Of a DNA stretch of 64,000 nt, positions 1 through 64,000 are shown one piece after another. This stretch comes from Escherichia virus TH38. How positions within the stretch are numbered: the first letter of the stretch is position 1; each line of letters starts with the position of its first letter. The stretch lies in the sequence record MT446410.1. One strand, given 5' to 3'. The notes under the pieces were generated by a model, which made no database searches, had not been told where the DNA came from, and saw only the letters and a list, made by a program, of their open reading frames with translations. The position numbers were made by a program, and so were the translations under genes.

Positions 1-172
1 CCTAAGCCCCAAAATATTTAAAGTATATATTATATGGTATATTCATATGAATAGGGTGACACTGGCGCCATTATTGTGCAACCAAAAAAGACTACTCTGA
101 AAACGAGGAAAAGATTTTTTCCTGCCTGAATTAGATACGGAGTTAGCGATATGAAAACCGAACAACGTCATG
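1..172. repeat. Direct repeat copy A (171 bp, one indel near the end versus copy B); plasmid divergent-promoter region
   Basis: 1-166 identical to 3174-3339, then tcatg shared after a 1-nt indel; offset 3173 bp. Confidence 0.9.
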
Positions 173-321
173 ATCTTGTTAAAGATATTGAGGTTTTTGG
201 CGTATCCTTGTCTCTGTTGATTTCCAGAGCGAATGAGAAGTCTGTTACAATGCCATCTGGTCTAAGTCGGGAGCAGAGAAGAGCATGGGCAGCGGAGCAG
301 GCGCGCAAAATCCACAATTGA
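151..321 (+). CDS. Small ORF (56 aa) overlapping the start of the next ORF; possible antitoxin-like partner
   Basis: ATG at 151 with GGAG 8 nt upstream; 37-nt overlap with the 285-713 ORF in another frame; not in ORF track (<60 aa). Confidence 0.25.
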   Translation: MKTEQRHDLVKDIEVFGVSLSLLISRANEKSVTMPSGLSREQRRAWAAEQARKIHN

Positions 322-713
322 ATATTGTCTCATTCTCTGAGACCTTCAACCTTTATTACACATCCAGATATTCTGCAAAAACACTCGATAAAATCGATGA
401 TTTCATTGAGCATTTTGAAAAATACAATCTCTTTGGCGATCCTTTAAAAGGATATCCAGCTTGGACTGGCAAAGTATCGCCATCGTGGAAAGTGCCTGAT
501 CATTACGAAAACAAAGAAGCTATTGAGAAGTATGCTAGAGCTAACAAATTATGGCATGCTCATTTAGGCGATCCGGTTTTTAAAGATACGTTTCATGGGA
601 AATACAAGGTTTCTGACTGGGTTATTCATTTCCAGCGGCTGACACCGAACCATATAAAGCTTTTAGAGCTTGGATACCATGACCCAATGAAGCTACCTCA
701 AAACTTTGAATGA
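285..713 (+). CDS. Hypothetical protein, possibly a toxin-like (YafO-type?) plasmid protein; true start may be internal
   Basis: 142-aa ORF with a WHAHLGDP motif; operon-like overlap with the upstream small ORF; family assignment is a weak recollection. Confidence 0.3.
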   Translation: MGSGAGAQNPQLNIVSFSETFNLYYTSRYSAKTLDKIDDFIEHFEKYNLFGDPLKGYPAWTGKVSPSWKVPDHYENKEAIEKYARANKLWHAHLGDPVFKDTFHGKYKVSDWVIHFQRLTPNHIKLLELGYHDPMKLPQNFE

Positions 714-737
714 TCGAGCGGCAGGCTAAATGAAATC

Positions 738-766
738 TTGAGATTCATTCAGTCTCGTCGTAATCT
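738..766 (+). promoter_or_regulatory. RNA II (replication primer) promoter, -35 TTGAGA / 17 bp / -10 TAATCT
   Basis: Same architecture and near-identical sequence to the pMB1/ColE1 RNA II promoter. Confidence 0.6.
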
Positions 767-774
767 CACTATTG

Positions 775-1330
775 TAAAAACGAAAAAACCACCCTGGCAG
801 GTGGTTTTTCGAAGGTTAGTTAATCCTGGCAGATTCTCTAACCGTGGTAACAGTCTTGTGCGAGACATGTCACCAAATACTGTCCTTTCAGTGTAGCCTC
901 AGTTAGGCCGCCACTTCAAGAACTCTCGTTACATCTCTCGCACATCCTGCTTACCAGTGGCCGTTGCCAGTGGCGTTAAGTCGTGTCTTACCGGGTTGGA
1001 CTCAAGACGATAGTTACCGGATAAGGCGCAGCGGTCGGGCTGAACGGGGGGTTCGTGCACACAGCCCAGCTTGGAGCGAACGACCTACACCGAACCGAGA
1101 TACCAACAGCGTGAGCTATGAGAAAGCGCCACGCTTCCCGAAGGGAGAAAGGCGGACAGGTATCCGGTAAGCGGCAGGGTCGGAACAGGAGAGCGCACGA
1201 GGGAGCTTCCAGGGGGAAACGCCTGGTATCTTTATAGTCCTGTCGGGTTTCGCCACCTCTGACTTGAGCGTCGATTTTTGTGATGCTCGTCAGGGGGGCG
1301 GAGCCTATGGAAAAACGCCTCCCGCGCGCC
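775..1330 (+). ncRNA. RNA II pre-primer of ColE1-type origin; RNA-DNA switch expected near 1320-1330
   Basis: Long near-identical stretch to the pMB1/ColE1 ori (e.g. ccagtggcg...taagtcgtgtcttaccgggttggactcaagacgatagttaccggataaggcgcagcggtcgggctgaacggggggttcgtgcacacagcccagcttggagcgaacgacctacaccgaac). Confidence 0.8.
779..886 (-). ncRNA. RNA I antisense copy-number control RNA (approximate ends)
   Basis: Antisense to the RNA II 5' end; hairpin aaaaaaccaccctggcaggtggttttt corresponds to the RNA I terminator; loop sequences differ from pMB1. Confidence 0.6.
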
Positions 1331-1547
1331 CTTCTTCTGGGTCTTTGTCTTTTGCTCACATGTTCTTTCCGGTTTTATCCCCCGATTCTGTGGATAACCG
1401 TATTACCGCCTTTGAGTGAGCTGACACCGCTCGCCGCAGTCGAACGACCGAGCGTAGCGAGTCAGTGAGCGAGGAAGCGGAAGAGCGCCTTATGTGACAT
1501 TTTCTCCTTACGCTCCTCTATGCCGTTCTGCATCCTGTCCGGATGCG

Positions 1548-1742
1548 TTATATCCCGGTAAGATTTTCCGCTTCAAAGCGTGTCTGTATGCTGTTCTGGA
1601 GTTCTTCTGCGAGTTCGTGCAGTTTCTCACACATGGCGGCCTGTTCGTCGGCATTGAGTGCGTCCAGTTTTTCGAGCAGCGTCAGGCTCTGACTTTTTAT
1701 GAATCCCGCCATGTTGAGTACGGCTTGCTGCTGCTTATTCAT
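1548..1742 (-). CDS. rop: Rop/Rom RNA I-RNA II modulator protein
   Basis: 64 aa, MNKQQQAVLNMAGFIKSQSLTLLEKLDALNADEQ... closely matches ColE1 Rop; convergent with RNA II as in pBR322. Confidence 0.9.
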   Translation of the reverse strand: MNKQQQAVLNMAGFIKSQSLTLLEKLDALNADEQAAMCEKLHELAEELQNSIQTRFEAENLTGI

Positions 1743-2001
1743 CTTTTCGTTTTCTCCGTTCTGTCTGTCATCTGCGTTGTGTGATTATATCGCGTACCAC
1801 TTTTCGACTGTTTTGCTGCCGCTATTCTGCCGCTTGGCTTTTTGACGGGCATTTCTGTCAGACAACACTGTCACTGCCAAAAAACTGCCGTGCCTTTGTC
1901 GGTAATTCGAGCTTGCTGACAGGACAGGATGTGCAATTGTTATACCGCGCATACATGCACGCTATTACAATTGCCCTGGTCAGGGCTTTGCCCCGACACC
2001 C

Positions 2002-2349
2002 ATGTCAGATACGGAGCCATGTTTTATGACAAAACGAAGTGGAAGTAATACGCGCAGGCGGGCTATCAGTCGCCCTGTTCGTCTGACGGCAGAAGAAGAC
2101 CAGGAAATCAGAAAAAGGGCTGCTGAATGCGGCAAGACCGTTTCCGGTTTTTTACGGGCGGCAGCTCTCGGTAAGAAAGTTAACTCACTGACTGATGATC
2201 GGGTACTGAAAGAAGTTATGAGACTGGGGGCGTTACAGAAAAAACTCTTTATCGACGGCAAGCGTGTCGGGGACAGGGAGTATGCGGAGGTGCTGATCGC
2301 TATTACGGAGTATCACCGTGCCCTGTTATCCAGGCTTATGGCAGATTAG
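2002..2349 (+). CDS. MobC-like ribbon-helix-helix mobilization accessory protein (no relaxase gene seen)
   Basis: 115 aa; RLTAEEDQEIRKRAAECGKTVSGFLRAAALG resembles the MobC family motif. Confidence 0.45.
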   Translation: MSDTEPCFMTKRSGSNTRRRAISRPVRLTAEEDQEIRKRAAECGKTVSGFLRAAALGKKVNSLTDDRVLKEVMRLGALQKKLFIDGKRVGDREYAEVLIAITEYHRALLSRLMAD

Positions 2350-2569
2350 CTTCCCGGAGAGAAAACTGTCGAAAACTGACGGTATGAACACCGTAAGCTC
2401 CCAAAGTGATCACCATTCGCTTTCATGCATAGCTATGCAGCGAGCTGAAAACGATCCTGACGCATCCTTCCTGTTTTTCCGGGGTAAAACATCTCTTTTT
2501 GCGGTGTCTGCGTCAGAATCGCGTTCAGCGCGTTTCAGTGGTGCGTACAATTAAGGGATTATGGTAAAT
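2350..2569. promoter_or_regulatory. cer-like multimer resolution site; XerC/XerD core at 2540-2569
   Basis: Exact ColE1 cer core GGTGCGTACAA-TTAAGGGA-TTATGGTAAAT at 2540-2569; accessory region assumed upstream. Confidence 0.8.
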
Positions 2570-2737
2570 ATATGAGCTATGCGATAACTTTAACTGTGAA
2601 GCGATGAACCCATTACAGGCAAAGCCAATTACTCCTGACAGTGGTTTAGCCAGAAGCAGGGCTACCAAGACCAATGCAATAAGTAATATATCGTTTTGCT
2701 ATCGTGCATCGCTCGCGCTCAGTTCCATTGTGCTTTT

Positions 2738-3166
2738 TTAAGCTGTCGTTTTTCTTACGGTATATACCGGTTTTTTATGGCGTGGTTTCTTAACTTGTTC
2801 AGCTACTGATGGACCCATTGTATCTAGGTAGTCAACTAGCTTTGTTAGATCATAAATATTGCGACCACCATATCGGCGATCACTCTTCGATGTTGGTTTC
2901 TTGTCCAAGAGATTAGCTTTTTCAAGATCATTGATAGCTCTCTGAACAGTCCGTACAGAAACCCCCATACGTATGGCTAGACTTTCCATTGACGGATGCG
3001 GCCACTCTTGCAAACTCCACCAGTGAACGATCAGGTTAAGTAGTGTGTTAAAGGCCACTGAAGTTAGCTTTTTCTCGTTTTGTATAAAAAACAATACGGT
3101 AGGCACTGCTGTCCAGCCAAGAGACAAACCGCCAGCTTTCCATTTATTCTTAACGGAGTAAGTCAT
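2738..3166 (-). CDS. Winged-helix/HTH DNA-binding protein (plasmid-borne, function unknown)
   Basis: 142 aa; LAIRMGVSVRTVQRAINDLEKANLL HTH; start 8 bp from the repeat. Confidence 0.45.
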   Translation of the reverse strand: MTYSVKNKWKAGGLSLGWTAVPTVLFFIQNEKKLTSVAFNTLLNLIVHWWSLQEWPHPSMESLAIRMGVSVRTVQRAINDLEKANLLDKKPTSKSDRRYGGRNIYDLTKLVDYLDTMGPSVAEQVKKPRHKKPVYTVRKTTA

Positions 3167-3173
3167 TGATTTT

Positions 3174-3344
3174 CCTAAGCCCCAAAATATTTAAAGTATA
3201 TATTATATGGTATATTCATATGAATAGGGTGACACTGGCGCCATTATTGTGCAACCAAAAAAGACTACTCTGAAAACGAGGAAAAGATTTTTTCCTGCCT
3301 GAATTAGATACGGAGTTAGCGATATGAAAACCGAACAACTCATG
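3174..3344. repeat. Direct repeat copy B; plasmid/phage junction at about 3340-3345
   Basis: Identity with 1-172 ends at 3344, after which sequence is phage-like. Confidence 0.9.
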
Positions 3345-3557
3345 GTTGAGGTTCTGAAGACGCTCATTTCTGTCTTCAACTTGCATAATAAGATCATTAA
3401 GTGTTACTTTAACTTTCTCATTATACATCTCATCCACTCGGACTAGAGATTTATACATTCTCTCCCAGCTTGCTGCTTTGTTTCTGAGAACAATAAACCC
3501 TATAACGCTGATAGTTAAACAGCTTACAAAAAGGAATTTATATACCTCTAAAGTCAT
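3216..3557 (-). CDS. Junction-spanning chimeric ORF: about 71 N-terminal residues phage-encoded (TM helix + coiled coil), C-terminus read from the plasmid repeat
   Basis: ORF crosses the repeat boundary at about 3343; N-terminus FLFVSCLTISVIGFIVL is hydrophobic. Confidence 0.35.
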   Translation of the reverse strand: MTLEVYKFLFVSCLTISVIGFIVLRNKAASWERMYKSLVRVDEMYNEKVKVTLNDLIMQVEDRNERLQNLNHELFGFHIANSVSNSGRKKSFPRFQSSLFWLHNNGASVTLFI

Positions 3558-3756
3558 ATTATTTACCCTTTATCAGAGATTAAAAGTAATATTATTTAAG
3601 TAAGTTATATTTAGTAAACTTATTTTCTAAGAAATTTTCAAAGGGTCTATATACAGAGCATTACCCATAGTCCCAGAATACTACCATCTTTTTCAATAAA
3701 TTTACTAAGTGGTTGGTTTATAAAGGAATTTAGTTTGTCAAATCTGGCACTAGTGA

Positions 3757-4146
3757 TTATTCCCTAGAGCTATTATCGAACACTAAATCACCACAATACA
3801 TAGGATTGGCATACCATTTTGGCACCCCTTCGCTCTTACTCTGAAAGTAAGTCCCACTGTACAGCGGAACATAATTCTTCTTAAGGGCACGTTTAGCTAG
3901 CCGCTCGCTTTCTCCAATGGCTTTCTTAGTCATCGGATTTTTATCACGAATCAGCTTTACATAACGTTTATAAGGTTTCTCCTGTTTTAATAGTACCGGA
4001 ATCCACTCAAACTGGTTCTTTTGTCTTATCACCTGTTCAGCGGTCAGTTTTCGTTGGGCCATTCTATTTATTACGGTATCCGCAACTAGGGCTTTACATG
4101 CGGTTGGCTGATTCCCTGCCTCATAATAAATAGTCAATGTCAACAT
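3757..4146 (-). CDS. Cell wall hydrolase, SleB/CwlJ-like (Hydrolase_2 domain)
   Basis: YYEAGNQP...ALVADTVINR...QKNQFEW motif pattern. Confidence 0.5.
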   Translation of the reverse strand: MLTLTIYYEAGNQPTACKALVADTVINRMAQRKLTAEQVIRQKNQFEWIPVLLKQEKPYKRYVKLIRDKNPMTKKAIGESERLAKRALKKNYVPLYSGTYFQSKSEGVPKWYANPMYCGDLVFDNSSRE

Positions 4147-4193
4147 TAGCTGTGCCGTTGTTATCAGAACTTGATACCTCCTGTTTTACGGGC

Positions 4194-4221
4194 ATAAAAA
4201 AGCCCCAGCCGTAGCCGGGGC
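4194..4221 (-). terminator. Rho-independent terminator (minus strand)
   Basis: Hairpin gccccggctacggctggggc followed by a T-run on the minus strand. Confidence 0.55.
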
Positions 4222-4284
4222 AAACCTGAAAGCAACGCATGACCGTTGCTATAAATACACTCGCAAATGCACTTACAGCAACGC

Positions 4285-4306
4285 AAAAAGCCGCTCAAAG
4301 GCGGCT
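4285..4306 (-). terminator. Rho-independent terminator (minus strand)
   Basis: Hairpin agccgcctttgagcggct plus T5 on the minus strand. Confidence 0.55.
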
Positions 4307-4362
4307 ATGCGGAAGCTTCAAATGGGGAGAGGGCATGACACTACAGAAAGAGCGTCATAGTA

Positions 4363-4545
4363 CTAAAAGAGAGGGGTGCTATTCCATAATGATTTCCTAT
4401 CCCTTTCTCTACTTCTAGATTCTATCTCCTTCTTTAGCAAATCGTTTTCTTCTTGCAAGGATGCTACCAGATGAACCAGAACATCAACTACTGCATCACC
4501 TTGCCGCATCTCTCTGACTTTATTTAGAATCTCTGAATAAATCAT
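4363..4545 (-). CDS. Hypothetical protein (60 aa)
   Basis: ORF; ATGA start/stop overlap with the upstream gene. Confidence 0.4.
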   Translation of the reverse strand: MIYSEILNKVREMRQGDAVVDVLVHLVASLQEENDLLKKEIESRSRERDRKSLWNSTPLF

Positions 4546-4985
4546 TTTACCCTCGCCTCTTTGATGGGGTCGATGTATTTCTCAACGCCCCACTTGTGTT
4601 TACTATCTGCGTAGAAAACATCAGGTGCACATTGGCTTGTTTTAGGGAAGGCTTGCGGGTCTTTCGTGCTCCCCTTAAACTTCTGTTTACCTCGAGTGCG
4701 ACCATTACAGAAGATTTCTAACTTCTTCTCTTCTTCTGTTTTAGCGCCCCCGCTCTGTAACAAAGAACGTTTATGATCGGCTAATAATAACGCATCAGCA
4801 CGATGGACACGATGGCCTACGCGCTTAGGTATACTAGAAGGAACATGAGATTCAGCCTCAGCCTTTGCAGCACGACGTTTTAAACTGCGCTTGCTGACGT
4901 GATTGGTTGCCTTCGGCTTCTCTTTCTCCAGTTCAGAGATAGAAAAACAACGCCCGCCCTTCATGCTGATTTTAGATTTAGCCAC
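4542..4985 (-). CDS. Hypothetical basic protein (147 aa)
   Basis: ORF with a Lys/Arg-rich sequence. Confidence 0.45.
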   Translation of the reverse strand: MAKSKISMKGGRCFSISELEKEKPKATNHVSKRSLKRRAAKAEAESHVPSSIPKRVGHRVHRADALLLADHKRSLLQSGGAKTEEEKKLEIFCNGRTRGKQKFKGSTKDPQAFPKTSQCAPDVFYADSKHKWGVEKYIDPIKEARVK

Positions 4986-5054
4986 AATCTTATTCCTTCC
5001 AGTGATAAGTTATATCGGGCAAGCCCATCAAGTCGATAGGCTTGAACAAATAAC

Positions 5055-5264
5055 TTAATCAAGTAAACTAAACGATTTCCAACTGCGTAGCAGGATTGTA
5101 CCGTCATCCATAGCTACGCATAACTTTAACAGTTTCTTGTTAGCACTACTCACCGTTGTAATTCGTCCAGTTGTACATTTACCTTTGTTGCTATAAAGAT
5201 ATATAACACGACGGCCTAACAGACGAGAAGGTGCTTTCTTAAATTCTGAAATGTTAGTGATCAT
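5055..5264 (-). CDS. Hypothetical protein (69 aa)
   Basis: ORF; ATGA overlap with the upstream gene. Confidence 0.4.
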   Translation of the reverse strand: MITNISEFKKAPSRLLGRRVIYLYSNKGKCTTGRITTVSSANKKLLKLCVAMDDGTILLRSWKSFSLLD

Positions 5265-5485
5265 AATGCTTGATACCTTTGAATGTGTTCAATACGGGTG
5301 GATTGAGCAAATGACGCTTTAACAGCCATTTTCCTAACTTCTTCTTTACGCTGGTTAGTGTGTACAGTATCCCAATGATTGTTATCACGTTGGCGCTGTA
5401 ATATCTTACTGCATTTGCGATGGTTTCCCGTGCTGCGATGTTTCTCACAAATAGGACACTTGCCAAAATTATTACTGAATATCAT
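5261..5485 (-). CDS. Hypothetical small protein with CPIC...H...H putative zinc-binding motif
   Basis: ORF; coupled ATGA overlaps on both sides; preferred over the overlapping 5254-5466 frame. Confidence 0.4.
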   Translation of the reverse strand: MIFSNNFGKCPICEKHRSTGNHRKCSKILQRQRDNNHWDTVHTNQRKEEVRKMAVKASFAQSTRIEHIQRYQAL

Positions 5486-5709
5486 TTTCTCAATCCCAAC
5501 TTTCTTAAGATACGGCCTAACGTTGTTTCTTGCGTGATAATATAGCTGATCGCTTCACGTTCCAACGTTTCAATCTTCATTGGTGACGGATACCATTCAC
5601 CGGTAATAACACATTTACATTCAACGCCATACTTTTTAGATAGGCGGTAATGTTGACCATTGACAAGATTCCGATAAATCGTGGTATGTGTAATTAACAT
5701 GATCATCAC
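5482..5709 (-). CDS. Hypothetical protein (75 aa)
   Basis: ORF. Confidence 0.4.
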   Translation of the reverse strand: MMIMLITHTTIYRNLVNGQHYRLSKKYGVECKCVITGEWYPSPMKIETLEREAISYIITQETTLGRILRKLGLRK

Positions 5710-5753
5710 CTTTGATTAGATTCTTTGATTAATGCACTGAATCAATGCACTGA

Positions 5754-5787
5754 TAAAAGAAAAGGCGCTACCCGTTAAGATAGCGCC
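5754..5787 (-). terminator. Rho-independent terminator (minus strand)
   Basis: Hairpin ggcgctatcttaacgggtagcgcc plus T-rich tail on the minus strand. Confidence 0.55.
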
Positions 5788-5811
5788 TTATGTTTATTTA
5801 AATTGTCTTAC

Positions 5812-6720
5812 TTATGCCGCCTGACGTGCCGCCATAATTTCAGCCGCTTTACGCAATACCTCTTCCTCTTCTGCTTTCGCCGCTTGTTCGGTACGGGTAG
5901 CAACCGTTGAAGAGATACGACCGCGCAGACTCTCTAACTTCTCCTGCATAGCTGCAACAGTCTTTTCCATTTCATCAGCGTATGAATCGAGTGATTCTAA
6001 TTCCTTGCTTGATGCGTTCATCAGGTAGTTATCAGAGATCGCTACCGTTGAGGCCGTGACTTTCTTGATGAGTGAATCAAAAGATTTCTTAACCTTTCCT
6101 ACTTCTTCACTCAGGGCGATAGTGTTATCACTAGTTGCGCCGTTGCGCTCATCAGCCAGTAATTTGGCTTCAATACGGATTGCATTCAAGCGTTCAACCA
6201 AAGCGTAAATATCTTGGTTAAAGTCTTCCTTGTTTTTCGCCGGGATTTGCAGGTGTGCCGCCACATTGTCATTGCAACCCTTGTAAAAGTTAGGGTTATC
6301 GACTTCAATTTCACGGCCTAAAGCAAAGTTTTCGAAAGCGTTTGACCAGCGAGCGCGGTTTTGTTCCATTTTGGTTTTAATTTGCGCTTCTTTCGCGTCT
6401 TCTTTAGCTTTCGCCTCACCTTCCAGATTAATCCACTTTTTACGACCATTTGCCGCATCAGTGTTAAACTTGATAGGAGTTAAGAAAGTAATTGCAGTGG
6501 CAATCACATCCATATCACGAAAACGTTCAGTTAACAAGAAGTCAACCGCCGTCTGCAATACGTCCAGCTTTTTACCGTTACTGCGGAAGTGCTGTAAGTG
6601 CCCTAACAGGAAGTTAGAAACATCTTGTTTGATCGCCGCGTTATTGCTACGAATGTTGTTAGCCAGTGCATTAAAACCAGATTCGTTAACCAGAGTAAAA
6701 ACTTTAGCCATGATATTCAC
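5812..6720 (-). CDS. Hypothetical early protein (302 aa)
   Basis: Long ORF, first gene downstream of the promoter-rich AT region. Confidence 0.55.
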   Translation of the reverse strand: MNIMAKVFTLVNESGFNALANNIRSNNAAIKQDVSNFLLGHLQHFRSNGKKLDVLQTAVDFLLTERFRDMDVIATAITFLTPIKFNTDAANGRKKWINLEGEAKAKEDAKEAQIKTKMEQNRARWSNAFENFALGREIEVDNPNFYKGCNDNVAAHLQIPAKNKEDFNQDIYALVERLNAIRIEAKLLADERNGATSDNTIALSEEVGKVKKSFDSLIKKVTASTVAISDNYLMNASSKELESLDSYADEMEKTVAAMQEKLESLRGRISSTVATRTEQAAKAEEEEVLRKAAEIMAARQAA

Positions 6721-6780
6721 CTTTCAATTGTAAGGGCGCTATTGCCCCGCTCTCTATGAGCTTGTTTAAGTCACTATTAA

Positions 6781-6820
6781 CTTATCAATAACCACTCATT
6801 GTTAAGTAATTATTGATAAG
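6781..6820. promoter_or_regulatory. Perfect 11-bp inverted repeat CTTATCAATAA / TTATTGATAAG (18-bp spacer), with a third CTTATCA nearby; candidate operator
   Basis: Seen directly, about 60-100 bp upstream of the 5812-6720 gene start. Confidence 0.4.
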
Positions 6821-7627
6821 CGGGGCGGTCTTATCAGGAGTTAAACTTGCCGCCCCCTTATCCGTGATGTTTCATCTGGTATCTTTAATTAGTCGCTATA
6901 AACGAAGCCGACCTGATAGCGATGATCAATCATCACAATAAGGCAGTGCGTCCGACTCTAATTAGTTACATTTATTGTAACCGTCGGCAATATCGTCTAC
7001 TTTGCTTTCGCTCTCGCCTATCCTTTTGTATCAACTCTCAATCACTAGCCATCGCCCACAACGGGATGCTATTGTGAAAGAGTCATTGACCGTCTAATGT
7101 TCTGACGTTTTATATCTTTCGGCAAGTTTACTACATAAACTGACTATGTACGCCATCGATAGTGGCCTCAAATCATTCACATCGTAAACGTTCACACTAA
7201 ACCTTATTGTTAAATAGCAATTTGCCACTTTTTAACCACTCCCCGCCGCCCTCAATTGAGCGTTAATTCTTCGGGCTTGCCTACCCTGATTAACTTCTTT
7301 CACTGTAGCGCCTTGTTAGCGATGACCGCCGCTACCCTTAACCGTGGGCGATTAGCTTAAGTCTTTGCGTACACTCAATGAATCCGTTTATCAGTGGTGA
7401 CGTTTCCAGTAAGGGATTGTAAGATTGTTTACTCTGATAACTTAGAGAATCTTACACCGTTTTATCTGGTATGCTATCCGATGGTTATTATCATCTAGCA
7501 TATTCAACCGATATATGAGAATGTTTAAATTGTTAAAGAGCGGTAAATCTGTCAGTGTGCTTTCTCACACTACGCAACTGTTAGCCGTTGTTACGCTTTC
7601 CTTAAGCGATGATTTGCTTAAGTGTGC

Positions 7628-7656
7628 TCATTATGAATCATGTTGTTTTCGCTGTC
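7628..7656 (-). promoter_or_regulatory. Sigma70-consensus early promoter (TTGACA-17 bp-CATAAT), leftward
   Basis: Minus strand ttgacagcgaaaacaacatgattcataat; A/T-rich UP-like sequence upstream. Confidence 0.6.
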
Positions 7657-8118
7657 AACCACTTTTTTAATCTTTTTCGTCGTTCCCTTTATTGGGAGGA
7701 TATATCAATCAGCTATATTTGATTGAAGATTAAGCGGCAAGGCTTAAACTTATGATTCATATTTTTAAAGAGCGGTTACTACACTTTCAGCTTAACACAT
7801 CGTGTTAACTTGTCAAACTCTTTTTTATCATCTTCTTTTATTCCGTTCCCTTATCTCGCTTGAATCTATGCGAAAGGGCAAGATGATAAGTCTGATTTGT
7901 CTTTTAGGAATCTAGTGCGCTTTCAAGCATCGACCATTTGAAAGTATCGAACAAATGAGGCTTATTTTGTTGCTCATCGTCCGCCTGTTCACGTATGAAT
8001 CAGGAATCAATTCTAGTGGTCAACTAAGCGCCTTATAGTAATGACGTTCCCGCCACCTGTAAGACAAATCATATTTTTAAAGAGCGGGATTTTTTAAGTC
8101 ATCGCTGACTGAGTGCTT

Positions 8119-8147
8119 ATTATGAATCAGGCTGTTTTCGGTGTCAA
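8119..8147 (-). promoter_or_regulatory. Sigma70-consensus early promoter (TTGACA-17 bp-CATAAT), leftward
   Basis: Minus strand ttgacaccgaaaacagcctgattcataat; paralogous to the 7628-7656 promoter. Confidence 0.6.
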
Positions 8148-8557
8148 TACTCTTTTTAAGAATATTTTCACTTTCTAGCCTGATTTTTAAAGAGCGTAGC
8201 ACCTTCATTGTGCGTCTTACTGTCGGTATTCCTACCGCTCCCCGTTGAAGCCTTTTACCGTGATGCTAATCACCTATCGAGGAGTTTTTACTACTTGTTG
8301 TTACTTACTGCTTACTACGGGATTCATATTACTATAAAGGAAAATCATGTCAATACCCTTTTTTCAAATTATTTTTCATCTCACTGTTTTATAAAGGAAT
8401 TTATTTTATTGTCGGTAGGACACCGGAAGAAATCAGGAGGTAAAAGAGCGGGGGCGCGTGATACATCATAGAAAACGGCTTGTAAAGCAATAATAAGCGG
8501 CCTGAAACGCACTGTAGCGAGCTAAAAGGGAGTAAGCCATACAATCACCCTAGAAAT

Positions 8558-8580
8558 GAAAAAAGCCTCATAGCGAGGCT
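8558..8580 (-). terminator. Rho-independent terminator (minus strand)
   Basis: Hairpin agcctcgctatgaggct plus T6 on the minus strand. Confidence 0.6.
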
Positions 8581-8657
8581 TATAGGAAGGTTTTAAAGTA
8601 TCAGATAAATTATGACCATAGGCATGACCACGGCACAATAAAGCAGAAATAGTAACC

Positions 8658-9035
8658 CTATGGATTTACACATTGACCGTTACCGGATTCAATTTCATTC
8701 ATGGACTCATCAAAGAGCGTTAACGATGAGCGCATCAAGTGATCAATCATGACTTGTTTACCGGTTGTTTCATTTACCAGTTGAACAGTTTTATCATATG
8801 ATTGCACATGATCGAAATCATTTACATGCAAAATAATAACTTTAGGTGACTTTTTACCGGTTTCATAGTTTTCTACAAGATAAGTACATTGCAAGCCGTC
8901 AACCGTAGCAGGGGAGAATGTTGCAGCCTTAACGCTACCCATAGCCGATAGGAGCACACCCAGCAGGAGAACGACAAGGAAGAAGCCCACGAATACTTTT
9001 ACTACAAATTTGATAATACCCATGATAATAATCAC
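8658..9035 (-). CDS. Hypothetical membrane-anchored early protein
   Basis: ORF with an N-terminal hydrophobic segment. Confidence 0.45.
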   Translation of the reverse strand: MIIIMGIIKFVVKVFVGFFLVVLLLGVLLSAMGSVKAATFSPATVDGLQCTYLVENYETGKKSPKVIILHVNDFDHVQSYDKTVQLVNETTGKQVMIDHLMRSSLTLFDESMNEIESGNGQCVNP

Positions 9036-9127
9036 CTATAGTTAGAGAATATAAGAATAAAGCATATCAGCGACGAATAACGCCACTGTAACAACGAACA
9101 AGCAACGCCAAAAATAATCATGAATCA

Positions 9128-9382
9128 CTAGTTGCTATCCTCGCCAAAAAATGCTACGCTAACCTGTTCCACTTCTTCCAGCGACAGAAGAATCCCGCGT
9201 TGGGCTAAATACTTCCCAATAGTGAGATAATCCTGTACTAAATAGACCGCAGGAAAGCTAATAGTTTTTATTTCACCCTTAGTTAGAAAGGACAAATAAG
9301 TGTAGTCGATTGACTCATCAAAGGAGAGCGTAACGCCACCGTAATTGTGCGTGTCAATCAGTGCGATTGTTTCATTACCCAT
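9128..9382 (-). CDS. Hypothetical protein (start adjusted to internal ATG coupled to the upstream stop)
   Basis: GGAGGTGG RBS and ATG overlapping the stop of the 9375-9638 ORF. Confidence 0.4.
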   Translation of the reverse strand: MGNETIALIDTHNYGGVTLSFDESIDYTYLSFLTKGEIKTISFPAVYLVQDYLTIGKYLAQRGILLSLEEVEQVSVAFFGEDSN

Positions 9383-9638
9383 TAGTGCCACCTCCAACAA
9401 GGCCATGATTGAGCAGGTTAGCCAGTGACAAGCCACCGTCAAAATATATAGAACGAAAATCATCACGGTTAATTTCAACGCCGATAGCAGATAGCCAATT
9501 TTTAGCCTGTTTAAAATCCATAACGCAGAAAGTAACAACAGGCAACGTTAACTGACCATGACGCAGATTAAACGTGATAGCGGTATCGCCAACAAAAACA
9601 GAATAGCCATTAGATAATCTAACTTCTTTGATAGCCAT
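9375..9638 (-). CDS. Hypothetical protein (87 aa)
   Basis: ORF. Confidence 0.4.
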   Translation of the reverse strand: MAIKEVRLSNGYSVFVGDTAITFNLRHGQLTLPVVTFCVMDFKQAKNWLSAIGVEINRDDFRSIYFDGGLSLANLLNHGLVGGGTNG

Positions 9639-9663
9639 TTTTACACTCCTGAAAATAGGTTAT

Positions 9664-10536
9664 TTACTTACTAGCCTTAATACAGTTGGCTAAATTAACG
9701 TGAACGGTATAAACAGCGTTATCAGCGTTATTGTAAACAGTTGTAGCAATCATCGACTCATTGATCGGGCCATAGCTCACTAGGTTGGTTACAGCTTTAA
9801 CGTCTTCGTAACGTTGTACAGTGCCAAATGTCACCATATCCGCATCGTTATCAGTACGCTTGAGAACTAGATCACTGTTAGGCTGATTATCTAACGTTTT
9901 AGATTGAAAGAGAACGCCATCATTTGTTACGTTGCTAAATTTCATCTTTAGCACGATATTATTGCTGTCACTATCCGCACCGTTGCAAATCATCCAACCC
10001 TTATTGATGGAACTAGAGAAGACACTAGCCGCATCAGTTGCAGGAGCAGGACTAGCGATAGCCTTATCAGAAAGAGATGTGACCAGTGCACTAACACCGA
10101 TAGCTGCAACCAGTGCATAACTTGCCAGATTAACAGACTTCATAATCTTACTTGCAACAGTAGGCTTGATTGGCTGTTTCTTGTTTTTCTTGTTCCATGC
10201 TTCAACCATGACAGACAAGCGGGATAATTCAGCTTTCACATCACGGCATGACTCAGGCCAATCTTTCTGATTCCAGCTATCCAAATTCGCTTGAATGTAA
10301 CAATTGATAGCGTCCTGCATATCGGTAAAACCGTTCTCTTTGAACGTGCTTTCATCTTCACACTGTAAAGCGTTCGCAGTAGAATTAATGATCAAGCAAG
10401 CCAGCATTACAGAGTTTTTGAATCCTTTACGTGCGCTTTCGTTTTCCATCCACGCATCAGGACTACCAACAGTTAAGCCTAAAGAGGAAAGACTTTCGTT
10501 TGCTTTGTTCAAGTGGTTAATTGCTACTTTAGACAT
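9664..10536 (-). CDS. Hypothetical early protein (290 aa) with a central hydrophobic segment
   Basis: ORF with AAGGAA RBS; first gene leftward of the divergent region. Confidence 0.5.
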   Translation of the reverse strand: MSKVAINHLNKANESLSSLGLTVGSPDAWMENESARKGFKNSVMLACLIINSTANALQCEDESTFKENGFTDMQDAINCYIQANLDSWNQKDWPESCRDVKAELSRLSVMVEAWNKKNKKQPIKPTVASKIMKSVNLASYALVAAIGVSALVTSLSDKAIASPAPATDAASVFSSSINKGWMICNGADSDSNNIVLKMKFSNVTNDGVLFQSKTLDNQPNSDLVLKRTDNDADMVTFGTVQRYEDVKAVTNLVSYGPINESMIATTVYNNADNAVYTVHVNLANCIKASK

Positions 10537-10580
10537 TTGATATTCCTTATGGTTGATGAAAACTACAAATTACAATCGCA

Positions 10581-10608
10581 ACTATATAATAAAGGAAAAA
10601 CCTGTCAA
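10581..10608 (-). promoter_or_regulatory. Sigma70-like promoter (TTGACA-16 bp-TATAGT), leftward
   Basis: Minus strand ttgacaggtttttcctttattatatagt about 40 bp upstream of the 10536 start. Confidence 0.5.
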
Positions 10609-10719
10609 CCATTTATTTTCTAACTTTCTTATAACTCACTGAAAACTAAAGGAATTTAATTTACTAAACTTTCCATACTCAGAGAATCAGCTTACTAGCT
10701 ATTGTTACTTTATAACACT

Positions 10720-11190
10720 AATCCTACGGGTGTTACGCTGGTGCTACGGGTAGCAGACCAACAGACCAGGGCAAACGGGGAACACACAACCGCAGAACAG
10801 ACCACGGGGAAACATAGCAAGATAGTGCGGTAATAATATACCACTTAAATAATTGTATAACTCAAACATCAAAGACGTTCGCTACGCTCACAAAGGCACG
10901 CTGAAAAAGAAAAGAATAAAAGAAACACAATCATCCACTTAATTAATACATATATCATTATTGCACTCATAATCATTACTATTGAAACTATTATCAACGT
11001 AACTATGGGGGAATGGGGTAGTAACTAGGGGTATTATTAGACCTGTTATTATCACGCCTTAACAGACCGTTATCAGAGTATAGCCTTTCTCTCACTCTCT
11101 AAAGGGGAACTAAATAAACGGGTAGCTAATGTATTGGGTAGTATACACGGGGAAATAATTACGGGGAGTAGGCACGGGGAAAAGTGGAAC
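10720..11190. repeat. Iteron-like short direct repeats (ACGGGGAA about 7 copies; CAGACCA 3 copies) in the divergent intergenic region
   Basis: Seen directly, e.g. aaacggggaacac, ccacggggaaacat, acacggggaaataattacggggagtaggcacggggaaaag. Confidence 0.5.
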
Positions 11191-11589
11191 GTTGAAAAGG
11201 AAGGTAAAGGCATTGCCAATAACCCTTTTTTAAATGAGGACTCCCCCCTTTTAGGAAACGCGCGGGAAGCGGCTAGCCCCATTCGGTCAAATTGAAATTT
11301 TAAACTGTTATATATAAGGTTGAAAGAGAACTTATGTGGAAAATTAAGTTAATCATTAAGCAATTTAAATGTGATCATGAGTACTATCGGATTCGTAAAG
11401 CTTACGGGGATGAAAGAGTTCACACCCTTTATAAGTCCACTTGGAGATGTAGTAAGTGTGGTAAGCTTAAACACAGCACATGGATGGATAGGTCTTAATG
11501 GAATGGATATTCTGGTTAGTAATAGTCTTCTGTTTATTCATCTGCTTCTCTATAGCAAGATGTATCAAGTATGATTAAGGAACATTAGT

Positions 11590-11725
11590 GACTGACTAAG
11601 CCTTAACATGACATGGCCTTTATGTGAGGGTGCCTTAACATGAAGTCCCCTTTACATCAGCGTACACGGGTTGCTAGTATGAGGATGCCTTTACGGGTTG
11701 GATATGACTAGCCCTTTATACTTTT
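11590..11725. repeat. Array of about 6 GCCTT(T/A)A-type repeats just upstream of the first rightward gene
   Basis: gccttaacatga occurs twice, plus gcctttatgtga, cccctttacatc, gcctttacgggt, gccctttatac. Confidence 0.45.
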
Positions 11726-11743
11726 ATTCAGAGGAGAAGAATT

Positions 11744-11998
11744 ATGAATTTAGTATTAGACTTTTTATCAGAGATGGTGCCTCGGTTCAGAACGGAGACA
11801 TACGCTTTCGTAATCAACAGTGACTCTGAAGATGGGATGGAAGCTACGTGCTTAGGTCGACTTGTTGACTTAGATGATGATGACGATTTCGATATTACAA
11901 TTGACGTGAGTAGCTTAGGTTGGCTCTTCTTCAGAGCATTCCGCACTTACAAAGTAGAAACATACAAAGATTATAGCAAGGGAGATACAAATGAATAA
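11744..11998 (+). CDS. Hypothetical acidic protein (84 aa)
   Basis: ORF with RBS. Confidence 0.45.
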   Translation: MNLVLDFLSEMVPRFRTETYAFVINSDSEDGMEATCLGRLVDLDDDDDFDITIDVSSLGWLFFRAFRTYKVETYKDYSKGDTNE

Positions 11999-12623
11999 TC
12001 CAATAATCGCAGTTAATATGGAAGGTGTTTATGGAGGTAGCTTCCCTTCTGGTTCTCCTTTCCACATTAAAGCAATGGACATAGTTGATTACAATTCACA
12101 GCTATGTCGTTCTGGTTGTAGCTTACAGCATTTAGAAACTATGGGAAATATTTCAGGACTAGCTGTACAAGATTTATATAGTGGAAGTATTCTTAAACCA
12201 AATATTACGGAGAACAAAAACATGTTAGATTTGATTCATACTACTCGCCCTGATTCTAAAACTAAAACACAACCATCTACTCTGGAAGTAATTGAATACG
12301 AATCTACTAAACATGATCACCTCCCTGACTATGCTCGTGCAATGATTGAGATGATTGAAGAAGCTGAATATGAAATGCTCCATGATTACATTACCTCCAA
12401 AGATGAATGGCATCGTGATGTTCGAATTGAAGAAGATGGTACAGAAACAATTACGTGGATTCACAAGAGTGAGTTAGTAGACGACGCACTGCGAGACTAC
12501 GAAAAATTTTTGGTCGACGGCTCTATTCTTTTAGAGGAAGAGAAGGGTGCAGACCTTCCGTGGGAAGGTGAGACGATTGCTCTTGGTAAGACGTTTAACC
12601 TGTCCATTGGTGATTGTAAGTAA
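11991..12623 (+). CDS. Hypothetical protein (210 aa)
   Basis: ORF with AGGGAG RBS. Confidence 0.5.
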   Translation: MNNPIIAVNMEGVYGGSFPSGSPFHIKAMDIVDYNSQLCRSGCSLQHLETMGNISGLAVQDLYSGSILKPNITENKNMLDLIHTTRPDSKTKTQPSTLEVIEYESTKHDHLPDYARAMIEMIEEAEYEMLHDYITSKDEWHRDVRIEEDGTETITWIHKSELVDDALRDYEKFLVDGSILLEEEKGADLPWEGETIALGKTFNLSIGDCK

Positions 12624-12628
12624 TATTT

Positions 12629-12650
12629 GCCTCCGTTGGGAGGCTTTTTG
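12629..12650 (+). terminator. Rho-independent terminator
   Basis: gcctccgttgggaggc followed by ttttt. Confidence 0.6.
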
Positions 12651-12679
12651 TGTTGTTGATAATGTAGAAGGAGTATAAA

Positions 12680-13153
12680 ATGTTTGGAGAAAACGGAGAA
12701 CTCACGCCTGCACAGGTAGCTGAGATTACAGGAAGATTACCCGGAGTAACGGAAGAACTTGAAGGACGTGGTATGAACCCAAGCAATGGGAAGTTTCAAA
12801 AGGGAAATAAATTCGGACGACCCAGAGGTAGTAGAGGTAAACTGACACAATTAATGTTGGACCGTGTTGCTGCAAGTCATTTGTCTCCTGATGAAGTGTT
12901 AATTCAAATTTACGAAGATCCTAATATTCCACCTGATCTTAGATTCAAGGCTGCATCAAAAGTTGCAGATCTGGTATATCCTAAGGCGGCCTCTGTTGAA
13001 GTTAAGATTGAGGAAGAGAATGTAATCAACGAAGAATCATTGAATGCACAAATCAAGGACTTCTTGACTGGAGCACTTGGTATCGACGTTATGCCTCCAG
13101 AAGAAGACAACTCTGAAGAAAATGAAACGAACAGTCAAGATGAGCAGGTTTAA
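12680..13153 (+). CDS. Putative terminase small subunit (by position; N-terminal HTH-like, acidic C-terminus)
   Basis: Immediately upstream of the large terminase; GAAGGAG RBS. Confidence 0.4.
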   Translation: MFGENGELTPAQVAEITGRLPGVTEELEGRGMNPSNGKFQKGNKFGRPRGSRGKLTQLMLDRVAASHLSPDEVLIQIYEDPNIPPDLRFKAASKVADLVYPKAASVEVKIEEENVINEESLNAQIKDFLTGALGIDVMPPEEDNSEENETNSQDEQV

Positions 13154-13289
13154 GGAATCCTCTCGTTAAACTAACAAACCTTAGAAGTGATAGAGGAGAT
13201 TTCATTTATTCAAGAGTTAATTAAAGGAAAGAAGGGGAGGTTCTTTGACGAAGGGACTTTCCCTTTTCTATTTTTAAACTGGAGGAAGT

Positions 13290-14831
13290 ATGTCATTAGA
13301 TAAACAAATTTATGAAGCTCTAACTGGTAACAACCTTAGTGTAGAGGAAAAGAAAGCACTATTGAATATGTTGAAAGAGCGTGACCAATGGAGGAAGTAT
13401 AATAGGATTTTGTCTTTCAAGGCGTATGACTTCCAAAAGAAATTTTATGCAGCAGGATTGAAGCATCGCTTTAGATTCTTGTGTGCAGCGAACCGTGTTG
13501 GTAAATCTTATAGTGAGGCATACGAGTTTGCTTGTCATGTCACAGGTCGCTACCCAACTTGGTGGACAGGATATAAATTTAAAAGACCTATCTTAGCATG
13601 GGCAGTTGGTATTACAGGGGATTCCACAAGGAAAGTATTGCAAAAGGAATTGTTTGGTACACCTATCGGAAAGGATACAAATTTATTGGGGACAGGTGTC
13701 ATTCCTCGTGATGCTATCGTCATTGACACGATAGAACGAGATGGTAACAAACTTCAAATCGTACAAATCAAACATCAAAACGAAAGAGGAGAGTTTGACG
13801 GTTTAAGTACATTAGAATTCCGTTCAACCCAACAGGGTGAACACACATTGATGGGTGCAACAGTTGACTACATTTGGTTAGACGAAGAAGATCCATACGA
13901 GTCTATGGCTATATTCGCACAGTGCGTCACACGTACACTCACAACTAAAGGTCTAGTTACAATTACAGCTACACCAGAGAACGGTTTAACTGAACTGGTA
14001 GATAAATTTATGAAAGGTGAAGGGGATGAGAACACAGGTTCTCTATATTTCCAGAATGCTTCTTGGTGGGATGCTCATGCAGACCTAGGTGGACATATCA
14101 CTGACCAAGATATAAAAGATATGACTGAAGGTATTCCAGCGTGGCAGTTAGAGATGCGTTCGAAAGGTATGCCATTGTTAGGAAGTGGTTTGATTTATGA
14201 TGTATCGGATGACACAATTAAATGTGAACCATTCGAAATTCCTGATACGTGGAAACGTGTCTGTGCAATTGATATTGGTATTGATCACCCAACTGCTGCT
14301 GTTTGGACAGCTTACGACGCAAACACGGATACTATCTATGTTTACGACTCATATAAAGAAGGTGGCTTTACTCCAGTGTATCATGCCCCAGCTATTAATG
14401 GTCGTGGTCAGTGGATTCCTGTCATCCTACCGCACGATGCGGACAATATTGAGAAAGGTAGTGGCTCATCTGTTGCTCAATTCTATAAGAATGCAGGAGT
14501 TAACGTGCAGAGTGAGACCTTCTACAACAAAATTGGAATGGATGGTAAAAAGAACTTCTTTGTAGAACCGGGAATCACAGATATCCGAGAAAGAATGATG
14601 AGTGGACGCTTTAAAATCTTTAACACAGCCGCTAACGCTAAGCTATTCGAAGAGAAAGCTAGATATCACCGTAAGGTTGGTAAGATTATTAAAGAACATG
14701 ATGACTTAATGGATGCAATGCGCTATTCAGCGTGCTCTGTTACACATCGTGGTCGCTCTAAACATGACGTTAGCTACGGAAGTGCTTCTCTGTATGAGGC
14801 AAACGTAAGCAGATGGAATCAGAGTTACTAA
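13290..14831 (+). CDS. Terminase large subunit
   Basis: 513 aa; Walker A-like AANRVGKS, Walker B-like DYIWLDEED, C-terminal nuclease-like region. Confidence 0.75.
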   Translation: MSLDKQIYEALTGNNLSVEEKKALLNMLKERDQWRKYNRILSFKAYDFQKKFYAAGLKHRFRFLCAANRVGKSYSEAYEFACHVTGRYPTWWTGYKFKRPILAWAVGITGDSTRKVLQKELFGTPIGKDTNLLGTGVIPRDAIVIDTIERDGNKLQIVQIKHQNERGEFDGLSTLEFRSTQQGEHTLMGATVDYIWLDEEDPYESMAIFAQCVTRTLTTKGLVTITATPENGLTELVDKFMKGEGDENTGSLYFQNASWWDAHADLGGHITDQDIKDMTEGIPAWQLEMRSKGMPLLGSGLIYDVSDDTIKCEPFEIPDTWKRVCAIDIGIDHPTAAVWTAYDANTDTIYVYDSYKEGGFTPVYHAPAINGRGQWIPVILPHDADNIEKGSGSSVAQFYKNAGVNVQSETFYNKIGMDGKKNFFVEPGITDIRERMMSGRFKIFNTAANAKLFEEKARYHRKVGKIIKEHDDLMDAMRYSACSVTHRGRSKHDVSYGSASLYEANVSRWNQSY

Positions 14832-14835
14832 AGTA

Positions 14836-14866
14836 AGGGGGAGGTTTGTCCTCCCTTCTTTTATTT
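14836..14866 (+). terminator. Hairpin plus T-run (possible terminator or attenuator)
   Basis: gggaggtttgtcctccc then cttcttttatt. Confidence 0.45.
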
Positions 14867-14892
14867 AAGCTATCAACCGAGGGAGAGAATCG

Positions 14893-17136
14893 ATGGCTAA
14901 GCAAAAATATAGTGAAGAGGTGTTGGACGAGTTACGTGTTGACCTTCAACGTCGTTTTAATTATGCTCAAGGCTACGTGGACATGGCTGTTAAGGGCTAT
15001 GCTCGTGAAGCTTGGGAATATTTCTATGGTAACTTACCTGCACCAGTAACTGCTGGCAGCTCTAGTTGGGTAGATCGTACTGTTTGGGAATCTGTTAACG
15101 GTACATTGCAAGATATTATTAACGTATTCTGTTCTGGTGATGAAGCAGTTACTTTCGTAGCTGACAACCAACAGGATTCTGATGCTGCTGATGTAGCAAC
15201 TAAATTAGTTAACCAAATTCTTCTGCGTGATAATCCGGGATACAATATTATCTCTTCTGCTGCACAAGAATGTCTGGTTACTCGTAACTCTTTTATCAAG
15301 TATTATTGGGATGAGCAAACTTCTACTCAAACTGAAGAGGCTGAAGGTGTACCACCGGAAGCATTGGCTGCATATGTTCAGGGATTAGAAGCTGGTGGAC
15401 TCAAGAATCTGGAAATCTTCACTGAAGAAAATGAAGATGGTACAGTAGATGTTAAAGTTACTTACGAACAAACTGTTAAACGTGTGAAAGTTGAATATGT
15501 TCCTTCAGAGCAAATCTTTGTTGATGAACATGCTACCTCTTTCGCAGATGCACAATATTTCTGTCATCGTGTACGTCGCTCTAAAGAAGATCTGGTTGCT
15601 ATGGGCTTCCCTAAAGATGAGATTGAAGCATTCAACGACTGGACAGACACGATGGATACCACTCAATCTACAGTTGCTTGGTCTCGTACTGACTGGCGTC
15701 AGGATATTGATGCTGATATTGGTACAGATACCGAAGATATCGCTTCTATGGTTTGGGTTTATGAGCACTATATTCGTACTGGTGTTCTAGATAAGAATAA
15801 AGAGTCTAAACTCTATCAGGTTATTCAAGCTGGTGAGCATATCCTTCACACTGAAGAAGTAACTCACATTCCGTTTGTAACCTTCTGTCCGTATCCGATT
15901 CCGGGTTCCTTCTATGGTCAATCGGTCTATGACATTACGAAAGATATTCAAGATTTACGTACCGCGTTAGTTCGTGGTTATATTGATAACGTCAACAATG
16001 CTAACTATGGTCGATACAAAGCTCTTGTTGGTGCATACGACCGTCGCTCTCTGCTTGATAACCGTCCCGGTGGAGTGGTTGAAATGGAACGTCAGGACGC
16101 TATTGACCTGTTCCCATACCATAACCTACCTCAAGGTATTGACGGCCTTCTAGGCATGTCTGAGGAGCTTAAAGAGACACGTACCGGTGTAACCAAACTA
16201 GGCATGGGTATCAACCCTGATGTGTTTAAGAATGATAACGCTTATGCAACCGTAGGCTTGATGATGAATGCTGCACAGAACCGCCTCCGTATGGTATGTC
16301 GTAACATTGCTCACAACGGTATGGTTGAACTGATGCGTGGTATTTACAATCTTATCAGAGAAAATGGTGAAGTTCCTATTGAGGTACAAACCCCTCGTGG
16401 TATGATTCAGGTAAATCCAAAACAATTACCAGCTCGTCACAACCTCCAAGTTGTTGTAGCTATCTCTCCTAATGAGAAAGCAGAACGTGCACAGAAACTG
16501 ATTAGCTTGAAACAGCTGATTGCAGCAGATGCACAGTTAGCACCCCTCTTTGGTTTGGAGCAAGACCGTTACATGACTGCACAGATCTTTGAGTTGATGG
16601 GTATTAAAGATACACATAAATACCTTCTGCCTCTGGAACAGTATCAGCCTCCAGAACCTTCTCCGATGGAAATCCTCCAGCTCGAGATGACTAAAGCTCA
16701 GGTTGAGAACGTACAGGCTTCTTCTCAGAAGATGATTGCTGATGCATTCGACCAACGTGAACGTACTACATTCGAACAGCAGAAAGCTGCGGATGAATTA
16801 AGTCTGCGTCAGGAAGAGTTGCAGTTCAAGCAAGAAAATGCAGCAGATGCAATGACTCTGGAAAACCGTAAAGAAGATAACAATGCTACTCTGGAACAAG
16901 CTAAGCACAAGTTAGCTCTTATGCAACAGCAGGTCCGTCAGTATGAATCTGTACTGAAAGAATTGCAGATGGTTATGTCTCATCAGGTAGACCAAGAGAA
17001 GATTGTTCAGCAAGCTCGTGTTCAGGACAAAACTTTGGAACTCCAAAAGAAAGAAGCTAATGTAACTAAGAAAGAGCAACAAGCTTCTCTCAAAGATTCA
17101 CGGATTCCAGGCAAACGTCTTGGAAGTAAAAAGTAA
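14893..17136 (+). CDS. Portal (head-tail connector) protein with C-terminal coiled coil
   Basis: 747 aa, directly after the large terminase. Confidence 0.7.
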   Translation: MAKQKYSEEVLDELRVDLQRRFNYAQGYVDMAVKGYAREAWEYFYGNLPAPVTAGSSSWVDRTVWESVNGTLQDIINVFCSGDEAVTFVADNQQDSDAADVATKLVNQILLRDNPGYNIISSAAQECLVTRNSFIKYYWDEQTSTQTEEAEGVPPEALAAYVQGLEAGGLKNLEIFTEENEDGTVDVKVTYEQTVKRVKVEYVPSEQIFVDEHATSFADAQYFCHRVRRSKEDLVAMGFPKDEIEAFNDWTDTMDTTQSTVAWSRTDWRQDIDADIGTDTEDIASMVWVYEHYIRTGVLDKNKESKLYQVIQAGEHILHTEEVTHIPFVTFCPYPIPGSFYGQSVYDITKDIQDLRTALVRGYIDNVNNANYGRYKALVGAYDRRSLLDNRPGGVVEMERQDAIDLFPYHNLPQGIDGLLGMSEELKETRTGVTKLGMGINPDVFKNDNAYATVGLMMNAAQNRLRMVCRNIAHNGMVELMRGIYNLIRENGEVPIEVQTPRGMIQVNPKQLPARHNLQVVVAISPNEKAERAQKLISLKQLIAADAQLAPLFGLEQDRYMTAQIFELMGIKDTHKYLLPLEQYQPPEPSPMEILQLEMTKAQVENVQASSQKMIADAFDQRERTTFEQQKAADELSLRQEELQFKQENAADAMTLENRKEDNNATLEQAKHKLALMQQQVRQYESVLKELQMVMSHQVDQEKIVQQARVQDKTLELQKKEANVTKKEQQASLKDSRIPGKRLGSKK

Positions 17137-17145
17137 GGACGTCGA

Positions 17146-17382
17146 ATGAACATTAGGCATCAATTCAATAAAGAGCACGCCGCCGCTTTGGCGGCTCTCA
17201 ATCTTAACGGCAGTCTTGACGCAGCATTAGAGGCATTGAAAGAAAGACTCATGACAGAGATAGTTCAAACCGAACCTCATGAGAATAAGAAACGCGAAGA
17301 TTGTTATCAAAAGTATAAAATGGTGGGTAGCTTAAAAGAGGTCATAAAAGCTGCTATCAATAGTGCAGGAGATGTTTCATAA
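17146..17382 (+). CDS. Hypothetical protein (78 aa)
   Basis: ORF. Confidence 0.4.
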   Translation: MNIRHQFNKEHAAALAALNLNGSLDAALEALKERLMTEIVQTEPHENKKREDCYQKYKMVGSLKEVIKAAINSAGDVS

Positions 17383-18467
17383 TGCCACAAGATAATTATA
17401 TTGACCCGAACGATTTTAAATCTTTCCTCCAACTGGATGACCTGAAAGGTTCTTTCAAAGAAGAACTCGGTCGATTAGAATCTGAACAAGAACCAGAAGT
17501 GGACATTGACGATGAGTTCCCGGAAAAAGACGGTGACGATTTCGACTTTGATACCGACCTTCTCGGTGAAAGCGATGAGCTTAAGTTCGAAGATGAAGAT
17601 GGTTGGGAAGATCATGAAGAGGAAGGCGAAGTCGAAGAAGATGAGGAAGAATTTGATGAATCAGACGAAAGCTCTGAAGCAGATGAGGACGACTCAAGCG
17701 ATGCAGGATATGAAGATGATTCTGCTGACGGTGAAGGTGAAGTCTTTGATGTAGACTACGAAACCGTTATCACCCTTCCTGATGGACGTGAGATGACTAT
17801 TGAAGAACTTTCTAATGGCTATCTTACTGGTGCTGATATGACAGAACGAGAATCAACTCTTCAGCGTCATATGGAAGCATTCGAGGAACGTGTAGTAGGT
17901 TTGAAGGATGTATTAGAACTAGCGTCTTTAGAAGCAGACCGAGTAATTGAAGATTATAACGGTTTTGATTGGGACAAGCTTGCAGTAGAAGATCCTCAAG
18001 CGTATGTTGAAAACAAACGTTTCCTAGAGAAGTACACAGCTCGCCGTCAACAGCTTGAACAGGCTCAGATGCGTGTTAAGCAGGAAGCAGCAGCTAAAGA
18101 GCAGGAAGCTTTCCAAGCCAAGAGCATTGAATGTGTTAATATTCTGAAACGTGAGATTCCAAATTGGGATGAAAACTTATATCAAAACTTAATGCAATAC
18201 GCAATTGACTTAGGTGCTACTGAAGAAGAAGTATTGAAGGAAAACCGTCCGTCTATTTTCCTAGCTCTCCATAAAGCATACCAATTTGATAAAGGTAAGC
18301 AACAGGTGATGGCTAAGATTAAACGTCCCGGTGCTCCACGCAAGGTTGTGAAGTCTGATGCTGCAAAGTCTCGCACTTCCAATAAGCCCGACAACGCTAA
18401 GGTTGCCAAGGCATTCGCAGAGGGTCGCGTTAGTCACGAAGATGCATTCAAATTCCTCGTAGATTAA
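17382..18467 (+). CDS. Scaffolding protein
   Basis: 361 aa, very acidic N-terminal half, coiled-coil-like, between portal and capsid. Confidence 0.6.
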   Translation: MPQDNYIDPNDFKSFLQLDDLKGSFKEELGRLESEQEPEVDIDDEFPEKDGDDFDFDTDLLGESDELKFEDEDGWEDHEEEGEVEEDEEEFDESDESSEADEDDSSDAGYEDDSADGEGEVFDVDYETVITLPDGREMTIEELSNGYLTGADMTERESTLQRHMEAFEERVVGLKDVLELASLEADRVIEDYNGFDWDKLAVEDPQAYVENKRFLEKYTARRQQLEQAQMRVKQEAAAKEQEAFQAKSIECVNILKREIPNWDENLYQNLMQYAIDLGATEEEVLKENRPSIFLALHKAYQFDKGKQQVMAKIKRPGAPRKVVKSDAAKSRTSNKPDNAKVAKAFAEGRVSHEDAFKFLVD

Positions 18468-18507
18468 TCGACAAATTAATTATTAATAGTATAGGAGCTA
18501 ACATAAC

Positions 18508-19566
18508 ATGGCTAATCCAACTTTATTTGTATCGTATGACCAGAATGGTAAAAAACTTTCTTTTGCTAACTGGATTTCTGTTCTGTCCCCTCAGGATACC
18601 CCGTTCGTATCTATGACCGGTAAAGAGTCTATCAACCAGACTATCTTTAGCTGGCAGACCGATGCACTGGCAAGCGTTGACGGTAATAACGCACACGTCG
18701 AAGGCTCTCGTGCTGAAGACGGCGAAATGAAACCGACTGTTATCAAATCTAACGTTACTCAGATTCTGCGTAAGGTTGTTCGTGTTTCTGATACTGCTAA
18801 CACCACCGCTAACTACGGGCGTGGTCGTGAACTGATGTATCAGCTGGAGAAGAAAGGTAAAGAGATCAAGCGTGACCTCGAGAAAATCCTTCTGTCCGGT
18901 CAGGCTCGTACCGATGTTCTGGCTGACCAGTATCTGACTAACTCGGCAACTGATCCTGCTGTTGTTGGTCTGAATGACACCCATGCAGCTCGTAAGACTG
19001 GTGCATTCCAGTTCCTGTGTGCTCACGGTGGTCTGGCTGGTGGCGTTGTTGACAAGACCAAGAATGGTCCTGCTGACCCGGATACTGGTGCAGTAACTGT
19101 TAAAGTTGCACAGAATGCTTCTAACCCGACCACTAACATTGGTTTCGACGAAGCTGATATCTTTGATATGACTCTGCAACTGTATACCGCTGGTTCTGAA
19201 GCAGATATCATCATGATTAACCCGGCTCATGCTAAGATCTTCGCTGGTCTGCAAGAAAATACTCAGGGTTCACGTAAGCGTATCTTTGAGAACACCAAGC
19301 AGTTCATCTACGAAGTTAACAGCATCACTGACCCGCTGGGCCAGAGCTACAAAATCATCGTTAACCGTTGGATGCCTACTGATGCAGTTTACTTCTTCCG
19401 TAGCGCTGACTGGACTCAGATGGTTCTGCGTGCTCCGAAACGTACTGAACTGGCTAAAGACGGTTCTTACGAGAAGTGGATGATTGAAATGGAAGTTGGT
19501 CTGCGTCACCGCAACCCGTATGCTTCCGGAGTTCTGTTCACTGCTGCGGGAAAGGTGGTGGCGTAA
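18508..19566 (+). CDS. Major capsid protein
   Basis: 352 aa ORF with strong RBS, position after the scaffold. Confidence 0.7.
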   Translation: MANPTLFVSYDQNGKKLSFANWISVLSPQDTPFVSMTGKESINQTIFSWQTDALASVDGNNAHVEGSRAEDGEMKPTVIKSNVTQILRKVVRVSDTANTTANYGRGRELMYQLEKKGKEIKRDLEKILLSGQARTDVLADQYLTNSATDPAVVGLNDTHAARKTGAFQFLCAHGGLAGGVVDKTKNGPADPDTGAVTVKVAQNASNPTTNIGFDEADIFDMTLQLYTAGSEADIIMINPAHAKIFAGLQENTQGSRKRIFENTKQFIYEVNSITDPLGQSYKIIVNRWMPTDAVYFFRSADWTQMVLRAPKRTELAKDGSYEKWMIEMEVGLRHRNPYASGVLFTAAGKVVA

Positions 19567-20090
19567 CAGTAGACAGTGTGACTGTTAGCCCTGCGTCTTT
19601 AGCAAGCCTAGAGACAGGGGCTACTCGGCAGTTCACTGCAAGCGCGGAGAAAAGTGATGGTTCTACCGAAACAACTGGCTTTACTTGGTCAGTGACAGGA
19701 GGTGGTTCTATCACTCAGTCGGGTTTGTATACTGCTCCGAGTGCGTCTCAATCCACTGATGTATCCATTACTGCAACTTTAGAAGGTGTTTCTGGTACAG
19801 CAACAATTTCAGAAATTGTTGCTCCTGCTCCTACTATTGTAGCTAAGGGTCCTATTACGGGTAAAACTGGTGGTTCCTCCACTAATTTCACTACCATGTT
19901 TACTGTAACTAACTCTGCTGCTGCGGATTACACGTTTGTTGTAACTCCTAAAGAAGCCGGTACAGTAAGCGCCGCTGGTGCGTTAACCTTAGATGCTGCT
20001 GCAAGTGGCGAAGTTACTGTTCAAGCAAGTTTGACAGCTGACCCGTCCATCAATGCAACATGCACTTTTACTGGTGTAACACCTGCTTAA
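19548..20090 (+). CDS. Capsid C-terminal Ig-like (Big_2-type) extension reached by programmed -1 frameshift at G_GGA_AAG
   Basis: Slippery heptamer gggaaag at 19548-19554, 10 nt before the capsid stop; -1 frame open to 20090; no RBS for an independent start. Confidence 0.6.
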   Translation, partial: GKGGGVTVDSVTVSPASLASLETGATRQFTASAEKSDGSTETTGFTWSVTGGGSITQSGLYTAPSASQSTDVSITATLEGVSGTATISEIVAPAPTIVAKGPITGKTGGSSTNFTTMFTVTNSAAADYTFVVTPKEAGTVSAAGALTLDAAASGEVTVQASLTADPSINATCTFTGVTPA

Positions 20091-20095
20091 AACTA

Positions 20096-20122
20096 GACCC
20101 TGCCTTCGGGCGGGGTTTTTTC
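20096..20122 (+). terminator. Rho-independent terminator
   Basis: ccctgccttcgggcgggg followed by tttttt. Confidence 0.7.
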
Positions 20123-20149
20123 GTTTTAAGACCTATACAAGCCAGTGTG

Positions 20150-20158
20150 TAATGTATA
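20150..20158 (+). promoter_or_regulatory. TAATGTATA motif, candidate phage-sigma-dependent promoter element
   Basis: 34 nt upstream of the 20192 start; same 9-mer recurs upstream of other genes. Confidence 0.4.
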
Positions 20159-20191
20159 TTCTTTGTCTACATATAACAAGGAGGACAACCT

Positions 20192-20704
20192 ATGGCAATG
20201 CCAGATTTCAGAGGAGCTTTTACATATAACCCAAATACAGGGCATCTTTTCTGGTCTATGAGTAATATATTCAATAAACAGAAAGGGCAACGTGCTGGAT
20301 GTATTAATAATAAGGGATATCGTGTACTAACCTTCAAGAAGAAATCATACCTAGAGCACAGGGTCATAGCTGAACTCTTTCTTCCTAAAGTAGAAGGGAA
20401 GGACTATGTCAACCATAAGAATGGAATAAAAGATGACAACAGGATTGAGAATCTAGAGTGGTGTACTCAACAAGAAAACTGTGTACATGCTTATGAAACA
20501 AAACTCTCAACACCAAGGAATCTTGAGGATAACCCTAATTCCAAGCTTACTAAAGAACAAGTTCTTTTCTGTTTAGAGAACTATAAACCGAGGGACAGAC
20601 AGTTCGGAGCTAGAGCTTTAGCTAGGAAGTTTGGAGTCTCTTCAAGTACAATAAGCCTGATAATCAATGGCACAAACTGGAAGGAGGTATCCTATGTTGC
20701 CTGA
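20192..20704 (+). CDS. HNH homing endonuclease (free-standing)
   Basis: KNGIKDDNRIENLEW HNH-type motif. Confidence 0.65.
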   Translation: MAMPDFRGAFTYNPNTGHLFWSMSNIFNKQKGQRAGCINNKGYRVLTFKKKSYLEHRVIAELFLPKVEGKDYVNHKNGIKDDNRIENLEWCTQQENCVHAYETKLSTPRNLEDNPNSKLTKEQVLFCLENYKPRDRQFGARALARKFGVSSSTISLIINGTNWKEVSYVA

Positions 20705-21443
20705 CGTTCAATACCCCATCAATACCTATGGGTGGCTAAAGAAGGCCGTGGCCCTCTGGGCAGATAGGGACGATGACGAATTTGTTAATCAAATTCCAAA
20801 CTTTATTAACTTTGCAGAGAAAGAGATTTATCGTAACTTACGTATTCCTCCTCTGGAAAAAGAAGTGTATTTAGATATTAAAGATGGAGTAGCTTACATT
20901 CCTCCTGATTACTTAGAAGCTCAATGGATGATGAGAGCCAAAGATGGCACAATCTTCCAAGTAACCTCTCCTGAAGAGATTAGCTATCGTAGACAGCATG
21001 GAACAATTAACCCATCTCACTGGAATAACCAACCTGTCAACTTTGCTCGTTTCGGTAGTCGTTTCATTTTCTACCCTAGCATCGAAGCAGATACTCCGTA
21101 CTACCCTGATGATGGAAGCCCTTTGATTCCAGCAGAAAACTCAGTGATTCTTAGCTATTATGCAGACCCACCGGAATTCCATGAAGATACAGATACTAGT
21201 ACTATTCTTACTATAGCACCAGAACTTCTTCTGTACTTCACCCTACGTCATGCTTGTCTCTTTGTTCAAGATGATAATGGTGTTCAGAAATGGTCAGCAT
21301 TAGGAAAAGCTATCCTTGATGAAATGGTAGAACAGAATAAGAAACAAGAGTACTCAGGTTCACCTATCGCAATTCCGAATAACATGACTCGACTTCAGAG
21401 CAGCTTGCCTGATATTTATGGTATTCGTACTTCTCGTGTATAA
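20694..21443 (+). CDS. Virion structural protein (function unassigned), start adjusted
   Basis: GGAGG RBS before the ATG at 20694. Confidence 0.45.
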   Translation: MLPDVQYPINTYGWLKKAVALWADRDDDEFVNQIPNFINFAEKEIYRNLRIPPLEKEVYLDIKDGVAYIPPDYLEAQWMMRAKDGTIFQVTSPEEISYRRQHGTINPSHWNNQPVNFARFGSRFIFYPSIEADTPYYPDDGSPLIPAENSVILSYYADPPEFHEDTDTSTILTIAPELLLYFTLRHACLFVQDDNGVQKWSALGKAILDEMVEQNKKQEYSGSPIAIPNNMTRLQSSLPDIYGIRTSRV

Positions 21444-21452
21444 GGAGATAAT

Positions 21453-24233
21453 ATGATCGTTTATAATAACCAAGCACCTGATGCAGTGAATAACGTTGGG
21501 CAGTTTGGTGCTACTGAAGGCTCTATTGGAGCTTATAAGCAAGCCGCAGAATATGCAGCTGACTCCAAATATTGGGCACTGTTAGCAGAGTCTAAGTTTG
21601 GTACAATTGATGACCTGATCGCTGAAGTAGAACGTTTGTATCAGCAAGGTGTTCTGATGAAGCAGGATATCGAAGATCTTAAGCAGGACTTTAAAGATCA
21701 AGATGCTCGTCTGATGAGTTTGATTGCTCAAACTAACGCAGCGGTATCAGATGCGAATAATGCTGTAGCTCTAATTAATCAGAAACTTATTGAAGTCCAG
21801 AACCAGCTTGACGTTCTGTTAGGAATGTCCGTTGATGTAACCACACTTCCTCCGGGAACTCCGGCTACTGGCTCTTTTAATCCGAACACTGGTGTAATCT
21901 CTCTAGGTATCCCAGAAGGTGATCCCGGAAAGGATGGTTCTGTTAAGGATTTGGATACAGCACCTACCGGTGTTCCAGAGTTAGGTGACTTGGGTTTCTA
22001 TGTTGACAAAGATGATAATACTGTCCACAAGACTACTCTAGAGAACATTGCCAACTTAATCCCGTCTATTCGTTCTGTTTCTATTAACGGTGGTCCAGCT
22101 CTTGATGGAGAGGTTGCCTTAACAATCAACAAAGAGACGGTAGGTTTAGGGAATGTTCTGAACGTTGCTCAGTATAGCCGTCAAGAGATTAACGACAAGT
22201 TTGACAAAACTACCAAGACATACCAATCAAAAGCAGAAGCTGATGCTGACGCTCAGTATCGTCAAGTTGGTGAGAAAGTCTTAGTCTGGGAAGCTACTAA
22301 GTATGAGTTCTACACTGTTGCTGCTAACAAAACATTAACTCCTGTTAAAACTGAAGGTAGGATCCTTACTGTTAACTCCCGTTCTCCAGATTCCAGTGGT
22401 AACATTGACGTTACTATTCCAACAGGAAACCCTTCTCTGTATCTTGGTGAGATGGTGATGTTCCCTTATGACCCAACGAAGAATATCTCCTATCCGGGTG
22501 TTCTTCCAGCTGACGGTCGTCTAGTATCTAAAGAATCTGCTTCAGACTTAGGTCCATCTCTTGTCAGTGGACAACTTCCTGTTGTTTCTGAAACTGAATG
22601 GCAATCTGGTGCTCGTCAATATTTCTCTTGGGGTAAGCTGGCTGATGGTATAACTGATGCAGATTCTACTAACTTTATAAGTATCCGACTTCCTGACTGG
22701 ACTGGTGGTGAGGCTATCAGGTCTCCTGATTCAGATAAAGATGCTAATTACAAAGGTCGTGTTCAATCTCAGATTCCTTACATTGTAACCGTAAACGGAA
22801 AAGCCCCTGATGACGCTAATGGTAATGTAGTCCTCACAGCTGCTAATGTTGGGGCAGCATCTTCAGGCGCTAACTCTGATATCACATCCCTTAGTGGATT
22901 GACTACCCCTCTTTCTGTTGCTCAGGGTGGTACAGGTGTTACCGATATTGGCTCGCTTCGTAGGTCGGCGTTGGTCCAGGGGGTTTTATGTAATGATCAG
23001 GCTGATCCTCAATCTTATAACAGTTATAGATCTCCTAACGGGGAGTATGCTTTCAAAGTGGATAACTCGGGACTTGTTGCTTCTATTAATGCAGGGACGG
23101 AAGAAGTTGTACCTTTTGCTATAGAATCAGGTGGTACGGGAGCAACCACATTAAACGATGCTCGAATTAGCTTAAATTTGGAGAGATTTTTACAGCCTAG
23201 CAATGAAACCATAGTTATGGCTCCTAGTAAATCTTCATATTTAACAATTTCAGACACCTCTTGGGGGGCTTATAGTTCTGCTGACTCAGCATGGAGAGCT
23301 TTAGGGGTAGGACAAGGTGGTACAGGAGCGACCTCTGAGGCTGCTGCTCGTGTCAATCTGAAGGTGGATAAGCTTGTTCAAAGTTCAACAGACACAAAAC
23401 TGCTGGATGGTTCTGGAGAACATACCTTCTTTATTACAGATGCAGATTGGGGGTATTTCAATAACTCTGATTCTTCTAGAATAGCCTTGCCAGTAATAAG
23501 TGGTGGTACTGGAGGGAAAACACCAGCTGAAGGTTCTGAAAAATTAGGAGCCATGCATTGTCAGTATGGTCAATCAACTTTTTATGGCAGTGAAGATTTA
23601 CCAACAGGTATTGGGTTCTATAGTCAAGACGTTTCCCCTTTCCCCGGAGGTAATGGAGCGCCTTATTCTTATGCAGAGATTATGACTATATCAGAAGGAG
23701 GTCGCGGTGGTAACTGGTCTCAGATTGGTTTCTCTACTATTACCAACCAAGCTCCTCGGTATCGTCAAAGAACCAATGACCCAGCTTTGATTACTAACTG
23801 GAGAGATTTCTTAGTACGGGACTTGAACACCACTGTAGATGTTAATGGTTTTGTTAAAATTGCATCCCCTATAGTCAAACTAAAATCTGACGGGTCTTCT
23901 GAAGCTAATGACCAAGCCCAAGGAGTGACAACCGAAAGATTAGATGTTGGTGTCTATAAAATCTCAGGAGTCTTAGGGTTTAACTCAGATGCCTCTTGGG
24001 GTGGTAATGACGGTGGTTTTTCTATTCCTCAGAACTCTAACGGATTACCTCTTCTTTGGGTTGATTATGAAGTTGATGAAGAAGGTGATATTACTCTGAA
24101 AACTTACCATCGAACTCACGAGGGAGTTCCTTCTTTTGCAAGTAATGTAATAGAAGGTGTGGTGGATGGTGAACCAATTGATATCCCTTCTGGAAGATGG
24201 ATTGACCTTCGTGTTGAGATGCCTTCTAAATGA
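21453..24233 (+). CDS. Tail fiber protein with repeated GGTG-type fiber repeats
   Basis: 926 aa; repeats AQGGTGVTDIGS, ESGGTGATTLNDAR, GQGGTGATSEAAARVNLK, ISGGTGGKTPAEG. Confidence 0.6.
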   Translation: MIVYNNQAPDAVNNVGQFGATEGSIGAYKQAAEYAADSKYWALLAESKFGTIDDLIAEVERLYQQGVLMKQDIEDLKQDFKDQDARLMSLIAQTNAAVSDANNAVALINQKLIEVQNQLDVLLGMSVDVTTLPPGTPATGSFNPNTGVISLGIPEGDPGKDGSVKDLDTAPTGVPELGDLGFYVDKDDNTVHKTTLENIANLIPSIRSVSINGGPALDGEVALTINKETVGLGNVLNVAQYSRQEINDKFDKTTKTYQSKAEADADAQYRQVGEKVLVWEATKYEFYTVAANKTLTPVKTEGRILTVNSRSPDSSGNIDVTIPTGNPSLYLGEMVMFPYDPTKNISYPGVLPADGRLVSKESASDLGPSLVSGQLPVVSETEWQSGARQYFSWGKLADGITDADSTNFISIRLPDWTGGEAIRSPDSDKDANYKGRVQSQIPYIVTVNGKAPDDANGNVVLTAANVGAASSGANSDITSLSGLTTPLSVAQGGTGVTDIGSLRRSALVQGVLCNDQADPQSYNSYRSPNGEYAFKVDNSGLVASINAGTEEVVPFAIESGGTGATTLNDARISLNLERFLQPSNETIVMAPSKSSYLTISDTSWGAYSSADSAWRALGVGQGGTGATSEAAARVNLKVDKLVQSSTDTKLLDGSGEHTFFITDADWGYFNNSDSSRIALPVISGGTGGKTPAEGSEKLGAMHCQYGQSTFYGSEDLPTGIGFYSQDVSPFPGGNGAPYSYAEIMTISEGGRGGNWSQIGFSTITNQAPRYRQRTNDPALITNWRDFLVRDLNTTVDVNGFVKIASPIVKLKSDGSSEANDQAQGVTTERLDVGVYKISGVLGFNSDASWGGNDGGFSIPQNSNGLPLLWVDYEVDEEGDITLKTYHRTHEGVPSFASNVIEGVVDGEPIDIPSGRWIDLRVEMPSK

Positions 24234-24240
24234 AACAATA

Positions 24241-24262
24241 ATGCTCCCTTCGGGGAGCTTTA
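24241..24262 (+). terminator. Hairpin (weak terminator)
   Basis: gctcccttcggggagc followed by ttt. Confidence 0.45.
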
Positions 24263-24273
24263 AGGAGAAATAA

Positions 24274-26442
24274 ATGTCTAGAGAATTAATGCCCAAATCT
24301 GGCATAATGATGCCCCACGTAGTTGTGACCAGAGATGCGGCAGTTGTTGGTGTTTCTACAGTAGATGGTCAGGCAGGGGCTGTGAATCTGACTGATAAGT
24401 ACTTACAGAAAACCGATGCAGCTGCTACATACCAAACTAAAACAGAAGGTGCATCTAAGGACTACGTGTTAGATTCAATTCAACCTCTTATGTCTGGTGC
24501 TTTATTCAGAGCAGACCCTTGGGTTGTGAATGATACACCTTTCCGATCTACTGGTGCTAATGGTGTAGAGTCTGTGGATATGATGAAGGTTACTCCCGAT
24601 AACTCAATCAAGATTGGTAGCTATGCCTCTTCAGTTCAAGGTGTAGAGATTCATTCTGCTGGTCGTCTTCAAGTAGTAGACCAGAACGACTCTGGAGTAG
24701 AAACTAAATATCCGGTCTATTCTAAACGGTATCGTCCAGAGATTGAGGATTTGCCTTTTGCTGCAATTGGTTCTTATGTCAAAGATTCCAAAGGTCGGAC
24801 TATTGGTGTTACTCGTACAGGGATTAACTCTGATATCAAACAACTTACCCAGAAGGTAACCTTCACTCAACCCGTTACTGTTCCTGATGCAGTTGGAGAT
24901 TATGATGCGGTTACACTGAGACAGCTCCGAAATAGTGGTGGTGGTTCTGGTGGTCCTACCATGAGTGGTATTTCTAACTTTGGTATTGGTGATTTCCACT
25001 TACGTGATAGTCGAGCTTTCATCCCAGCTTTTGAGGTTGTGTCGGATGGGCAGCTTTTGAATCGTGCTGACTACCCAGATTTATGGGCTTATGCACAACT
25101 GCTATCCCCAATTGAAGACTCTCTTTGGTTGTCTAATATCTATCAGAGGGGTAGGTATTCTACCGGAAACGGTACAACAACTTTCCGTGTTCCTGACCGA
25201 AATGGCATCCAAGAGGGGTCACTGAGAGCTTTATATGGCCGTGGTGATGGTGGTAATTCTGCTGCAAACGGTCAAGTGTTTGATTCTGCTGCACCGAACA
25301 TCACATATGCGTCCCCTCACACAATGGTAACACTAGCCTCCGCTCCTGGGCAGGTGGCGACTGACGGGGCAATTCAATCAATCACCTCTACAGACGATGT
25401 GGCTCCAGTGGGGACTGGAGGTAAATACATATCCACAAACTTTGACGCATCGCGTTCCAGTCCTATTTATGGTCGCTCCACTGAGGAGATTCTGACCCGT
25501 AACTTTGTAGGTGTTTGGACTATTCGTGCGCATGGTGGTTTTACTGCTGCTAACACCTCTTGGTCAGTTATTAACAGTGATGCAAACCGTCCTGCTGGTG
25601 GAACTAGGGTAACTAGCGGTTCAGTTGTTTCTGAATATAAAATAGGTTCAGAAGTAGAAGCCTCTACTACGCTCCAAACTGATGCTTATATCGACGGAGC
25701 TTATTATGGGATTATCAATGTTTATAATAAAACCAAAGGAGTTACCAAGCAATTAGCTTTTGACGATTCTGGAACCCTGAACTCTGATAGATATGTTGCT
25801 CGGTCTAGAACATTGATGTCTTGGAGTGAAACAGGAAGTCGCAGAGGGACGTTTTCTATAGACAACCAAGGGGTTGGTGCTAACTACTCTTTTAACTCTA
25901 TACTGAGTGCTTCCCAAGCATCCCGAGGTGGATACAAAACTACTACCCATGTAGGGATGATTCACAATGATGCTGGATCTTTTGCTGATTCCTGTTGGCA
26001 TGTTTTGGGAGATGAAGACAACAAATATGGTTGTCGTTTAACTCTCCGACCAAACAGGAACGAGATTTACTACTACACTTGGCAGCCAAGTTCAACCGGA
26101 ACTTATACTCTTGCTATGAATCCTGTGTCAGATGAAAGGTTGAAACACAACATTCAAGATCTCTCGCCTGATGAAGCAATTCGTGCGATTAAAGGTTTGG
26201 ACTTCAAATCATTCGTGTACAACAATGACGAACAAGGAAGAACTCGTCGTGGTATTATCGCACAGCAAGCAGAAAAGGTAGAACCTCTTTATGTTAAGAC
26301 TCGTAAGTTCCATGACAACGACGGTGTAGAACAAGAACAGAAAGAGCTAGACTCAGCTCCAATGCTCCTCGACACCATGCAAGTTGTTCAAGACCTGTTG
26401 AAACGTATTGAAGTTCTAGAAGCTAAGTTAGCAGAGAAGTAA
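24274..26442 (+). CDS. Tail fiber/spike with C-terminal intramolecular chaperone (peptidase S74-like) domain
   Basis: C-terminal DERLKHNIQDLSPDEAIRAIKGLDFKSFVYNNDEQGRTRRGIIAQQAEKVEPLYV. Confidence 0.6.
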   Translation: MSRELMPKSGIMMPHVVVTRDAAVVGVSTVDGQAGAVNLTDKYLQKTDAAATYQTKTEGASKDYVLDSIQPLMSGALFRADPWVVNDTPFRSTGANGVESVDMMKVTPDNSIKIGSYASSVQGVEIHSAGRLQVVDQNDSGVETKYPVYSKRYRPEIEDLPFAAIGSYVKDSKGRTIGVTRTGINSDIKQLTQKVTFTQPVTVPDAVGDYDAVTLRQLRNSGGGSGGPTMSGISNFGIGDFHLRDSRAFIPAFEVVSDGQLLNRADYPDLWAYAQLLSPIEDSLWLSNIYQRGRYSTGNGTTTFRVPDRNGIQEGSLRALYGRGDGGNSAANGQVFDSAAPNITYASPHTMVTLASAPGQVATDGAIQSITSTDDVAPVGTGGKYISTNFDASRSSPIYGRSTEEILTRNFVGVWTIRAHGGFTAANTSWSVINSDANRPAGGTRVTSGSVVSEYKIGSEVEASTTLQTDAYIDGAYYGIINVYNKTKGVTKQLAFDDSGTLNSDRYVARSRTLMSWSETGSRRGTFSIDNQGVGANYSFNSILSASQASRGGYKTTTHVGMIHNDAGSFADSCWHVLGDEDNKYGCRLTLRPNRNEIYYYTWQPSSTGTYTLAMNPVSDERLKHNIQDLSPDEAIRAIKGLDFKSFVYNNDEQGRTRRGIIAQQAEKVEPLYVKTRKFHDNDGVEQEQKELDSAPMLLDTMQVVQDLLKRIEVLEAKLAEK

Positions 26443-26445
26443 GAT

Positions 26446-26466
26446 AAGCCCCTTCGGGGGCTTTAG
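26446..26466 (+). terminator. Rho-independent terminator (weak T-run)
   Basis: agcccccttcgggggct followed by tt. Confidence 0.45.
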
Positions 26467-26534
26467 TAGTAAGTACCCTTAGTAAGTAATGAAACTAATA
26501 TATCCCAAGAGGTTAATTTATAGGAGACACTCAA

Positions 26535-26753
26535 ATGAAAATGATGAAACAAGCTGTATATGGTTTAGTTTGTTTAGGTGCAGGAGTCGTGGTATCTACT
26601 GCAATCCCTGTAAGCGCAGTTCATCCATTAGTTACAGCACCTGCTCCAGTAGAGAAACTTAGTTCTCAATGTAAGCAGCGAACCATTCAAAATAATCTAG
26701 TTGTTATTTGTCCTGATGCTGAATCTAACGCTCTGAGAAAGATACTACCTTAA
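26535..26753 (+). CDS. Small membrane/secreted protein upstream of the lysozyme (holin candidate)
   Basis: 72 aa, one N-terminal hydrophobic helix, AGGAG RBS. Confidence 0.35.
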   Translation: MKMMKQAVYGLVCLGAGVVVSTAIPVSAVHPLVTAPAPVEKLSSQCKQRTIQNNLVVICPDAESNALRKILP

Positions 26754-26782
26754 TTTAAAGGGACCACAAAAGGAGGTTAGAA

Positions 26783-27274
26783 ATGGATAACGCCGCATTG
26801 CCACCTGTACAACTAAACTTAAGCCCAGCTGGAATGGAATTCATCATGAAGCATGAGGGTATGAGAACCAAGGCTTATAAAGATTCCGCAGGTATCTGGA
26901 CTATATGTGTAGGGGCTACGCGCGATATGAATGGTTATCCGGTTAGACAAGGATTAACGTATTCTATAGAGGATTGTCTAGCTCTGCTAGATAGAGACAC
27001 ACAAGACTCTGTTCGTGCTACTCAGAAGAACATAAAGGTTCCTTTACTAGTTCATGAGTTTGATGCACTCACTTCTTTCAACTTCAACGTTGGCAGTGGT
27101 GCTTTGAGCACATCTAAGTTAAGGAAAGTAATCAATGGAGATGTTAAGGGGGATGTTTATTCCGAATTTCTTCGTTGGGATAAAATAACGGTCAAGGGAG
27201 AGAAGCAGAGAAGTCAGGGTCTTCATAATAGAAGAGTTGCAGAAGCTAATCTTTACACCGAAGGTAAATATTAA
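26783..27274 (+). CDS. Endolysin, GH24 phage lysozyme
   Basis: E...D...T spacing in MKHEGMRTKAYKDSAGIWTICVGAT. Confidence 0.7.
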   Translation: MDNAALPPVQLNLSPAGMEFIMKHEGMRTKAYKDSAGIWTICVGATRDMNGYPVRQGLTYSIEDCLALLDRDTQDSVRATQKNIKVPLLVHEFDALTSFNFNVGSGALSTSKLRKVINGDVKGDVYSEFLRWDKITVKGEKQRSQGLHNRRVAEANLYTEGKY

Positions 27275-27286
27275 TGGAGGTGCCTT

Positions 27287-28090
27287 TTGGCTATCGAAAC
27301 TAATGCGGTAGTTATTACCGATTTAAACCCACTCTATCCTAGAGACAGGGATTACATCTACGAAGGGGCGGCTCAAATCCGCCTCATTAAACAAACACTA
27401 CAGAACACATTCCCCAATGTCACAGAGCCAGTTGATATTGATTCTGACACCTTTAAGATTATGTCAGAGAAGCTCAAGTTTACTGGTGATGCAATGGATG
27501 TTGGTGGTCTTATGATCAAGAACGTTACTCCGGGAACTGGTGACAAGGACGTTGTCACTAAAGGTCAGATGGAAGCGTTCATGAAGAACTGGATGGAGAA
27601 TAAGCTCTATCGAATTGGCTCTTACTACATCACTGAAGAAGATATTAACCCCGGTGATTCTATCTCCTTAGGGTTTGGTTCTTGGGCTAAAGTGACTGGT
27701 GTCATTATGGGTACTGGTGTAGTAAACCCTGATGGCTCTGTCCCTAATGCTCAGAGAGTTGAGTTCCAAGCAGGTGGTACTGGTGGTCGTGTCTTCAATA
27801 CCATTCGAACAGAGAACGTACCTTTGATGACAGTTAATGGCTCCAGCTTCTCCTTATCCAGTAACACCCACAGTCACAATATGGTATTTGGTCGTGGAGA
27901 TGCTAGTGGTCATAACAGCTCACCAAACTGGTATAGTCCGGGTGGTGGTTACAGTCAGAGAACTGATAACGACACGCATACTCATACAATCTCTGGTAGT
28001 GTAAGTCTTGGTCGTGATGATATCTCTCGTCAACCTATTAACACTTTGCCACCATTCAGAGCAGCTCACATTTGGAGACGTATTAGCTAA
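27287..28090 (+). CDS. Tail-associated structural protein (TTG start)
   Basis: 267 aa; GGAGGTG RBS; Gly/Ser/Thr-rich fiber-like sequence. Confidence 0.45.
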   Translation: MAIETNAVVITDLNPLYPRDRDYIYEGAAQIRLIKQTLQNTFPNVTEPVDIDSDTFKIMSEKLKFTGDAMDVGGLMIKNVTPGTGDKDVVTKGQMEAFMKNWMENKLYRIGSYYITEEDINPGDSISLGFGSWAKVTGVIMGTGVVNPDGSVPNAQRVEFQAGGTGGRVFNTIRTENVPLMTVNGSSFSLSSNTHSHNMVFGRGDASGHNSSPNWYSPGGGYSQRTDNDTHTHTISGSVSLGRDDISRQPINTLPPFRAAHIWRRIS

Positions 28091-28099
28091 GGAGGAATT

Positions 28100-31000
28100 A
28101 TGGCGCTGTATCCAATAAAGTCATTAGGTGCTGTAGGCGTTATCGCTGATCAGGCTCCGACAGACTTAGCTCCTAATGCTTTCTCTAATGCTATAAATGC
28201 TCGGTTTGTTGAGCAGAGAGTATTTAAGACGGGGGGCAATGCCCCTCTTTCTTATGTAGATGAAGATAAGGATTTAACCCCTCTGTCTTTCATTTCTATG
28301 CCTTTCGATTATTATAGCGCAGGTAATAGCTTTCTTGTTGTAGGTACGGATAAGAAGTTATATAAACTGACAGATGAAAGCTTGACTGATATTAGCCGTA
28401 AGGTTGCTACAGTCACTAAAAAGGCTTCTGCCTCAATTAAGATTTATCCGGTTGTTTCTCAGATTGTTCCTAAAGAATCAACCATCTCAATGAACTTCAA
28501 TCAGACCAAGAATCTAGAGGTTTCTCTTCTTCCTGCTGATGCCAACAATACTGATCTTGTTTGGGAGGTTAGTAACTCATCTTATGGAAGTATTACAGTA
28601 GACCCTAGTGACTCTAAACTTGCTACTCTAACATCTTTTGAGAAAGAGGGTAATCTTGTAGTAACTATCTCTACTGCCAATGAATCCGTAGTGGCTCAGA
28701 TTGCTGTTAATATCATAGATGGTGATTCAGGCATCTTCTTGAGTCAAGATACTGTTACAATTCGTAAGGGAGGGACTACTACTCTCACGGCTGTTACTGG
28801 CAAGACTCCTGTAACTTGGTCCAGCAGTAACGCTTCTATTGTATCCGTAACCCCTAACGCCAACTCTTTAACTGCTGTCATTACAGCGAATGGAGAAGGT
28901 AATGTAACAATCACTGCTGATAACGGGACTAAGACTGCTTCTTGTGAGATTGTTTCTATCCCTCAGATTGATAGTATCTCTTTAAGCCAGTCAGATGTTA
29001 CTGTGAGTAGAGGTTCTCAGTACATCTTAACTGCTACCCTTTCTCCTGCTAACGCCCCTAATCAAAATATTACTTGGACCTCTTCTAATCCAAATATTGC
29101 AACAGTATCAGGGACTAGTACACAAGGGACGATCAACGCTCTACTTGCTGGTTTTACTGAGATTACAGCTACCACTGAAGAAGGTAACAGAGTTGCTGTC
29201 TGTATTGTACGTGTGGATTTAGCTGGAAGGACAATGAGAACAAGTGCTATGGCATTTGCCGCTCCTGTGTCAGAGTCAGTAGAAACTCAAGAGGAAGAAG
29301 TAGTAACTCCTCCTGAAAGTGAAGAGACGGTTTATTTTGCTGAGCCTACATCCGGTATTGATACGTCAGGGATGTATGAAGGTAACAACTTCTACGACTA
29401 CTCTAACGTGAATGACATTGAAGGTTTTGCAAGAGCTTCTTTACTCGCAACTCCTTTGTCATCTGTCACCTTAGATATTGTCAGCGCTTCTCTTGATGTT
29501 GGTGAAGAGATTGTTGTTACAGCCACAGCTTCTCCGGAAGGTGAGTACTCCTATCAGTGGTCTGTTGATAAGACTGGTTATGTTTCTACAACCTCAGTTA
29601 CTGGTAAATCTATCAAACTGGTTGCTCTTCGTAAAGGAGAGATTAACGTAACTTGTACTGTTAGTCAGATGACTCAAAAAGATTACGATGCTTTTGATGA
29701 CTATCCTTGGTATCATGCTGTTATCTCTAACTGTGCAGTTGCTACAACTCACTATGAAACTCCTCAGGTAAAAGAATTCGAATCAGAATACTTTGTAGAT
29801 CTTCCGGGATGGGGTGAGCAAACAGTTGTGGATAATGATGGAAACCCTTCAGTCAAGAAGTTTAACTGGAAATGTGAGAGAGTGAGATCTTTTAACAACC
29901 GTCTTTTTGCTCTGAATATGAGAGAAGCTAATGCTTCTGGTGTTACCACTAACTATCCGCTTCGTCTTCGTTGGTCTAACTTTGCCAATGAGAACAAGGC
30001 TCCTACACTGTGGGATGACTTTGCCTATGATCGAGTTGTGTCTTCGGACTTAGCTTCTAACATCGTAGGTCAGACTCAGGCTCTAGAGAATGGGTATGCT
30101 GGTTATATTGATCTAGCAGATTCTAATGGTAGCTTGATTGATATCCTACCTCTTAAAGATTACTTGTTCGTTTATACAGAGTTTGAAACGTATATTGGTT
30201 CTCCGACTAATAACACGTACCAACCTCTAATGTTCAAGAAGCTCTTTAACGACTCTGGTATCCTTGCTCCTGAGTGCGTGGTTGAAGTAGAAGGTAGTCA
30301 TTTCGTAGTTACTCAGAATGATGTAATCTTGCATAATGGTGCAACCAAGAAGTCAATTGCATCTAACCGTGTCAAGAATATGCTGATTAACGAGGTGTGT
30401 CTGGTTAACCCTCTAGCAACTCGAGTGCACTTGCATCAGGATAAGAAAGAAGTTTGGGTTCTCTATGTAGGACCGGGGGAGCCAAAAGAAAGCTTCGCTT
30501 GTACTAAAGCTGCTGTATGGAACTACGAGTTTGATACTTGGTCTTTCCGTACTATACCATATGCTCAGTGTATTGGTCTGGTTGATCCTCCTGTTTTAGA
30601 AAGAGGTCCAATCTGGTCTGACTTCCAAGAAATCACTTGGGATGACCCATCTATTAAAGAACTCGTTTGGAGAAAGGATGCAACAAACTTTAGACAGAGG
30701 GTTACGATAGTAGGTTCATTCTTGAAGGGATTCTATCAAGTGGATGTAGGTGCTCTTGATTATTTCTATGACAGGCTAAATGATGTTGTTATAGAGAAGC
30801 CTCTGGAAATGAGGTTGGAGAGGACTGGTATAGATTTTGATAATGTGACTAATGAGTGGAATCAGAAGCATATTAACAGGTTCCGGCCTCAGACAACCGG
30901 TTCAGGTACTTACATATTTGAAGCTGGTGGTAGTCAATTCTCAAATGAATACGGACACCCACACACATCGAAGACTTATACAATTGGTGTTGACAGGCAT

Positions 31001-31117
31001 GTCTCGGTGAGACTGAACCATCCATACCTTTTCTATAATGTTATAGATAATGATGTTAACAGTAATGCTGCTATCAATGGTTTAACGATAGAGTTTGCTG
31101 TTGGCGGGCGGAGATAA
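28100..31117 (+). CDS. Large structural protein with tandem Ig-like (Big_2-type) domains
   Basis: 1005 aa with repeated Ig-like segments. Confidence 0.55.
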   Translation: MALYPIKSLGAVGVIADQAPTDLAPNAFSNAINARFVEQRVFKTGGNAPLSYVDEDKDLTPLSFISMPFDYYSAGNSFLVVGTDKKLYKLTDESLTDISRKVATVTKKASASIKIYPVVSQIVPKESTISMNFNQTKNLEVSLLPADANNTDLVWEVSNSSYGSITVDPSDSKLATLTSFEKEGNLVVTISTANESVVAQIAVNIIDGDSGIFLSQDTVTIRKGGTTTLTAVTGKTPVTWSSSNASIVSVTPNANSLTAVITANGEGNVTITADNGTKTASCEIVSIPQIDSISLSQSDVTVSRGSQYILTATLSPANAPNQNITWTSSNPNIATVSGTSTQGTINALLAGFTEITATTEEGNRVAVCIVRVDLAGRTMRTSAMAFAAPVSESVETQEEEVVTPPESEETVYFAEPTSGIDTSGMYEGNNFYDYSNVNDIEGFARASLLATPLSSVTLDIVSASLDVGEEIVVTATASPEGEYSYQWSVDKTGYVSTTSVTGKSIKLVALRKGEINVTCTVSQMTQKDYDAFDDYPWYHAVISNCAVATTHYETPQVKEFESEYFVDLPGWGEQTVVDNDGNPSVKKFNWKCERVRSFNNRLFALNMREANASGVTTNYPLRLRWSNFANENKAPTLWDDFAYDRVVSSDLASNIVGQTQALENGYAGYIDLADSNGSLIDILPLKDYLFVYTEFETYIGSPTNNTYQPLMFKKLFNDSGILAPECVVEVEGSHFVVTQNDVILHNGATKKSIASNRVKNMLINEVCLVNPLATRVHLHQDKKEVWVLYVGPGEPKESFACTKAAVWNYEFDTWSFRTIPYAQCIGLVDPPVLERGPIWSDFQEITWDDPSIKELVWRKDATNFRQRVTIVGSFLKGFYQVDVGALDYFYDRLNDVVIEKPLEMRLERTGIDFDNVTNEWNQKHINRFRPQTTGSGTYIFEAGGSQFSNEYGHPHTSKTYTIGVDRHVSVRLNHPYLFYNVIDNDVNSNAAINGLTIEFAVGGRR

Positions 31118-31121
31118 CAAC

Positions 31122-31144
31122 AAGGGGCTTCGTGCCCCTTTTAT
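31122..31144 (+). terminator. Rho-independent terminator
   Basis: aaggggcttcgtgcccctt followed by ttatt. Confidence 0.55.
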
Positions 31145-31160
31145 TGTTTTGGAGGAACTT

Positions 31161-32129
31161 ATGGGTGCAGGTGGTTTTCGTAAGAATACTGGTCGCAACA
31201 ACACCACACTCCCGTACAACGTTGGGTTTCTCAATAATGTACAGGACACAGAAACATATAACGTAGCCGTGTATGATGAATTACAAAAAGTTAGCACAGC
31301 TACTAACCAAATGTTCCAAGCTATAGATGAAATTCACGAAGAGATTGATGTTCGTATTAAAGCTCTTAATGCAATGAATCTACAATTTGATGAGCTTGAG
31401 AATAGAATTACTACAGAGATAGAAACAGCTATTGCAGATATCCAAACCCAGATGGGGAACCTGTCCACTGAGGACATTTGGGATAATTCTGTTCAACCCC
31501 CTGTGAAGCTAGAAAGCACTGTATCTGGTTTTAAGACCAGCATCGAAGGTAACACAACTAAAATTCAGACAGTAGAAGGTATTGTTAACGATCAAGGTCA
31601 AGAGATTGCTCTTGTTCAGACAGAACTACAAAATATCAACGGAAGCCTTTCTCAGTATATGAAACTCTCTGAGTATGAAGCTACGTGGGGTATTAACTCT
31701 ACAGTCAACGGAAGATATGCTGGGGTCAAGTTAACTAATAATGGTACAAACAGTCAATTCCAAGTAACAGCTAACAAATTTATTGTTGGTGATGGTAGCT
31801 CTGGGAATACTCCCTTCGTGTTTGAGGGTGGGCGAGCTAGGATGGAATTTGCTGATATAAAGAATGTCAATATCACAACAGCTCAGATTGCTAACGCTAG
31901 AATCCAATGGGCACAGATCGATAACGTATCCATCTCCAATGCTCAGATTCAGAACTTGTCAGCGGATAAGATTACTGCTGGCTCTATGTGGGGTTCTAAC
32001 TGGAGACTTACTGTTGGTGGGGACTTTGTTATGGGTGGCACAGGTGGGGCACAATTGTGGATGAATGGTAACAGAATAGACTTCTACGATGGAAGCGGTG
32101 CTCTGAGAATCAGGATAGGGAGTTGGTAA
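31161..32129 (+). CDS. Virion structural protein (start adjusted downstream of terminator, GGAGG RBS)
   Basis: ORF. Confidence 0.45.
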   Translation: MGAGGFRKNTGRNNTTLPYNVGFLNNVQDTETYNVAVYDELQKVSTATNQMFQAIDEIHEEIDVRIKALNAMNLQFDELENRITTEIETAIADIQTQMGNLSTEDIWDNSVQPPVKLESTVSGFKTSIEGNTTKIQTVEGIVNDQGQEIALVQTELQNINGSLSQYMKLSEYEATWGINSTVNGRYAGVKLTNNGTNSQFQVTANKFIVGDGSSGNTPFVFEGGRARMEFADIKNVNITTAQIANARIQWAQIDNVSISNAQIQNLSADKITAGSMWGSNWRLTVGGDFVMGGTGGAQLWMNGNRIDFYDGSGALRIRIGSW

Positions 32130-32130
32130 T

Positions 32131-33162
32131 ATGGCATACGGAATATGGACACAACCAGTAGGGCCGGGGCCAGCAACCCCCGCTCCCTTATTTATTGATA
32201 GCGGAAGCACTTTCCCTCAGTTCAAGAATAGTATAAGAGGGAGTTTTAACTTTAATGGGGCTGGGAGATCTTTCCCTATTAGTGGATGGGATGGCAGTGG
32301 TCAGATAGTTATTGTTCCTACCGGTTCTTTATGTTGGCAATGGGAAGTCCCTCCTAACCTAGTTCCTGATGTTTATTGTGTGAATAATATCTACGTAGAA
32401 AACAGTTCCTCTTTTAGAGTTACTCTGAATCAGAACCCCGGCAGTAACCCCTTATTTGACTGTGGGTTCAACGTATATCAAATATGGCCTAGAGCGGATA
32501 GGAATTACGGAATTACCTTTTCTAATACAGCAGACTACTTCTCGATATCTGATAGTGGGGTCGTCGGTCAATGTATTTGGGCTTGGCAGGGGACCATAAA
32601 CAATGCCCTTCAGATACCAAATATCGGTGGGTTCAATATGACCAATGCTGTTGTGTTTGCTAATTGGTCTGATGGAGGGATAGGACTATCTTATACCTCT
32701 GATGACAGGGTTATTCGTGTTTATCAGAACAGACCTTACATAAACGGCAACACTAATGAGGGTGGTTCTGTCTTTGCGAGGGTTGCCGTATTCTGTAACG
32801 GAGCTGGTGTTCCTGAGCATAATGGAGGTTTGAATATTTACTCTCCGGGTACCACGCAATGTGTCTTCTCTACTAACAGAACACCTTTCACTGTTGATAC
32901 TTTTATAGGCTCAGGAGGTGGTAACACAGGAATGGCATACCCCATGATACCTCTTACCTCTGGAATAGGTGCAATAAAAGGACAAGGCAGTGGATGGAGA
33001 TATCAGCAAATGAGATCTCACACCATGAGTGGTTCTACGATAGGAACTGGCTATGGAAGGTATCTGTTTCAGTGGGATCAAAATTACGACCTAGGAGCTG
33101 ACACTGTAGTTAATTTATCAGTTCCTGTAATAAATGCAGCTAAGGTTTTTGCTGGACTATAA
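32131..33162 (+). CDS. Virion structural protein (343 aa)
   Basis: ORF with RBS. Confidence 0.45.
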   Translation: MAYGIWTQPVGPGPATPAPLFIDSGSTFPQFKNSIRGSFNFNGAGRSFPISGWDGSGQIVIVPTGSLCWQWEVPPNLVPDVYCVNNIYVENSSSFRVTLNQNPGSNPLFDCGFNVYQIWPRADRNYGITFSNTADYFSISDSGVVGQCIWAWQGTINNALQIPNIGGFNMTNAVVFANWSDGGIGLSYTSDDRVIRVYQNRPYINGNTNEGGSVFARVAVFCNGAGVPEHNGGLNIYSPGTTQCVFSTNRTPFTVDTFIGSGGGNTGMAYPMIPLTSGIGAIKGQGSGWRYQQMRSHTMSGSTIGTGYGRYLFQWDQNYDLGADTVVNLSVPVINAAKVFAGL

Positions 33163-33174
33163 CAAGGAGATATT

Positions 33175-33957
33175 ATGGCAATTAAAATGGGTATTGAAGA
33201 ACTAGACCCAATGGTTCAACAGGCTTCAAAGAAGTATGGGATTCCTGCTGCTTTGATTCATGCTGTAATCCAAAGGGAGTCTAGTGGTCGTCCTACAGTG
33301 GCTTCTGGAACTGGTCCTGTAGGTTTAATGCAGATCAGTAAAGGGTTGGCTAAAGACTATGGTTATAAGCTGGAAGATAGACTTGACCCAGCAAAGAATA
33401 TCGATATGGGTGCTCGTTACATAAGAGATAACCTGAAAGCTTTCAATGGTGATGTTAAGAAGGCAATGGTAGGTTACTCAGAAGGAACCGGTGGTGCTAA
33501 ACAAATGTTCGCTGGTAAGAAAGGGTTTACTCCACAAGCTCTTGACTCCATGAACAATAAACACTTTCTTCCTTTCTACGGTGATGCAGCTTCTCAGATT
33601 GCTAACCCTATTGGAGCTTTGCAAGCTGTTCAACCAGTCAACCAATTTAGTCCTGATACTCTTGATAGAGAGAAGGCTGCTCAAGCTCCAACTCAGGCAG
33701 AAATTGCTGCTTCTAAGACTGGTGCTTTAGGTGGTAATCCAGTAGAGTTTTACTCTGATGAAGTGCAGGAAGGGGAAGATCAGAAGCCTCAGCAGAACTT
33801 TGGTAATGCAGTATTAGGAGTAGCTGCTATGCTTGCTGGTAAACCTCCTACTTCTCAAACAGTTCAGAGGGCAAGTGCACCACATGCAGCAGGTTCTCAG
33901 TACAGTCCACAAACACAAGCAGTGCTCAGGCGTTTGGCTAGCATTGGTATAAAGTAA
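33175..33957 (+). CDS. Virion-associated lytic transglycosylase (SLT domain) protein
   Basis: LIHAVIQRESSGRPTVASGTGPVGLMQI. Confidence 0.6.
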   Translation: MAIKMGIEELDPMVQQASKKYGIPAALIHAVIQRESSGRPTVASGTGPVGLMQISKGLAKDYGYKLEDRLDPAKNIDMGARYIRDNLKAFNGDVKKAMVGYSEGTGGAKQMFAGKKGFTPQALDSMNNKHFLPFYGDAASQIANPIGALQAVQPVNQFSPDTLDREKAAQAPTQAEIAASKTGALGGNPVEFYSDEVQEGEDQKPQQNFGNAVLGVAAMLAGKPPTSQTVQRASAPHAAGSQYSPQTQAVLRRLASIGIK

Positions 33958-33976
33958 TAATCTTTAAGGAGGACTT

Positions 33977-35029
33977 ATGTCTTTATTTGGAAAATCAGCT
34001 TCTAGCAAAACCACAGTGGCCCCTTCCTCTCAGGTTGATGCCCTGCTGAAGCAGATTGTTGCTAATGCTCAGAATATGCAGAACAACGATCCGGGATTCA
34101 TCTCCCAACAGCTGGCTGGGTTTAATGGCAATCAACAAGGTGCTCTGAACAACTTAGCAGCTTCTACTACTCAGAAGCAATTGGCTGATATGTACACGCC
34201 TCGTACACAGCAAGGGTTAGACCAATTAAACTCTCTTGCACAGCAGTATCAGAATATTGTCAACGGTGGTGGTTTAACTGCTGATGGTGTTAATAACTTC
34301 AGTAAAGGATTGAATAGCTCGGCTCTTGCTCAAGCGACCAGTAAGGCAGCTTCCAATGTATCTCTCGGAAATGGTTCTGATTCAGGCTCTCTCCGTAGAG
34401 CTGCTGCTCAAGGTGCTGCTCTGAACAGTGCTAATACAAACTTAGCTCGTACTATCAGTGGCAAGAATATGGGAATCAGTGCTCTTCAACAAGACCAAAA
34501 CTTCCAGAGAGGTTTACTTGGTGCTCAGTCAGGATTGGCTGGACAGAATCTCAACCTAGGTGCTCAAGGTGTTCAGGCAACTCAACAAGCTATCCAGAAT
34601 CAACTCATGGCTGGTAATCTACAACAGCAACAAGCCCAAGCTCAAGCTGATATTAATTGGCAGAACGCTATTGGCTCTCAGCAGTATGGGTGGAATCAGC
34701 TTAACAACCAACTTAATGTATTAAATAGTGTAAGCCCAATGGCTGGGTATACAATTAAGAATGCTGCTCCGGGTGTTAATACTGGACAACAGCTCCTAGG
34801 TGCTGGTATCACTGGTTTAGGTATTGCAGGTCGTATGGGTGCTTTCTCTCCTAATCAACAGACTCAGAATGCTTGGAGTTCCTATAACAACTCAGGTGGG
34901 CAATCTGGAATGGCTGGACCTATGATTGGAGGTTCTAATCTTTCTCAACAGAGAGGTCAGTCTAACTGGTTATCCACAGCAGGTAGTAATATCTTAGGTG
35001 GTGTCTTAGGGGCATTTGGAGCAAACTAA
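33977..35029 (+). CDS. Gln/Asn/Gly-rich internal virion protein (paralog 1)
   Basis: FNGNQQGALNNLAAST motif and Gly-rich hydrophobic C-terminus. Confidence 0.45.
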   Translation: MSLFGKSASSKTTVAPSSQVDALLKQIVANAQNMQNNDPGFISQQLAGFNGNQQGALNNLAASTTQKQLADMYTPRTQQGLDQLNSLAQQYQNIVNGGGLTADGVNNFSKGLNSSALAQATSKAASNVSLGNGSDSGSLRRAAAQGAALNSANTNLARTISGKNMGISALQQDQNFQRGLLGAQSGLAGQNLNLGAQGVQATQQAIQNQLMAGNLQQQQAQAQADINWQNAIGSQQYGWNQLNNQLNVLNSVSPMAGYTIKNAAPGVNTGQQLLGAGITGLGIAGRMGAFSPNQQTQNAWSSYNNSGGQSGMAGPMIGGSNLSQQRGQSNWLSTAGSNILGGVLGAFGAN

Positions 35030-35041
35030 AGGAGATTTGAT

Positions 35042-36010
35042 ATGGGACTTTTCGGAGGCGGGGGTAGTAAAACTACTTCCCAAATGATTCGCCCTGAATA
35101 CATTCAACAGTATATTGACCAGCTTAACCAGCAGATCGGTAATACTAGTTCAGGGGATTATGTTTATCGAGATAATGTAGGGTTTAATAATAATCAGACA
35201 GAGGCACTTAACAACCTAGCACAATCTGGCGCTTTGGGCACTCTCTCACAGCAATACATGGATGCAGCAGGTCAAGGCTTGGGTTATCTAGATAATGCCT
35301 ATAAAGGCTATCAGAGCCTCTCTGGACAAGGTGGGATTACTGGAGAACAGATTGGTGCTCTCGCTGGTCAACTGTATGATGATGACGCTGTGCAAGCAGC
35401 CATTACAGCTAATAATGAACAGGTTCAACAGAACTTGGCACGTAATGCTCTTCCTCAGTTAGCTCAACAGTTTGCTGGTCAACAAGGTTCAGGTGCTCGT
35501 ATGGCTAAATCTTTTGCCCAAGGTGATGCTCTGAATCAGATGCAAGGCCAAGCAACAGATATTACCAATAGTGCCTATAACTCGGCTATTAGCCAAGCTG
35601 AAAGCATCCTCTCTGGTAATCGACAGAATCAGGCAGCTGCTCTCTCTGGTCTTTCTAATATTGGTTCTAACCTTTCTAACCTAGGTCAGCAGGGTGCTAA
35701 TTTGTCTCAACAGCAAATAATGAATCAATGGAATGCAGGGTTGCAGCAACAACAGCAACAACAGAATGAATATGATAATGCCTACCAGAATGCTCAGAAC
35801 GCAGCTAATTGGGGATGGCAAGATATCAATAACCAACTCGGTGCAGCAGGTGTACTTAACGGTGCTCTCGGACAAACTACAACTACTAAAACATCTGGTG
35901 GCAAAGGTGGTTTCCTTGGTGGAGCTATGAGTGGTGCAGCAGCTGGCTCTTCCTTTGGGCCTTGGGGTGCATTAGCTGGGGGTGTAATCGGTGGGTTGGC
36001 TAGTACTTAA
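35042..36010 (+). CDS. Gln/Asn/Gly-rich internal virion protein (paralog 2)
   Basis: FNNNQTEALNNLAQSGA motif; C-terminus GGVIGGLAST. Confidence 0.45.
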   Translation: MGLFGGGGSKTTSQMIRPEYIQQYIDQLNQQIGNTSSGDYVYRDNVGFNNNQTEALNNLAQSGALGTLSQQYMDAAGQGLGYLDNAYKGYQSLSGQGGITGEQIGALAGQLYDDDAVQAAITANNEQVQQNLARNALPQLAQQFAGQQGSGARMAKSFAQGDALNQMQGQATDITNSAYNSAISQAESILSGNRQNQAAALSGLSNIGSNLSNLGQQGANLSQQQIMNQWNAGLQQQQQQQNEYDNAYQNAQNAANWGWQDINNQLGAAGVLNGALGQTTTTKTSGGKGGFLGGAMSGAAAGSSFGPWGALAGGVIGGLAST

Positions 36011-36023
36011 TTAGGAGATAAAT

Positions 36024-37673
36024 ATGCAACAGACAACTTACGCTCAGGTCAGAAGTCGTGACCCGAGAAATACTTTCTATGGTGTTAATCCGGGAGCGGC
36101 TTCGGCCTCTCCTTATATGGCTAGACCAACTCAGACAGCAGATATTTCTATGTATCAACGTCCTGCTATACCTGCTGGGCTTTCCTCTCTTGTAGGTCAA
36201 ACTTCAGTAGATTATCAGAATATGTTGAATCCTGTTCAGAGTAATGGTCTTCCTTCTGATATCCCAAATGATGTACAACCTCAAGCACAACAGGATGTAA
36301 CTCTTCCTGAGTTTGAGAATCAAGAAACCATGCAAGCTGCTGGACTTTCTCCTTCTTCTATTCCTCCAGAATCAGAACCTCTTCCGGTAACACCTCCTAC
36401 TAAACCGTTAGAAGCTGGTCCTATGGAGTTTACTCCTTCTCAGGTTGAACAGGCACAAGGTGTGATTAATACTCTTGCTCAAGGACAAGACGCTGGTGAT
36501 GGAATGACTGCTGCTACTCGTGCTAAAGATCAGGAACGTGTTAACAACGATATCTTGCAAGTTGCGAAAGCTAAAGACCCTTCGGAAGCTTGGAACAAAC
36601 TACAGAAAGAACCATTCTATCAGAACTCTAGTTTCTACACAGGTTTGATGGGTGTAGGTCTTTCCATTATGTCAGGTAAGTCTCCTATTGAAGCTTTCCA
36701 GATTGGTCAGGGAATGGCTAATCAAGATGAGACTAAGAAGCAACTTGAAGCTAACCGTGATGCTCTGATTGAACAAGGCTTCTCTCAAGACTCGATCGCA
36801 GCTGCTATTGCTAACGGAGACCCATCTCTACTGAAGATGAGAGCTGTAGACCCTGCTCAGAAAGAAGCACTGTATGCTGCTCGTGAAGAACGACAAAATG
36901 CTGAATGGGATAGACGTCAACAGATTCAAGAGCAAACTATGCGTGAGCGTGCTGATGAAACTCGTCGTGCCGCTGAAGAAAGGGCTAACATGAACTTTGA
37001 ACGTCAGAAAGAGTTGATTGGTTATCGTGATAAGGTTAAGGCTGAACGTGCTGAGCAAGCTGCTCAGAGTTTTAACTTTAACCCGAAAGAAGTTCGTCTT
37101 GCTCAGAACACAGCTGAAGGTACGGTTGCTAAGCAGTGGGCAGAGAAAGGTGGCCTGTTTAACCAGTCTAACAAAGACTTGGATTTGGCTGATAAGGCTG
37201 TTAAGGATAAAGACTATCAGACAGCTCGTTCTGCTTACATGCAGGCTATCATGAACTCCGCAAGGGCTGAAATCGGTGCTACTCGTTCTCTTACCGAAGA
37301 AGACTTAGGGCACTTTGCAGAAGACCCATCAATCTTCGTTCGTGTTGGCAACAAGTTTGCACTGAAATCTGGATGGCGTCCTACTGACTCTGCTCTTGCT
37401 TATGCTCGTAAGCAAGCTAACGTTGGTCACACCTCTGCAATGAAAGGTGTTGCTGATGCTAAGAGAGCTACGATTGAAGCTTACATCGGTTCTGGTATGG
37501 ATAAGAAGAGAGCTACTGCATTGGTTAACCGTGCAATCCCTTCTGGTGGTTTCTATGACCCTCTAGGTGTTTTCTCTGAACAAGCAGAAGAAGCAGTTGG
37601 TGGTGCAGCAACCAATCCTAAGCTTAATGGTGCTTTATCAGCTGTCGAAGACACTAGCTGGTTTACTCAATAA
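36024..37673 (+). CDS. Internal virion protein (549 aa)
   Basis: ORF with RBS. Confidence 0.45.
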   Translation: MQQTTYAQVRSRDPRNTFYGVNPGAASASPYMARPTQTADISMYQRPAIPAGLSSLVGQTSVDYQNMLNPVQSNGLPSDIPNDVQPQAQQDVTLPEFENQETMQAAGLSPSSIPPESEPLPVTPPTKPLEAGPMEFTPSQVEQAQGVINTLAQGQDAGDGMTAATRAKDQERVNNDILQVAKAKDPSEAWNKLQKEPFYQNSSFYTGLMGVGLSIMSGKSPIEAFQIGQGMANQDETKKQLEANRDALIEQGFSQDSIAAAIANGDPSLLKMRAVDPAQKEALYAAREERQNAEWDRRQQIQEQTMRERADETRRAAEERANMNFERQKELIGYRDKVKAERAEQAAQSFNFNPKEVRLAQNTAEGTVAKQWAEKGGLFNQSNKDLDLADKAVKDKDYQTARSAYMQAIMNSARAEIGATRSLTEEDLGHFAEDPSIFVRVGNKFALKSGWRPTDSALAYARKQANVGHTSAMKGVADAKRATIEAYIGSGMDKKRATALVNRAIPSGGFYDPLGVFSEQAEEAVGGAATNPKLNGALSAVEDTSWFTQ

Positions 37674-37680
37674 GACCTAA

Positions 37681-37715
37681 GTCCTGCCTTCTATAATGTA
37701 TATAGGGGGTAGGAC
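37681..37715 (+). promoter_or_regulatory. Hairpin gtcctgcc...gggtaggac enclosing TAATGTATA (37694-37702); terminator-promoter element
   Basis: 8-bp stem, T-rich tail, motif 39 nt before the 37741 ATG. Confidence 0.4.
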
Positions 37716-37740
37716 ATTTTTATTTATAAAAGGAGACGTT

Positions 37741-40700
37741 ATGGCTAACATTAAACCGTGGGAAGAAGCTTCCAAAGCTCCTGCGTATCTGAATGCCTCT
37801 CCGGAGCAACAAGCTCAAATGAGAGAACAATATAAGGCAGCAGGTGGCTCTATTCCTGAGGAACAACCAGTAGCACAACCACAACAAGAAGAACGTGGTG
37901 CTATAGGTGAGTTTGCTCAAGGTGTGTCAAATGCTCTTCAATCTGGTGGTGCAAATATTGCAGCTAGTGCTGCTAAAGGTATTGGTGGTTTAGTTGAGAT
38001 TGGTGAGAATCTAGCTGGAGCACAAACTAGTTATGGTAAGCGTATCCAAGAGAACTCTCAGAACCTTCTGAAAGAACGTATGGATAAGATTGAGGATGGG
38101 ATTGGTAAAACTGTCGGTCAGTATGCTGGCGTTGCTGGTGATATCGGTTTGACAGTTGCTAACCCATTGGCTGCTGCTGCTATCATCGCAGGTCGTGAGA
38201 CAGGTCGTGCATATGCAGACCAAACCCCTGAAGAGGGAGAAGATAAGTCTATTCTAGATGCAGCCTTAGTTGGTGGTGCTAACTATGCGGCTCAGAGAAT
38301 CCTTCCAGGTGCTGTCGGTACAGCTGAGTCCACACTTGGACGTATTGGTCAGAACGTTGCTAGTAACGCAGTGGCTGGTGCTAAAGGTGGTGCTCTTGTG
38401 GGTGCTGCTGAAGCTCAGAATAAGCACGGAGATGACACAACCTTTGCCAATGTATTAGAAGGTGCTATCGAAGAAGGTGCTATGGGTGCTGCATTCGGTG
38501 GTGCAGTTGGTGGGGTTCATGGTTTGATTAGCCGTCCGGATTCTGCTGTCTTCAAGAATACTCCAGAGTATGCGAAGACTGATATTGCTGCTGATGATGA
38601 ACTAATTCGTAGTGCTAAGAATATTGATGAACTGAAAGAAGCTTACTCTAAAGCTGAAACTGCTAACGCTGCTTCTGCTCTTAACCTTCTGGATGAGAAT
38701 GGATTCCGTATTACAGATGCTGTTGCTGTAGATTCTCCTGCTGCTCAGCGTATTCTTAATACTGACCAAGTTCGTGCTGAGAAAGCTGCTTCTGTTCAGA
38801 AAGAACATTCCAACATTCCGGGCCTTAATCCTTTAGCTTCTCCTGCTAAGACTCGTGGTAAAGCATTTGCTGATAATGAGCACAACCAGAAGCAGGCTGT
38901 TGCTATGAAGGATGCAATGGCTGACTACACCAAAGACAACACGAAAGCTCTTACAGATGTTCTAGATAACCTAGACCGTGAATTAACTTCTCTCCGAGCT
39001 TCTGGTGATTTTACTGGTAGTCCGATTGATATTAAGAATCGTACACAAGCTGACCGTGATTTCATTGATGCTTACAAGACTTTCTACAATGAAGCAAATC
39101 GATTCAAAGCTCGTGAAGGTGAAGATTTTAATAACTTTGTAGAGAAAGCTACTGAACTACAGAAGATGGCTGATAATGTTTCTCCAGAGATGAAGAAAGC
39201 TATCGGTGGGTTGAAGAAACTGAAAGGTATGCCTGAAGGTTTTAATCCTATTCAAGATGCTTACACTCTGAACAATACAGCTAAATTCATGAGCAACCAA
39301 GATCGTGGTTGGACTTCCTTGACTGATGATGGATTCCGTGAGGCTTCTTCTCCTAGTCTGGTGATGAACACTCTCGGTGCTGCTAAATATGCTCTGAATC
39401 GCTTCTCTTCTCAGCGTGCCCGTTCTCAACGTGTTAAGCAACAAGAGTCTAATAGTGAAGCTATCCGCTCTCTGGCTCGTGGTGATTTGGAAGTTGCTCG
39501 TGCTAAATCTACTGCTGATGAAGCTCGTGCTAAGATGGAAGAAGAACCAGTTGTTGATGACATTAAATTTAAGACGCAAAATGACGTGGAAACCGAACCG
39601 GTTCGGGAGCCTTCTTCTAGTACTGTGACGGAAGAAAATCTTCCTTCTTCTACTCCTCAAGAAACCCCTCTCACAGCTCGTGATTTAGTTGCGCAAAGAC
39701 GCGCTATCCGTCAGGCTGAACAGCGTCGCGCTGAAGAAGAGGCAGCAGCAGCTCAAGAAGCTCCGGTCGAACAAGCTCCACAGGCTGAACCTCTCCCTGC
39801 TCGTAACCCTCTAGAGGAGCGTCGTGCAATGGAACAGCAACGTGCTCAAGAAGAGGCCGCACAGGCTCCAGAACCAACCGTAGAGGAACCAACAGTCAAA
39901 GCTGAGCCATTACCTGCTCGTGCTCCTAAAGCTCCTAAGGAAGCTGTACAGGACGTTAAACCGGCAAGTGGTGTAGAACGTTTAGCTGCTATGTCTAGTG
40001 CTGCTCGTCAGGCTACTAAAGATCGTGCAGAACGCTTTGCTCGTTCTCTGTACTCTAAGGCTGCTAAAGCTAAAGCTACTGCTGAAAACTTCTTGGCTTA
40101 TAAAGGCGATCCTAAGGAACTGATGCGTCGTATTCGTCAGGAAGATAATGCTATCAACACTGAACGTCATGAAGAAATGGCTCGTAACCAGCTGGCCTCT
40201 CAGCAAGGTATTGCTACTGCTAAGAACAACACTGTACGAACTAATTTTGCTGAATGGGTTAAAGAACGTGGTCTGCCAGAAGACATTGCTACTAAGGCAT
40301 TACGTGCTGAAGAGAAAGGTTTAGGTGGGAACGTAACTAACTTGGATAGTCTGAAACGTCGTGCTGAAAGGTTGTATCAGAAGCAGCGTGAGGATGAGTT
40401 TGATAGACTGTACCAACAAGCTCTAGAAGAGAACAAAGCTTTCGATAAGAAAGATGCTCCTAAACTGGTTGATCAGAAGAAAGAGCTTCAGTCTGAGATT
40501 GATGCTTTGATTGATTCAGAACCTTTACGTCCTGCTCAGAAAGATGCTATGCGTAAGCTGATGAATGACTTTGTAGATGGGAAGTTTAAATCTTCAGAGA
40601 AGGCTGGTAGGGAAGAGGCTTTGGAAGTTGGTCAGATGAAGGATATTTGGGATGGGTTTATTAACACCTACAACAGAGAAGTGAATGCCTTCAACAAAGC

Positions 40701-42162
40701 TAACAAGAACTCTCAGTACGAAGCTGCTGCTAAGCACTTACAGGCTCGTGAAGAACGTCTTGCTACTCTGAAAAACAAAGCTCAGGCTCGTTCAGATGCT
40801 AAGGCTGCTGTTGAGAATGAACGTAAAACTCTAGAGGCTATTGCAGCTCAGAAGAGTGAGATTGAGAAGATGATGGAAGGTTTACCTAAACCTGTTCGTG
40901 AGGCTCAGGAATCTCGTACATTGAAACAGTTGGCTGCTCACCATGACAAGAACTCTCCAGTTCCTCCAGAGAAGTTCCGTAGTTACATTGAACGTATCCA
41001 CAACGCCGAGTCAGATTACCTTGATCGTCAGCGTCGTTTAACTGATGCAGAGGAAGATGCTCGTCAGGCCAAGTGGAACAAGATGTATGAGCAAGCGGAA
41101 GAAATGAACCGTAAGTTTGATGTGGACAAGAGAGTTAAGCGCAGTGAAGAGCTTAAAGCGGCCCAAGAGCGTGAGAATGACCTTATGGCAGTACAACGTC
41201 AACGTGATGACATTCATCGCCGCCTGATGCGTACTATGGAAGATAAGGGCATATCTAGAGAGGATGCTGAAGCATTTGCTGGTTCCTATATGGATAACCG
41301 TTATGCACTTCTTGAGAAGCCTATGACTCCTACTGAACATCAGAATGCTCGTTCTCGTATCGAAGCTGATGTTGAGAAGTTTGCTAAGAAGTATGAATCA
41401 ATGACCCCTATCGAGAAAGAGATTGTTAAGGTTACTGGAGATACTGAAGGTAAGCTTGATAACTTGGATGCGGATACCAGGAAGGCTATTGAGGAGGCTC
41501 AGAAGGTTGACTCTGATATTAAGAAACTGCAAGAGGAAGAGTTGGAGATGGAGAAGATTCGTTCTGCTCTGCCTGATGATGAAAGATCTCAAGCAAATTC
41601 TGATATCTTGGAAAGCATTAAACAACAGGAAGAGGTCTTTGCTGATAAAGTAGAGAAAGCTTTCTTGAGTGGGAAAAGCTTGGATGAGTTGGTTAGTGTG
41701 GCTGAAGTTTTAGACAGGGTTCATGGTGCAGATAAGGCTGGTAACAACCGTCGCTTTGTACGTGCATTGCAGACTGCTGCTGAAAACAAGAAGAAGTATG
41801 GTGATAATCCAGTAGCTTGGTTTAGTGCTGATGATTACTCTGCCATTGCTAAACTTGGTGCTTCTTCCGCAGGTGGTAACAAATCCAGAGCACTGGAGAA
41901 AATCTTTGGTTCTACAGCTGAACAGGCTAAGAGTAAGTTGCTTGGTAGGGATGATGTAGCGAAGATGAGACGTGTAATTGAAGAGAACCCTGATATTAAG
42001 ATTCCTTCTTACAAGACAACCAATCGTACTGAGTACTTGCAGTTCTTGGAGAAGTTTAATGACGAAGGGAAGCCGAAGATTAAACGTGGCTCATTGTCAG
42101 AGAAGCTTGAACGCAGTAAGCGTCAATCGAGACTCCGTGTAAGAGTTCGACCTAAGGAGTGA
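37741..42162 (+). CDS. Giant internal virion/ejection protein (start adjusted to ATG with AAGGAG RBS)
   Basis: About 1470 aa, Ala/Glu/Lys/Arg-rich coiled coil, last gene of the virion block. Confidence 0.55.
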   Translation: MANIKPWEEASKAPAYLNASPEQQAQMREQYKAAGGSIPEEQPVAQPQQEERGAIGEFAQGVSNALQSGGANIAASAAKGIGGLVEIGENLAGAQTSYGKRIQENSQNLLKERMDKIEDGIGKTVGQYAGVAGDIGLTVANPLAAAAIIAGRETGRAYADQTPEEGEDKSILDAALVGGANYAAQRILPGAVGTAESTLGRIGQNVASNAVAGAKGGALVGAAEAQNKHGDDTTFANVLEGAIEEGAMGAAFGGAVGGVHGLISRPDSAVFKNTPEYAKTDIAADDELIRSAKNIDELKEAYSKAETANAASALNLLDENGFRITDAVAVDSPAAQRILNTDQVRAEKAASVQKEHSNIPGLNPLASPAKTRGKAFADNEHNQKQAVAMKDAMADYTKDNTKALTDVLDNLDRELTSLRASGDFTGSPIDIKNRTQADRDFIDAYKTFYNEANRFKAREGEDFNNFVEKATELQKMADNVSPEMKKAIGGLKKLKGMPEGFNPIQDAYTLNNTAKFMSNQDRGWTSLTDDGFREASSPSLVMNTLGAAKYALNRFSSQRARSQRVKQQESNSEAIRSLARGDLEVARAKSTADEARAKMEEEPVVDDIKFKTQNDVETEPVREPSSSTVTEENLPSSTPQETPLTARDLVAQRRAIRQAEQRRAEEEAAAAQEAPVEQAPQAEPLPARNPLEERRAMEQQRAQEEAAQAPEPTVEEPTVKAEPLPARAPKAPKEAVQDVKPASGVERLAAMSSAARQATKDRAERFARSLYSKAAKAKATAENFLAYKGDPKELMRRIRQEDNAINTERHEEMARNQLASQQGIATAKNNTVRTNFAEWVKERGLPEDIATKALRAEEKGLGGNVTNLDSLKRRAERLYQKQREDEFDRLYQQALEENKAFDKKDAPKLVDQKKELQSEIDALIDSEPLRPAQKDAMRKLMNDFVDGKFKSSEKAGREEALEVGQMKDIWDGFINTYNREVNAFNKANKNSQYEAAAKHLQAREERLATLKNKAQARSDAKAAVENERKTLEAIAAQKSEIEKMMEGLPKPVREAQESRTLKQLAAHHDKNSPVPPEKFRSYIERIHNAESDYLDRQRRLTDAEEDARQAKWNKMYEQAEEMNRKFDVDKRVKRSEELKAAQERENDLMAVQRQRDDIHRRLMRTMEDKGISREDAEAFAGSYMDNRYALLEKPMTPTEHQNARSRIEADVEKFAKKYESMTPIEKEIVKVTGDTEGKLDNLDADTRKAIEEAQKVDSDIKKLQEEELEMEKIRSALPDDERSQANSDILESIKQQEEVFADKVEKAFLSGKSLDELVSVAEVLDRVHGADKAGNNRRFVRALQTAAENKKKYGDNPVAWFSADDYSAIAKLGASSAGGNKSRALEKIFGSTAEQAKSKLLGRDDVAKMRRVIEENPDIKIPSYKTTNRTEYLQFLEKFNDEGKPKIKRGSLSEKLERSKRQSRLRVRVRPKE

Positions 42163-42171
42163 TAAAAGAAA

Positions 42172-42210
42172 AGCCCTCAAGGAGAAATCCAAGAGGGCTT
42201 TATTTGTTTC
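42172..42210 (+). terminator. Terminator at the convergence point of the two blocks
   Basis: agccctc...gagggct hairpin followed by ttatttgtttc. Confidence 0.5.
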
Positions 42211-42527
42211 TAAGTTTTAAAAACCATCAAATTCGTCATACATCCCAATTCTCTTCAGAAGTCTGGATGTTCATCTTCAAAGCATCCTGAGATGCCTCCG
42301 TAGAACCAATCTGATTTACTTCCAAGAATAACAACTTCTTCATTCATATAACTCCCCCTAGATTGTGTTTATAAAATTAGTAAGTTTCTCTTCACTTTCA
42401 TCAAAAGCTTTTCCAGCTGCTTCCATCTCCCAAGTATCGGCATTGTCAATAAAGCTCTGAGCTTCTAGTAGGTCATGGATTAAGTCGAAGAGTTTATTTT
42501 TATCTGCTTGTGTGATCATGTCAGTTC

Positions 42528-42755
42528 CTAGATTAAATCATAATACTGAATAATGTCAGAGAGTTTGAATTCTCGAATCTCATCTTTCTCTACATCTATT
42601 GCTGTCATAATCCAACAAGGTTTGCCACCGTTATGAAAACGGGAGCTAGCAACGGAGGTTCGGAGTGGAATAACGGACCGGTCAGAAACCTCGCCTCTCC
42701 AATTGCGATAGCGAAAGCGAAGCACTTGTTGCGTAGATTTTTGATCATCACTCAT
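42528..42755 (-). CDS. Hypothetical protein (start adjusted to just after the HNH stop)
   Basis: ORF. Confidence 0.35.
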   Translation of the reverse strand: MSDDQKSTQQVLRFRYRNWRGEVSDRSVIPLRTSVASSRFHNGGKPCWIMTAIDVEKDEIREFKLSDIIQYYDLI

Positions 42756-43149
42756 TTCCTTTTTTGAATTGTTTTCTTGCATCATTCTCTTCTTTTGTTT
42801 TAATCTTATGACAAGGGTCTTTACACAGAACCTGAAAACCTTCTTTCTCACACAGAGCACGAGAGATGATCTCATCCCAAGTTGCTTCGTGGTCAAGAGG
42901 AACTATAGGTTCTATGTGGTCAATAGCCATATCCTTTACAGGGTGGTCAGAACCACACATGGCACACTTAAAGTGCATTGCCAGTCTACCTGTCTTTGGA
43001 TTAATCTTCTGCTCTGTCTTGGCGTCTGCTAGTGCATCGAACATGGGCTTCCACTTTCTAGTCAGAGAACGAATCCCTGACTTGATGAAAGAGTTGTAAC
43101 GAGCTTCAGTCCACATTCCACTACAGCGAGTCTTCTCAGACTTCGCCAT
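42748..43149 (-). CDS. Small HNH endonuclease
   Basis: CAMCG...HP...IDHIEPI...CHK. Confidence 0.55.
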   Translation of the reverse strand: MAKSEKTRCSGMWTEARYNSFIKSGIRSLTRKWKPMFDALADAKTEQKINPKTGRLAMHFKCAMCGSDHPVKDMAIDHIEPIVPLDHEATWDEIISRALCEKEGFQVLCKDPCHKIKTKEENDARKQFKKGNE

Positions 43150-43328
43150 AATCAGCTTCTTCCCAAACTCGTTTGTTTACACGATGGCTCACCTTACCCT
43201 CACGAGGAATACGACCAGTTCTCTGATCAAACAGTTGATGTTTAATCTTTTGGTCTTTACGAGATTCACGGTTGGAGTAGTTTTCATCATATGAACGATA
43301 ATCAAATTTACCCATTATAATATCCTTA

Positions 43329-44171
43329 TTACCAAGATTTATCTAACCATGTCCAGTCGAACAGGTCTTCAGGAGTCTGACCAACAAAGAGCAGCCGCGC
43401 ATTCTCAAGCATCTTCTCTTCATCTTCAGTATCGAACTTCTTATAATATTCCATTCGTACTATATGATACATGGTCCACTTATCTGTAACACCAGCTAGT
43501 AATTTAGCTGCTGCCTTCTTCCCTACTCCTTGACGTCGAAGCTGAAGCTTACCACCCCACATGACTTCTTCACGTTCCCCACATCCGGGAATATTATCCG
43601 TACCGTCTCCAATCAACATTTGATAGAAGAAGTTTTGCCATGAGACTAAATCAGATACATAGTGAGGAGGGACTTCTTTCTGCCTTTCTCCACAAGCCCA
43701 GCGATAATGCCATCCGGGAGTTATCAACAAATCCTTGTCTCTGGTACAGATGATAGTATTCTTATCCCTACGTTGCCTTTCAGCTAGTGCATCATCAGCT
43801 TCTCTCCCAAAGACCTCAATGTATTCGTACTTGGCTTTAATGTAATCACCAACGTTTTGCCAATGAAAAGGTCTTTCTCCGGGAGGTCTGTTTGCCTTGT
43901 AGTCTTGTTGCTTAGCAACATCGAAACGGAAGTTACCACCTTCGCTGAAGTAGAATACAACCTTACTGCAACCTGAGCGAGATATGATCGTATCAATCTT
44001 GTACTGAAGTCGTTCAATCATGAAATTGTAATCAACTGGAACACGTCCTGTGTCAAGAAAAGGATGCTCCTGAGTAAGAGCACCCACTTCATATCGAAGA
44101 ACGTCAGCATCCACTAGAGCAACTTCAGGGAGCTTAACTTCTTCCATAAATATCATCCCGAGCTTGATCAA
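43329..44171 (-). CDS. 5'-3' exonuclease / flap endonuclease (FEN)
   Basis: GREADD and GDGTDNIPG motifs. Confidence 0.6.
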   Translation of the reverse strand: MIKLGMIFMEEVKLPEVALVDADVLRYEVGALTQEHPFLDTGRVPVDYNFMIERLQYKIDTIISRSGCSKVVFYFSEGGNFRFDVAKQQDYKANRPPGERPFHWQNVGDYIKAKYEYIEVFGREADDALAERQRRDKNTIICTRDKDLLITPGWHYRWACGERQKEVPPHYVSDLVSWQNFFYQMLIGDGTDNIPGCGEREEVMWGGKLQLRRQGVGKKAAAKLLAGVTDKWTMYHIVRMEYYKKFDTEDEEKMLENARLLFVGQTPEDLFDWTWLDKSW

Positions 44172-44735
44172 TAATCCAATCTAGATCTAACACTGCTGAT
44201 TCAACAGTTGAGTCATTATACAGTAGATATGTTTTTCTCTGCTCACCTTCAATATATGAGCGAGAATCTCCCTCAAAAGAGCAACCATCTCTAAGAACTT
44301 GGACAACTTGGACATGGAAATTCTTTTCTAGTTCTCGTACCTCTGCATCAAAACCTCCGTCAGTAAACACGACAATATCATCCTGACCTAGCCCTTCTTG
44401 TTTGATGCTCTTTACAGCAAGAGTCCCCATATGATTATTGCCAAACATAGGTTTTAAGAAGTCTTCACTTGTAGAAATCATCAGATCTCTTACAGACTTC
44501 CCTCCCCATTCTGATCTAGGTTTTTCTTTCCATTCACGATCTTCATAGCGTGCTAGAAAGTTTTCTAGAGGTATGCCTAGTGCAGCAGCAGCTACCTTAT
44601 ACATTGGCTCCTTGAAGGATTTGGTTAAATAGCCATGATGGTAAGAGTGTGCATTTACCCAAGCACTAGCTATCGTATCTTTACCACAACCCGGAGGTCC
44701 ATTGAGAATTACTACTAAGGGTTTAGACTCACTAA

Positions 44736-44745
<10 letters not shown>
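44134..44745 (-). CDS. Deoxynucleoside monophosphate kinase-like P-loop kinase
   Basis: ILNGPPGCGKDT. Confidence 0.55.
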
Positions 44746-46231
<1,486 letters not shown>

Positions 46232-46232
<1 letters not shown>

Positions 46233-46492
46233 TATTTTATTCCACGCTCTTTCAGAGCTTCTAACAATCCATTGTGATTAGCAGCACATTCTGTGTACTG
46301 GTCCTGATACCACTCCAACGTAGTGGCTAGTGCCTTTCCTTGAGCACTCTCTAAAAGAGGTAGGTCAACCCTACATTCAGCTTTTAGGTTTGTTGGTAAG
46401 GGCATTGATTGCCTGCTGTTGTCGCTCATTGAACAAGCTGACATACTCATCACTAGCGCAGACATTATAAAAAACTGGTTTAGTTTTCTCAT
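46232..46492 (-). CDS. Putative lipoprotein-like small protein (o-spanin-like candidate), overlapping the upstream gene
   Basis: Internal start MRKLNQFFIMSALVMSMSAC (signal peptide + Cys); Pro-containing mature part. Confidence 0.3.
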
Positions 46493-46727
46493 AATGCATC
46501 TCTTTATAAACGGTTTCCGTGTTCTTCTTCCAGTTAGATATACCGGTAAGAACCCTCTGAGCAACTTCATCAGCTGCCCTACTTCTTTCAATCTCTAACT
46601 CTTGCTGGTGCTTCTCTTTGTCCAGATTACTGCTATCTGTTCTGTACTCATTAAACTTCATACCACCAAAGAATACAAGAGCTGAGAAGATAACAAATCC
46701 TAGATTATCACTTAAAGTGCTTTGCAT
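46377..46727 (-). CDS. N-terminal TM + coiled-coil protein (i-spanin-like candidate)
   Basis: Start adjusted to ATG with GGAG RBS; TM FVIFSALVFFGG then a charged helical region. Confidence 0.35.
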   Translation of the reverse strand: MQSTLSDNLGFVIFSALVFFGGMKFNEYRTDSSNLDKEKHQQELEIERSRAADEVAQRVLTGISNWKKNTETVYKEMHYEKTKPVFYNVCASDEYVSLFNERQQQAINALTNKPKS

Positions 46728-46740
46728 ATTGACTCCAACG

Positions 46741-46763
46741 AAAAAAGCCACCCGGAGGTGGCT
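46741..46763 (-). terminator. Rho-independent terminator (minus strand)
   Basis: agccacctccgggtggct plus T6 on the minus strand. Confidence 0.6.
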
Positions 46764-46784
46764 AAGCTATAACAAGGAGAGTTA

Positions 46785-47531
46785 TTAGAATGGGCTATCG
46801 TTGTCGTCTTCGTAAGTAGAAGCAGGCTCTTTATCAATCGTAGGGATTGAAGGAGTAGCTTCTTTCTGCTCTGTTTCAGAAGCACGAGTAATTTCACGAC
46901 CAGCCAGAGGCATGTTCTTAGCGTCATTAGCTTGAGTAAGCAGGTTGCGCTGGAACGGGAACATCAGTTGATAGGATGCTACGTTCTCATCGGTTTCAGC
47001 ATACGGTTCGAAGAATACCAGAGGACTACGAGCTTCACCAACTGCTGCACGATATTTGGTTGGGATTGGAGAAATGGTCTTGATGGAGTTTTTAACTTCA
47101 CCAGCTTTGTTAGTGTAAGAGTTAACCAGAATGTTAACAGGCTGACCTAACAGAACATCCTTGAACCAAGACAGATCACCTTTCAGTGCTTGAATACTTG
47201 GGTCAATCATCTTGCAAAGATCAAGAATACCAGAGTTCTTAGCTCGTGGGTTTACATCATAGCTCTTGAACTGGCAAGCCGGACGTGGTTCTAATGCCTT
47301 ACCATCGGAATCTTTACCAGTAGCATCAACACCAATCAGCTCGAAAGCTAAATCCATACGGAAAGCCGGATTCTTAGGAGTTACTGCTTTGGTCTTCGGG
47401 TCAATCCAAGGGTCACGATTGTGAACACCCAAACCTACCACACGAACGATACGTGCTTCGTATTCACCATCAGGGATTACATCGTAGTTGGATTTACGGG
47501 AAGCAGTTGCGATAGTTGGAATCATAGACAT
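46785..47531 (-). CDS. Putative single-stranded DNA-binding protein
   Basis: Acidic C-terminal tail ending YEDDNDSPF, as in SSB C-termini. Confidence 0.45.
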   Translation of the reverse strand: MSMIPTIATASRKSNYDVIPDGEYEARIVRVVGLGVHNRDPWIDPKTKAVTPKNPAFRMDLAFELIGVDATGKDSDGKALEPRPACQFKSYDVNPRAKNSGILDLCKMIDPSIQALKGDLSWFKDVLLGQPVNILVNSYTNKAGEVKNSIKTISPIPTKYRAAVGEARSPLVFFEPYAETDENVASYQLMFPFQRNLLTQANDAKNMPLAGREITRASETEQKEATPSIPTIDKEPASTYEDDNDSPF

Positions 47532-47590
47532 ATTTTAATTTCCTTATTTAATTTGAAAGATTGTTGCTCTCTTTGAGCGGTTATGTATAG

Positions 47591-47599
47591 TATACATTA
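47591..47599 (-). promoter_or_regulatory. TAATGTATA motif (minus strand) upstream of the SSB-like gene
   Basis: Within palindrome tatgtatagtatacatta, 60 nt upstream of the 47531 start. Confidence 0.4.
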
Positions 47600-47662
47600 C
47601 GCTTATACCGATAAGAGTACTATATAATATAAGTATCTTTGGTAGTAGATATAACACACTAG

Positions 47663-47671
47663 TAATGTATA
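47663..47671 (+). promoter_or_regulatory. TAATGTATA motif on the plus strand in the same intergenic region
   Basis: Seen directly; no annotated plus-strand target. Confidence 0.3.
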
Positions 47672-48077
47672 TATTGTATAGCTGATAAAGTTATTGCAGG
47701 CTTGTATATTGGGCAATTCACAGAATCCCTTGCAAGTACCGAAGGGCAGGAGCCACCTGCGAGATAAAAATAGAGAATTAAGGAATCCTTGATTTAGGTT
47801 GTAGGGACTCCTAGGGACTTTGATTCTCTATTTAAAAGAATATTAATTACTTATTACCTAAATAATTAACTAACTTACTTAAACCAAATTCAAGAATAAT
47901 AGATAAAAAGATTATTCCTAAGAAAGCTAAAAAGTAAAGGATATAAGTTACCATTCTAGTAAACCTTTAAAGTTAGTTTGTTCTACTATCCTCTGATAAC
48001 GAAGATTAGAATCAGCTTGTTTCTTTAACATCTCATTATATTGATCTCTGATAGAGTCTTTATGTACTACAGGTTCT

Positions 48078-48581
48078 TTAAATAATGAGATCTTGTTCTT
48101 TTCTTCTTTCATCAAAGACCTTCCTAATCTCTTGCAGAGAAACAGCTTTATAGTTAATTTGCTCCATTGATGTACAGAAATATCTCCAATCATCAATTAC
48201 ATGGTTATGAGTATGAGCATAAATATTAAACTTCCCTCTCATTTCATCAGTGTGAATAGGAATATGAGTTACCCAAAACTCTTTATATTTATAATCACCA
48301 GAGATTCTACGGAAGACTTTCATCATATCAGGGAGAAGTTCTAACCTGTCATGGTTCCCTAAGACTAGATGCTTCTCTCCTTTTACTTCAGCGATGATAT
48401 CAAGGGCATACTTTTCAAACACCCAATCACCGGTAAAGAAGATTTTGTCTCGCTTAGTTACATGATCAAATGCAGCTAGAATTGCTTTGTCATGTTCTTC
48501 GATGGTTTTAAATTGCTTACGAAAACTACAGATGTTGCGATGACCTAAGTGACCATCTCCTGCAAAATAAACTTCAGCCAT
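48078..48581 (-). CDS. Calcineurin-like metallophosphoesterase
   Basis: GDGHLGH, GDWVF and GNHD motifs. Confidence 0.6.
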   Translation of the reverse strand: MAEVYFAGDGHLGHRNICSFRKQFKTIEEHDKAILAAFDHVTKRDKIFFTGDWVFEKYALDIIAEVKGEKHLVLGNHDRLELLPDMMKVFRRISGDYKYKEFWVTHIPIHTDEMRGKFNIYAHTHNHVIDDWRYFCTSMEQINYKAVSLQEIRKVFDERRKEQDLII

Positions 48582-48590
48582 AAAGACCTC

Positions 48591-48806
48591 TTAGATAGTA
48601 CACCCATCACAAGTTAAGTCACCTAGCAGGGACAGGGAAAGTAATCTGGATTGCTCATCGCTGTATAGTTGATCAATCTCTTCTTTAAGTTTTGCCAACT
48701 CCATAAAGTTAATGAGCTGACCATGTTCGAGGCAGTCTGTTTTTAGTACGAACAAAACTTCAGCGTTGGTTGAGTCTTCGCTTGAGTATTTATCGATATA
48801 TTCCAT
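48591..48806 (-). CDS. Hypothetical protein (71 aa)
   Basis: ORF. Confidence 0.35.
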   Translation of the reverse strand: MEYIDKYSSEDSTNAEVLFVLKTDCLEHGQLINFMELAKLKEEIDQLYSDEQSRLLSLSLLGDLTCDGCTI

Positions 48807-48962
48807 TTTACACTCCCTATCATTATGACCAAGATTTAGCTTTTACTTCAACATATGTTTTAACTTCACCTTTCAATACTTCCTGAGAGGCATTTGCACT
48901 TTCTTCAGAGTGATGTACAACGGTGATCTCTTTCTTTCCAATCTTATAAGTGTGAATCCAAA

Positions 48963-49163
48963 TCATACCTCTTCCTCATATTCCCAATTTCTTTCATAAT
49001 ACCCAGAGTTGTAGTTTAGGGCGCACTTCTCGGCCTCTTCTATGTCGTCAGTGTTTAGGATATTTACCCATCCTCCAACTTCATCAAAACCTTCTTCTAC
49101 TTCGTTAAACCATACACTATACTTTTTCATCGAGAAGTTCTTCCCCAATCTTTTACATAGCAT
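48963..49163 (-). CDS. Hypothetical protein (66 aa)
   Basis: ORF. Confidence 0.35.
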   Translation of the reverse strand: MLCKRLGKNFSMKKYSVWFNEVEEGFDEVGGWVNILNTDDIEEAEKCALNYNSGYYERNWEYEEEV

Positions 49164-49299
49164 CGACCGTTAACCCACTTTGTCTCTGACTTAAATTCCT
49201 GAGACAATCTCACCTCACAGTCTTCTCTACTGGCATCTCCTCCGATATCAATCAGATACAGGAATAGAGCTATACCTAAAGCCCAAAGAATTATCTTCT

Positions 49300-49710
49300 T
49301 CATCGAATCACCAAAGGCTCTTCAGAGTACACAGGAGCGGCTATTTCTACAGGAGGTGCTGCCCTAAGGTCATTAAGTCTTACGCCCTTCAGCATACCGT
49401 CTAGGTGGTCCTTTTTGGGGATTCCAACAGGGAAGTCGTCAATCCAAACATCGACGAAGAAACCTAGCTGTCGACAGACCTCATCCTTCTGTACACCATT
49501 ACAAAAGATAATAGGAATCTGCAAACACTCTGCATCAATCTTAATGTCGTGGTTATCGTACCCATTAGGCTCTGCAAAGCGATAAGTTACAAAGCGTACA
49601 TCGTAGCCCTTTTCTTGCATTAATGCCACCACAGAGCGCCACAGCTTTTTATCTGAGGTGTAAGTGTCATCGTAATCTAAACCAATATTCATGTCAAATC
49701 CTTTAGACAA
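49300..49710 (-). CDS. HAD-like phosphatase (DxDxT), possibly a 5'(3')-deoxyribonucleotidase
   Basis: IGLDYDDT. Confidence 0.4.
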   Translation of the reverse strand: MSKGFDMNIGLDYDDTYTSDKKLWRSVVALMQEKGYDVRFVTYRFAEPNGYDNHDIKIDAECLQIPIIFCNGVQKDEVCRQLGFFVDVWIDDFPVGIPKKDHLDGMLKGVRLNDLRAAPPVEIAAPVYSEEPLVIR

Positions 49711-49738
49711 GAAAAGCCGCCCGAAGGCAGCTTCTTAT

Positions 49739-49915
49739 TTAACTGTTCACTTTAGCTTCAAGTGTTTCGTTTTCAATACTCAAGTCAATCACTACACCAG
49801 TAAGCTCAACGACTGCTTGGCGAAGGGCATCTTTACCCATAGAGTGTACTTGAGATAAGAAGAAAGCTTTACCTTCTTCAGTGGAGAGGGTTTCTTTTAA
49901 TTCAGAAGCAGTCAT
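49739..49915 (-). CDS. Small protein (58 aa) missing from the ORF track
   Basis: ATG with AAGGAA RBS; MTASELKETLSTEEGKAFFLSQVHSMGKDALRQAVVELTGVVIDLSIENETLEAKVNS; terminator-like hairpin follows. Confidence 0.4.
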   Translation of the reverse strand: MTASELKETLSTEEGKAFFLSQVHSMGKDALRQAVVELTGVVIDLSIENETLEAKVNS

Positions 49916-49924
49916 TGATATTCC

Positions 49925-50119
49925 TTATGCTATGTTATAAATTCGCATGATTGTACCACCATTGGCTTCAATAGCAGCAACCATTTGGTTTCGTTCTTCA
50001 TCCGTGTAAACTAACACACTTCTAAACTCGCCTGTTGCATCAGTATAAAGGATGTTATATTTTGGAGGCGGTTTACGGTAAATACCTTCCATCACTCTTT
50101 CTCCTCTCGTTCTTTCCAC
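49925..50119 (-). CDS. Hypothetical protein (64 aa)
   Basis: ORF. Confidence 0.35.
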   Translation of the reverse strand: MERTRGERVMEGIYRKPPPKYNILYTDATGEFRSVLVYTDEERNQMVAAIEANGGTIMRIYNIA

Positions 50120-50275
50120 AGTTCGGCTAGCTCTAGATAGAACTCAGCCTCATCAGGACGACCTTGTTCATTACAGATGGCGCTCTGACGATAACACCAA
50201 TCCGATGGCATCTCTTCCACTTCAATCTCCTTGTTACGAACCAATCAATAAGAATAGTTCATTCGTCTTATTTAT

Positions 50276-50470
50276 TCACTCTACCAATGCAGGTACTTCT
50301 ATCCTTTTAACTGTGAATGTCTTGTTTGGAAACTTTCGAACTAGCTCTGCTGCTTTGGTTATTGCTAAGTTCTCTGTCTCAAAGATACACAGTTGACCAT
50401 TTAATGCTACGAGAGTGGAGCCACCGCTGAAGACGGCCCAAGATTCATAATAACCACGAACACTCATCAC
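50276..50470 (-). CDS. Hypothetical protein (64 aa)
   Basis: ORF. Confidence 0.35.
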   Translation of the reverse strand: MMSVRGYYESWAVFSGGSTLVALNGQLCIFETENLAITKAAELVRKFPNKTFTVKRIEVPALVE

Positions 50471-50835
50471 TCAACCTCAATACTGTATAGAGTTTTCAGT
50501 GTATCTTTAATCCAAGCCCGTCGTTTTGGATTCTTATGATGTGCCCCGTTTTCCCTATCTCTAAAATATTGATCACATCCGAATGGGTATGTTGGGTCCA
50601 AAAACTTTTCTTGATTAAACATATTCTTCATGTCGTCAATATCTAAATGCTTTGTGAAATAGTAATACCTCTTATAACAGCGAAAGTTGAAGCATAATCC
50701 GTGATCTTCACTAAACCATTTTGGATAAATTCCAGTCTTAGTTATTTCATAATATTGGAGGAGGAAATCCTCCATCCCCCTCTCTTTAGCTAAACATCTC
50801 AATGTTCTGTAGATGATATTGGTTTCTTTCATCAC
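50467..50835 (-). CDS. Hypothetical protein (122 aa)
   Basis: ORF. Confidence 0.4.
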   Translation of the reverse strand: MMKETNIIYRTLRCLAKERGMEDFLLQYYEITKTGIYPKWFSEDHGLCFNFRCYKRYYYFTKHLDIDDMKNMFNQEKFLDPTYPFGCDQYFRDRENGAHHKNPKRRAWIKDTLKTLYSIEVE

Positions 50836-50840
50836 TCACC

Positions 50841-52685
50841 TTAGTGTGTATGCATCCAGTTAAGTCCAATCTGACAATCAGATGCCAGAGGACATTCCAT
50901 GTTCAGATACTCGCCAGCTTTCTTAACACAAAGCTCAGTGTGCTCTTTGAGTTTCTGTACATCATTACGGTTTACTGAGAATTGACCTTCATCGTGCATA
51001 TCAATTACCTTAGCACAACGAACCTTATCTTTCTCAATCCACTTGTTAAGGAACATCATAGCATATTTCATAACAACAGCACCAGCACATTGCAGGAGTG
51101 TGTTAAGGGCTTTATGAACCATAACCTTACCAGTGGCATCCCGTCTCATTGTAATCTTACGACCATCAACTCCAATCAAGTATCCTTGAGCAGCTTTCTC
51201 TGTCATACGATCAATGAGGATTGCAATACATGGGTTCTCTGCTAAGAAACGTGCTCGCATCACTGAACCTTCGTCAGCCCCACCACCTACAATTGAACCA
51301 AGCTTAGCATCGCCAGCACCGTAGTTGAATGCATAGATAAATGTCTTAGCGTTGTCACGAGTAGGAAGACCAGCAAGTTTCTGGTTGTGGGAGTGGATAT
51401 CACCTTCAAGGAGAATATCACGATACATAATAGCAGAAGCTAAACCACGTTCTGCCAGAGCTTTCTTAGCTGGGTTGTTCTCTTCAATTGCTTCAGCAAG
51501 CATATCCCTACACTCTTTAATGAGGTAGTGAGCGAGCATACGAAGTTCCAGTCCAGAACCATCATACCCTAAGAATACTTCTTTACCAGCGGGTATGTAA
51601 TATTTGTAAGCGCCTACAGGTTTGTCTTTCTTCCCCGGCTTACCTTTCTCGTAAATTACGTTAGTACCTTTTCGTATATAACAACCATCAGGAACAACGT
51701 TAGTAATAACGAAAGGACGAGAGTGATCACTGTCTGAGTTATAGTCAGACTCAAACAAACTGCGACACTCGTGACCAAACAGACCACGGGAGGGAATATT
51801 AACCACGATACGATGTTTGAATCGAAAAGTCGGCGTAGCGCAGCTGTTAGCTTCTGCCGAAAGTTTACCATCTTCGCGTTCCTTTGCTATGAGTCCACTG
51901 ATAAGACCTAGCCTGTGAGCCGCCACAACGCGTCTCTTAAGCAAACTTCCGACACTCCCTAGCTCACCCCCTAACCCTTCTTCAAGAGTCTCCTCGAGGT
52001 TTGTAGGAGCTGTAGGCCACTTGTTTGATGTGGCTAGTGCTTTCTTAATCTCATCAAACGTTACAGGATTACGGCGATTAGGGTTTAATCCCAAACCAAA
52101 TACGTAAGCCTTCATATAATTCTTAGTTTTAAACCTGAAATGCTTTTCTAAGAACTTCTTAATATCAGCGTCAACCATCTCGGCTGTCTGCTTCTGCTTA
52201 GCATTGCCTCGCATCCAAGCAGTATACCATGCTTGGTATGTTCCATACTTTCTCATATCTTTCTTAATTTCGAAAGTATTCCAAGGCTTCTTAGATACGT
52301 TAAACTCTGGAGGAAGAAAGCCCTCATCCATAAGAGCTTCTTTAACTCGTGCATCTTTCGATGGGTCAAAGTCTACGTATTCGACACAGGTGAAAGCTCC
52401 ACCAATATCTTCTCTCTTCAGCCCAACCCTATCACAATAGGATTGAGGCCACTTCTGTAAAGCTCCAGACTTCTTAAATGGCTTCATATAAGTAGAGCCA
52501 TCTAATCTCATCTTAGGTAAGAGAGGAATCAGTTCTTTGTCAATATTAACAATAATCTCTTTAAGGAGGTGAACATACCACCGAGCATTTCTTCGGTTGA
52601 AACTCACTCCGTGCTTCGCTTGCTTAGAGATTATATCAGCGACAGTCATCTCTGTCAAAAATGGGAGAGCGTCCGGGTTGCTCAC
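50841..52685 (-). CDS. DNA polymerase, family A polymerase domain only
   Basis: Motif A GYDGSGLELRMLAH, motif B KTFIYAFNYGAG, motif C MHDEGQ; no exonuclease motifs. Confidence 0.7.
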   Translation of the reverse strand: MSNPDALPFLTEMTVADIISKQAKHGVSFNRRNARWYVHLLKEIIVNIDKELIPLLPKMRLDGSTYMKPFKKSGALQKWPQSYCDRVGLKREDIGGAFTCVEYVDFDPSKDARVKEALMDEGFLPPEFNVSKKPWNTFEIKKDMRKYGTYQAWYTAWMRGNAKQKQTAEMVDADIKKFLEKHFRFKTKNYMKAYVFGLGLNPNRRNPVTFDEIKKALATSNKWPTAPTNLEETLEEGLGGELGSVGSLLKRRVVAAHRLGLISGLIAKEREDGKLSAEANSCATPTFRFKHRIVVNIPSRGLFGHECRSLFESDYNSDSDHSRPFVITNVVPDGCYIRKGTNVIYEKGKPGKKDKPVGAYKYYIPAGKEVFLGYDGSGLELRMLAHYLIKECRDMLAEAIEENNPAKKALAERGLASAIMYRDILLEGDIHSHNQKLAGLPTRDNAKTFIYAFNYGAGDAKLGSIVGGGADEGSVMRARFLAENPCIAILIDRMTEKAAQGYLIGVDGRKITMRRDATGKVMVHKALNTLLQCAGAVVMKYAMMFLNKWIEKDKVRCAKVIDMHDEGQFSVNRNDVQKLKEHTELCVKKAGEYLNMECPLASDCQIGLNWMHTH

Positions 52686-52701
52686 TTTATACTCCTTTAA
52701 A

Positions 52702-53124
52702 TTATTGGTAAAGTAAATCTGTAAATGCTTGGTTATCTTCTATCACATCTAACACGGTAGCTTCATAACTGTAAGCCCTAACCGCCCCGTTAACAACTAT
52801 CCGAGGAGTAGGTGGAGGTGGTGCATGATTAGCCCTAGCTTCACGAGGTTGCTCTCGTACTAAATGAGCCACAACCCTTTGGTTAGCGACTTCTTCTCTT
52901 TCTCGGATAGCTCTCTGGATATAAGCCAACTTCATACCCCAAGCTTCTTCAAACTCTTGAGGGTGCTTATCACTGATAACTACATACTGACGTTCAGAGA
53001 TACCAGATCGAATTTCTGATAAAAGTTCATGGAACAAGTCCAGTTCATGTTCAGTGAGATTCATTTCAATATCATCCCACTTTAGAACTAGGAAACGGTT
53101 TTGGTGTCTAGCTGGTAATGGCAT
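52702..53124 (-). CDS. Hypothetical protein (140 aa)
   Basis: ORF. Confidence 0.4.
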   Translation of the reverse strand: MPLPARHQNRFLVLKWDDIEMNLTEHELDLFHELLSEIRSGISERQYVVISDKHPQEFEEAWGMKLAYIQRAIREREEVANQRVVAHLVREQPREARANHAPPPPTPRIVVNGAVRAYSYEATVLDVIEDNQAFTDLLYQ

Positions 53125-53127
53125 AAC

Positions 53128-53412
53128 TCAACCTCTTGGGAATGGCATCAAAAATTCCACAGCAGATTTAATTTCATTATTGATTCTTGAATCACGATAA
53201 GAGATAAACTTACCTTTGCTATCACGTAACATCACATTAGTTCTGGCTGTTTTGTGAGGGAGTAATGTGACACTAGTTGGAATAGTATCAATCCCTACAG
53301 CGTATTTGTCAATAGTCTTACTTTCAGCCAACAGATAAGACCAAGTACGCGGTTTCTGCTCCGGGCGGTTAGGGTATGTGTCCCGAATTTGAACCATAGC
53401 TAACTTATTCAT
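53128..53412 (-). CDS. Small protein, tandem paralog 2 of 2 (TARTNV.LR...GKFISY...PFP.G family)
   Basis: Shared motifs with the 53414-53668 ORF. Confidence 0.5.
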   Translation of the reverse strand: MNKLAMVQIRDTYPNRPEQKPRTWSYLLAESKTIDKYAVGIDTIPTSVTLLPHKTARTNVMLRDSKGKFISYRDSRINNEIKSAVEFLMPFPRG

Positions 53413-53413
53413 A

Positions 53414-53668
53414 TTAAACTCCTTTAGGGAATGGGATGAGATTTTCTACTGCAACACGGAAAGATTTTTCTACGTTCTTATTCTTATAAGAGATAAATTT
53501 TCCATCAGCTCCGCGAAGGAGTACGTTAGTGCGAGCTGTATTTGGGTTTTGTTGAATCATAGAACGAATGATGTTCTCTGAACCTCTATGCTTATTGGTG
53601 AATTTCCAACTGATAGTTTTACCGGTACGAGTTACATCAATAATATTTACAATTTTTACAATAGACAT
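53414..53668 (-). CDS. Small protein, tandem paralog 1 of 2
   Basis: Shared motifs with the 53128-53412 ORF. Confidence 0.5.
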   Translation of the reverse strand: MSIVKIVNIIDVTRTGKTISWKFTNKHRGSENIIRSMIQQNPNTARTNVLLRGADGKFISYKNKNVEKSFRVAVENLIPFPKGV

Positions 53669-53701
53669 ATTTATTACCTAAGAAATTTAATTTGGTTTAT
53701 A

Positions 53702-53732
53702 TAAAAGAAAAGGCCACCCATTTGGGTAGCCT
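53702..53732 (-). terminator. Rho-independent terminator (minus strand)
   Basis: ggctacccaaatgggtggcc plus T-rich tail on the minus strand. Confidence 0.5.
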
Positions 53733-53736
53733 CATA

Positions 53737-54054
53737 TTACGATGAGCTTAAAGCTCCTTTGCGTGCTCCAGCTGCTTTTCCAGCTCGATCACCACTTTTG
53801 CCGCCGTTTGAACGGTTTGAGCTGACTGATTCAACACGTAAGTTGCTTGACGCATTAGAACCTCCAGACTTGACAGCTCGTTTGTGTCCAACGTCTTTAC
53901 CTCTGACAGCAGCTTTTCCATCGCGCTTTTCAACGATGCGACGTGCACGGTGGCGCTGAGCATCTCCGCTCTTGCTCCCAACGCCTGTCTCACCACGGGC
54001 AATTGCGGTACGTCTTTCTTGTGCATAATCTCTCTTTCCTACATGATCTGCCAT
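53737..54054 (-). CDS. Basic Gly/Lys/Arg-rich protein (KGG-repeat-like); an alternative frame, 53748-54026, is also open
   Basis: AAGGAG RBS 7 nt before the ATG at 54054. Confidence 0.4.
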   Translation of the reverse strand: MADHVGKRDYAQERRTAIARGETGVGSKSGDAQRHRARRIVEKRDGKAAVRGKDVGHKRAVKSGGSNASSNLRVESVSSNRSNGGKSGDRAGKAAGARKGALSSS

Positions 54055-54090
54055 TTAAAACTCCTTAATATATCAGTGTACACTAAGGAG

Positions 54091-54099
54091 TATACATTA
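54091..54099 (-). promoter_or_regulatory. TAATGTATA motif (minus strand) between PhoH stop and the next gene
   Basis: About 40 nt upstream of the 54054 start. Confidence 0.4.
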
Positions 54100-54110
54100 T
54101 AAGTTACTGT

Positions 54111-54848
54111 TTAAGCTTTCTTTTCCATTGCTTTAACAATCGCCTTACAGAAACCAGAACGAACAATATCATCTGATTCACCATCTACAATCTCAGCAAA
54201 CTCATACAGATCATGTTCATCAATAAAGTTAGTAGCCCAAGTAAGACCACTCTCACGACCACGCATATCATGCTGGTTAGTATCACCCATGCAGAACAGC
54301 TGAGAGGTTTCTCCCAATCGAGTCATGATCGAGAAGGCTTCATCTTTAGTGGTGTTCTGGAATTCATCAACAATAACAATAGCATCATTGAAAGAACGAC
54401 CACGGAGATATTCCAGAGGTACGAACTCAATGTTACTATTACCGAGCTGGCATTCATAGAACCCCTTACCATATCGCTGAGTAATAACATCAATTATAGG
54501 CATCAGGTAAGGTTCAAACTTCTCACGCATTCCTCCCGGAAGTAACCCAAGAGAATTGCCCATGCCAACTGAAGGGCGACTCAGAATGATCTTCTGAATC
54601 TTACCGCTCTTCAGTGCATCAATAACTGTGGAAGTGATTACAAAGGTCTTACCACAGCCCGCAGGAGCGTCTGTGAACACAACTTGTTTAGTCTTGATAG
54701 CATTGAGTAGCTCAGACTGAAACTGGTTCTGAGGGACTACAGGCTTTGCTAAAACCACCTCTTCATACTCTCGCTTACCCTTACGAGTAACAAGTGCTTC
54801 TCGACGAAGGTCTTTCCGTGATTCTTTCCGTGATTGACGACGACTCAT
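54111..54848 (-). CDS. phoH: PhoH-like ATPase
   Basis: Walker A DAPAGCGKTF; PhoH-like LPGG...PY...P..D pattern. Confidence 0.7.
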   Translation of the reverse strand: MSRRQSRKESRKDLRREALVTRKGKREYEEVVLAKPVVPQNQFQSELLNAIKTKQVVFTDAPAGCGKTFVITSTVIDALKSGKIQKIILSRPSVGMGNSLGLLPGGMREKFEPYLMPIIDVITQRYGKGFYECQLGNSNIEFVPLEYLRGRSFNDAIVIVDEFQNTTKDEAFSIMTRLGETSQLFCMGDTNQHDMRGRESGLTWATNFIDEHDLYEFAEIVDGESDDIVRSGFCKAIVKAMEKKA

Positions 54849-55030
54849 TTACGCTCTCCAATTTCTTCGTAATGACACTCAGTAGTTAAACAGTCTTTAC
54901 AGATTGCTGTATAAACCCTGACGTTAGTAAATCGTTTGTTCTTCCCTTTGGTTGGAGAGCCTTTGGCAAGCTCTCTGATAATCTTGTTACTTAAATGAAG
55001 GTTTGTTCCTTCACATTTAGAGCACTTCAT
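54845..55030 (-). CDS. Small zinc-ribbon protein
   Basis: CxxC...CxxC. Confidence 0.4.
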   Translation of the reverse strand: MKCSKCEGTNLHLSNKIIRELAKGSPTKGKNKRFTNVRVYTAICKDCLTTECHYEEIGERK

Positions 55031-55346
55031 GGTTCATATCTTTATGAATCCTGTAAACAGCTGTCGCCATACAAGCAACAGCCTCATTGTGTGGGAGATG
55101 CATTCCTGTAGAACCATCCCAATCTTTGAACTCATTGTCAAAGACTCCGGTAGGCTCTGGATACAGAGCTTGCAGCTCCACTAGATCATTAGCAACTTGT
55201 TGCCATTTATCATCAGACCAGATAGGGTCATCCAACCAGTAATACAAATAGGAATGGATGATCAATTGCCTTCTATGCCGATTGATTACTTCAGCGGGAC
55301 TTATTTCACTTCCATTTGAAGTCCTAAATGTATTACTGTCAATCAT
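55017..55346 (-). CDS. Small protein resembling the N-terminal Ia region of NAD-dependent DNA ligase
   Basis: HSYLYYWLDDPIWSDDKWQQVANDLVELQALYPE. Confidence 0.3.
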   Translation of the reverse strand: MIDSNTFRTSNGSEISPAEVINRHRRQLIIHSYLYYWLDDPIWSDDKWQQVANDLVELQALYPEPTGVFDNEFKDWDGSTGMHLPHNEAVACMATAVYRIHKDMNHEVL

Positions 55347-55591
55347 TTCACAACCTTAAATTTGAATGTTGTTGGGTGATAATAATGCAATCTATTGATA
55401 GTGTGTTTTGTTTCAAGATATATCCTGCAAGAGTGGCACATGACATGGGTCAGACCAGTTACAGGATTAGGTTTAAAGTTGGCGACAGTCTTCTCTTTAT
55501 TACAGAAGCTACAGACTTTCTTTTCCATCTTTTCTCCAGTGGTCAACGAATTGCTGAAACACTTTACGATCAAATGTGAAATTACGAGCAA
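55343..55591 (-). CDS. Small zinc-ribbon protein
   Basis: CSFCNKEK...CHSC. Confidence 0.4.
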   Translation of the reverse strand: MLVISHLIVKCFSNSLTTGEKMEKKVCSFCNKEKTVANFKPNPVTGLTHVMCHSCRIYLETKHTINRLHYYHPTTFKFKVVK

Positions 55592-55742
55592 TTCCGCATT
55601 CTCTAAAAGTGGCAGGCATATAATCTACATCACCTTCAGATGTATGACCATAGACTTGAATAAGCTTCTTAATCTTATCTTTCTCTCTTCGAGGAAGCAT
55701 TCTAAATGCCTCCTGAATATCTGTAATATGTTTTATCTTCAT
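55509..55742 (-). CDS. Hypothetical protein (77 aa)
   Basis: ORF. Confidence 0.35.
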   Translation of the reverse strand: MKIKHITDIQEAFRMLPRREKDKIKKLIQVYGHTSEGDVDYMPATFRECGIARNFTFDRKVFQQFVDHWRKDGKESL

Positions 55743-55888
55743 AAGGAATTCCTGCTAATCCTCTGAGTTGTGGGAACAGCAATATTCACATACTCCGCAA
55801 CATGGACAAATTTCTACACTTGGGTCATATGCATCATCAACTGTCATCCCACACTTGGTGCAGAACACATCGTCGTCTTCTTCCAACA

Positions 55889-56137
55889 TTAATTCTCCAA
55901 ACAAGAATCATTCATCAGTAGCTCCAAACTATCAAGTGTGTAGTAATAACCAAAGAATGGGGCTGTTGACTTGGAAACCTTTTTATCAAAAAGAGATTGA
56001 GAAAGATTTATTTCTACTCCAGCATCTTCAAGCTGTTGTTTTGTGGGGTATGTAATGAAAGAGCAAAGCACTTCTGTGTACTCCCCTCTGTCTGTCTCTT
56101 CAACACGACTCAGAATCCAAATACTTTTACTAGCCAT
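55889..56137 (-). CDS. Hypothetical protein (82 aa)
   Basis: ORF. Confidence 0.35.
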   Translation of the reverse strand: MASKSIWILSRVEETDRGEYTEVLCSFITYPTKQQLEDAGVEINLSQSLFDKKVSKSTAPFFGYYYTLDSLELLMNDSCLEN

Positions 56138-56138
56138 T

Positions 56139-56795
56139 TTAACTCTCCAAAGTTTTCTTCAGAGCTGCCCACGAGATTGGGTAGAGTTTAGCCATCTCTT
56201 CATCTAGAGATTTAGCAAACACTCGAACTTCATATTGAGCGTGAGAGGAGAGTCGCTGACGGCACAACTCAAACCAGCCATACAAAGAACCAGTCCACAC
56301 CCACTCAGTGATCATCCCCTGAGGAAGAACAAATCGAGCTTGCTCTGGTGCAATAAATTCAATCAACTTGTCATATGCTGCTAGAGAAGCTTCATATGCA
56401 TCATTAATCAACATTAATGCTTCAGCTCGCTCTCCGTCGAGGAGTTGAATCCCTGAACCTGCATGGAGGTCCGAAGGTCTCGCAAAAATCTCTTTAGGGA
56501 TGAAGACTTCAACTGCTCCATCTTTATACCGCCGGGACATTTCGTTCCACGAGAATCCAACCTGATGCTTGCCCAACTGTCTCGCAATTGCGATAGGTGC
56601 TTTGCATCGGAAACTGACTTGCGGGTGTCGGAATGGAGTACAGTGTTTTTCCCGTGCAAGGAAGTTGATAAGTTTTGTGTCTCTCTCATTTAAGTCGCCT
56701 TCTCGAACAACACCGAAAGATACTCTAGCTGCATTGACTACAGATTTGTCACTACCCATTGCTTCAATCAGTGTTGCTTGTAGTTGTTCGTTCAA
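56139..56795 (-). CDS. ThyX-like flavin-dependent thymidylate synthase (divergent motif)
   Basis: HCTPFRH and GKHQVGFSWNEMSRRY resemble the ThyX signatures, with KH in place of RHR. Confidence 0.5.
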   Translation of the reverse strand: MNEQLQATLIEAMGSDKSVVNAARVSFGVVREGDLNERDTKLINFLAREKHCTPFRHPQVSFRCKAPIAIARQLGKHQVGFSWNEMSRRYKDGAVEVFIPKEIFARPSDLHAGSGIQLLDGERAEALMLINDAYEASLAAYDKLIEFIAPEQARFVLPQGMITEWVWTGSLYGWFELCRQRLSSHAQYEVRVFAKSLDEEMAKLYPISWAALKKTLES

Positions 56796-57234
56796 TTAAA
56801 AGTTCCTTTTTTCGATTCATGTAAACTTGATGAGCTTCTTCGGCAGTTCCATACATACCTAGATGTATATCTACTTTATCAATACAAATAACAGCCCTAT
56901 ATCTGATAGTTCCTGATCTGTATTTGACAACCTTAACACCTTGAAGCCCTGTTTCCTTGTTTGATACTCTAGCCCCGAACTGGTTGTGGCAGTTTGTCGA
57001 GGTGTCCACCAATCTCAAGTTCTGTATTGAGTTGTTCTTCTTATTTCTATCGATATGATCTATCTGAGAAGAAGGCCATTCTCCATAATAAAAGAACCAT
57101 GCCACTTTATGAGCTTTGTGTACTTTCCCTTTAAACCGCAGGGTTATGTACTTACTTCGAGTTCCTCCTAATTTCTTACCTTTTCGAAAGAACTCTCCAG
57201 TCTCAGGGATATACTCTAAATCATCGATTACCAT
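56764..57234 (-). CDS. HNH homing endonuclease with AP2-like DNA-binding domain
   Basis: IDHIDRNKKNNSIQNLRL and GVKVVKYRSGTIRYRAVICI. Confidence 0.6.
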   Translation of the reverse strand: MVIDDLEYIPETGEFFRKGKKLGGTRSKYITLRFKGKVHKAHKVAWFFYYGEWPSSQIDHIDRNKKNNSIQNLRLVDTSTNCHNQFGARVSNKETGLQGVKVVKYRSGTIRYRAVICIDKVDIHLGMYGTAEEAHQVYMNRKKELLIERTTTSNTD

Positions 57235-57499
57235 TCAGAGCTGTATCTAAAAATGCTTTCAGGTTTGCTTCAGTCTGCATACCAGAGAGGCTGTAGTGTG
57301 TACCGCTGTTACGGTCAGGCACAACGAAAGCAGGGATACTTCGTACACCATACTTAACAGCTTGTTCACGACCATCACCTTCAAGGATGTTAATCTCTTC
57401 CACTTCTACATCAAACTCCTTAACAACCTTCTCAAAGGTAGGAGCCATTGCTTTACATGGAGCACACTGATCGCTATAAAACTTAATTACTTTAGACAT
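57221..57499 (-). CDS. Thioredoxin
   Basis: CAPC active site, 92 aa. Confidence 0.7.
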   Translation of the reverse strand: MSKVIKFYSDQCAPCKAMAPTFEKVVKEFDVEVEEINILEGDGREQAVKYGVRSIPAFVVPDRNSGTHYSLSGMQTEANLKAFLDTALNGNR

Positions 57500-57517
57500 G
57501 TAAATCCTTATGCAGTC

Positions 57518-57687
57518 AAGAGGTGAAGCAGGAACGGGATAACAACAGCTACGATAACCATGATAGTTGATGCTGTTTGAATCTCACCTTTCTTATCAGG
57601 AGTTTCTTCAATAAGCTTACCAGAAGCCCAATAAATACCACCACCAATAAAGATAGCCCAAATACCCCATACGATTGCTGATAACAT
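57518..57687 (-). CDS. Small two-TM membrane protein (56 aa) missing from the ORF track
   Basis: ATG with AAGGA RBS; MLSAIVWGIWAIFIGGGIYWASGKLIEETPDKKGEIQTASTIMVIVAVVIPFLLHLLTA. Confidence 0.4.
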
Positions 57688-57747
57688 ATATCTATATCCT
57701 TATAAATAAGTTCTCCCCACCTCGGGTTAGGAGACAGGGCGGAGGTT

Positions 57748-58359
57748 TTAGTAAGACACATCACCACTTGAATGGGACATGTTGCTCTTGACGAAGTAGC
57801 AATACTTGCCAAGACCTTCATTAATTTCTTGAAGCATACTCTGATCGACAGGGTAGGTGGCTAAATCACCATCAAACTCATCCATCTTCTCAATAATACA
57901 CATCAAGGTCATGCACATATCAGAGAGCATACCGTCCATGTCTAGATCAGCATTACCCTCTGAGAACCAAGCATGGGAGAGATAATTAGCTGCTGTAGCA
58001 TCCACTTTAACGCAGTGGTAACGCATACGTTCAGCAATACGATCTCCTACCTGTCGTGCGTAATCTTCCAGCTCATCAAACATACCATGAACACCCTGAA
58101 ATCCTGCACCAGAGACGTTCCAGTGGTAGTTTTTAGCTTTGATATGCAATAGTTCCATGTTAGCTTGTAAGCAGCTCAGGATGTGTTCTAGGCTGTTTCC
58201 ACTAATCATACCTTGCATTGTTTCAAGGCGAGAGATTGATAGGTCGGACCGGTCTAACATGCTATAACTATCACGACCAATCTCAGGTAAATCAAAAACA
58301 TTCTTATGCATTTGGGTTTTCTCCATCAAGTTCAACTGAGTTAGCAACGTTACGTGCAA
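57748..58359 (-). CDS. Dps-like ferritin (DNA-binding ferritin-like protein)
   Basis: NYHWNVSGAGFQGVHGMFDEL matches the Dps ferroxidase-site signature. Confidence 0.55.
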   Translation of the reverse strand: MHVTLLTQLNLMEKTQMHKNVFDLPEIGRDSYSMLDRSDLSISRLETMQGMISGNSLEHILSCLQANMELLHIKAKNYHWNVSGAGFQGVHGMFDELEDYARQVGDRIAERMRYHCVKVDATAANYLSHAWFSEGNADLDMDGMLSDMCMTLMCIIEKMDEFDGDLATYPVDQSMLQEINEGLGKYCYFVKSNMSHSSGDVSY

Positions 58360-58633
58360 TATTATCCATTACCTGCTGGGTAATTACGATGCAGTTCTGT
58401 GGGTCTACTGACTTAGAACGCCCCATTTCAGGGTCATACACCTTAACTCGCTTAGCAGTTGAGCCTGTAACCTGAAGAACCTTCAACAGATATCCCTGAT
58501 TACCAATAGACCAAGCAACAACATCACGATTCTTGATAAAGCGACCAAGCATATCACGATGATAAAACTGTTGCATCACCTTGGATTTTGTAATCTCTTC
58601 AGTGGGCGGGGCCACTTTACTCAAATCTAACAT
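58304..58633 (-). CDS. Hypothetical protein (109 aa)
   Basis: ORF. Confidence 0.4.
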   Translation of the reverse strand: MLDLSKVAPPTEEITKSKVMQQFYHRDMLGRFIKNRDVVAWSIGNQGYLLKVLQVTGSTAKRVKVYDPEMGRSKSVDPQNCIVITQQVMDNIARNVANSVELDGENPNA

Positions 58634-58705
58634 AACTCTCTCCTGTAAAATACAAATTCTTATTGTACTCTATATACATTTGAGAGTTATCATATCTACT
58701 ACCAA

Positions 58706-58915
58706 TCAGTAGTAAATTACTTTAGACATAAAAGAACCAGTGTTAGGGTCTTCATACCAGCGATGTATGTCAGCGCTTTTTACTATTGTGCCCAGAGTCT
58801 TCAACTGTTTCTTAGCAATACGAGCCTCTTTGCGAGTGTCAAACAATTTGATGTTATCTTTTCTCATGTGTTGCTCAAGATCCCAAACAACATGAATAGC
58901 CCACATCTTTTTCAT
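58706..58915 (-). CDS. Small basic protein, tandem paralog 3 of 3 (C-terminal ...KVIYY)
   Basis: Shares the TR..AR..KK ... SKV.YY pattern with its two neighbours. Confidence 0.5.
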   Translation of the reverse strand: MKKMWAIHVVWDLEQHMRKDNIKLFDTRKEARIAKKQLKTLGTIVKSADIHRWYEDPNTGSFMSKVIYY

Positions 58916-59124
58916 TAGTAATGTACCTTTCCGCTGATATAAACACGACCAGAAGAATACTCCTTGGCCTTATGAATACTGATGCTCTTAGTTAAGTCTA
59001 CATTGAACATAGACTTTTTAAAATCTCGAGCCTGTTGACGAGTGGGTAGTGCAGTCATAGTCATACCACCTGATGCCCACTTAATCTTTGCTAACCAAAA
59101 TTGTCTCATAGTGATCGGTCTCAT
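58915..59124 (-). CDS. Small basic protein, tandem paralog 2 of 3 (C-terminal ...KVHY)
   Basis: 1-nt start/stop overlaps with neighbours. Confidence 0.5.
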   Translation of the reverse strand: MRPITMRQFWLAKIKWASGGMTMTALPTRQQARDFKKSMFNVDLTKSISIHKAKEYSSGRVYISGKVHY

Positions 59125-59321
59125 TAATAATAAACCTTACTGTTAACACAAAAAGCACCTTCACTATTCACGATAGCTTTTCCTAGTGTAACCTTATTAA
59201 GTCTAAAAGTAGATTTGTATTGATTTTTGACCCTACGTGCGTGCTCTCGAGTCTTAACAAAATCTACAGCTACTAACTCTCCAGTCGTGTTATCATGTAC
59301 ACGAACAATCCACTTTTTCAT
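59124..59321 (-). CDS. Small basic protein, tandem paralog 1 of 3 (C-terminal ...KVYY)
   Basis: As above. Confidence 0.5.
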   Translation of the reverse strand: MKKWIVRVHDNTTGELVAVDFVKTREHARRVKNQYKSTFRLNKVTLGKAIVNSEGAFCVNSKVYY

Positions 59322-59855
59322 TTACACACCTTTAGATGCAACTACACCTTCAGAGTTATTATAACGACCCTTCACTGCATAGGAGTGCTCCCCTGCATGA
59401 GAGTGCTCAAACATAACCATCTGACCAACACGCATACCAGCACGAACTCGTAAGCTATGATGCTTGGTTACGTTATGGAATTCAAATGTCAGCTTACTGC
59501 TATTAAACCCTGCGTCTGCCCACCCAGCGTGGAGATGGTTCAAACCACAACGAGCCATAGATGAACGCAGAACAAACAGACTTGAGATGTTATCTGGAAG
59601 ATTAAACTCCTCCATAGAGTGAGCCAAGAAGAACTGACCCGGAGTGATAACCAAACCCTCTTCAGGAATCTTTACTTCCTTCCACTGAAGATTCTCTTTC
59701 GCATCAATATCAACGATGCCATCAGCCTGTTCTTCAACAAGGATAGTATCACCAATACGGATATCCACACTAGCAGCGTTAACATACTTATGCTCCGCAT
59801 CCAGATAGCCATTGTCAATTACATCGTGCAGTTCAACACTTCCTAGTAAACTCAT
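59322..59855 (-). CDS. dCTP deaminase / dUTPase-superfamily enzyme
   Basis: ASVDIRIGD, ITPGQFFLA and RSSMARCGL...HAGWADAGF motifs. Confidence 0.55.
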   Translation of the reverse strand: MSLLGSVELHDVIDNGYLDAEHKYVNAASVDIRIGDTILVEEQADGIVDIDAKENLQWKEVKIPEEGLVITPGQFFLAHSMEEFNLPDNISSLFVLRSSMARCGLNHLHAGWADAGFNSSKLTFEFHNVTKHHSLRVRAGMRVGQMVMFEHSHAGEHSYAVKGRYNNSEGVVASKGV

Positions 59856-59864
59856 TCTTATTCC

Positions 59865-61226
59865 TTAGTTGTTTGTTTCCATGTCAAAAGAGATTCCACG
59901 ACCCGCTTCATCGGCAAACCGAACTGTGCGGGTTTGAGGTTCTAATACTTCAGGGTTGTTAGCAACAAAGCGGTCAGCGAGATTTCGACTGATGGTCTCA
60001 GCAAGTTCCTCATGAGAAGGAACATCAAGACTACCTGCCACATCTTGGGCCACACCTTCATCAGTCCACACAGCCCTAACAGGTGCGTTGATATCACCAA
60101 CAGCAAAACCCTGACCAGAGAACTGACGTGCGCTAACAGTTAAACCATTTGGACGACCACGAGAAGGACTAGCCATCCATCTCTCCATAGAATCACTTGT
60201 AATACCAAGAGCTTCTTCAAAAGATGTTCTACGAGTAGGGCTTACTCTTCGTGACTCTTGTGCTCGGCGCATTGCAGGGGCTACAAACACCCCTTCAATT
60301 GCATTGTGCCGATTAGGTTCATCTTCTCGACCAAGGAGATCTCCTCCTGTATTAGTTGTTAAGTTTGTCAACCCTTCAGACCAATATGCACGAATCTGGC
60401 TAGAGCCATGAATGCTTGACATTAACTGAATCTCTTCATAAGGGATTCCAAAGAATCGACTCATGTCTCGGTTAACACAATATTGAGCACTTGTTGTATC
60501 CTCAATAAGAGAAACCTGACCTAATCCATTAACCAGATGACTAACCGGCTGGGGTGTGGGAAGATATCGAGTTTGGGCCATGTATTGATGTGCAACTGCT
60601 GGAGAGGAAAATCTCAATACTTGCGAGTTAGGCCACTTCTTGTGAACGTATCTGATTTCACGACTAGAAACAACCACTGGACAGGGGGCGGTCATAGCCA
60701 AATACCCATGAGAAGTCATGAATAAATTGTCAAGAGTCATCGCACCACGACACATCATAGGAAAATTATCCAATACCTCTTCAATAGAAGTAGGATAATT
60801 AAACATGAATTGGATACGAACCCCATTCCACTGAAACTCAATAATATCAGTGAATGTTAATTGAGAACCCCCAGCATAGGATTCGTTCGTAGCTTCAGCA
60901 AGAAGGGATGCATACTCGATATCTTGTGACTCTAGCCATTCCTTCACATTACTTTCAATCTCTCTTCCAAGAGCTTGCCAACGGTCAGTTGGGATGGATA
61001 TGTTTTGAGTTCTTGGTGTTTGTCCTCTGACAATAAAGATATCAATGTCATGTGGAGCTGTGTTATTAAGCACAGCATCTCGAACAGCCCCACCAGTAAT
61101 GATGGGACAGATACCGTCTGGAATTAAGTTGTTATTAATCAATTGCTCAATGAAGTGACGACCAACAGTGATATCAGGTTGTTGAGAAACCTTATCTTCA
61201 ATTTGGTTAATCGGGATAACAATCAT
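59865..61226 (-). CDS. Pol-beta superfamily nucleotidyltransferase (tRNA CCA-adding / poly(A) polymerase head-like) with about 330-aa extension
   Basis: ITGGAVRDAVLNNTAPHDIDIF; start taken at the ATG one nt after the exonuclease stop. Confidence 0.5.
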   Translation of the reverse strand: MIVIPINQIEDKVSQQPDITVGRHFIEQLINNNLIPDGICPIITGGAVRDAVLNNTAPHDIDIFIVRGQTPRTQNISIPTDRWQALGREIESNVKEWLESQDIEYASLLAEATNESYAGGSQLTFTDIIEFQWNGVRIQFMFNYPTSIEEVLDNFPMMCRGAMTLDNLFMTSHGYLAMTAPCPVVVSSREIRYVHKKWPNSQVLRFSSPAVAHQYMAQTRYLPTPQPVSHLVNGLGQVSLIEDTTSAQYCVNRDMSRFFGIPYEEIQLMSSIHGSSQIRAYWSEGLTNLTTNTGGDLLGREDEPNRHNAIEGVFVAPAMRRAQESRRVSPTRRTSFEEALGITSDSMERWMASPSRGRPNGLTVSARQFSGQGFAVGDINAPVRAVWTDEGVAQDVAGSLDVPSHEELAETISRNLADRFVANNPEVLEPQTRTVRFADEAGRGISFDMETNN

Positions 61227-61227
61227 T

Positions 61228-61785
61228 TTACATTTTCCAATATAATGAAGGTGGGTCGTAAGGGTCGAATCCTGTGAGTTCACACAAGTATTTATAAACC
61301 TTAACGGTTAAGTTAACGTCCTGTTCACAATAAGTAAACATATCTTCAGTGAAAGCATCCCATGCTTCCTCTTGCTCACCGTAATCTCCTTTAAGTTCCT
61401 CTAAGAACTCACCCCACTGCTTCAAGCCATGACCTCTTGGGCCATGTCTAGGGTCGCCTTTCGGATACTCAGGACTGTCACCAATACGGTCAGGTTTAAG
61501 ATATCGACTAAGACATAGAGTGTCAAAGACGTTAAAATGATATTTAATCAAAGAAGGATACATCTTCTTCAGAGCAGGTAAGTCGAAGTCAATAATGTTA
61601 TGACCAACGAGCACATCAGCTTCTGTAAGTTTACGAATCCCGTCTTCAATTTGGTGAGGCCGATAGCCCCACCTTTCACCAGTTTCAACATTGAAGATGT
61701 AAATACACCATACTTTAGTTATGTCATCGTACAGTGCATTACTCTCGATATCGAATGCAAACACTTTCTTCTTTTTCTTTACCAC
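61228..61785 (-). CDS. Stand-alone DEDDy 3'-5' exonuclease domain protein
   Basis: FDIES (Exo I), HNIIDFD (Exo II), YCEQD (Exo III). Confidence 0.6.
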
Positions 61786-63569
61786 GGTGAAGCTCCATCT
61801 GCTTGGTTGACGAGAGAAGCTGCATCCTCTCCGTTAGTTAAAACGAATGGATTATCTTCATCAACTTCAAAGTCTTCCCTTTCTACAAGTCTACCGGTTT
61901 CACTGATATACTTAGTATAGCAGACACCCGTCTGACCGTAGTTACGTTCTTTCAGTAATCGAATGACTGAGAGGTTCTTAGCTAAGCCATCAGCTTGCTT
62001 GTCGCGCTCAAAGCCAATGATACACTGACACCAACGCATAAGGGAACGAGAACCAGTGAACTGCACTTCACGTACCTGTCCACCTTCTTCATGAGGAGCA
62101 CCACCTGCCGGAGCATTAAGGTGAGATAGCACGAAAGCGGTAAAGTCTAACTCTTTACACATACCAGCAAGCTCGGAAGCAATCTTACTGATTTCAGTGT
62201 TAATCTCTGAAGGTGTTAAATGAGATACCAGAGCGGTAATGTTATCAAGGATGATAAACTTACACTGGTTTTCAACTACCCAGAAACGGATACACTGTTT
62301 AATGTCTTCCCATTCGTTCTGTCCGAAGTTGTCATACAAGAAGAATTTGTCTGCATAACGAAGTGCTTCATTACGCAAATCCTCCTCATCATATTCAACA
62401 TCAGGTCGGTGGAAAGGAATTGATGCTGACTTACCAGCAATGTTCTTAACAGACATGCCTACCTTCTCTTCCAAGAAGAAGCCACCTCCATTAAAACCAT
62501 GCTCTAAGCACAGATGGGCAACCAGCTCGTGAGCAATGAGTGTTTTACCACTCCCTACTCCACCACCAATTGCTACCACCTCTCCCCATCGAATACCGAA
62601 GGTCATCTCATTCAGAGTCTTCCACGGATATGGGATACCCCACTCCGCTTTCTTCAGAGCATCATCAAGACAATCAAAGATTGTTACAGCTCCAGCAGGA
62701 GATTCCCGCTTTGCTGAGTACTTGAGAATGTTGAATAACTCTTGACCACGACCAGACAGAAGCATGTCATTCGCATCCTTAATCTCTTTCTCCACACCGT
62801 TGTATGGGAAAGTTCCTTTAGGAATACGAGCAAACTTAACATGAGGGAATAAAGAACGACCTTTTGTTAAAGCTATCTCACCTGCATCATCGTTGTCCAT
62901 GCAGAGCACAACCTCCTCAAAACCATTTACGAAGTCTCGGTTACGAGACAACACAGAAGAGATTGAACCTGCACCGAACGGTAAAGAAACACATGCTGGT
63001 TTAATGTTTGTTGCATTTGTAAAAGCTGTAAGGACATGGAAACCTGACATACAGGATAGCGGGTCTTCAAAAATGAACAGCTTCTTGTTGTACACATCTC
63101 CACGTTGAGCTTGTGCCATACCGAACAAATCTGCTTCTTTCACACTGCCGACGTAATAGAACTTCTTACTATCTAGCAGCTTAACCTCATATCCGACAAT
63201 GTTTCCATCACGTTCACGAGGAAAGAAGTAACTGTCTGGTGTCTGACCATCAGTTTGACTGAGGCCAATACGACACTCAAAACGCTCTGATACAGCTTTT
63301 GGGATTAAACGGCGAGTAAGTTCACCCTGAGGAAGCTCTAAGCAATCATCTAAGACTTCTCTCAACTCTTCAGGGGATAACTCTTTCTTCTCGTTTGGAG
63401 TAGGTGTAGTGCCCTTTTCGAACACTTCGTAATTCCCACAACGGTTACAACTTCCCCACTCCTCACCAGTCTCTTCGTTACGGAAGAGAATCATGTGGTT
63501 GTGGGTTTTATCACGACCATGAGAGATACATTCCTTACAACCTGTGTCTCCCAAAATGATCTTTGACAT
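61779..63569 (-). CDS. T7 gp4-like primase-helicase
   Basis: N-terminal zinc finger CKEC...CNRCG; DnaB-like Walker [10 protein letters not shown]. Confidence 0.7.
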
Positions 63570-63595
63570 GCTCTTCCTCCTTGGAATCCTTGAGC

Positions 63596-63799
63596 TTAGT
63601 AGAACGAACGAATTTCATCCCACACTTGTTCCTGTTCTTTCCTATAAAAAGAAAGTTGGGTCTTGAACATCTCCACTGATGATTCAAAGTTTTTAGATTG
63701 TGCAGCTTCAACGAAACGTTCATGTCGATTGATTTTGCACCGTAGCATTAAATACTTGGCTTCAAGTCTCCGAAGAGCCTGTCTTTTCTCAAGATTCAC
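63596..63799 (-). CDS. Hypothetical protein (67 aa, non-ATG start)
   Basis: ORF; an overlapping alternative frame 63535-63723 also exists. Confidence 0.3.
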   Translation of the reverse strand: MNLEKRQALRRLEAKYLMLRCKINRHERFVEAAQSKNFESSVEMFKTQLSFYRKEQEQVWDEIRSFY

Positions 63800-64000
63800 T
63801 TTTCAGATACTCTGACCAGTCGCCAGATTCAACCAGAACATCTTGTTCTTCGTCGATATGATAAATCCAAGCGATAACAGTTTCACCTGAGTCCAGCTTA
63901 ACGGCAATCTGAGTACGCTGATAGAAGCTGTCTTCAGGGCTACGTTTATTGTAACCTTCCAGACGGTCATACGGACCTTCCAGACCTGCTTTGTCAGTAG
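63789..64000 (-). CDS. C-terminal fragment of a gene running off the window
   Basis: Open minus-strand frame to the window edge, ending ...IAWIYHIDEEQDVLVESGDWSEYLKSES. Confidence 0.4.
   Translation of the reverse strand, partial: TDKAGLEGPYDRLEGYNKRSPEDSFYQRTQIAVKLDSGETVIAWIYHIDEEQDVLVESGDWSEYLKSES

Follow-up and report, generated by a model that had tools for sequence, protein, structure and literature searches.

The 64,000-nucleotide stretch of Escherichia virus TH38 analysed here (record MT446410.1; referred to as the window) opens with the small E. coli plasmid pMUT1, written as slightly more than one unit and abutting the genome of an ordinary lytic Kuravirus. Host plasmid DNA that was co-purified with the phage has very probably been joined to the phage contig as a chimera at the level of the record, and a real hybrid molecule, either rare or fixed in the phage stock, is rather unlikely. 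The first-pass annotation had offered two alternatives, a circular plasmid contig wrongly assembled with the phage and a phage-plasmid cointegrate. The former is supported by a plasmid block of more than one unit, a redundancy like that of sibling records, a blunt junction and an assembly in which the site is intact; the cointegrate fails as the main form of the genome, given a closed circle free of the plasmid.

Positions 1-3173 of the plus strand comprise one complete and self-contained ColE1-type plasmid, cryptic and of 3173 bp. The sequence of pMUT1 from E. coli Nissle 1917 (NZ_MW240712.1), when rotated, has 0 mismatches to this unit over 3173 nt, which upholds its earlier description as a self-consistent small plasmid. 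PLSDB holds 26 records with at least 99% identity to the unit and 19 among the 25 matches listed are at 100.0%; the top matches are mostly free 3173-bp records at 100%, and identical plasmids on record come from E. coli of pig, urine and river water. The RNAI origin, Rop, the cer core and the unit length are all present and establish both the ColE1-type class and the identity with pMUT1. The origin had been held to be other than that of pUC/pMB1 vectors and this is correct, vector-type origins in phage records matching at about 91% only and pMUT1 at 100%. The first-pass annotation had recognised neither the plasmid as the well-known pMUT1 nor the phage as an ordinary Kuravirus.

The features of the plasmid, the junction and the adjoining phage DNA are collected in Table 1. 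The match that supports the proposed RNA I-type origin covers the Rfam model in full (1-102) and exceeds the gathering score of 47. A terminator-like hairpin is situated at 810-783 within the RNAI region, and RNA II together with the origin would extend rightwards on the plus strand to about 1330. The rop gene has been found as claimed, and the gene described as MobC-like encodes a NikA-like ribbon-helix-helix protein whose 107-aa version (about 2026-2349) carries the name MobA in RefSeq. The 30-nt string, which we take to be the ColE1 cer core, is likewise present exactly. Promoter-like sites in the divergent promoter region claimed for the plasmid do not exceed in number those of shuffled sequence. 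The 142-aa ORF matches neither Pfam nor PADLOC, and the second copy of the 56-aa ORF is cut by the junction after codon 5.

Table 1. Features of the plasmid block, the junction and the adjoining phage DNA in the window
Feature	Position	Strand	Basis
ORF, 56 aa, function unassigned	151-321	+	ORF list; RefSeq WP_001531327.1; matches phrog_18801
ORF, 142 aa, function unassigned	285-713	+	ORF list; WP_000534558.1; phrog_5954
RNAI antisense copy-number control RNA, ColE1-type origin	780-881	-	Rfam RF00106, 80.3 bits
rop (Rom)	1548-1742	-	PF01815, E 2e-30, full profile
NikA-like ribbon-helix-helix mobilization accessory gene	2002-2349	+	PF21983, E 3.5e-18
cer-type XerC/XerD core, 30 nt, GGTGCGTACAATTAAGGGATTATGGTAAAT	2540-2569	+	exact string match, core only
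HTH_36 / MarR-like DNA-binding protein gene (predicted)	2738-3166	-	PF13730, E 7.2e-9; WP_000222531.1
Chimeric 113-aa ORF	3216-3557	-	73 phage residues + 40 residues of plasmid antisense read-through
Phage gene, 5' part (72 codons + 2 nt of 98)	3340-3557	-	phi32_116 homologue (phiEco32), phrog_12154
Collapsed direct terminal repeat (physical genome ends, phiEco32-type)	about 11082-11290		phiEco32 mapping

The unit is followed directly by the start of a second pass round the plasmid circle (3174-3339, plus strand), which ends at the junction and repeats positions 1-166 (plasmid p1-p166) exactly over 166 nt at a spacing of 3173 nt. The plasmid block thus runs from the window start over 3173 + 166 = 3339 nt, or 1.05 units, and therefore represents a circle with terminal redundancy and not a unit-length insertion. 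The repeat had been described as one of 171 bp. Its place directly after the unit and before the phage DNA stands, and its exact length is 166 nt; the five further bases then counted, tcatg, are shifted by one base against the plasmid (plasmid ...caacGtcatga, window ...caac/tcatgg, with the slash at the junction). The start of the window exactly at the repeat boundary also fits a real 3339-bp insert with phage DNA on either side, in a permuted circle that was opened at its left junction.

The switch between positions 3339 and 3340 falls inside a 98-codon phage gene, and the abrupt change noted in the first-pass annotation is real as far as the record is concerned. Three-way alignments with the plasmid copy and with uninterrupted phage reveal a blunt junction with 0 nt of in-register microhomology. 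The local-alignment score round the junction is equalled or exceeded in 29% of 5000 random pairs of plasmid and phage positions, and this chance-level similarity rules out homologous or microhomology-mediated joining as well as the collapse of a de Bruijn graph at a k-mer common to both sequences. A de Bruijn origin by loop plus link would need k = 166 or 167, and common assemblers leave overlaps of 77, 127 or 141 nt, as exemplified by the 3250-bp pMUT1 record CP035488; this reading was dropped because the probable assembler, Geneious, is overlap-based. The 113-aa ORF that spans the junction is a by-product of the join and has no entry in the public protein/contig index. Searches with a 39-mer across the junction gave no match in IMG/VR, in JGI metagenome contigs or in GTDB genomes.

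Homologous recombination through sequence common to the plasmid and the phage, an option raised in the earlier reading together with a search for the repeat in related phage genomes, has a nearly negligible probability. That search has been carried out, and none of the related phage records contains the 166-nt repeat or any other part of pMUT1; the matches are confined to pieces of vector-type origins in unrelated records. BLAST of the plasmid against the phage part of the window and the 9.6 kb of phage upstream of the site gave no similarity, so that the repeat is absent also from the rest of the TH38 phage, and 0 nt are shared in register at the junction itself. The option is thereby refuted. 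No other phage record carrying pMUT1 was found, and the contexts of a pMUT1 protein, inspected from the longest contigs downwards, comprise plasmids, transposons and chromosomes only.

The remaining part of the window, 3340-64000 on the plus strand, is a circularly permuted Kuravirus genome (phiEco32-like podovirus), of which about 17.1 kb more lie beyond the window end. The closest record is TH06 with 98.6% identity, other members of the genus being at 93-97%, and the collinearity extends over 60.7 kb and, with TH06, across the ends of the TH06 record. The phage is thus an ordinary lytic Kuravirus. A comparison with RefSeq complete E. coli genomes and PLSDB gave no match to the phage part, which is accordingly neither a prophage nor a plasmid on record there. 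The interrupted gene is small, has no assigned function and belongs to the early-gene region; translations compared with TH06, phiEco32 and YF01 reveal that its last 25 codons are missing. Position 1 of phiEco32 maps to window position 11082 and its position 77079 to 10812. The direct terminal repeat, of 193 bp in phiEco32 according to PMC9965538, is collapsed inside the window, which indicates that the phage part is the circle of an assembler and not a sequence from virion end to virion end. It also places the join about 7.7 kb away from any physical genome end.

An independent assembly of what we infer to be the same phage stock covers the junction site. The Logan contig SRR11772961_164 matches the window at 3340-14146, 42702-54254 and 54225-64000 with 100.000% identity, 0 mismatches and 0 gaps, these three stretches amounting to 32.1 kb with zero net indel in between. 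One 140-aa protein of the window is found, in the whole index, on this contig only, and the uniqueness, the sequence identity and the record sizes together point to SRR11772961 as the stock of TH38. The candidate reading of the contig as a different phage was rejected on direct comparison of a 453-aa protein, which is identical in both. The protein look-up returned no record for the 926-aa tail fibre, the gene of which lies outside the compared part of the contig, and our literature search on SRR11772961 returned no paper. The two ends of the contig share 30 nt, equal to k-1 at k=31, and close a 77,801-bp circle that does not contain the plasmid. Where the window has its junction, this circle continues uninterrupted and carries the complete 98-aa gene (Logan sequence L034, 10590-10886), and the path of the k=31 assembler through the site is unbranched.

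This closed circle argues against a clonal phage::plasmid cointegrate, in which a 3339-bp pMUT1 segment (unit plus 166-nt duplication) would reside in the phi32_116-like gene and the record would be a closed circle of 81.1 kb, cut open where the insert begins on its left. Such a molecule would account for a window that opens exactly at p1, since a permuted circle could well begin at its left junction, and its size is only about 2% above that of Paul (79,429 bp), the largest member of the genus among the matches listed. The interrupted gene is also plausibly dispensable, being small and early, and the record length of 81,552 bp (3,339 + 77,801 + 412) fits equally well under this and the artefact reading. 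The 77,801-bp circle, however, needs k-mers over the uninterrupted site, which would be absent from a clonal stock, and the site is found uninterrupted in what appears to be the same stock. A single crossover would give exactly one unit; 1.05 units need two independent homology-free breakpoints, and neither one linear unit nor a recombination signature was found (0 nt microhomology, no shared sequence). No pMUT1 ORF matches the PADLOC defence-system library, and hence no selection for capture is apparent. The packaging of Kuravirus concatemers between specific terminal repeats, as described in PMC9965538, also argues against headful pick-up of the plasmid. A clonal cointegrate is consequently highly improbable. 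Plasmid capture is excluded as the dominant form of the genome and is compatible with a sub-population of the stock.

The assembly chimera accounts for these observations in terms of the way the library was made. The TH38 library was prepared with Nextera XT, sequenced as 2x250 reads and assembled with the Geneious de novo assembler at about 52x coverage; the DNA preparation is described with SDS lysis and without a nuclease or DNase step. The phage would be a normal lytic Kuravirus with a plasmid-free circle of about 77.8 kb, and the presence of the plasmid in the record suggests that a high-copy plasmid of the ColE1 type, with the very sequence of pMUT1, was present in the propagation host. 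Plasmid DNA in the lysate would have been carried through the purification together with that of the phage, as the methods mention no nuclease step. The greedy overlap assembler may then have written the plasmid circle with its first 166 nt repeated at the end, and the phage circle in permuted form. The end of the plasmid contig would have become linked to the contig of the phage at an arbitrary point within a gene, with the link probably supplied by a single chimeric read or a few of them, and this attachment may also have opened the phage circle at the junction point.

Two of the three sibling records checked retain untrimmed terminal redundancy of this kind, namely TH06 (360 nt, exact) and TH43 (554 nt), and both, which are probably from the same study, have arbitrary start points too. 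The 166-nt redundancy of the plasmid has the same signature. A full contaminant circle with assembler-type redundancy is present in the record, and the independent assembly holds the components separately.

Part of the evidence can also be read as a join in vivo in a minority of molecules, between the end of a linear plasmid multimer and replicating phage DNA without homology, which we regard as unlikely. Linear plasmid multimers form when RecBCD is inactive. Rolling-circle multimers made while the phage inhibits RecBCD could have given a few hybrids in the library, which the greedy assembler then promoted, and at about 52x coverage a few reads could settle the end of a contig. The plasmid tract of more than one unit is what a multimer would give. 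A perfectly blunt chimera made in vitro is moreover not the one most expected, because the transposase-based Nextera library has no ligation step and PCR chimeras usually arise at short homologies. The habit of the assembler, however, explains the 166-nt redundancy equally well, and the closure of the same phage through the intact site leaves the hybrid as at most a minor species. A dedicated end-joining pathway is not known in E. coli, where illegitimate joins without homology are rare events. Only one plasmid-phage junction lies inside the 64-kb window, in which no second one was seen; the plasmid reaches the window start and the last 17.5 kb or so of the record are outside. That a lytic Kuravirus captured a complete replication-competent ColE1 plasmid, as a 3339-bp multimer piece inserted in an early gene without homology, is improbable. 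The assembly chimera remains the preferred explanation.

Both components were already known and the biological weight of the case is small. The public complete genome MT446410 appears to hold 3.3 kb of host plasmid, which inflates its size to 81.6 kb; it is the largest among the Kuravirus entries listed in the table of the comparative paper PMC9965538, where a plasmid is not mentioned. Through the join, the phage pangenome gains plasmid genes and a fusion ORF, and phages could be falsely called carriers of plasmid, mobilization or origin genes when therapeutic phages are screened for safety or phage-plasmids are searched for. If the minority join were true, it would be a concrete case in which a strictly lytic phage captured a plasmid without homology, and a true capture would mean a virion-borne plasmid deliverable to new hosts. 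Literature searches on Nissle with Kuravirus, pMUT1 with transduction and lytic phage with cointegrate returned nothing on the TH38 case.

The plasmid of the TH38 record has the same sequence and content as pMUT1 of Nissle 1917 (RNAI/RNA II origin, rop, the NikA-like gene, cer, HTH_36 and two small ORFs) and differs in being written as 1.05 units abutting phage DNA. Its host was probably the isolation strain PS50 rather than Nissle itself. Similar joins of pMUT1 have been identified in two other records: CP022687.1, named pNissle1, has about 1.33 units (p2077/2079-3173 + 1-3135) joined to pMUT2, and the chromosome record CP007799.1 has about 1.33 units joined to the chromosome and pMUT2. Both are inferred to be misassemblies from the later free 3173-bp circles. 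The partners in these are pMUT2 or the chromosome and the redundancy is about 1.06 kb, whereas in TH38 they are a phage and 166 nt.

The phage part is collinear with other Kuravirus members (phiEco32, SU10, TH06, YF01 and Paul) at 93-98.6% nucleotide identity with the same gene order, and shares with them the collapsed terminal-repeat region of about 190 bp and the same 98-aa gene at the site. It differs in that this gene is cut after 72 codons and 2 nt and that the plasmid sequence is found in the TH38 record only.

Lytic phages do capture plasmid sequences, as exemplified by the escape recombinants of phages facing the ToxIN plasmid and by plasmid-phage recombinants of T4 and T7. Such real captures are based on homology or are selected; they have a junction on either side, and the wild-type site gives way to the recombinant in the stock. 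They resemble the TH38 record in that a lytic phage and a small host plasmid are found on one molecule or sequence, but in TH38 there is no homology, a single junction is visible and an independent assembly has the site intact. In contrast to phage-plasmids of the P1/N15/SSU5 type, which are temperate and have plasmid replication and partition genes of their own as a conserved part of the genome, TH38 is a lytic Kuravirus, and its plasmid module is an unaltered free host plasmid that is absent from its relatives.

The switch from plasmid to phage DNA between positions 3339 and 3340 of the window is very probably an artefact of assembly. The record does show what was observed, except that the repeat measures 166 nt, and both components are already known, namely the plasmid pMUT1 of E. 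coli Nissle 1917 and a Kuravirus genome.

Positions 1-3173 constitute one complete small plasmid which, after rotation, shows 0 mismatches to pMUT1 (NZ_MW240712.1). Among the best 5000 hits in PLSDB, 26 share at least 99% identity with this unit and derive from Nissle and also from E. coli of pig, urine and river-water origin. These matches identify the plasmid as a well-known cryptic replicon of the ColE1 type, not a cloning vector. The RNAI origin, rop, mobilization gene and cer core named in the first-pass annotation have all been recovered by Rfam, profile and string matches, and its view that the origin is not that of a cloning vector holds as well, vector-type origins in other phage records reaching only ~91% while the match to pMUT1 is exact. 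A ColE1/pUC-type origin is found in Salmonella phage seszw (MZ375336.1, 31563-32227, ~91% to window 872-1513), and the small 'phage' records OR850910.1, OR848931.1 and OR845275.1 also hold such segments, which suggests vector or plasmid contamination of other deposited phage sequences. Two overlapping ORFs of pMUT1, of 56 and 142 residues, have no match in Pfam or PADLOC. They match phrog_18801 (E 8.5e-10) and phrog_5954 (E 1.9e-16), respectively, families with no assigned function, and relatives of both thus exist in phage or prophage genomes.

Features of the plasmid unit and of the phage part of the window
Feature	Position	Strand	Remarks
Uncharacterised pMUT1 ORF, 56 aa	151-321	+	overlaps 142-aa ORF
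Uncharacterised pMUT1 ORF, 142 aa	285-713	+	overlaps 56-aa ORF
RNAI	780-881	minus	Rfam RF00106, 80.3 bits
Rop	1548-1742	minus	
NikA-like mobilization protein	2002-2349		
cer core, 30 nt	2540-2569		exact match
HTH_36 protein	2738-3166	minus	
phi32_116 homologue, 98-codon gene, 5' part	3340-3557	minus	cut by junction; phiEco32 copy at 2928-3224 of segment L001
HNH homing-endonuclease gene, 156 aa	56764-57234	minus	PF13392

The plasmid block amounts to 1.05 units and begins at position 1 of the window, which shows a single plasmid-phage junction. The repeat reported to follow the unit is real and exact, window 1-166 recurring at 3174-3339, but its length is 166 nt and not 171 nt. The additional 'tcatg' is shifted by one base: the plasmid has ...caacGtcatga, and in the window ...caac is followed across the junction by tcatgg. 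Insertion of a circular plasmid into a phage genome by a single crossover would leave exactly one unit between two junctions, whereas the form seen here, a full circle with short, exact redundancy at its ends, is how assemblers render circular molecules.

The remainder of the window (3340-64000) is a genome of Kuravirus, the genus of phiEco32-like podoviruses, collinear throughout with its relatives. The sibling phage TH06 is the closest deposited record (98.6% identity), the others standing at 93-97%. The junction maps to ~68.8 kb on the 77.6-kb phiEco32 map and leaves 72 codons and 2 nt of the phi32_116 homologue, followed by 40 codons of read-through in plasmid antisense. The window also crosses the ends of the phiEco32 genome, which carry a direct terminal repeat (PMC9965538). 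This repeat (~190-bp) is collapsed at ~11,082-11,290, indicating that the phage part is a permuted circle made by the assembler and that the join lies away from a physical DNA end. The intact 98-aa phi32_116-like protein carries the label 'DNA helicase' in RefSeq and phrog_12154. It is far below helicase size, a Pfam search revealed no domain in it and the N-terminal ~25 residues are markedly hydrophobic, so that the label looks like a propagated annotation error. The HNH gene, flanked by thioredoxin and thyX (Thy1) genes and overlapping the start of the latter by 32 nt, is absent from TH06 (alignment gap 56794-57239) and an identical protein is encoded in many other Kuravirus contigs; it resembles the insertion of a mobile endonuclease. 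ARAGORN identified no tRNA gene in positions 1-64000, the sole tRNA-Arg of this phage group being upstream of the junction site, past the window end.

The nature of the join was analysed by setting the window against both the plasmid copy and uninterrupted phage sequence. The breakpoint has 0 nt of in-register microhomology on either side, and the local-alignment score within ±15 nt of it is equalled or exceeded by 29% of 5000 plasmid/phage position pairs drawn at random. BLAST of the plasmid detected no similarity to any other part of the window or to phage DNA covering 9.6 kb upstream of the junction site. Homologous recombination, which had been suggested in case the repeat occurred in related phages, is ruled out by these results and by the absence of any part of the 166-nt repeat from every related phage; the same homology-free junction also excludes collapse of a de Bruijn graph on a k-mer common to plasmid and phage. 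Transposase libraries involve no ligation step, PCR chimeras mostly arise where short homologies exist, and a chimera as perfectly blunt as this one is thus slightly unexpected. This leaves a small probability for rare real hybrid molecules, which may have formed in infected cells by joining of a linear plasmid multimer to replicating phage DNA. Linear plasmid multimers are known to form when RecBCD is inactive; we consider this origin unlikely.

A public contig from a separate pipeline, Logan SRR11772961_164 (77,831 bp), was reached by exact-protein look-ups and is the sole contig in the index to encode one of the window's proteins, of 140 aa. It matches window 3340-14146, 42702-54254 and 54225-64000 at 100.000% identity (32.1 kb, 0 mismatches, 0 gaps), and the coordinate relation window = 54255 − record is valid on either side of the intervening 28.5 kb, which implies no net indel there. 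The last 30 nt of the contig repeat its first 30 (k-1 for k=31), so that it represents a closed circle of 77,801 bp. At the junction site this circle continues uninterrupted, carrying the whole 98-aa gene and no plasmid; k-mers across the uninterrupted site are therefore present in that read set, and any rival branch at the site was too weak to break the contig. The window starts exactly at the first position of the pMUT1 unit, as would a cointegrate circle permuted to open at its left junction. The closed circle free of plasmid speaks strongly against a true clonal phage-plasmid cointegrate. Such a cointegrate would also need two independent homology-free breakpoints, offers no apparent selectable function (the pMUT1 ORFs have no match in PADLOC) and belongs to a genus that packages between specific terminal repeats (PMC9965538). 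It is considered highly improbable.

The record derives from a study of 38 'TH' coliphages from sewage, in which four of the five Kuravirus-sized phages have 77.3-78.0 kb and TH38 (MT446410, host PS50) has 81,552 bp (PMC7498436). This length equals 3,339 + 77,801 + 412 and fits the artefact and cointegrate readings alike. Sibling 'complete genome' records begin at arbitrary internal positions, and untrimmed terminal redundancy is seen in TH06 (MT446386.1; 360 nt, exact) and TH43 (MT446414.1; 554 nt, 1 mismatch), whose stated genome sizes are hence overestimated. The 166-nt plasmid redundancy and the leftover of ~412 nt match this habit of the pipeline. TH34 (MT446407.1) has no simple suffix = prefix redundancy at its ends and shows an odd offset self-match near them. 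PP350014.1 ('phage PH444', 114,913 bp, unannotated), inspected at 31230-52261, contains a Kuravirus-like genome, exceeds every member of the genus in length by ~37 kb and may likewise be chimeric or concatenated.

For the assembly artefact we propose that host plasmid DNA would have co-purified with the phage DNA and been assembled as a separate circle with 166 nt of redundancy. One or a few chimeric reads would then probably have linked the plasmid contig to that of the phage, and this attachment would have opened the phage circle at a mid-gene point. Carry-over of host DNA and the occurrence of chimeric reads are known to trouble phage sequencing (PMC13108922; MDA-amplified libraries). A comparative study of the group has taken the 81.6-kb genome at face value, with the plasmid unmentioned (PMC9965538), and the practical use of the finding is a curation flag on this record.

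pMUT1 has probably been mis-joined before. The Nissle chromosome record CP007799.1 and CP022687.1 ('pNissle1') have ~1.33 units of it joined to chromosomal DNA or to pMUT2. This second plasmid of Nissle carries genes for Kiwa (the anti-phage proteins KwaA/KwaB) and for a toxin-antitoxin pair, RelB/ParE; none of its sequence is present in the window. In CP007799.1 (5197053-5209481) and NZ_CP022687.1 (1-11499) pMUT1 positions 2077/2079-3173 are followed by 1-3135, and the chromosomal partner adjoins pepQ. The breakpoints are common to both records, which looks like one inherited misassembly. In later assemblies, unlike these two records, pMUT1 is a free circle of 3173 bp.

What the first reader, a model, noticed from the sequence alone, without database searches (positions are those of the whole stretch)
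2540..2569. Exact ColE1 cer XerC/XerD core site
GGTGCGTACAATTAAGGGATTATGGTAAAT matches the cer core (XerC arm, 8-bp central region, XerD arm). It shows the plasmid module is a natural ColE1-type replicon with dimer resolution. It is also a potential Xer recombination site now sitting next to a phage genome.
Basis: partly seen in the sequence, partly recalled or inferred. Interest (0 to 1): 0.4.

Follow-up and report, generated by a model that had tools for sequence, protein, structure and literature searches.

The report
Known pMUT1 plasmid cer site
The 30-base motif is a real, exact copy of the ColE1 cer crossover site, but it belongs to the well-known Nissle 1917 plasmid pMUT1, present here unchanged and probably joined to a phage genome by assembly rather than by biology, so it is ordinary.

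Summary
GGTGCGTACAATTAAGGGATTATGGTAAAT occurs once, exactly, at 2540-2569 (+), and the same 30-mer sits in ColE1 (NC_001371.1, 3909-3938).

It is not a core-only remnant. The 190 bp upstream are homologous to the ColE1 accessory region (53% identity, z = 7, 0/1000 shuffles). An ARG-box palindrome, two T-tracts and a GC hairpin lie at the same distances from the core as in ColE1. Homology stops at the XerD arm.

Window 1-3339 is 100% identical to pMUT1, the 3173-bp cryptic ColE1-type plasmid of E. coli Nissle 1917, at 1.05 unit lengths. Its cer is already annotated in the literature.

Two differences from ColE1 cer stand out. The accessory arm belongs to a diverged lineage shared by hundreds of small NikA-type plasmids. 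The Pcer promoter that drives Rcd in ColE1 is not recognisable here.

From 3340 on, the window is a phiEco32-like Kuravirus. The junction is blunt, lies inside a small phage gene, and was found in no public collection searched. pMUT1 also turns up as a stray or mis-joined sequence in other assemblies. I judge the adjacency an assembly or library chimera (about 60%) rather than a true cointegrate (about 27%); the remainder covers minor rivals and causes I cannot name. Known element, low interest.

The parts
2540..2550 (+). XerC-binding arm of the cer core (GGTGCGTACAA)
   Evidence: Exact match to ColE1 3909-3919. The anatomy is as described in PMC5357621.
2551..2558 (+). 8-bp central (crossover) region, TTAAGGGA
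   Evidence: Identical to ColE1. The 8-bp length separates cer-type sites from the 6-bp dif/psi type. This region varies among related plasmids.
2559..2569 (+). XerD-binding arm (TTATGGTAAAT)
   Evidence: Exact match to ColE1. It is nearly invariant across 10 plasmids. Homology with ColE1 ends immediately after it (downstream control z = -1.25).
2350..2539 (+). Accessory region of cer: 190 bp of non-coding DNA between the nikA/mobA stop codon and the XerC arm; inferred platform for ArgR/PepA binding
   Evidence: 53% gapped identity to ColE1 3719-3908, z = 7.0, 0/1000 shuffles reach the observed score. The distal 165 nt alone give z = 4.8. Conserved blocks appear in the 10-plasmid alignment. 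No feature is annotated under it in any of the 60 plasmid records listed.
2426..2439 (+). ARG-box-like perfect palindrome TGCATAGCTATGCA (putative ArgR site)
   Evidence: It aligns with ColE1 TGCATAGGTATTCA. Its centre lies 107.5 bp from the core, against 106.5 bp in ColE1. The half-site bases GCATA..AT.CA are invariant in 10 plasmids. Binding was not tested.
2474..2478 (+). T5 tract, the first of two phased T-tracts (DNA bending)
   Evidence: Centre 64 bp from the core in both the window and ColE1. The columns are conserved. The role in curvature is described in PMC2831885.
2496..2500 (+). T5 tract, the second phased T-tract, 22 bp from the first
   Evidence: Centre 42 bp from the core in both the window and ColE1. 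The TTTT columns are invariant.
2520..2535 (+). Small GC hairpin (CGCG-TTCAG-CGCG) followed by TTT, directly upstream of the XerC arm; corresponds to the 3' end of ColE1 Rcd
   Evidence: Same distance from the core (14 bp) as ColE1 CGCGCTGAACGCG. The helix is predicted in the 8-sequence fold (columns 70-82), with little covariation.
780..881 (-). RNAI, antisense copy-number regulator of the ColE1-type replicon
   Evidence: Rfam RF00106, 80.3 bits (gathering score 47), E = 3.9e-13, full length.
872..1513 (+). ColE1-type origin / RNAII region
   Evidence: 90.3% identical to ColE1 740-1395 on the same strand, so ori and cer have the same relative orientation as in ColE1.
1548..1742 (-). rop/rom gene
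   Evidence: Pfam Rop PF01815, E = 2e-30. Annotated as a Rop family protein in the pMUT1 record.
2026..2349 (+). nikA-like relaxase accessory gene (annotated 'MobA'), ending directly before the cer accessory region
   Evidence: Pfam NikA-like PF21983, E = 2.8e-18. Protein WP_000166966.1 in the pMUT1 record.
2738..3166 (-). Helix-turn-helix protein gene of pMUT1, downstream of cer
   Evidence: Pfam HTH_36, E = 7e-9. Protein WP_000222531.1 in the pMUT1 record.
1..3173 (+). One complete unit of plasmid pMUT1
   Evidence: Exact rotation of NZ_MW240712.1: 2531 + 642 bp at 100% identity. 100% identity to more than 20 pMUT1 records.
3174..3339 (+). Second pass over the first 166 bp of the plasmid unit (wrap-around duplication), ending at the plasmid/phage junction
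   Evidence: Direct repeat 1-166 = 3174-3339, 100% identical, spacing 3173. Its true length is hidden by the window's left edge.
3340..3557 (-). 5' portion of a small phage gene (homologue of phiEco32 phi32_116), cut by the junction
   Evidence: The junction maps inside phi32_116 (record 68722-69018). The join is blunt, with no shared bases at the breakpoint.

Best explanation
The motif is the crossover core of the cer-type multimer-resolution site of pMUT1, the cryptic ColE1-type plasmid of E. coli Nissle 1917. One full unit plus 166 bp of that plasmid is present here, unchanged.

Inferred mechanism, from the ColE1 paradigm: when homologous recombination turns plasmid monomers into dimers, host ArgR binds the ARG-box palindrome (2426-2439). 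Host PepA binds the flanking accessory DNA (2350-2539), whose phased T-tracts help it bend. The two directly repeated sites wrap around each other into a defined synapse. XerC and XerD then bind the 11-bp arms, and XerC exchanges one pair of strands across the 8-bp central region. The Holliday junction is processed to give monomers, which preserves the number of segregating units and hence plasmid stability.

What is shown here: the sequence identity, the homology and register of the accessory landmarks, and the orientation relative to ori. What is inferred: protein binding and recombination.

Unlike ColE1, this site has no recognisable Pcer promoter, so an Rcd cell-division checkpoint is not expected.

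The neighbouring Kuravirus sequence is most likely joined to the plasmid by a chimeric read or an assembly join, not in a replicating molecule. The site therefore has no role in the phage.
For: - The 30-mer is exact and unique in the window and identical to ColE1 3909-3938.
- Window 1-3339 is 100% identical to pMUT1.
- PMC10859263 already lists 'Cer' as a pMUT1 element, placed between NikA and HTH exactly as here.
- The accessory region is homologous to ColE1's: 53% identity, z = 7.0, 0/1000 shuffles. The ARG box, T-tracts and hairpin lie 107.5/106.5, 64, 42 and 14 bp from the core in the window and ColE1.
- The same blocks are invariant across 10 diverse plasmids.
- RNAI and the ori place RNAII on the same strand as cer, the arrangement reported as invariant for ColE1-like plasmids (PMC2831885).
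- The full 226-bp site recurs in 718 plasmid records at 80% coverage or more.
- For the chimera reading of the junction:
  - The junction falls inside a phage gene, 8.7 kb from phiEco32's physical end.
  - The phage part is otherwise collinear with TH06.
  - The join is blunt.
  - The plasmid segment exceeds one unit, which a simple monomer insertion would not give.
  - The junction and the fused ORF are absent from all collections searched.
  - 100% pMUT1 appears as a stray contig in a Hymenobacter assembly.
  - More than one unit of pMUT1 is embedded in the Nissle 'chromosome' record NZ_CP007799.1 between genes flagged as partial.
  - MDA/long-read phage workflows give about 50-60% chimeric reads (10.1101/2025.11.01.684647).
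Against: - No experiment on pMUT1 cer was found. The cited paper kept Cer in its minimal plasmids but did not test it.
- By my own count, the ARG box matches the E. coli consensus at fewer positions than ColE1's, so ArgR affinity could be lower.
- The accessory region is only 53% identical to the one whose protein contacts are known.
- For the chimera reading, I have no reads and cannot see the sequence to the left of position 1 or the last ~16 kb of the phage. A blunt join inside a small early gene is also what illegitimate recombination would produce.
- A de Bruijn assembler would not normally join plasmid and phage without real chimeric molecules in the library.
Confidence: 0.85

Rival explanations
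1. The adjacency is real. A Kuravirus genome has captured at least 1.05 units of pMUT1, for example from a plasmid multimer, by illegitimate recombination into the phi32_116-like early gene. The cer site is then carried and packaged as part of a phage::plasmid cointegrate. In a pMUT1-bearing host it could in principle meet a resident cer.
For: The junction is a clean single breakpoint inside a small, probably dispensable early gene. The rest of the phage is intact and collinear. An extra 3.3 kb is only about 4% of a 77-kb genome. Plasmid-derived DNA does occur in lytic phage records: NBSal006 carries a truncated cer, seszw carries ColE1 ori sequence, and a region of Salmonella phage SE2 is homologous to a ColE1-like plasmid (PMC5935869).
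Against: More than one plasmid unit is present, which is not what a monomer insertion gives. The window begins inside the plasmid, as expected for a terminal overhang on a contig. None of the 109 related phage records carries plasmid DNA at this position. The junction was not found in any collection. pMUT1 is a documented stray or mis-joined sequence elsewhere. Even if the cointegrate were real, the cer topological filter disfavours intermolecular events (PMC5357621).
Confidence: 0.27
2. The 30-mer is a core-only remnant: a Xer core without working accessory sequences, and so unable to resolve multimers with the correct directionality.
For: Ungapped identity of the upstream 100-200 bp to ColE1 is only 41-48%. 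True ColE1-type plasmids match the pMUT1 site only over the core plus about 22 bp by BLAST.
Against: Gapped alignment is significant (z = 7.0; distal part z = 4.8), whereas the downstream control is not. All landmarks are in register within 1 bp. The landmark blocks are invariant across 10 plasmids from five genera. The full-length site is maintained in hundreds of plasmids.
Confidence: 0.04
3. The plasmid segment is a laboratory construct, such as a pMUT1-based vector deliberately recombined into the phage for engineering.
For: Plasmid integration by recombination is a standard route to phage engineering, and pMUT1 derivatives are used as vectors in Nissle.
Against: The segment is 100% native pMUT1, with no marker, cargo or homology arm. 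There is no phage homology at the junction.
Confidence: 0.02

Closest known systems
cer of plasmid pMUT1 (E. coli Nissle 1917; NZ_MW240712.1 and many identical 3173-bp records)
   Same: Everything. The window's plasmid unit is an exact rotation of pMUT1. The literature already annotates a Cer region between NikA and HTH (PMC10859263).
   Different: Nothing in the site itself. Only the context differs: 1.05 units abutting a Kuravirus genome in this sequence.
ColE1 cer (NC_001371.1, core 3909-3938): the experimentally defined XerCD/ArgR/PepA multimer-resolution site
   Same: Identical 30-bp core, including the 8-bp central region. The accessory region is homologous, with the ARG box, two T-tracts and a pre-core hairpin at the same distances. 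It has the same orientation relative to a 90%-identical ori.
   Different: The accessory region is only 53% identical. The ARG box differs at two positions (TGCATAGCTATGCA against TGCATAGGTATTCA). The Pcer hexamers TTGCAT-15-TAAAAT are replaced by TGCATA-15-GAAAAC, and no alternative promoter scores above 6/12, so the Rcd checkpoint is not supported. Downstream DNA is unrelated.
cer-like sites of small NikA-type ColE1-like plasmids (the pCERC7 group of Moran & Hall 2017, cited in PMC10859263), e.g. Salmonella pF18S017-3003 and C. rodentium NC_003114.1
   Same: The same accessory lineage at 74-100% identity over the whole site, with nikA directly upstream.
   Different: Several of the closest accessory relatives carry a different core (GGTGCGCGTAA-TGAGACG-TTATGGTAAAT, 7-bp centre). 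Core and accessory arm therefore have partly separate histories.
Chromosomal dif and pSC101 psi
   Same: XerC/XerD arms of the same family. From memory: dif is GGTGCGCATAA-TGTATA-TTATGTTAAAT.
   Different: dif and psi have 6-bp central regions. dif needs FtsK and no accessory DNA, and psi uses ArcA instead of ArgR (PMC5357621). The site here has an 8-bp centre and an ARG box.
Truncated cer-like fragment in Salmonella phage NBSal006 (Jerseyvirus)
   Same: A cer-family core plus proximal accessory DNA inside a lytic-phage record.
   Different: Only about 115 bp, no ARG box, a different core (7-bp centre), embedded among phage genes. In the window, by contrast, a whole intact plasmid is present.

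Membership tests
ColE1-type cer / Xer plasmid multimer-resolution site | 30-bp core: 11-bp XerC arm, 8-bp central region, 11-bp XerD arm | tested here: met
   Exact identity to the ColE1 core. Anatomy as in PMC5357621.
ColE1-type cer / Xer plasmid multimer-resolution site | About 180-190 bp of accessory DNA on the XerC side, homologous to that of cer | tested here: met
   A 190-bp non-coding stretch at 2350-2539. 53% identity, z = 7.0, 0/1000 shuffles; the downstream control is negative.
ColE1-type cer / Xer plasmid multimer-resolution site | Single ARG box about 100-110 bp upstream of the core | tested here: met
   The palindrome TGCATAGCTATGCA is centred 107.5 bp upstream, against 106.5 bp in ColE1. 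The half-site bases are invariant in 10 plasmids. This is sequence evidence only.
ColE1-type cer / Xer plasmid multimer-resolution site | Phased A/T tracts between the ARG box and the core | tested here: met
   T5 tracts lie 64 and 42 bp from the core, at identical positions in ColE1. The columns are conserved. The feature is described in PMC2831885.
ColE1-type cer / Xer plasmid multimer-resolution site | Located on a ColE1-type replicon, in the same orientation as RNAII | tested here: met
   RNAI is on the - strand, so RNAII is on the + strand. Ori and cer are both + relative to ColE1. The rule is stated in PMC2831885.
ColE1-type cer / Xer plasmid multimer-resolution site | Recombination depends on XerC, XerD, ArgR and PepA, and is restricted to directly repeated sites on one molecule | not testable with these tools
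   This needs in vivo or in vitro resolution assays. No experimental test of pMUT1 cer was found.
ColE1 cer sensu stricto (with the Rcd checkpoint) | Pcer promoter (TTGCAT, 15-bp spacer, TAAAAT) driving the ~70-nt Rcd RNA | tested here: not met
   A custom scan recovers ColE1 Pcer at 8/12. The window's best score is 6/12, and the homologous hexamers are TGCATA/GAAAAC, which lack the -12 T and the -7 T. The stock scan was uninformative because it missed the ColE1 control. The 15-bp spacer is reported in PMC5935869. Rfam returned no family other than RNAI.
Plasmid pMUT1 | Full-length nucleotide identity to the 3173-bp reference | tested here: met
   100% over 3173 bp as a rotation of NZ_MW240712.1.
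dif / psi-type Xer sites | 6-bp central region; FtsK dependence (dif) or ArcA dependence (psi) | tested here: not met
   The central region is 8 bp, and an ARG box is present.
Phage or IMEX attP sites that exploit XerCD (CTXphi type) | A dif-like site belonging to the phage genome and used to integrate at chromosomal dif | tested here: not met
   The site lies wholly inside an intact plasmid unit. The phage is a lytic-type Kuravirus collinear with relatives, none of which matched the cer query. No second Xer site exists in the window.

The most novel reading that the evidence does not exclude
The sequence records a genuine Kuravirus::pMUT1 cointegrate: a virulent phiEco32-like phage that has taken up more than one unit of a complete, replication-proficient ColE1-type plasmid, with its ori, oriT accessory gene and cer, inside a small early gene. 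That would make a lytic phage a vehicle for whole-plasmid transfer. It would also place a functional Xer site on a phage genome, from which the plasmid could be released by homologous recombination across the duplicated plasmid DNA, or by cer x cer recombination if two sites are present.
Probability: 0.25. Interest if true: 0.5.

Novelty: already known. Interest (0 to 1): 0.1.

Why it matters
For the finding itself it matters little. cer is the textbook Xer plasmid-resolution site, and pMUT1's copy is already annotated.

There are three practical points:
1. The first 3339 bases of this window are a plasmid, not phage. They should be flagged before the record is used for phage gene catalogues, host prediction or therapy-safety screens, because a mobilisable plasmid module in a 'phage genome' would raise false alarms.
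2. The pMUT1-lineage cer shows that an identical core can sit on a strongly diverged accessory arm that has no recognisable Rcd promoter. That is a reminder that 'cer' annotations based on the core alone do not imply the whole ColE1 stability system.
3. If the junction proved real, it would be a rare documented case of a virulent phage carrying a whole small plasmid.

Tried and rejected
- **Stock promoter/terminator scan on the cer region.** It found nothing in the window, but it also missed ColE1's proven Pcer, whose spacer is 15 bp. I rejected it as uninformative and replaced it with a custom scan.
- **Consensus RNA fold of the Rcd-equivalent region in 8 plasmids.** The structure is weak (-10.4 kcal/mol), the covariation term is unfavourable (+1.98), and few changes are compensatory. 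This gives no support for a conserved RNA, and I did not pursue it.
- **Search for the source record or an independent copy of the plasmid/phage junction.** All of these were negative:
  - the junction 40-mer in viral, genome and metagenome contigs;
  - the fused ORF in the gene index;
  - the phage collection;
  - complete E. coli genomes.
- **Plasmid sequence in IMG/VR.** A pMUT1-specific 40-mer and the exact core both gave no match.
- **Literature on pMUT1 or Nissle with Kuravirus.** Nothing relevant was found.
- **Microhomology at the junction.** BLAST start points (3334) first suggested it. A direct comparison shows no shared base at the breakpoint, only a nearby out-of-register TCATG.
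- **Chance match.** Rejected: 0 expected.

Full report
**1. The observation**

The 30-mer GGTGCGTACAATTAAGGGATTATGGTAAAT is present exactly at window 2540-2569 on the + strand. It is the only match in the 64-kb window even at up to three mismatches, and none is expected by chance. A looser Xer-site pattern also finds only this site on either strand. I fetched the ColE1 reference plasmid (NC_001371.1). The same 30-mer is there at 3909-3938. 'Exact ColE1 cer core' is therefore correct. The published anatomy of cer is an 11-bp XerC arm, an 8-bp central region, an 11-bp XerD arm and about 180 bp of accessory DNA bound by ArgR and PepA (PMC5357621).

**2. What the surrounding DNA is**

Window 1-166 is repeated exactly at 3174-3339, with a spacing of 3173 bp. 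Window 1-3339 is 100% identical to more than twenty records of the 3173-bp plasmid pMUT1 of E. coli Nissle 1917. The first 3173 bases are an exact rotation of NZ_MW240712.1.

The module has these parts:
- RNAI (Rfam, 80 bits, 780-881, minus strand);
- an ori region 90% identical to ColE1's (872-1513);
- rop (1548-1742, minus strand; Pfam E = 2e-30);
- a NikA-like relaxase accessory gene (2026-2349);
- an HTH gene (2738-3166, minus strand).

The cer site sits between nikA and the HTH gene. [quoted passage not shown] The element is therefore already known.

**3. Complete site or core-only remnant?**

Without gaps, the upstream 100-200 bp are only 41-48% identical to ColE1. By BLAST, true ColE1-type plasmids match the pMUT1 site only over the core plus about 22 bp.

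A global alignment of the 190 bp between the nikA stop codon and the core nevertheless gives 53% identity. Its score lies 7.0 standard deviations above 1000 shuffles, and none of the shuffles reaches it. The distal 165 bp alone give z = 4.8. The 190 bp downstream of the core give z = -1.25.

The landmarks are in register within 1 bp:

| Landmark | Window | ColE1 | Distance of centre from core (window / ColE1) |
|---|---|---|---|
| ARG-box palindrome | TGCATAGCTATGCA | TGCATAGGTATTCA | 107.5 / 106.5 bp |
| First T5 tract | GTTTTTC | GTTTTTA | 64 / 64 bp |
| Second T5 tract | CTTTTTG | ATTTTTA | 42 / 42 bp |
| Pre-core GC hairpin | CGCGTTCAGCGCG | CGCGCTGAACGCG | 14 / 14 bp |

In an alignment of ten sites from Escherichia, Salmonella, Shigella and Klebsiella plasmids plus ColE1, these same blocks are the invariant columns. 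The site also has the same orientation as RNAII, the arrangement reported as invariant in ColE1-like plasmids (PMC2831885).

The site is therefore a full cer-type site. The remnant hypothesis is rejected.

**4. How it most likely works**

By analogy with ColE1 (inference, not shown here), ArgR binds the palindrome and PepA binds the flanking accessory DNA. Two directly repeated sites in a plasmid dimer interwrap. XerC and XerD bind the arms, and XerC exchanges strands across TTAAGGGA. The junction is then processed to yield monomers, which protects a randomly segregating high-copy plasmid from the dimer catastrophe (PMC5357621, PMC2831885, PMC4393325). Protein binding and recombination were not and cannot be tested here.

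**5. Differences from ColE1 cer**

(a) The accessory arm belongs to a diverged lineage. The whole 226-bp site recurs in 1815 plasmid records, 718 of them at 80% coverage or more. Most are small mobilisable plasmids with nikA upstream.

(b) Core and arm have partly separate histories. The closest accessory relatives, such as Salmonella pF18S017-3003 at 88%, carry a different core with a 7-bp centre. ColE1 and a Klebsiella plasmid, whose arms are distant, share the exact core. This fits cer being a module boundary, and homology with ColE1 stops exactly at the XerD arm.

(c) ColE1's Pcer promoter is not recognisable. My custom scan recovers it in ColE1 as TTGCAT-15-TAAAAT, and the 15-bp spacer is confirmed by PMC5935869. 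In the window the homologous hexamers are TGCATA and GAAAAC, and nothing scores above 6/12. The stock scan could not be used because it missed the ColE1 control. A consensus fold of the Rcd-equivalent region shows no supporting covariation. I therefore would not credit pMUT1 with the Rcd checkpoint.

**6. The phage next door**

From 3340 onward the window is a phiEco32-like Kuravirus, 97-98% identical to TH06 and 93-95% to phiEco32, SU10 and Paul. It is collinear with TH06 from 56451 down to 1 and then from 77678 to 72815, so it reads straight across TH06's record ends. About 16.4 kb of phage lies beyond the window.

The junction maps inside the small gene phi32_116, 8.7 kb from phiEco32's right end. 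It is a blunt join with no shared base at the breakpoint.

Neither the junction nor the fused ORF exists in the phage, viral-contig, genome, metagenome, E. coli or gene-index collections.

Several things favour an artefact:
- The plasmid segment is longer than one unit, which a monomer insertion would not give. It is what concatemeric or multimeric plasmid reads give.
- The window starts inside the plasmid, as a terminal overhang on a contig would.
- pMUT1 at 100% identity appears as a 3300-bp contig (3173 + 127) in a Hymenobacter assembly. The exact core also occurs on 11 other short contigs from implausible hosts.
- The Nissle 'chromosome' record NZ_CP007799.1 has pMUT2 and more than one unit of pMUT1 embedded between genes flagged 'partial in the middle of a contig'.
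- Amplification and long-read phage workflows produce about 50-60% chimeric reads (10.1101/2025.11.01.684647).

Against an artefact: a clean breakpoint in a dispensable-looking gene is also what illegitimate recombination gives, and plasmid fragments do occur in lytic-phage records (NBSal006 and seszw; SE2, per PMC5935869).

I put the chimera at about 60% and a real cointegrate at about 25-27%. In either case the single cer copy has no partner in the window. The cer topological filter also disfavours intermolecular events, so 'a Xer site next to a phage' has little functional consequence.

**7. Verdict**

The element is already known: it is the cer of pMUT1. Interest is low. The only lead worth a follow-up is the plasmid/phage junction, which needs the raw reads.

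Noticed in passing
window 1-166 and 3174-3339; junction at 3339/3340: The plasmid is present at 1.05 unit lengths (an exact 166-bp wrap-around) and then joins the phage bluntly, with no microhomology at the breakpoint. The left extent is hidden by the window edge. The join is probably an assembly or library chimera, but a real cointegrate is not excluded.
   Followed up: partly
window 3216-3557 (- strand): A 113-aa fused ORF: the first 72 codons belong to the phage phi32_116 homologue, and the remainder reads into pMUT1. The 3' ~74 nt of the phage gene are missing from this side of the junction. The exact protein is not in the public gene index.
   Followed up: yes
window 2420-2460: The ColE1 Pcer promoter (TTGCAT-15-TAAAAT) is replaced by TGCATA-15-GAAAAC in pMUT1 and its whole accessory lineage. 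The Rcd cell-division checkpoint is probably absent from these plasmids even though the recombination site is conserved.
   Followed up: partly
alignment A2 (window 2340-2579 with L007-L014 and L001): The cer family is mosaic at the core. Plasmids with the most similar accessory arm (88%) have a different XerC arm and a 7-bp centre. Plasmids with distant arms (ColE1, K. quasipneumoniae p4) share the exact 30-bp core. Homology with ColE1 ends exactly at the XerD arm.
   Followed up: partly
L015 2501-2615 (Salmonella phage NBSal006, NC_073196.1 27944-28058): This was the only phage (two accessions) among 50,697 records to match the 226-bp pMUT1 cer query. It is a Jerseyvirus with a truncated cer (core plus about 85 bp, no ARG box) lying between small phage genes. 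PMC5935869 notes a region in Jerseyvirus SE2 that is homologous to a ColE1-like plasmid.
   Followed up: partly
MZ375336.1 31563-32227 (Salmonella phage seszw); OR474059.1 26885-27470 (a lambda record): These phage records contain about 600 bp of ColE1-type origin sequence (91% to window 872-1513). That suggests vector or plasmid carry-over, or capture, in deposited phage genomes.
   Followed up: no
L024 (Hymenobacter wooponensis NZ_SRKZ01000017.1, 3300 bp); L016-L027: A contig 100% identical to pMUT1 (3173 + 127 bp overlap) sits in a Bacteroidota genome assembly. The exact cer core occurs on 12 short contigs from unrelated taxa such as Rhizobium, Bacillus and several MAGs. At least two have low k-mer coverage in their names, and the pattern suggests that small E. 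coli plasmids contaminate assemblies.
   Followed up: yes
L028 (NZ_CP007799.1 5197355-5209660): The RefSeq 'chromosome' of E. coli Nissle 1917 contains pMUT2 and more than one unit of pMUT1 between truncated yigZ and fadB. This is an assembly-level join of plasmids into a larger replicon.
   Followed up: partly
window 59137-59496: This stretch matches both ends of the TH06 record (a 360-bp terminal overlap), and the window reads straight through it. The phage part is therefore permuted relative to the ends of the TH06 record. phiEco32's physical ends likewise do not correspond to the plasmid junction.
   Followed up: partly
window 151-321 and 285-713 (+): Two pMUT1 ORFs (56 and 142 aa) have no Pfam match and are 'hypothetical' in all records. 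The first starts inside the duplicated 166 bp, so its first 5 codons plus one base recur at 3324-3339 and are fused to phage sequence.
   Followed up: no

Follow-up and report, generated by a model that had tools for sequence, protein, structure and literature searches.

The interrupted gene next to plasmid DNA in the record of Escherichia virus TH38 is very probably an artefact of assembly in the deposited sequence rather than a biological feature. The window, i.e. the whole stretch of 64,000 nucleotides analysed here, comes from MT446410.1, which was submitted as a "complete genome" and, as with its sibling records, bears the flag UNVERIFIED. Across the join between a plasmid part and a phage part runs a chimeric open reading frame (ORF) that starts as a conserved 98-aa phage protein and ends in plasmid antisense sequence (Table 1). 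The value of this observation lies in quality control, as a curation flag on MT446410: ca. 3.3 kb of host plasmid DNA and the redundancy of its ends would inflate the record in size, and two fusion ORFs in it would be artificial. A reader could take it for a phage with plasmid genes for mobilisation or replication, or for a phage-plasmid, and surveys of phage records that look for cargo of plasmid origin, disrupted genes or "dispensable" genes would be led astray here.

Table 1. Features of the window, in positions of the 64,000-nt stretch
Feature	Position	Strand	Basis or remark
Complete pMUT1 unit	1..3173		100.0% identity to many 3173-bp pMUT1 records
RNAI	780-881	-	Detected in the plasmid part
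Second, partial plasmid pass	3174..3339		Exact direct repeat of 1-166; 166 nt, 100%, spacing 3173 (repeat search)
Chimeric ORF, 113 aa	3216..3557	-	ATG start; ORF list
Reciprocal chimeric ORF, 40 aa	3324..3446	+	5 codons (MKTEQ) of the 56-aa pMUT1 ORF, then phage antisense
Plasmid/phage join	3335..3346		Between 3339 and 3340; alignment to both parents
SleB-type cell wall hydrolase (Hydrolase_2), 129 aa, phi32_117 homologue	3757..4146	-	PF07486, 32.2 bits; PHROG 12974
phiEco32-type 193-nt terminal repeat, single copy	11082..11274		Both phiEco32 ends map here, right and left abutting
Putative holin homologue (phi32_16)	26535-26750	+	tblastn, 93% identity
Lysis protein homologue (phi32_17)	26783-27271	+	tblastn, 98% identity
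Replicative helicase, 596 aa, DnaB_C domain	61779..63569	-	PF03796 on identical product

The two parents and the join

Positions 1-3339 amount to 1.05 units of pMUT1 at 100% identity, with a match that covers the full 3173 bp of the plasmid. pMUT1 is a ColE1-type cryptic mobilizable plasmid of 3173 bp, first known from E. coli Nissle 1917. The genes of the plasmid part are rop, mobA, an HTH gene and a 142-aa hypothetical gene (annotation from NZ_MW240712.1), and the HTH protein was present in 6,644 blocks of the contig collection. The plasmid is broken in a region without annotation, between the HTH gene and the 142-aa gene. This break point falls inside an unannotated 56-aa pMUT1 ORF (151-321, plus strand; MKTEQRHDLVKD...), which is located just upstream of the 142-aa hypothetical gene and overlaps its start. 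Among the plasmid records, NZ_CP022687.1 (E. coli Nissle 1917, 11,499 bp) has the HTH gene and mobA twice each within a match of 4.2 kb to the plasmid part, and appears to be a concatenated multi-unit pMUT1 assembly.

The remainder of the window (3340-64000) is a phiEco32-like podophage of the genus Kuravirus. Its nearest GenBank relative is Escherichia virus TH06, to which it aligns collinearly with 96-99.9% identity; over 3344-9000, no GenBank phage in the collection searched exceeded 97.3% identity. Collinearity with TH06 runs across the ends of the TH06 record. Since the 193-nt terminal repeat occurs as a single copy inside the window, the phage part is circularly permuted and collapsed, and does not follow virion order; this order is what raw assembler output gives. 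The TH06 record (MT446386.1) has ca. 360 nt of terminal redundancy, both of its ends matching window positions 59137-59496, which indicates that records of the same study are unpolished circular-overlap assemblies. Another deposit, PP350014.1 ("phage PH444"), is an unannotated sequence of 114,913 bp with Kuravirus content at 93% identity; it exceeds every Kuravirus genome by ca. 37 kb, and a chimera or concatenation may be behind this record too. Close to the join, phiEco32 and some metagenomic relatives have a YadA/collagen-like adhesin gene ("tail protein" or "agglutinating adhesin") between the hydrolase gene and a 147-aa gene, whereas in the window (4147-4541) and in TH06 this variable slot is occupied by no more than a short spacer containing a 60-aa ORF.

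Read on the coding strand of the 113-aa ORF and with the break marked by a slash, the phage sequence at the join is ..AACCATGA/AGTATT (in its longer form ..AACCATGA/AGTATTACG), the reverse complement of pMUT1 is ..ATCATGAC/GTTGTTCGG, and the window is ..AACCATGA-GTTGTTCGG, equivalent to ..AACCATGAGTTGTTCGG. The two parents share CATGA(N)GT, the middle base of which is absent in the window, and the join is thus a slipped microhomology of 7 nt (5 nt + 2 nt). No longer similarity between plasmid and phage was detected within +/-150 nt, where the local alignment score was 10 and the mean of the shuffled sequences 11.6. An overlap mis-join is therefore unlikely, and the join must have been carried by one or a few chimeric reads; an overlap error of the assembler was rejected as a candidate because the local alignment falls below the shuffle mean.

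Searches with the exact 34-nt junction returned no match in the viral, genome and metagenome contig collections. Likewise, no phage record matched the plasmid side of the junction (3000-3333), and no plasmid or E. coli genome record matched the phage part. A different fusion of the same gene was observed in the contig ERZ27239213:k141_184031 (1-1025), whose product (P0018) combines the first 62 residues of the phage protein (247 nt, 94.7% identity to TH38) with a PilO-like C-terminus. A chorismate-synthase gene follows the fusion, and the contig is a 1-kb phage-bacterium chimera produced by MEGAHIT. The idea of a fusion hotspot was discarded, since the break in P0018 lies 11 codons upstream, at a different point, in a MEGAHIT chimera with a pilO-like gene.

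The reading frame across the join and the intact gene

The preliminary description reported a minus-strand ORF that starts at 3557 and whose frame continues from the phage into the plasmid repeat. Both observations were confirmed: the ORF (3216..3557, 113 aa) is present in the ORF list, and its positions 3216-3338 fall within the exact repeat of 1-166. The phage-derived portion had been put at about 71 residues; its phage origin is supported by the match to PHROG 12154, but the actual count is 73. Codons 1-72 are pure phage, and codon 73 (GAG, 3339-3341) straddles the join and still encodes the native Glu. The phiEco32 gp116-family protein contributes its N-terminus (codons 1-73, 3339-3557), and pMUT1 antisense sequence from the partial second plasmid copy supplies codons 74-113 together with the stop (3216-3338); the native last 25 residues (VLRLARANEDLRVAIAKQQEINSES) are in this way swapped for 40 plasmid-antisense residues. 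In the protein homology search, the chimeric protein (P0001) had a single member, from a single NCBI contig of 81,552 bp, and its exact look-up in the gene-position index returned no match.

The native family, represented by phi32_116 in phiEco32, gp124 in phage Paul and PHROG 12154, consists of 98-aa proteins. The window ORF matched PHROG 12154 with E=4.6e-45 over profile positions 1-81 only of 98, and the native TH06 protein over positions 1-97 (E=7.5e-58). The window ORF also matched 16 clusters of 98-aa proteins with 80-90% identity. Together with the PHROG 12154 match, these 16 related clusters indicate that the N-terminal part is a genuine gene and not a chance ORF. Judged from these alignments, the window ORF is a truncated family member fused to foreign sequence. 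It has neither the 98-aa length nor the conserved C-terminus (..EVLRLARANEDLRVAIAK..) of the family, and in an alignment of 19 sequences only the window protein P0001 and P0018, another chimera, deviate at the C-terminus. A relative having an ORF of the same length and C-terminus had been named as the observation that would make the repeat native phage DNA. None has a 113-aa ORF with the C-terminus of the window, and all are 98 aa, so the repeat is not native to the phage; the 98-aa length applies to all 16 related protein clusters as well as to phiEco32, Paul and TH06. The family is annotated at shorter lengths, 58 aa and 65 aa, in phages NJ01 and O18-011 (P0025 and P0027), probably because start sites or frameshifts were annotated differently.

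Gene order is conserved as well. The gene is on the same strand as the Hydrolase_2 gene and ca. 200 nt downstream of it, as in phiEco32, Paul and TH06, and each of the 10 contigs with an identical neighbouring hydrolase has a 98-aa gene at this distance. The upstream hydrolase gene belongs to the same leftward cluster as the truncated ORF. Its description as SleB-like, made from the sequence alone, agrees with the Pfam result (32.2 bits for a cut-off of 27) and with the annotation of its homologue in phage Paul as a "cell wall hydrolase". The N-terminal transmembrane helix that had been proposed was also supported (residues 8-24, FLFVSCLTISVIGFIVL; Kyte-Doolittle mean 2.69), and a charged tail follows it. 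For the proposed coiled coil, the best heptad register has 52% L/I/V/M at the a and d positions, a moderate pattern that makes it no more than plausible. The best description of the native protein would be that of a small conserved membrane-anchored helical protein, predicted from a gene of the leftward early-gene cluster beside a SleB-type hydrolase gene.

An intact version of the gene was found in what appears to be the same phage. One of the 10 contigs with the identical hydrolase is the Logan contig SRR11772961_164 (77,831 bp), from an independent assembly of run SRR11772961, which matched window positions 3340-14146 at 10,807 of 10,807 nucleotides with no gaps. At the junction site, which this contig reaches after ca. 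50.9 kb, native phage sequence continues with no plasmid and the 98-aa gene is intact. As the GenBank phages reach at most 97.3% over 3344-9000, this identity argues that the contig is the same phage as TH38; the link to the sequencing run is drawn from the match in sequence and from the closeness of the accession numbers. A private substitution, K65E, is common to the chimeric ORF and the intact 98-aa protein of that contig (P0019). P0019 was recorded from both NCBI and Logan, although its cluster entry reads "contigs: 1" and contig counting is imperfect in this respect; its longest contig has 81,552 bp, as for the chimeric P0001.

The sizes are consistent with two copies of the junction-site sequence in one record. 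Subtracting 3,339 from 81,552 leaves 78,213 phage bases, which compared with ca. 77.8 kb in the Logan contig gives an excess of ca. 0.4 kb. A terminal redundancy of this length is enough to re-cross the 218 nt that separate the junction from the start codon, and is comparable to the ca. 360 nt in the TH06 record. The sizes and the Logan assembly thus point to an intact gene copy at the far right end of the record, beyond the window. The plaque-forming TH38 would have an intact gene and no plasmid, and the Logan assembly suggests that junction reads are rare. The earlier statement that the gene is disrupted or replaced is therefore right for this sequence, in which the native C-terminus is replaced, but not for the phage, whose own gene is intact (P0019, SRR11772961_164).

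Functional labels attached to the family

From the neighbouring hydrolase gene, it had been suggested that the interrupted gene could encode a lysis-associated membrane protein. This suggestion was not supported in view of the intact homologues of a putative holin and a lysis protein elsewhere, the lack of an o-spanin partner and the position of the gene in the early-gene cluster. The phi32_16 and phi32_17 homologues are both intact in the window and located among late structural genes, which is where Kuraviruses have a putative holin and an endolysin/lysozyme (PMC7881722, PMC4281155). In phiEco32 and Paul, the gp116-family gene is found in the leftward cluster of short genes and not in a late lysis cassette with an endolysin, and this leftward cluster was treated as early genes in the SU10 paper (PMC4281155).

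The topology of the protein is holin-like, with one transmembrane domain at residues 8-24 and then a charged tail, and no lysis-family match was obtained for the gp116-family protein in PHROGs or Pfam. A holin identity is unsupported in view of the early-cluster location, the putative holin and lysis genes elsewhere and this lack of a lysis-family match. Identity as an i-spanin is equally unsupported, since no lipoprotein partner was found downstream. In the search for an o-spanin partner, the overlapping ORF downstream in TH06 had no signal peptide or lipobox; this ORF has 86 aa in the ORF list, and its homologue is annotated with 78 aa in phiEco32 and Paul. No embedded ORF of at least 40 aa occurs in the other frames of the TH06 gene. 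phiEco32 is listed among phages with two-component spanin families (PMC6139136).

A second label concerns DNA replication. PHROG 12154 and RefSeq carry the name "DNA helicase" for phi32_116 homologues. No Pfam helicase domain was detected in the 98-aa protein, the sole matches being weak DUFs below the cut-off. A helicase identity was rejected on the basis of the 98-aa length, the transmembrane domain and the lack of a helicase domain, and because the real DnaB-type helicase is encoded at 61779-63569. The "DNA helicase" label of the family looks spurious and unfounded.

Origin of the join and comparison with known systems

TH06 and TH38 come from a study of 38 sewage coliphages, in which DNA was obtained from lysates by SDS release and Genomic-tip purification with no DNase step described; Nextera XT libraries were sequenced on a MiSeq (2x250) and assembled with the Geneious de novo assembler (PMC7498436). 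TH38 (host PS50, MT446410) has 81,552 bp, compared with 77,284-77,980 bp for four siblings of Kuravirus size (PMC7498436), and is thus ca. 3.6-4.3 kb larger than these siblings. With a high degree of confidence, we regard the window as an assembly chimera and the gene as undisrupted in the phage, and the 113-aa ORF most likely marks the left edge of a mis-assembled contig. Since lysates were SDS-lysed and no DNase step is described, host plasmid DNA would have contaminated the lysate library. One or a few chimeric reads would then have linked plasmid and phage at the slipped 7-nt microhomology, with PCR template switching as the most likely source of such reads and rare hybrid molecules as a less likely one. 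Starting from such a read, the greedy Geneious assembler would have made one turn of the plasmid circle in one direction and, in the other, one turn of the collapsed phage "circle" plus ca. 0.4 kb. The junction-site sequence would in this way be present twice in the record, on the left fused to plasmid as the 113-aa ORF and at the far right as the intact 98-aa gene.

The details of the join leave some room for a biological origin, unlikely as it is, in which the joining reads are real minority hybrids, formed when replicating phage DNA recombined with a pMUT1 multimer in infected cells by microhomology-mediated illegitimate recombination. Such hybrids would have been co-purified or occasionally packaged; the junction would be biological, and the contig would still not be the plaque-forming genome. 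The join occurred at the slipped CATGA(N)GT and not at a random blunt point, and a microhomology of 5 nt + 2 nt exceeds what a blunt in-vitro join needs and fits illegitimate recombination in vivo equally well. Roughly estimated, ca. 1% of junctions would show a match of 5 nt at one of a few offsets by chance. There is also no longer similarity to mislead an overlap assembler, and a simple template switch does not account for the 1 nt lost at the join. In addition, no DNase being stated, intracellular replication products could have been present in the lysate DNA (PMC7498436). Against these points, the Logan assembly is unbranched through the site, so that junction molecules would be a small minority at most, and the junction was found in no other dataset searched. 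Furthermore, Nextera XT includes PCR, which also makes chimeras at microhomologies. Recombination in vivo of a virulent Kuravirus with a small ColE1-type plasmid at the slipped 7-nt microhomology is likewise improbable; if true, the lysate library would by chance have captured a possible first step by which a lytic podophage comes to mobilise or transduce a plasmid.

A viable TH38 with a clonal insertion of at least 1.05 units of pMUT1 in the gp116-family gene, which would then be dispensable, is highly improbable. The deposited 81,552 bp do exceed the siblings, the phage was plaque-purified three times (PMC7498436), and Kuraviruses of up to 79.4 kb exist, such as Paul. However, a clonal insertion would leave no intact copy, and the intact K65E protein is encoded by the Logan assembly as well as by a contig of 81,552 bp. 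The plasmid run also exceeds one unit with no second junction in the window, the start of which is the left end read; an insertion would show two. The size of the record allows at most ca. 1.18 plasmid units (81,552 minus ca. 77,800 of phage), and a single crossover, be it with a monomer or a multimer, could add no fraction of a unit. Still less credible is the proposal that the "plasmid repeat" belongs to the phage itself, with the 113-aa ORF as a true gene of the lineage. An open ORF, and nothing else, speaks for this proposal; against it, the 3' part matches pMUT1 at 100% and runs on without a break into a full plasmid unit, every relative has 98 aa and shares the conserved C-terminus, and the plasmid side of the junction is without counterpart in phage records, as described above. 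An assembly chimera remains the preferred explanation.

Compared with known systems, the window ORF resembles the phiEco32 gp116 family in its residues 1-73, which are identical to P0019 and 96-99% identical to relatives, and differs from it by 40 plasmid-antisense residues in place of the conserved last 25 residues. The native protein recalls Class III-type holins and i-spanins by its single N-terminal transmembrane domain, its charged helical tail and the adjoining cell wall hydrolase gene. In contrast to these, it is encoded in an early cluster, has no lipoprotein partner and has no match to a lysis family in PHROGs or Pfam. The window carries a full pMUT1 unit, including RNAI, rop, mobA and the HTH gene, at 100% identity, but as a linear run of 1.05 units joined to phage DNA; its host here would be an E. 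coli Reference Center strain (PS50 for TH38), not necessarily Nissle. Finally, the record is similar to other chimeric or concatenated contigs, such as NZ_CP022687.1 and ERZ27239213:k141_184031, in which a circular replicon is represented by more than one unit or unrelated sequence is attached at an arbitrary point with an artificial fusion ORF. It differs from both in that a host plasmid is joined to a plaque-purified phage.

Follow-up and report, generated by a model that had tools for sequence, protein, structure and literature searches.

The closest described relatives of the phage studied here are the Escherichia coli podophages SU10 and phiEco32. The SU10 papers report that virions contain gp20, a 'transglycosylase', which is gone from genome-release intermediates, likewise gp21-24; the entry stage, comprising the ejected SLT protein, wall cleavage and a channel across the periplasm, has been shown for this phage. 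The structural-protein table of SU10 marks gp20 'yes/yes', and the holin gp14 and lysin gp15 'no/no'. As regards the last step of lysis, phiEco32 is among the phages with overlapped spanins listed by Kongari et al. (2018).

The window (the whole analysed stretch of 64,000 nt from Escherichia virus TH38, accession no. MT446410.1) is, judged by its nucleotide sequence, the genome of a Kuravirus, i.e. an ordinary phiEco32/SU10-type E. coli podophage. It shares 95-97% DNA identity with SU10 (about 96%), phiEco32 and about 100 other records, and at the protein level its identity to SU10 is 93-99%. For the genes considered below, gene order is the same as in SU10 and phiEco32, and nothing of substance differs; the encoded proteins share 93% (putative holin; gp14), 97.5% (GH24 protein; gp15), 97.3% (SLT protein; gp20) and 99.2% (SleB-like protein; gp116) identity with their SU10 counterparts. 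However, one 798-nt gene of phiEco32 (phi32_119), located next to the SleB-like gene on its upstream side, is absent from the window. The three peptidoglycan-degrading ORFs reported in the first-pass annotation are all present, each scoring above the Pfam curated threshold (Table 1), and a scan of nine large tail/internal virion proteins and of an early-block protein (5812-6720, minus strand) revealed no additional peptidoglycan-hydrolase domain. The set, in which a lysozyme for lysis is combined with a wall-cutting ejection protein packaged in the virion and a small SleB-like hydrolase, is already known from published relatives. The best explanation, which we consider moderately probable, is a three-stage scheme, in which the SLT protein acts at entry, the GH24 enzyme at exit, and the SleB-like protein as an accessory, holin-dependent endolysin.

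Table 1. Wall-degrading enzymes, associated genes and predicted expression signals in the window.
Feature	Position	Strand	Evidence
SleB/CwlJ-family (Hydrolase_2) hydrolase, catalytic domain only, 129 aa from first ATG	3757-4146	-	PF07486 Hydrolase_2 (E=1.7e-7, 32.2 bits vs cut-off 27), phrog_12974 (3.4e-89)
Probable N-terminal extension of SleB-like gene, non-AUG start	4147-4170	-	conserved codons, Shine-Dalgarno
Two terminator-like hairpins, immediately upstream of SleB-like gene	4221-4202, 4306-4289	-	consensus scan
Near-consensus sigma-70 promoter-like sites	8353-8326, 8147-8119, 7658-7630	-	scan, 10-11/12 matches
Putative holin, 72 aa	26535-26753	+	phrog_11161 'holin' (2.3e-48)
GH24 (T4/P22-type) soluble endolysin, 163 aa	26783-27274	+	PF00959 Phage_lysozyme (E=3.7e-32, 111.7 bits), phrog_7 endolysin
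SLT-domain ejection (internal virion) protein, 260 aa	33175-33957	+	PF01464 SLT (E=4.5e-24, 84.7 bits), phrog_12507, phrog_342
Four further ejection proteins, homologues of SU10 gp21-24	33977-35029, 35042-36010, 36024-37673, 37696-42162	+	PHROG matches, SU10 proteomics
Overlapped two-component spanin	46232-46751	-	lipobox scan, phrog_1152 'Rz-like spanin' (1.6e-36)
i-spanin	46377-46751	-	spanin pair
o-spanin, lipobox MSAC	46232-46492	-	spanin pair

The SLT domain occupies the N-terminal part of its protein (residues about 13-116), the C-terminal half being of low complexity, and its catalytic motif is intact (E35-S, with GLMQ at residue 50). The label of phrog_342, 'internal virion protein with endolysin domain', agrees with the role in ejection-associated wall penetration proposed in the first-pass annotation, which is supported by the presence of the homologous gp20 in SU10 virions and its loss on genome release. 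Virion proteomics, suggested there as a check, has in fact been published for the near-identical SU10: gp20 is packaged, but the holin and lysin are not. The four further ejection proteins, in which no Pfam hydrolase domain was found, are, by analogy with SU10, co-ejected with the SLT protein. The latter would be packaged in the head together with them and, on infection, leave through the nozzle; its local cleavage of glycan strands would enable the ejection-protein channel to cross the periplasm. A similar arrangement is found in T7 gp16, which also carries an SLT domain on a head-packaged protein ejected into the periplasm, and whose N-terminal domain matches the window protein (E=1e-8, residues 9-120). 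In T7, however, this domain is N-terminal in a channel-forming protein of 1318 aa, whereas in the window it resides on a small protein of its own, and other genes encode the large ejection proteins.

We infer the exit stage from protein domains, gene order and the lack of an export signal. The GH24 protein matches solved endolysin/lysozyme structures (down to E=1.2e-27) and retains the E25/D34/T40 triad with T4-lysozyme spacing, and a hydropathy scan of this product detected no signal, SAR or other hydrophobic segment. Its gene is located in the late rightward block, directly downstream of the holin-type gene. Its earlier interpretation as the endolysin is strengthened by this neighbour, by the missing export signal and by the non-virion status of SU10 gp14 and gp15, and the proposed division of labour between endolysin and ejection enzyme holds, mostly by virtue of the published SU10 work. 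The small membrane protein noticed upstream of the lysozyme gene is real. It has one N-terminal hydrophobic segment (Kyte-Doolittle 2.13 over 19 residues), followed by about 44 C-terminal residues that include two Cys, and was assigned to no Pfam family; we term it a putative holin on the basis of its position, this segment and its PHROG label. The N-terminus resembles a cleavable signal peptide (VSA|V), which counts against the holin assignment. Late in infection, the putative holin would permeabilise the inner membrane, so that the soluble GH24 muramidase could reach and degrade the sacculus, with disruption of the outer membrane left to the overlapped spanins.

This cassette resembles those of the GH24 endolysins T4 e and P22 gp19 in (i) the E-8-D-5-T triad of a soluble enzyme devoid of a secretion signal and (ii) the adjoining gene for a small membrane protein. 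It differs from these systems, with their canonical holin, in its location between tail-fibre genes, in the single hydrophobic segment of the putative holin, and in the position of the spanin genes, which lie on the opposite strand at a distance of 19 kb from the holin and endolysin genes.

By single-sequence score, the SleB-like call is the weakest of the three. Homologues of this protein include phi32_117 of phiEco32, gp116 of SU10 and gp123 of Paul. The single sequence gave no direct match to SleB, but a profile of 46 relatives matched the solved catalytic domains of SleB, a spore-cortex lytic enzyme of Bacillus like CwlJ (4F55 and 4FET), over the whole domain (E=1.6e-20). The AlphaFold2 model is confident (pLDDT 95); Foldseek searches with it retrieved SleB-type viral proteins from BFVD (TM 0.6-0.76) and did not retrieve SleB from the PDB. 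Residues E9 (YxEA motif) and R28 are invariant in the 46 aligned relatives, the hydrolase-family motifs NR and QF(S/E)W show little or no variation, and E9 aligns with the Glu of the YGES motif of SleB. The protein lacks the signal peptide and N-terminal peptidoglycan-binding domain of Bacillus SleB (no signal peptide or membrane segment was found in it; maximum Kyte-Doolittle 0.61 over 19 residues) and in this respect is similar to CwlJ, which consists of the catalytic domain only. The middle of the domain is helical and about 20 residues longer than in the Bacillus enzymes. SleB and CwlJ proper require muramic-delta-lactam. Since the E. coli host, unlike Bacillus, forms no spores and has no muramic-delta-lactam, activity on ordinary peptidoglycan is assumed here from the phage context only.

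Virtually all related records contain the gene (99 by DNA, 129 by tblastn), and it is under strong purifying selection (dN/dS 0.07-0.17, dS up to 0.86). It encodes the sole wall hydrolase common to Gordonclarkvirinae and the sister C3-podophage family Grimontviridae; in GAP52, Hydrolase_2 is accompanied by an M15_4 peptidase, and no GH24, holin homologue or SLT was found. Annotations vary among relatives ('hypothetical', 'cell wall hydrolase' or 'endolysin', the last in 7-11, GAP52, Privateer and others), and the role of the enzyme was fairly described as open in the first-pass annotation; we found no experimental work on this protein of these phages in the literature. Small Hydrolase_2 proteins whose genes lie outside the main lysis cassette occur in GAP52 (gp023), 7-11 and Privateer, as well as in T5-like AKFV33 (ORF81), Phapecoctavirus, Goslar and Erwinia phage Y2 ('endolysin'), and no experimental characterisation of such second hydrolases was found. 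SleB-type proteins of other phages of Gram-negative hosts are often encoded in the early region, alongside another endolysin; they are only 20-36% identical to the window protein, and some have an N-terminal extension of 25-60 residues that it lacks.

A non-AUG codon 21-24 nt before the ATG at 4146 is the probable start of the coding region, the candidates being CTG (4167-4165) and GTT (4170-4168), with a Shine-Dalgarno sequence (AGGAGG) at 4182-4177 and an in-frame stop codon at 4188-4186 (all minus strand). The eight codons concerned (GTT CTG ATA ACN ACN GCN CAG CTA) are kept in 8 genomes of 3 genera with synonymous third-position changes only, and in relatives with 58-74% identity the corresponding position, 4 nt after the Shine-Dalgarno sequence, is occupied by TTG or ATG. 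Gene callers predict products of 101, 128, 129 or 136 aa depending on the start, and in record PQ850613 the gene (Bas89_0111) is annotated from CTG. Terminators are annotated at the place of the two hairpins in phages Paul, SU7 and WFI101126. The sigma-70 promoter-like sites form a cluster and are the probable early promoters for the leftward block, to which the SleB-like gene belongs; the corresponding spacer of SU10 contains three sigma-70 promoters (SU10 paper), and no gp36-type AATGTATA motif was found between these sites and the gene. On timing of expression, another check suggested previously, the published evidence is at cluster level only: the gene cluster containing the homologue was shown to be early class in phiEco32. 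By mass spectrometry, the homologue was absent from the 34 proteins identified in a crude preparation of SU10, and it was not found in SU10 virions; the gel-band analysis covered major bands only and may therefore have overlooked a virion protein of low copy number.

Our best guess, for a stage of the scheme that we infer, is that the SleB-like protein serves as an accessory endolysin, present in the cytoplasm at a low level and dependent on the holin for access to the wall. It would be a non-virion protein transcribed from the early sigma-70 promoters only and probably made in small amounts, given read-through of the hairpins and the probable non-AUG start. Peptidoglycan would be accessible to it only after the membrane is breached, which makes this role the most likely one, and homology to SleB suggests that it would cleave glycan strands. 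Both C3-morphotype podophage families may have inherited this hydrolase, the main endolysin having been exchanged between them.

It is unlikely that the enzyme is instead the ancestral principal endolysin, with the holin-GH24 cassette a later add-on and GH24 accessory. The distribution of the hydrolase in the two families and the RefSeq label of its homologues ('endolysin') would fit such a history, as would the holin-GH24 pair, which appears insert-like between two tail-fibre genes, has a lower G+C content (0.398) than its flanks (0.44) and is missing in 7-11 and GAP52; yet GH24 is coupled directly to a holin-type gene in a late operon, Grimontviridae have a separate M15 endolysin, regarded by their authors as the lysis enzyme, and the non-AUG start and upstream hairpins suggest low abundance of the SleB-like product. 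We consider quite improbable another conserved function in host takeover, as a moonlighting regulator or on a non-sacculus substrate. T7 lysozyme (gp3.5), which binds T7 RNA polymerase, is the model for such a regulator. The location of the gene among early host-takeover genes, its low-expression signals, strong purifying selection in two families with different dedicated endolysins, and absence of the product from a crude SU10 proteome that included other early proteins are all compatible with this; on the other hand, the (nearly) invariant catalytic Glu, NR and QF(S/E)W suggest that enzymatic activity is what selection maintains, a protein of 129-136 aa shows no evident extra domain or surface, and there is no experimental hint of a partner.

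A low-copy virion enzyme aiding wall penetration at entry, beside the SLT protein, is very doubtful, as the homologue was undetected in both SU10 preparations, the gene lies in the early block far from morphogenesis genes, and the available part of the Privateer report, in which mass spectrometry verified ten virion proteins, does not name the SleB homologue among them. This possibility is suggested by SleB-type domains that other phages carry within very large, probably virion-borne proteins (e.g. a 1191-aa protein of Agrobacterium phage Atu_ph03) and by the GAP52 ejection proteins, which have no SLT domain, so that something else may cut the wall there. That the ORF is a decaying remnant without function is scarcely credible: the canonical start codon has been lost in three genera and gene callers disagree on the start, but the dN/dS and dS values given above, a frame intact in all records examined, a strong Shine-Dalgarno sequence kept at the right distance and a confidently predicted fold argue against decay. 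With respect to the accessory endolysin, production confined to the early phase, and seemingly at a low level, is unusual for an endolysin, and retention of the enzyme in two families, each with another endolysin, argues against simple redundancy.

The window belongs to one more Kuravirus and is, at the DNA level, 93-97% identical to ~100 deposited phages of the phiEco32/SU10 group, which comprises Kuravirus and related genera within the Gordonclarkvirinae. All three of its peptidoglycan-degrading enzymes already carry annotations in the public records of almost identical phages. Subtraction of ~65.9 kb from phiEco32 coordinates yields those of the window, with wrapping where the linear genome ends. 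The SleB-like protein is encoded in the leftward block, which the phiEco32 map shows at its right end. The rightward morphogenesis block houses the genes of the putative holin, the GH24 protein and the SLT protein, while the remainder of the window is a second leftward block, which contains replication genes and others related to them. The three ORFs described in the first-pass annotation were found where it had placed them, and each scores above the curated threshold of its Pfam family. The four proteins are nearly the same as their SU10 counterparts (identity of 93.1% for the holin, 97.5% for GH24, 97.3% for SLT and 99.2% for the SleB-like protein), and experiments performed with SU10 are therefore transferable. 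A domain scan that covered nine large proteins (tail and internal virion) and one early-block protein revealed no additional peptidoglycan hydrolase.

The SleB-like gene is named "cell wall hydrolase" in the records of phages Paul, XT18 and ShigP1, and the SU10 protein appears in BFVD as "Cell wall hydrolase SleB domain-containing protein". What is added here is modest (the SleB-type enzyme as the shared one, signals of low expression and a corrected start), and the consequence for genome annotation is small. The residual value lies in the third enzyme, whose role the first-pass annotation had left open; its conservation in two phage families and its low-expression signals sharpen that question.

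Features of the window related to peptidoglycan degradation, lysis and genome ejection
Feature	Position	Strand	Size	Characteristics	SU10 homologue
SleB-like protein	3757-4146	-	129 aa	PF07486 (Hydrolase_2), 32.2 bits (cut-off 27)	gp116
Tandem terminator-like hairpins (two)	4306-4289, 4221-4202	-		directly upstream of the SleB-like gene	
Putative holin	26535-26753		72 aa	single TMD; directly upstream of GH24; phrog_11161 "holin"	gp14
GH24 protein	26783-27274	+	163 aa	PF00959, 111.7 bits (cut-off 22.3), 124/125 model positions	gp15
SLT protein	33175-33957	+	260 aa	PF01464, 84.7 bits (cut-off 21.3)	gp20
Companion ejection proteins (four)	33977-42162				
o-spanin	46232-46492	-		overlapping, out of frame; lipobox MSAC	
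i-spanin	46377-46751	-		N-terminal TMD; phrog_1152 "Rz-like spanin"	
AATGTATA copies	3452, 20151, 37695, 44598, 47591, 47664, 54091, 58673			gp36 promoter core motif	

The GH24 protein matches solved structures of endolysins and lysozymes (best E=1.2e-27) and contains, within EGMRTKAYKDSAGIWT, the catalytic triad E25, D34 and T40 (Glu-8-Asp-5-Thr), with the spacing of E11/D20/T26 in T4. It has neither a signal peptide nor a SAR segment (maximum hydropathy 0.82 over 19 residues). From the triad and the lack of a hydrophobic segment, the protein is predicted to be a soluble, holin-dependent muramidase. The label "SAR-endolysin", applied in record MT129653, is unsupported.

The small membrane protein reported upstream of the lysozyme proved to be real. 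Its assignment as a holin is putative, the whole basis being its position, one hydrophobic segment and the family label; the protein matches no Pfam family. Its N-terminus fits a cleavable Sec signal peptide equally well (MKMMKQ, a hydrophobic core, then PVSA followed by VHP), and after cleavage between VSA and V a peptide of ~44 residues containing two Cys would remain in the periplasm. Two tail-fibre genes flank the holin-GH24 pair in Kuraviruses. The G+C content of the pair (26489-27274) is 0.398 vs 0.44 in these flanking genes, and the sister family lacks the pair; both features are consistent with a cassette acquired later by the Kuravirus lineage. A GC-rich palindromic hairpin (26446-26463) precedes the pair.

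The overlapping spanin genes belong to the middle-gene block, 19 kb from the holin and endolysin genes and on the opposite strand, so the lysis genes occupy at least two transcription units with different timing. This pair (46232-46751) agrees with the classification of phiEco32 among phages with overlapped spanins (Kongari et al.). The GH24 enzyme would reach the wall through holin-dependent release, and overlapped spanin action would complete the exit pathway. Two minus-strand ORFs that overlap out of frame (42748-43149 and 42528-42896) were also considered as spanins and rejected, since the region 42528-43149 contains no TMD or lipobox and is HNH-like in appearance; the ORF at 42748-43149, which contains paired Cys residues and a DHIEP motif, resembles an HNH endonuclease.

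Among solved structures, the SLT protein matches the N-terminal transglycosylase domain of T7 gp16 (E=1e-8) and cellular MltC, Slt70 and EmtA (E=1e-7 to 1e-4). The catalytic Glu-Ser motif (E35-S36) is kept and GLMQ occurs at residue 50, whereas the third motif reads GYSEG instead of the family AYNxG. Gp20-24 of SU10 are present in virions and missing from genome-release intermediates, in a study that named gp20 as the transglycosylase responsible for opening the wall to the ejection-protein channel (Siborova et al. 2022, PMC9509320); gp20-24 were also found in an earlier SU10 proteome. As SU10 is almost identical to the phage of the window, the SLT protein is likewise considered to be packaged and then ejected. 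The structural-protein table of SU10 lists the gp14 holin and gp15 lysin as "no/no" and gp20 as "yes/yes" (Siborova et al. 2022, PMC9509320). The virion proteomics that the first-pass annotation had named as a check is thus already published for SU10, with gp20 packaged and gp14/gp15 not, and the division it proposed between an endolysin and an ejection-associated enzyme is supported. Between the tail needle and SLT genes lies a non-structural gene within the virion block (32131-33162), encoding a DUF6453 protein ("membrane protein", SU10 gp19) reported to be absent from SU10 virions.

Membership of the third enzyme in the SleB family became clear from its relatives. An exhaustive profile search identified 168 of them (E<=1e-3), most being stand-alone proteins of 120-150 aa, and Hydrolase_2 was matched by all 46 that were aligned (best E 5.8e-25). 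Searches of PDB sequences with the single SleB-like sequence gave nothing meaningful, and a profile of nine close relatives did not reach SleB; a profile of the 46 relatives matched the SleB catalytic-domain structures 4F55 (E=1.6e-20) and 4FET (5.5e-20) over the whole domain. Two residues, E9 and R28, are invariant in the 46 relatives, and Q45, F46 and A84 are nearly so. E9 aligns with the first Glu of SleB YGESRGEP, the catalytic residue of SleB. The AlphaFold2 model (pLDDT 95, pTM 0.89) resembles SleB-annotated viral models in BFVD (Foldseek, TM 0.6-0.76). Against PDB, Foldseek returned chance-level matches only, with 4F55 and 4FET unlisted, which we regard as a search failure and not as counter-evidence on the fold, because BFVD gave SleB-type proteins.

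Whereas SleB possesses a signal peptide and an N-terminal peptidoglycan-binding domain, the phage protein (129-136 aa) has neither, and in being a catalytic domain alone it is more like CwlJ, which consists of the catalytic domain only. The host is E. coli, and the substrate must therefore differ from the muramic-delta-lactam of the spore cortex. A hydropathy scan detected neither a transmembrane nor a signal segment. For the hydrophobic N-terminus, including its upstream extension, a SAR or signal-anchor role was rejected (15 hydrophobic residues, Kyte-Doolittle 0.61 over 19); in the model, this hydrophobic stretch is predicted to form the first helix of the fold.

The gene appears to start upstream of the ATG at 4146, before which there is no Shine-Dalgarno sequence. 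A strong AGGAGG is located at 4182-4177 and is followed, 6 nt on, by GTT CTG ATA ACA ACG GCA CAG CTA, in frame with this ATG. All eight codons are kept in eight genomes that represent three genera; the differences are confined to third positions and are synonymous. In the genomes from Suseptimavirus and Nieuwekanaalvirus, CTT replaces the ATG and a stop codon directly precedes GTT. In relatives of 58-74% identity, TTG or ATG occupies the homologous position, 4 nt past the Shine-Dalgarno sequence, and the encoded proteins are 135-136 aa long. The gene most likely extends over 3757-4167 or 3757-4170, starting at CTG 4167 or GTT 4170, 6-9 nt after AGGAGG. Deposited starts vary (CTG, ATG, TTG or an internal Met), and the Bas89_0111 record already uses CTG. 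The observation is of practical use, as several records (SU7_108, EP335 ORF117, ECBP2_0114) start at the internal Met and cut the product to 101 aa, which removes the catalytic glutamate.

The only promoter-like sites able to feed the SleB-like gene are near-consensus sigma-70 sites at ~7.6-8.4 kb, and between them and the gene there is no AATGTATA, the core motif of promoters of the phage sigma factor gp36. Besides the tandem hairpins, a third hairpin with a 12-bp stem (5762-5789) lies farther upstream, and transcription from the early promoters would meet all three before the gene. At the place of the tandem pair, terminators are annotated in Paul, SU7 and WFI101126. The hairpins, together with the non-AUG start, point to low expression. 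The window contains 8 copies of the gp36 motif vs 2.8 expected. One of them (3459-3452, minus strand) closely follows the SleB-like gene on its downstream side and falls within the early block, for which no gp36 promoter is described in the literature that we found. In phiEco32, a 798-nt gene (phi32_119, 69718-70515; "tail protein" or "agglutinating adhesin") separates the SleB-like gene from the gp120 homologue; in the window, 4300-4545 lacks phi32_119 and carries a 60-aa ORF (4363-4545) instead. This spot looks like an indel hotspot, several relatives differing there (two-piece matches).

SleB-like homologues of 32-36% identity, which carry the label endolysin, were detected by tblastn in 7-11, GAP52, Privateer, CsaP_009, SE131 and A24, i.e. 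in the Grimontviridae, the sister family of podophages of the C3 morphotype. The GAP52 Hydrolase_2 protein (gp023, 61.7 bits) is encoded at a syntenic position in the leftward early block, and the middle block of this phage encodes a Peptidase_M15_4 endolysin (gp069). From the whole GAP52 genome, GH24 proteins, SLT domains and homologues of the 72-aa protein are all absent. This picture agrees with remarks in the SU10 and Privateer papers. By sequence comparison, the two C3-podophage families have a single wall hydrolase in common, the SleB-type enzyme, and differ in their "main" endolysin.

As to its role, we tentatively favour, at slightly less than even confidence, a low-abundance, cytoplasmic, holin-dependent accessory endolysin, because the active site is intact and the protein, which is absent from the virion, has no means of reaching the periplasm by itself; its step in the lytic mechanism is one that we infer. 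That the ORF is a remnant is scarcely credible: practically all related records contain it (99 by DNA, 129 by tblastn), and such a reading was rejected in view of strong purifying selection (dN/dS of 0.07-0.17 in comparisons between genera, where dS reaches 0.86). A low-copy virion enzyme is very improbable; a crude SU10 preparation in which 34 proteins were detected, several early and middle ones among them, did not yield the homologue. The label endolysin in the sister family and the presence of the enzyme in both families would suit a principal ancestral endolysin, with GH24 as the accessory enzyme. This is unlikely, and the stronger version, in which 7-11 and GAP52 would have the SleB-like gene as their ancestral and sole endolysin, is weakened by the M15_4 peptidase endolysin that GAP52 also has.

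The accessory-endolysin reading has its own difficulty: what redundancy alone chiefly leaves unexplained is the retention of the gene in two families, each of which has another endolysin. A non-lytic early function, possibly moonlighting in the way of T7 lysozyme, would be compatible with an early gene and is rather improbable; the temporal class of the block is taken from papers citing the phiEco32 transcription study. We also give little weight to a deliberately low-abundance early enzyme with an essential role other than end-point lysis, its amount being limited by terminator read-through and the CUG/GUU start. Such a role may be regulatory or concerned with host takeover, exerted in the cytoplasm in the T7 lysozyme manner, or may consist of a controlled early weakening of the wall, which would ready the cell for the very elongated heads of these phages or for explosive lysis.

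A second SleB-type hydrolase away from the lysis cassette has been reported in T5-like phages and Phapecoctavirus, so that such separate enzymes recur among virulent coliphages, including Kuravirus and its sister family; our literature search found no experimental study of small phage SleB-type hydrolases encoded outside the lysis cassette. In GAP52 (25891-28681), the SleB-like gene adjoins TerZ/TerD-like genes and a gene for a TerC-like membrane protein, and in two more distant Kuravirus-like contigs (L011 and L013) a TerB-domain gene is located ~2 kb downstream of it.
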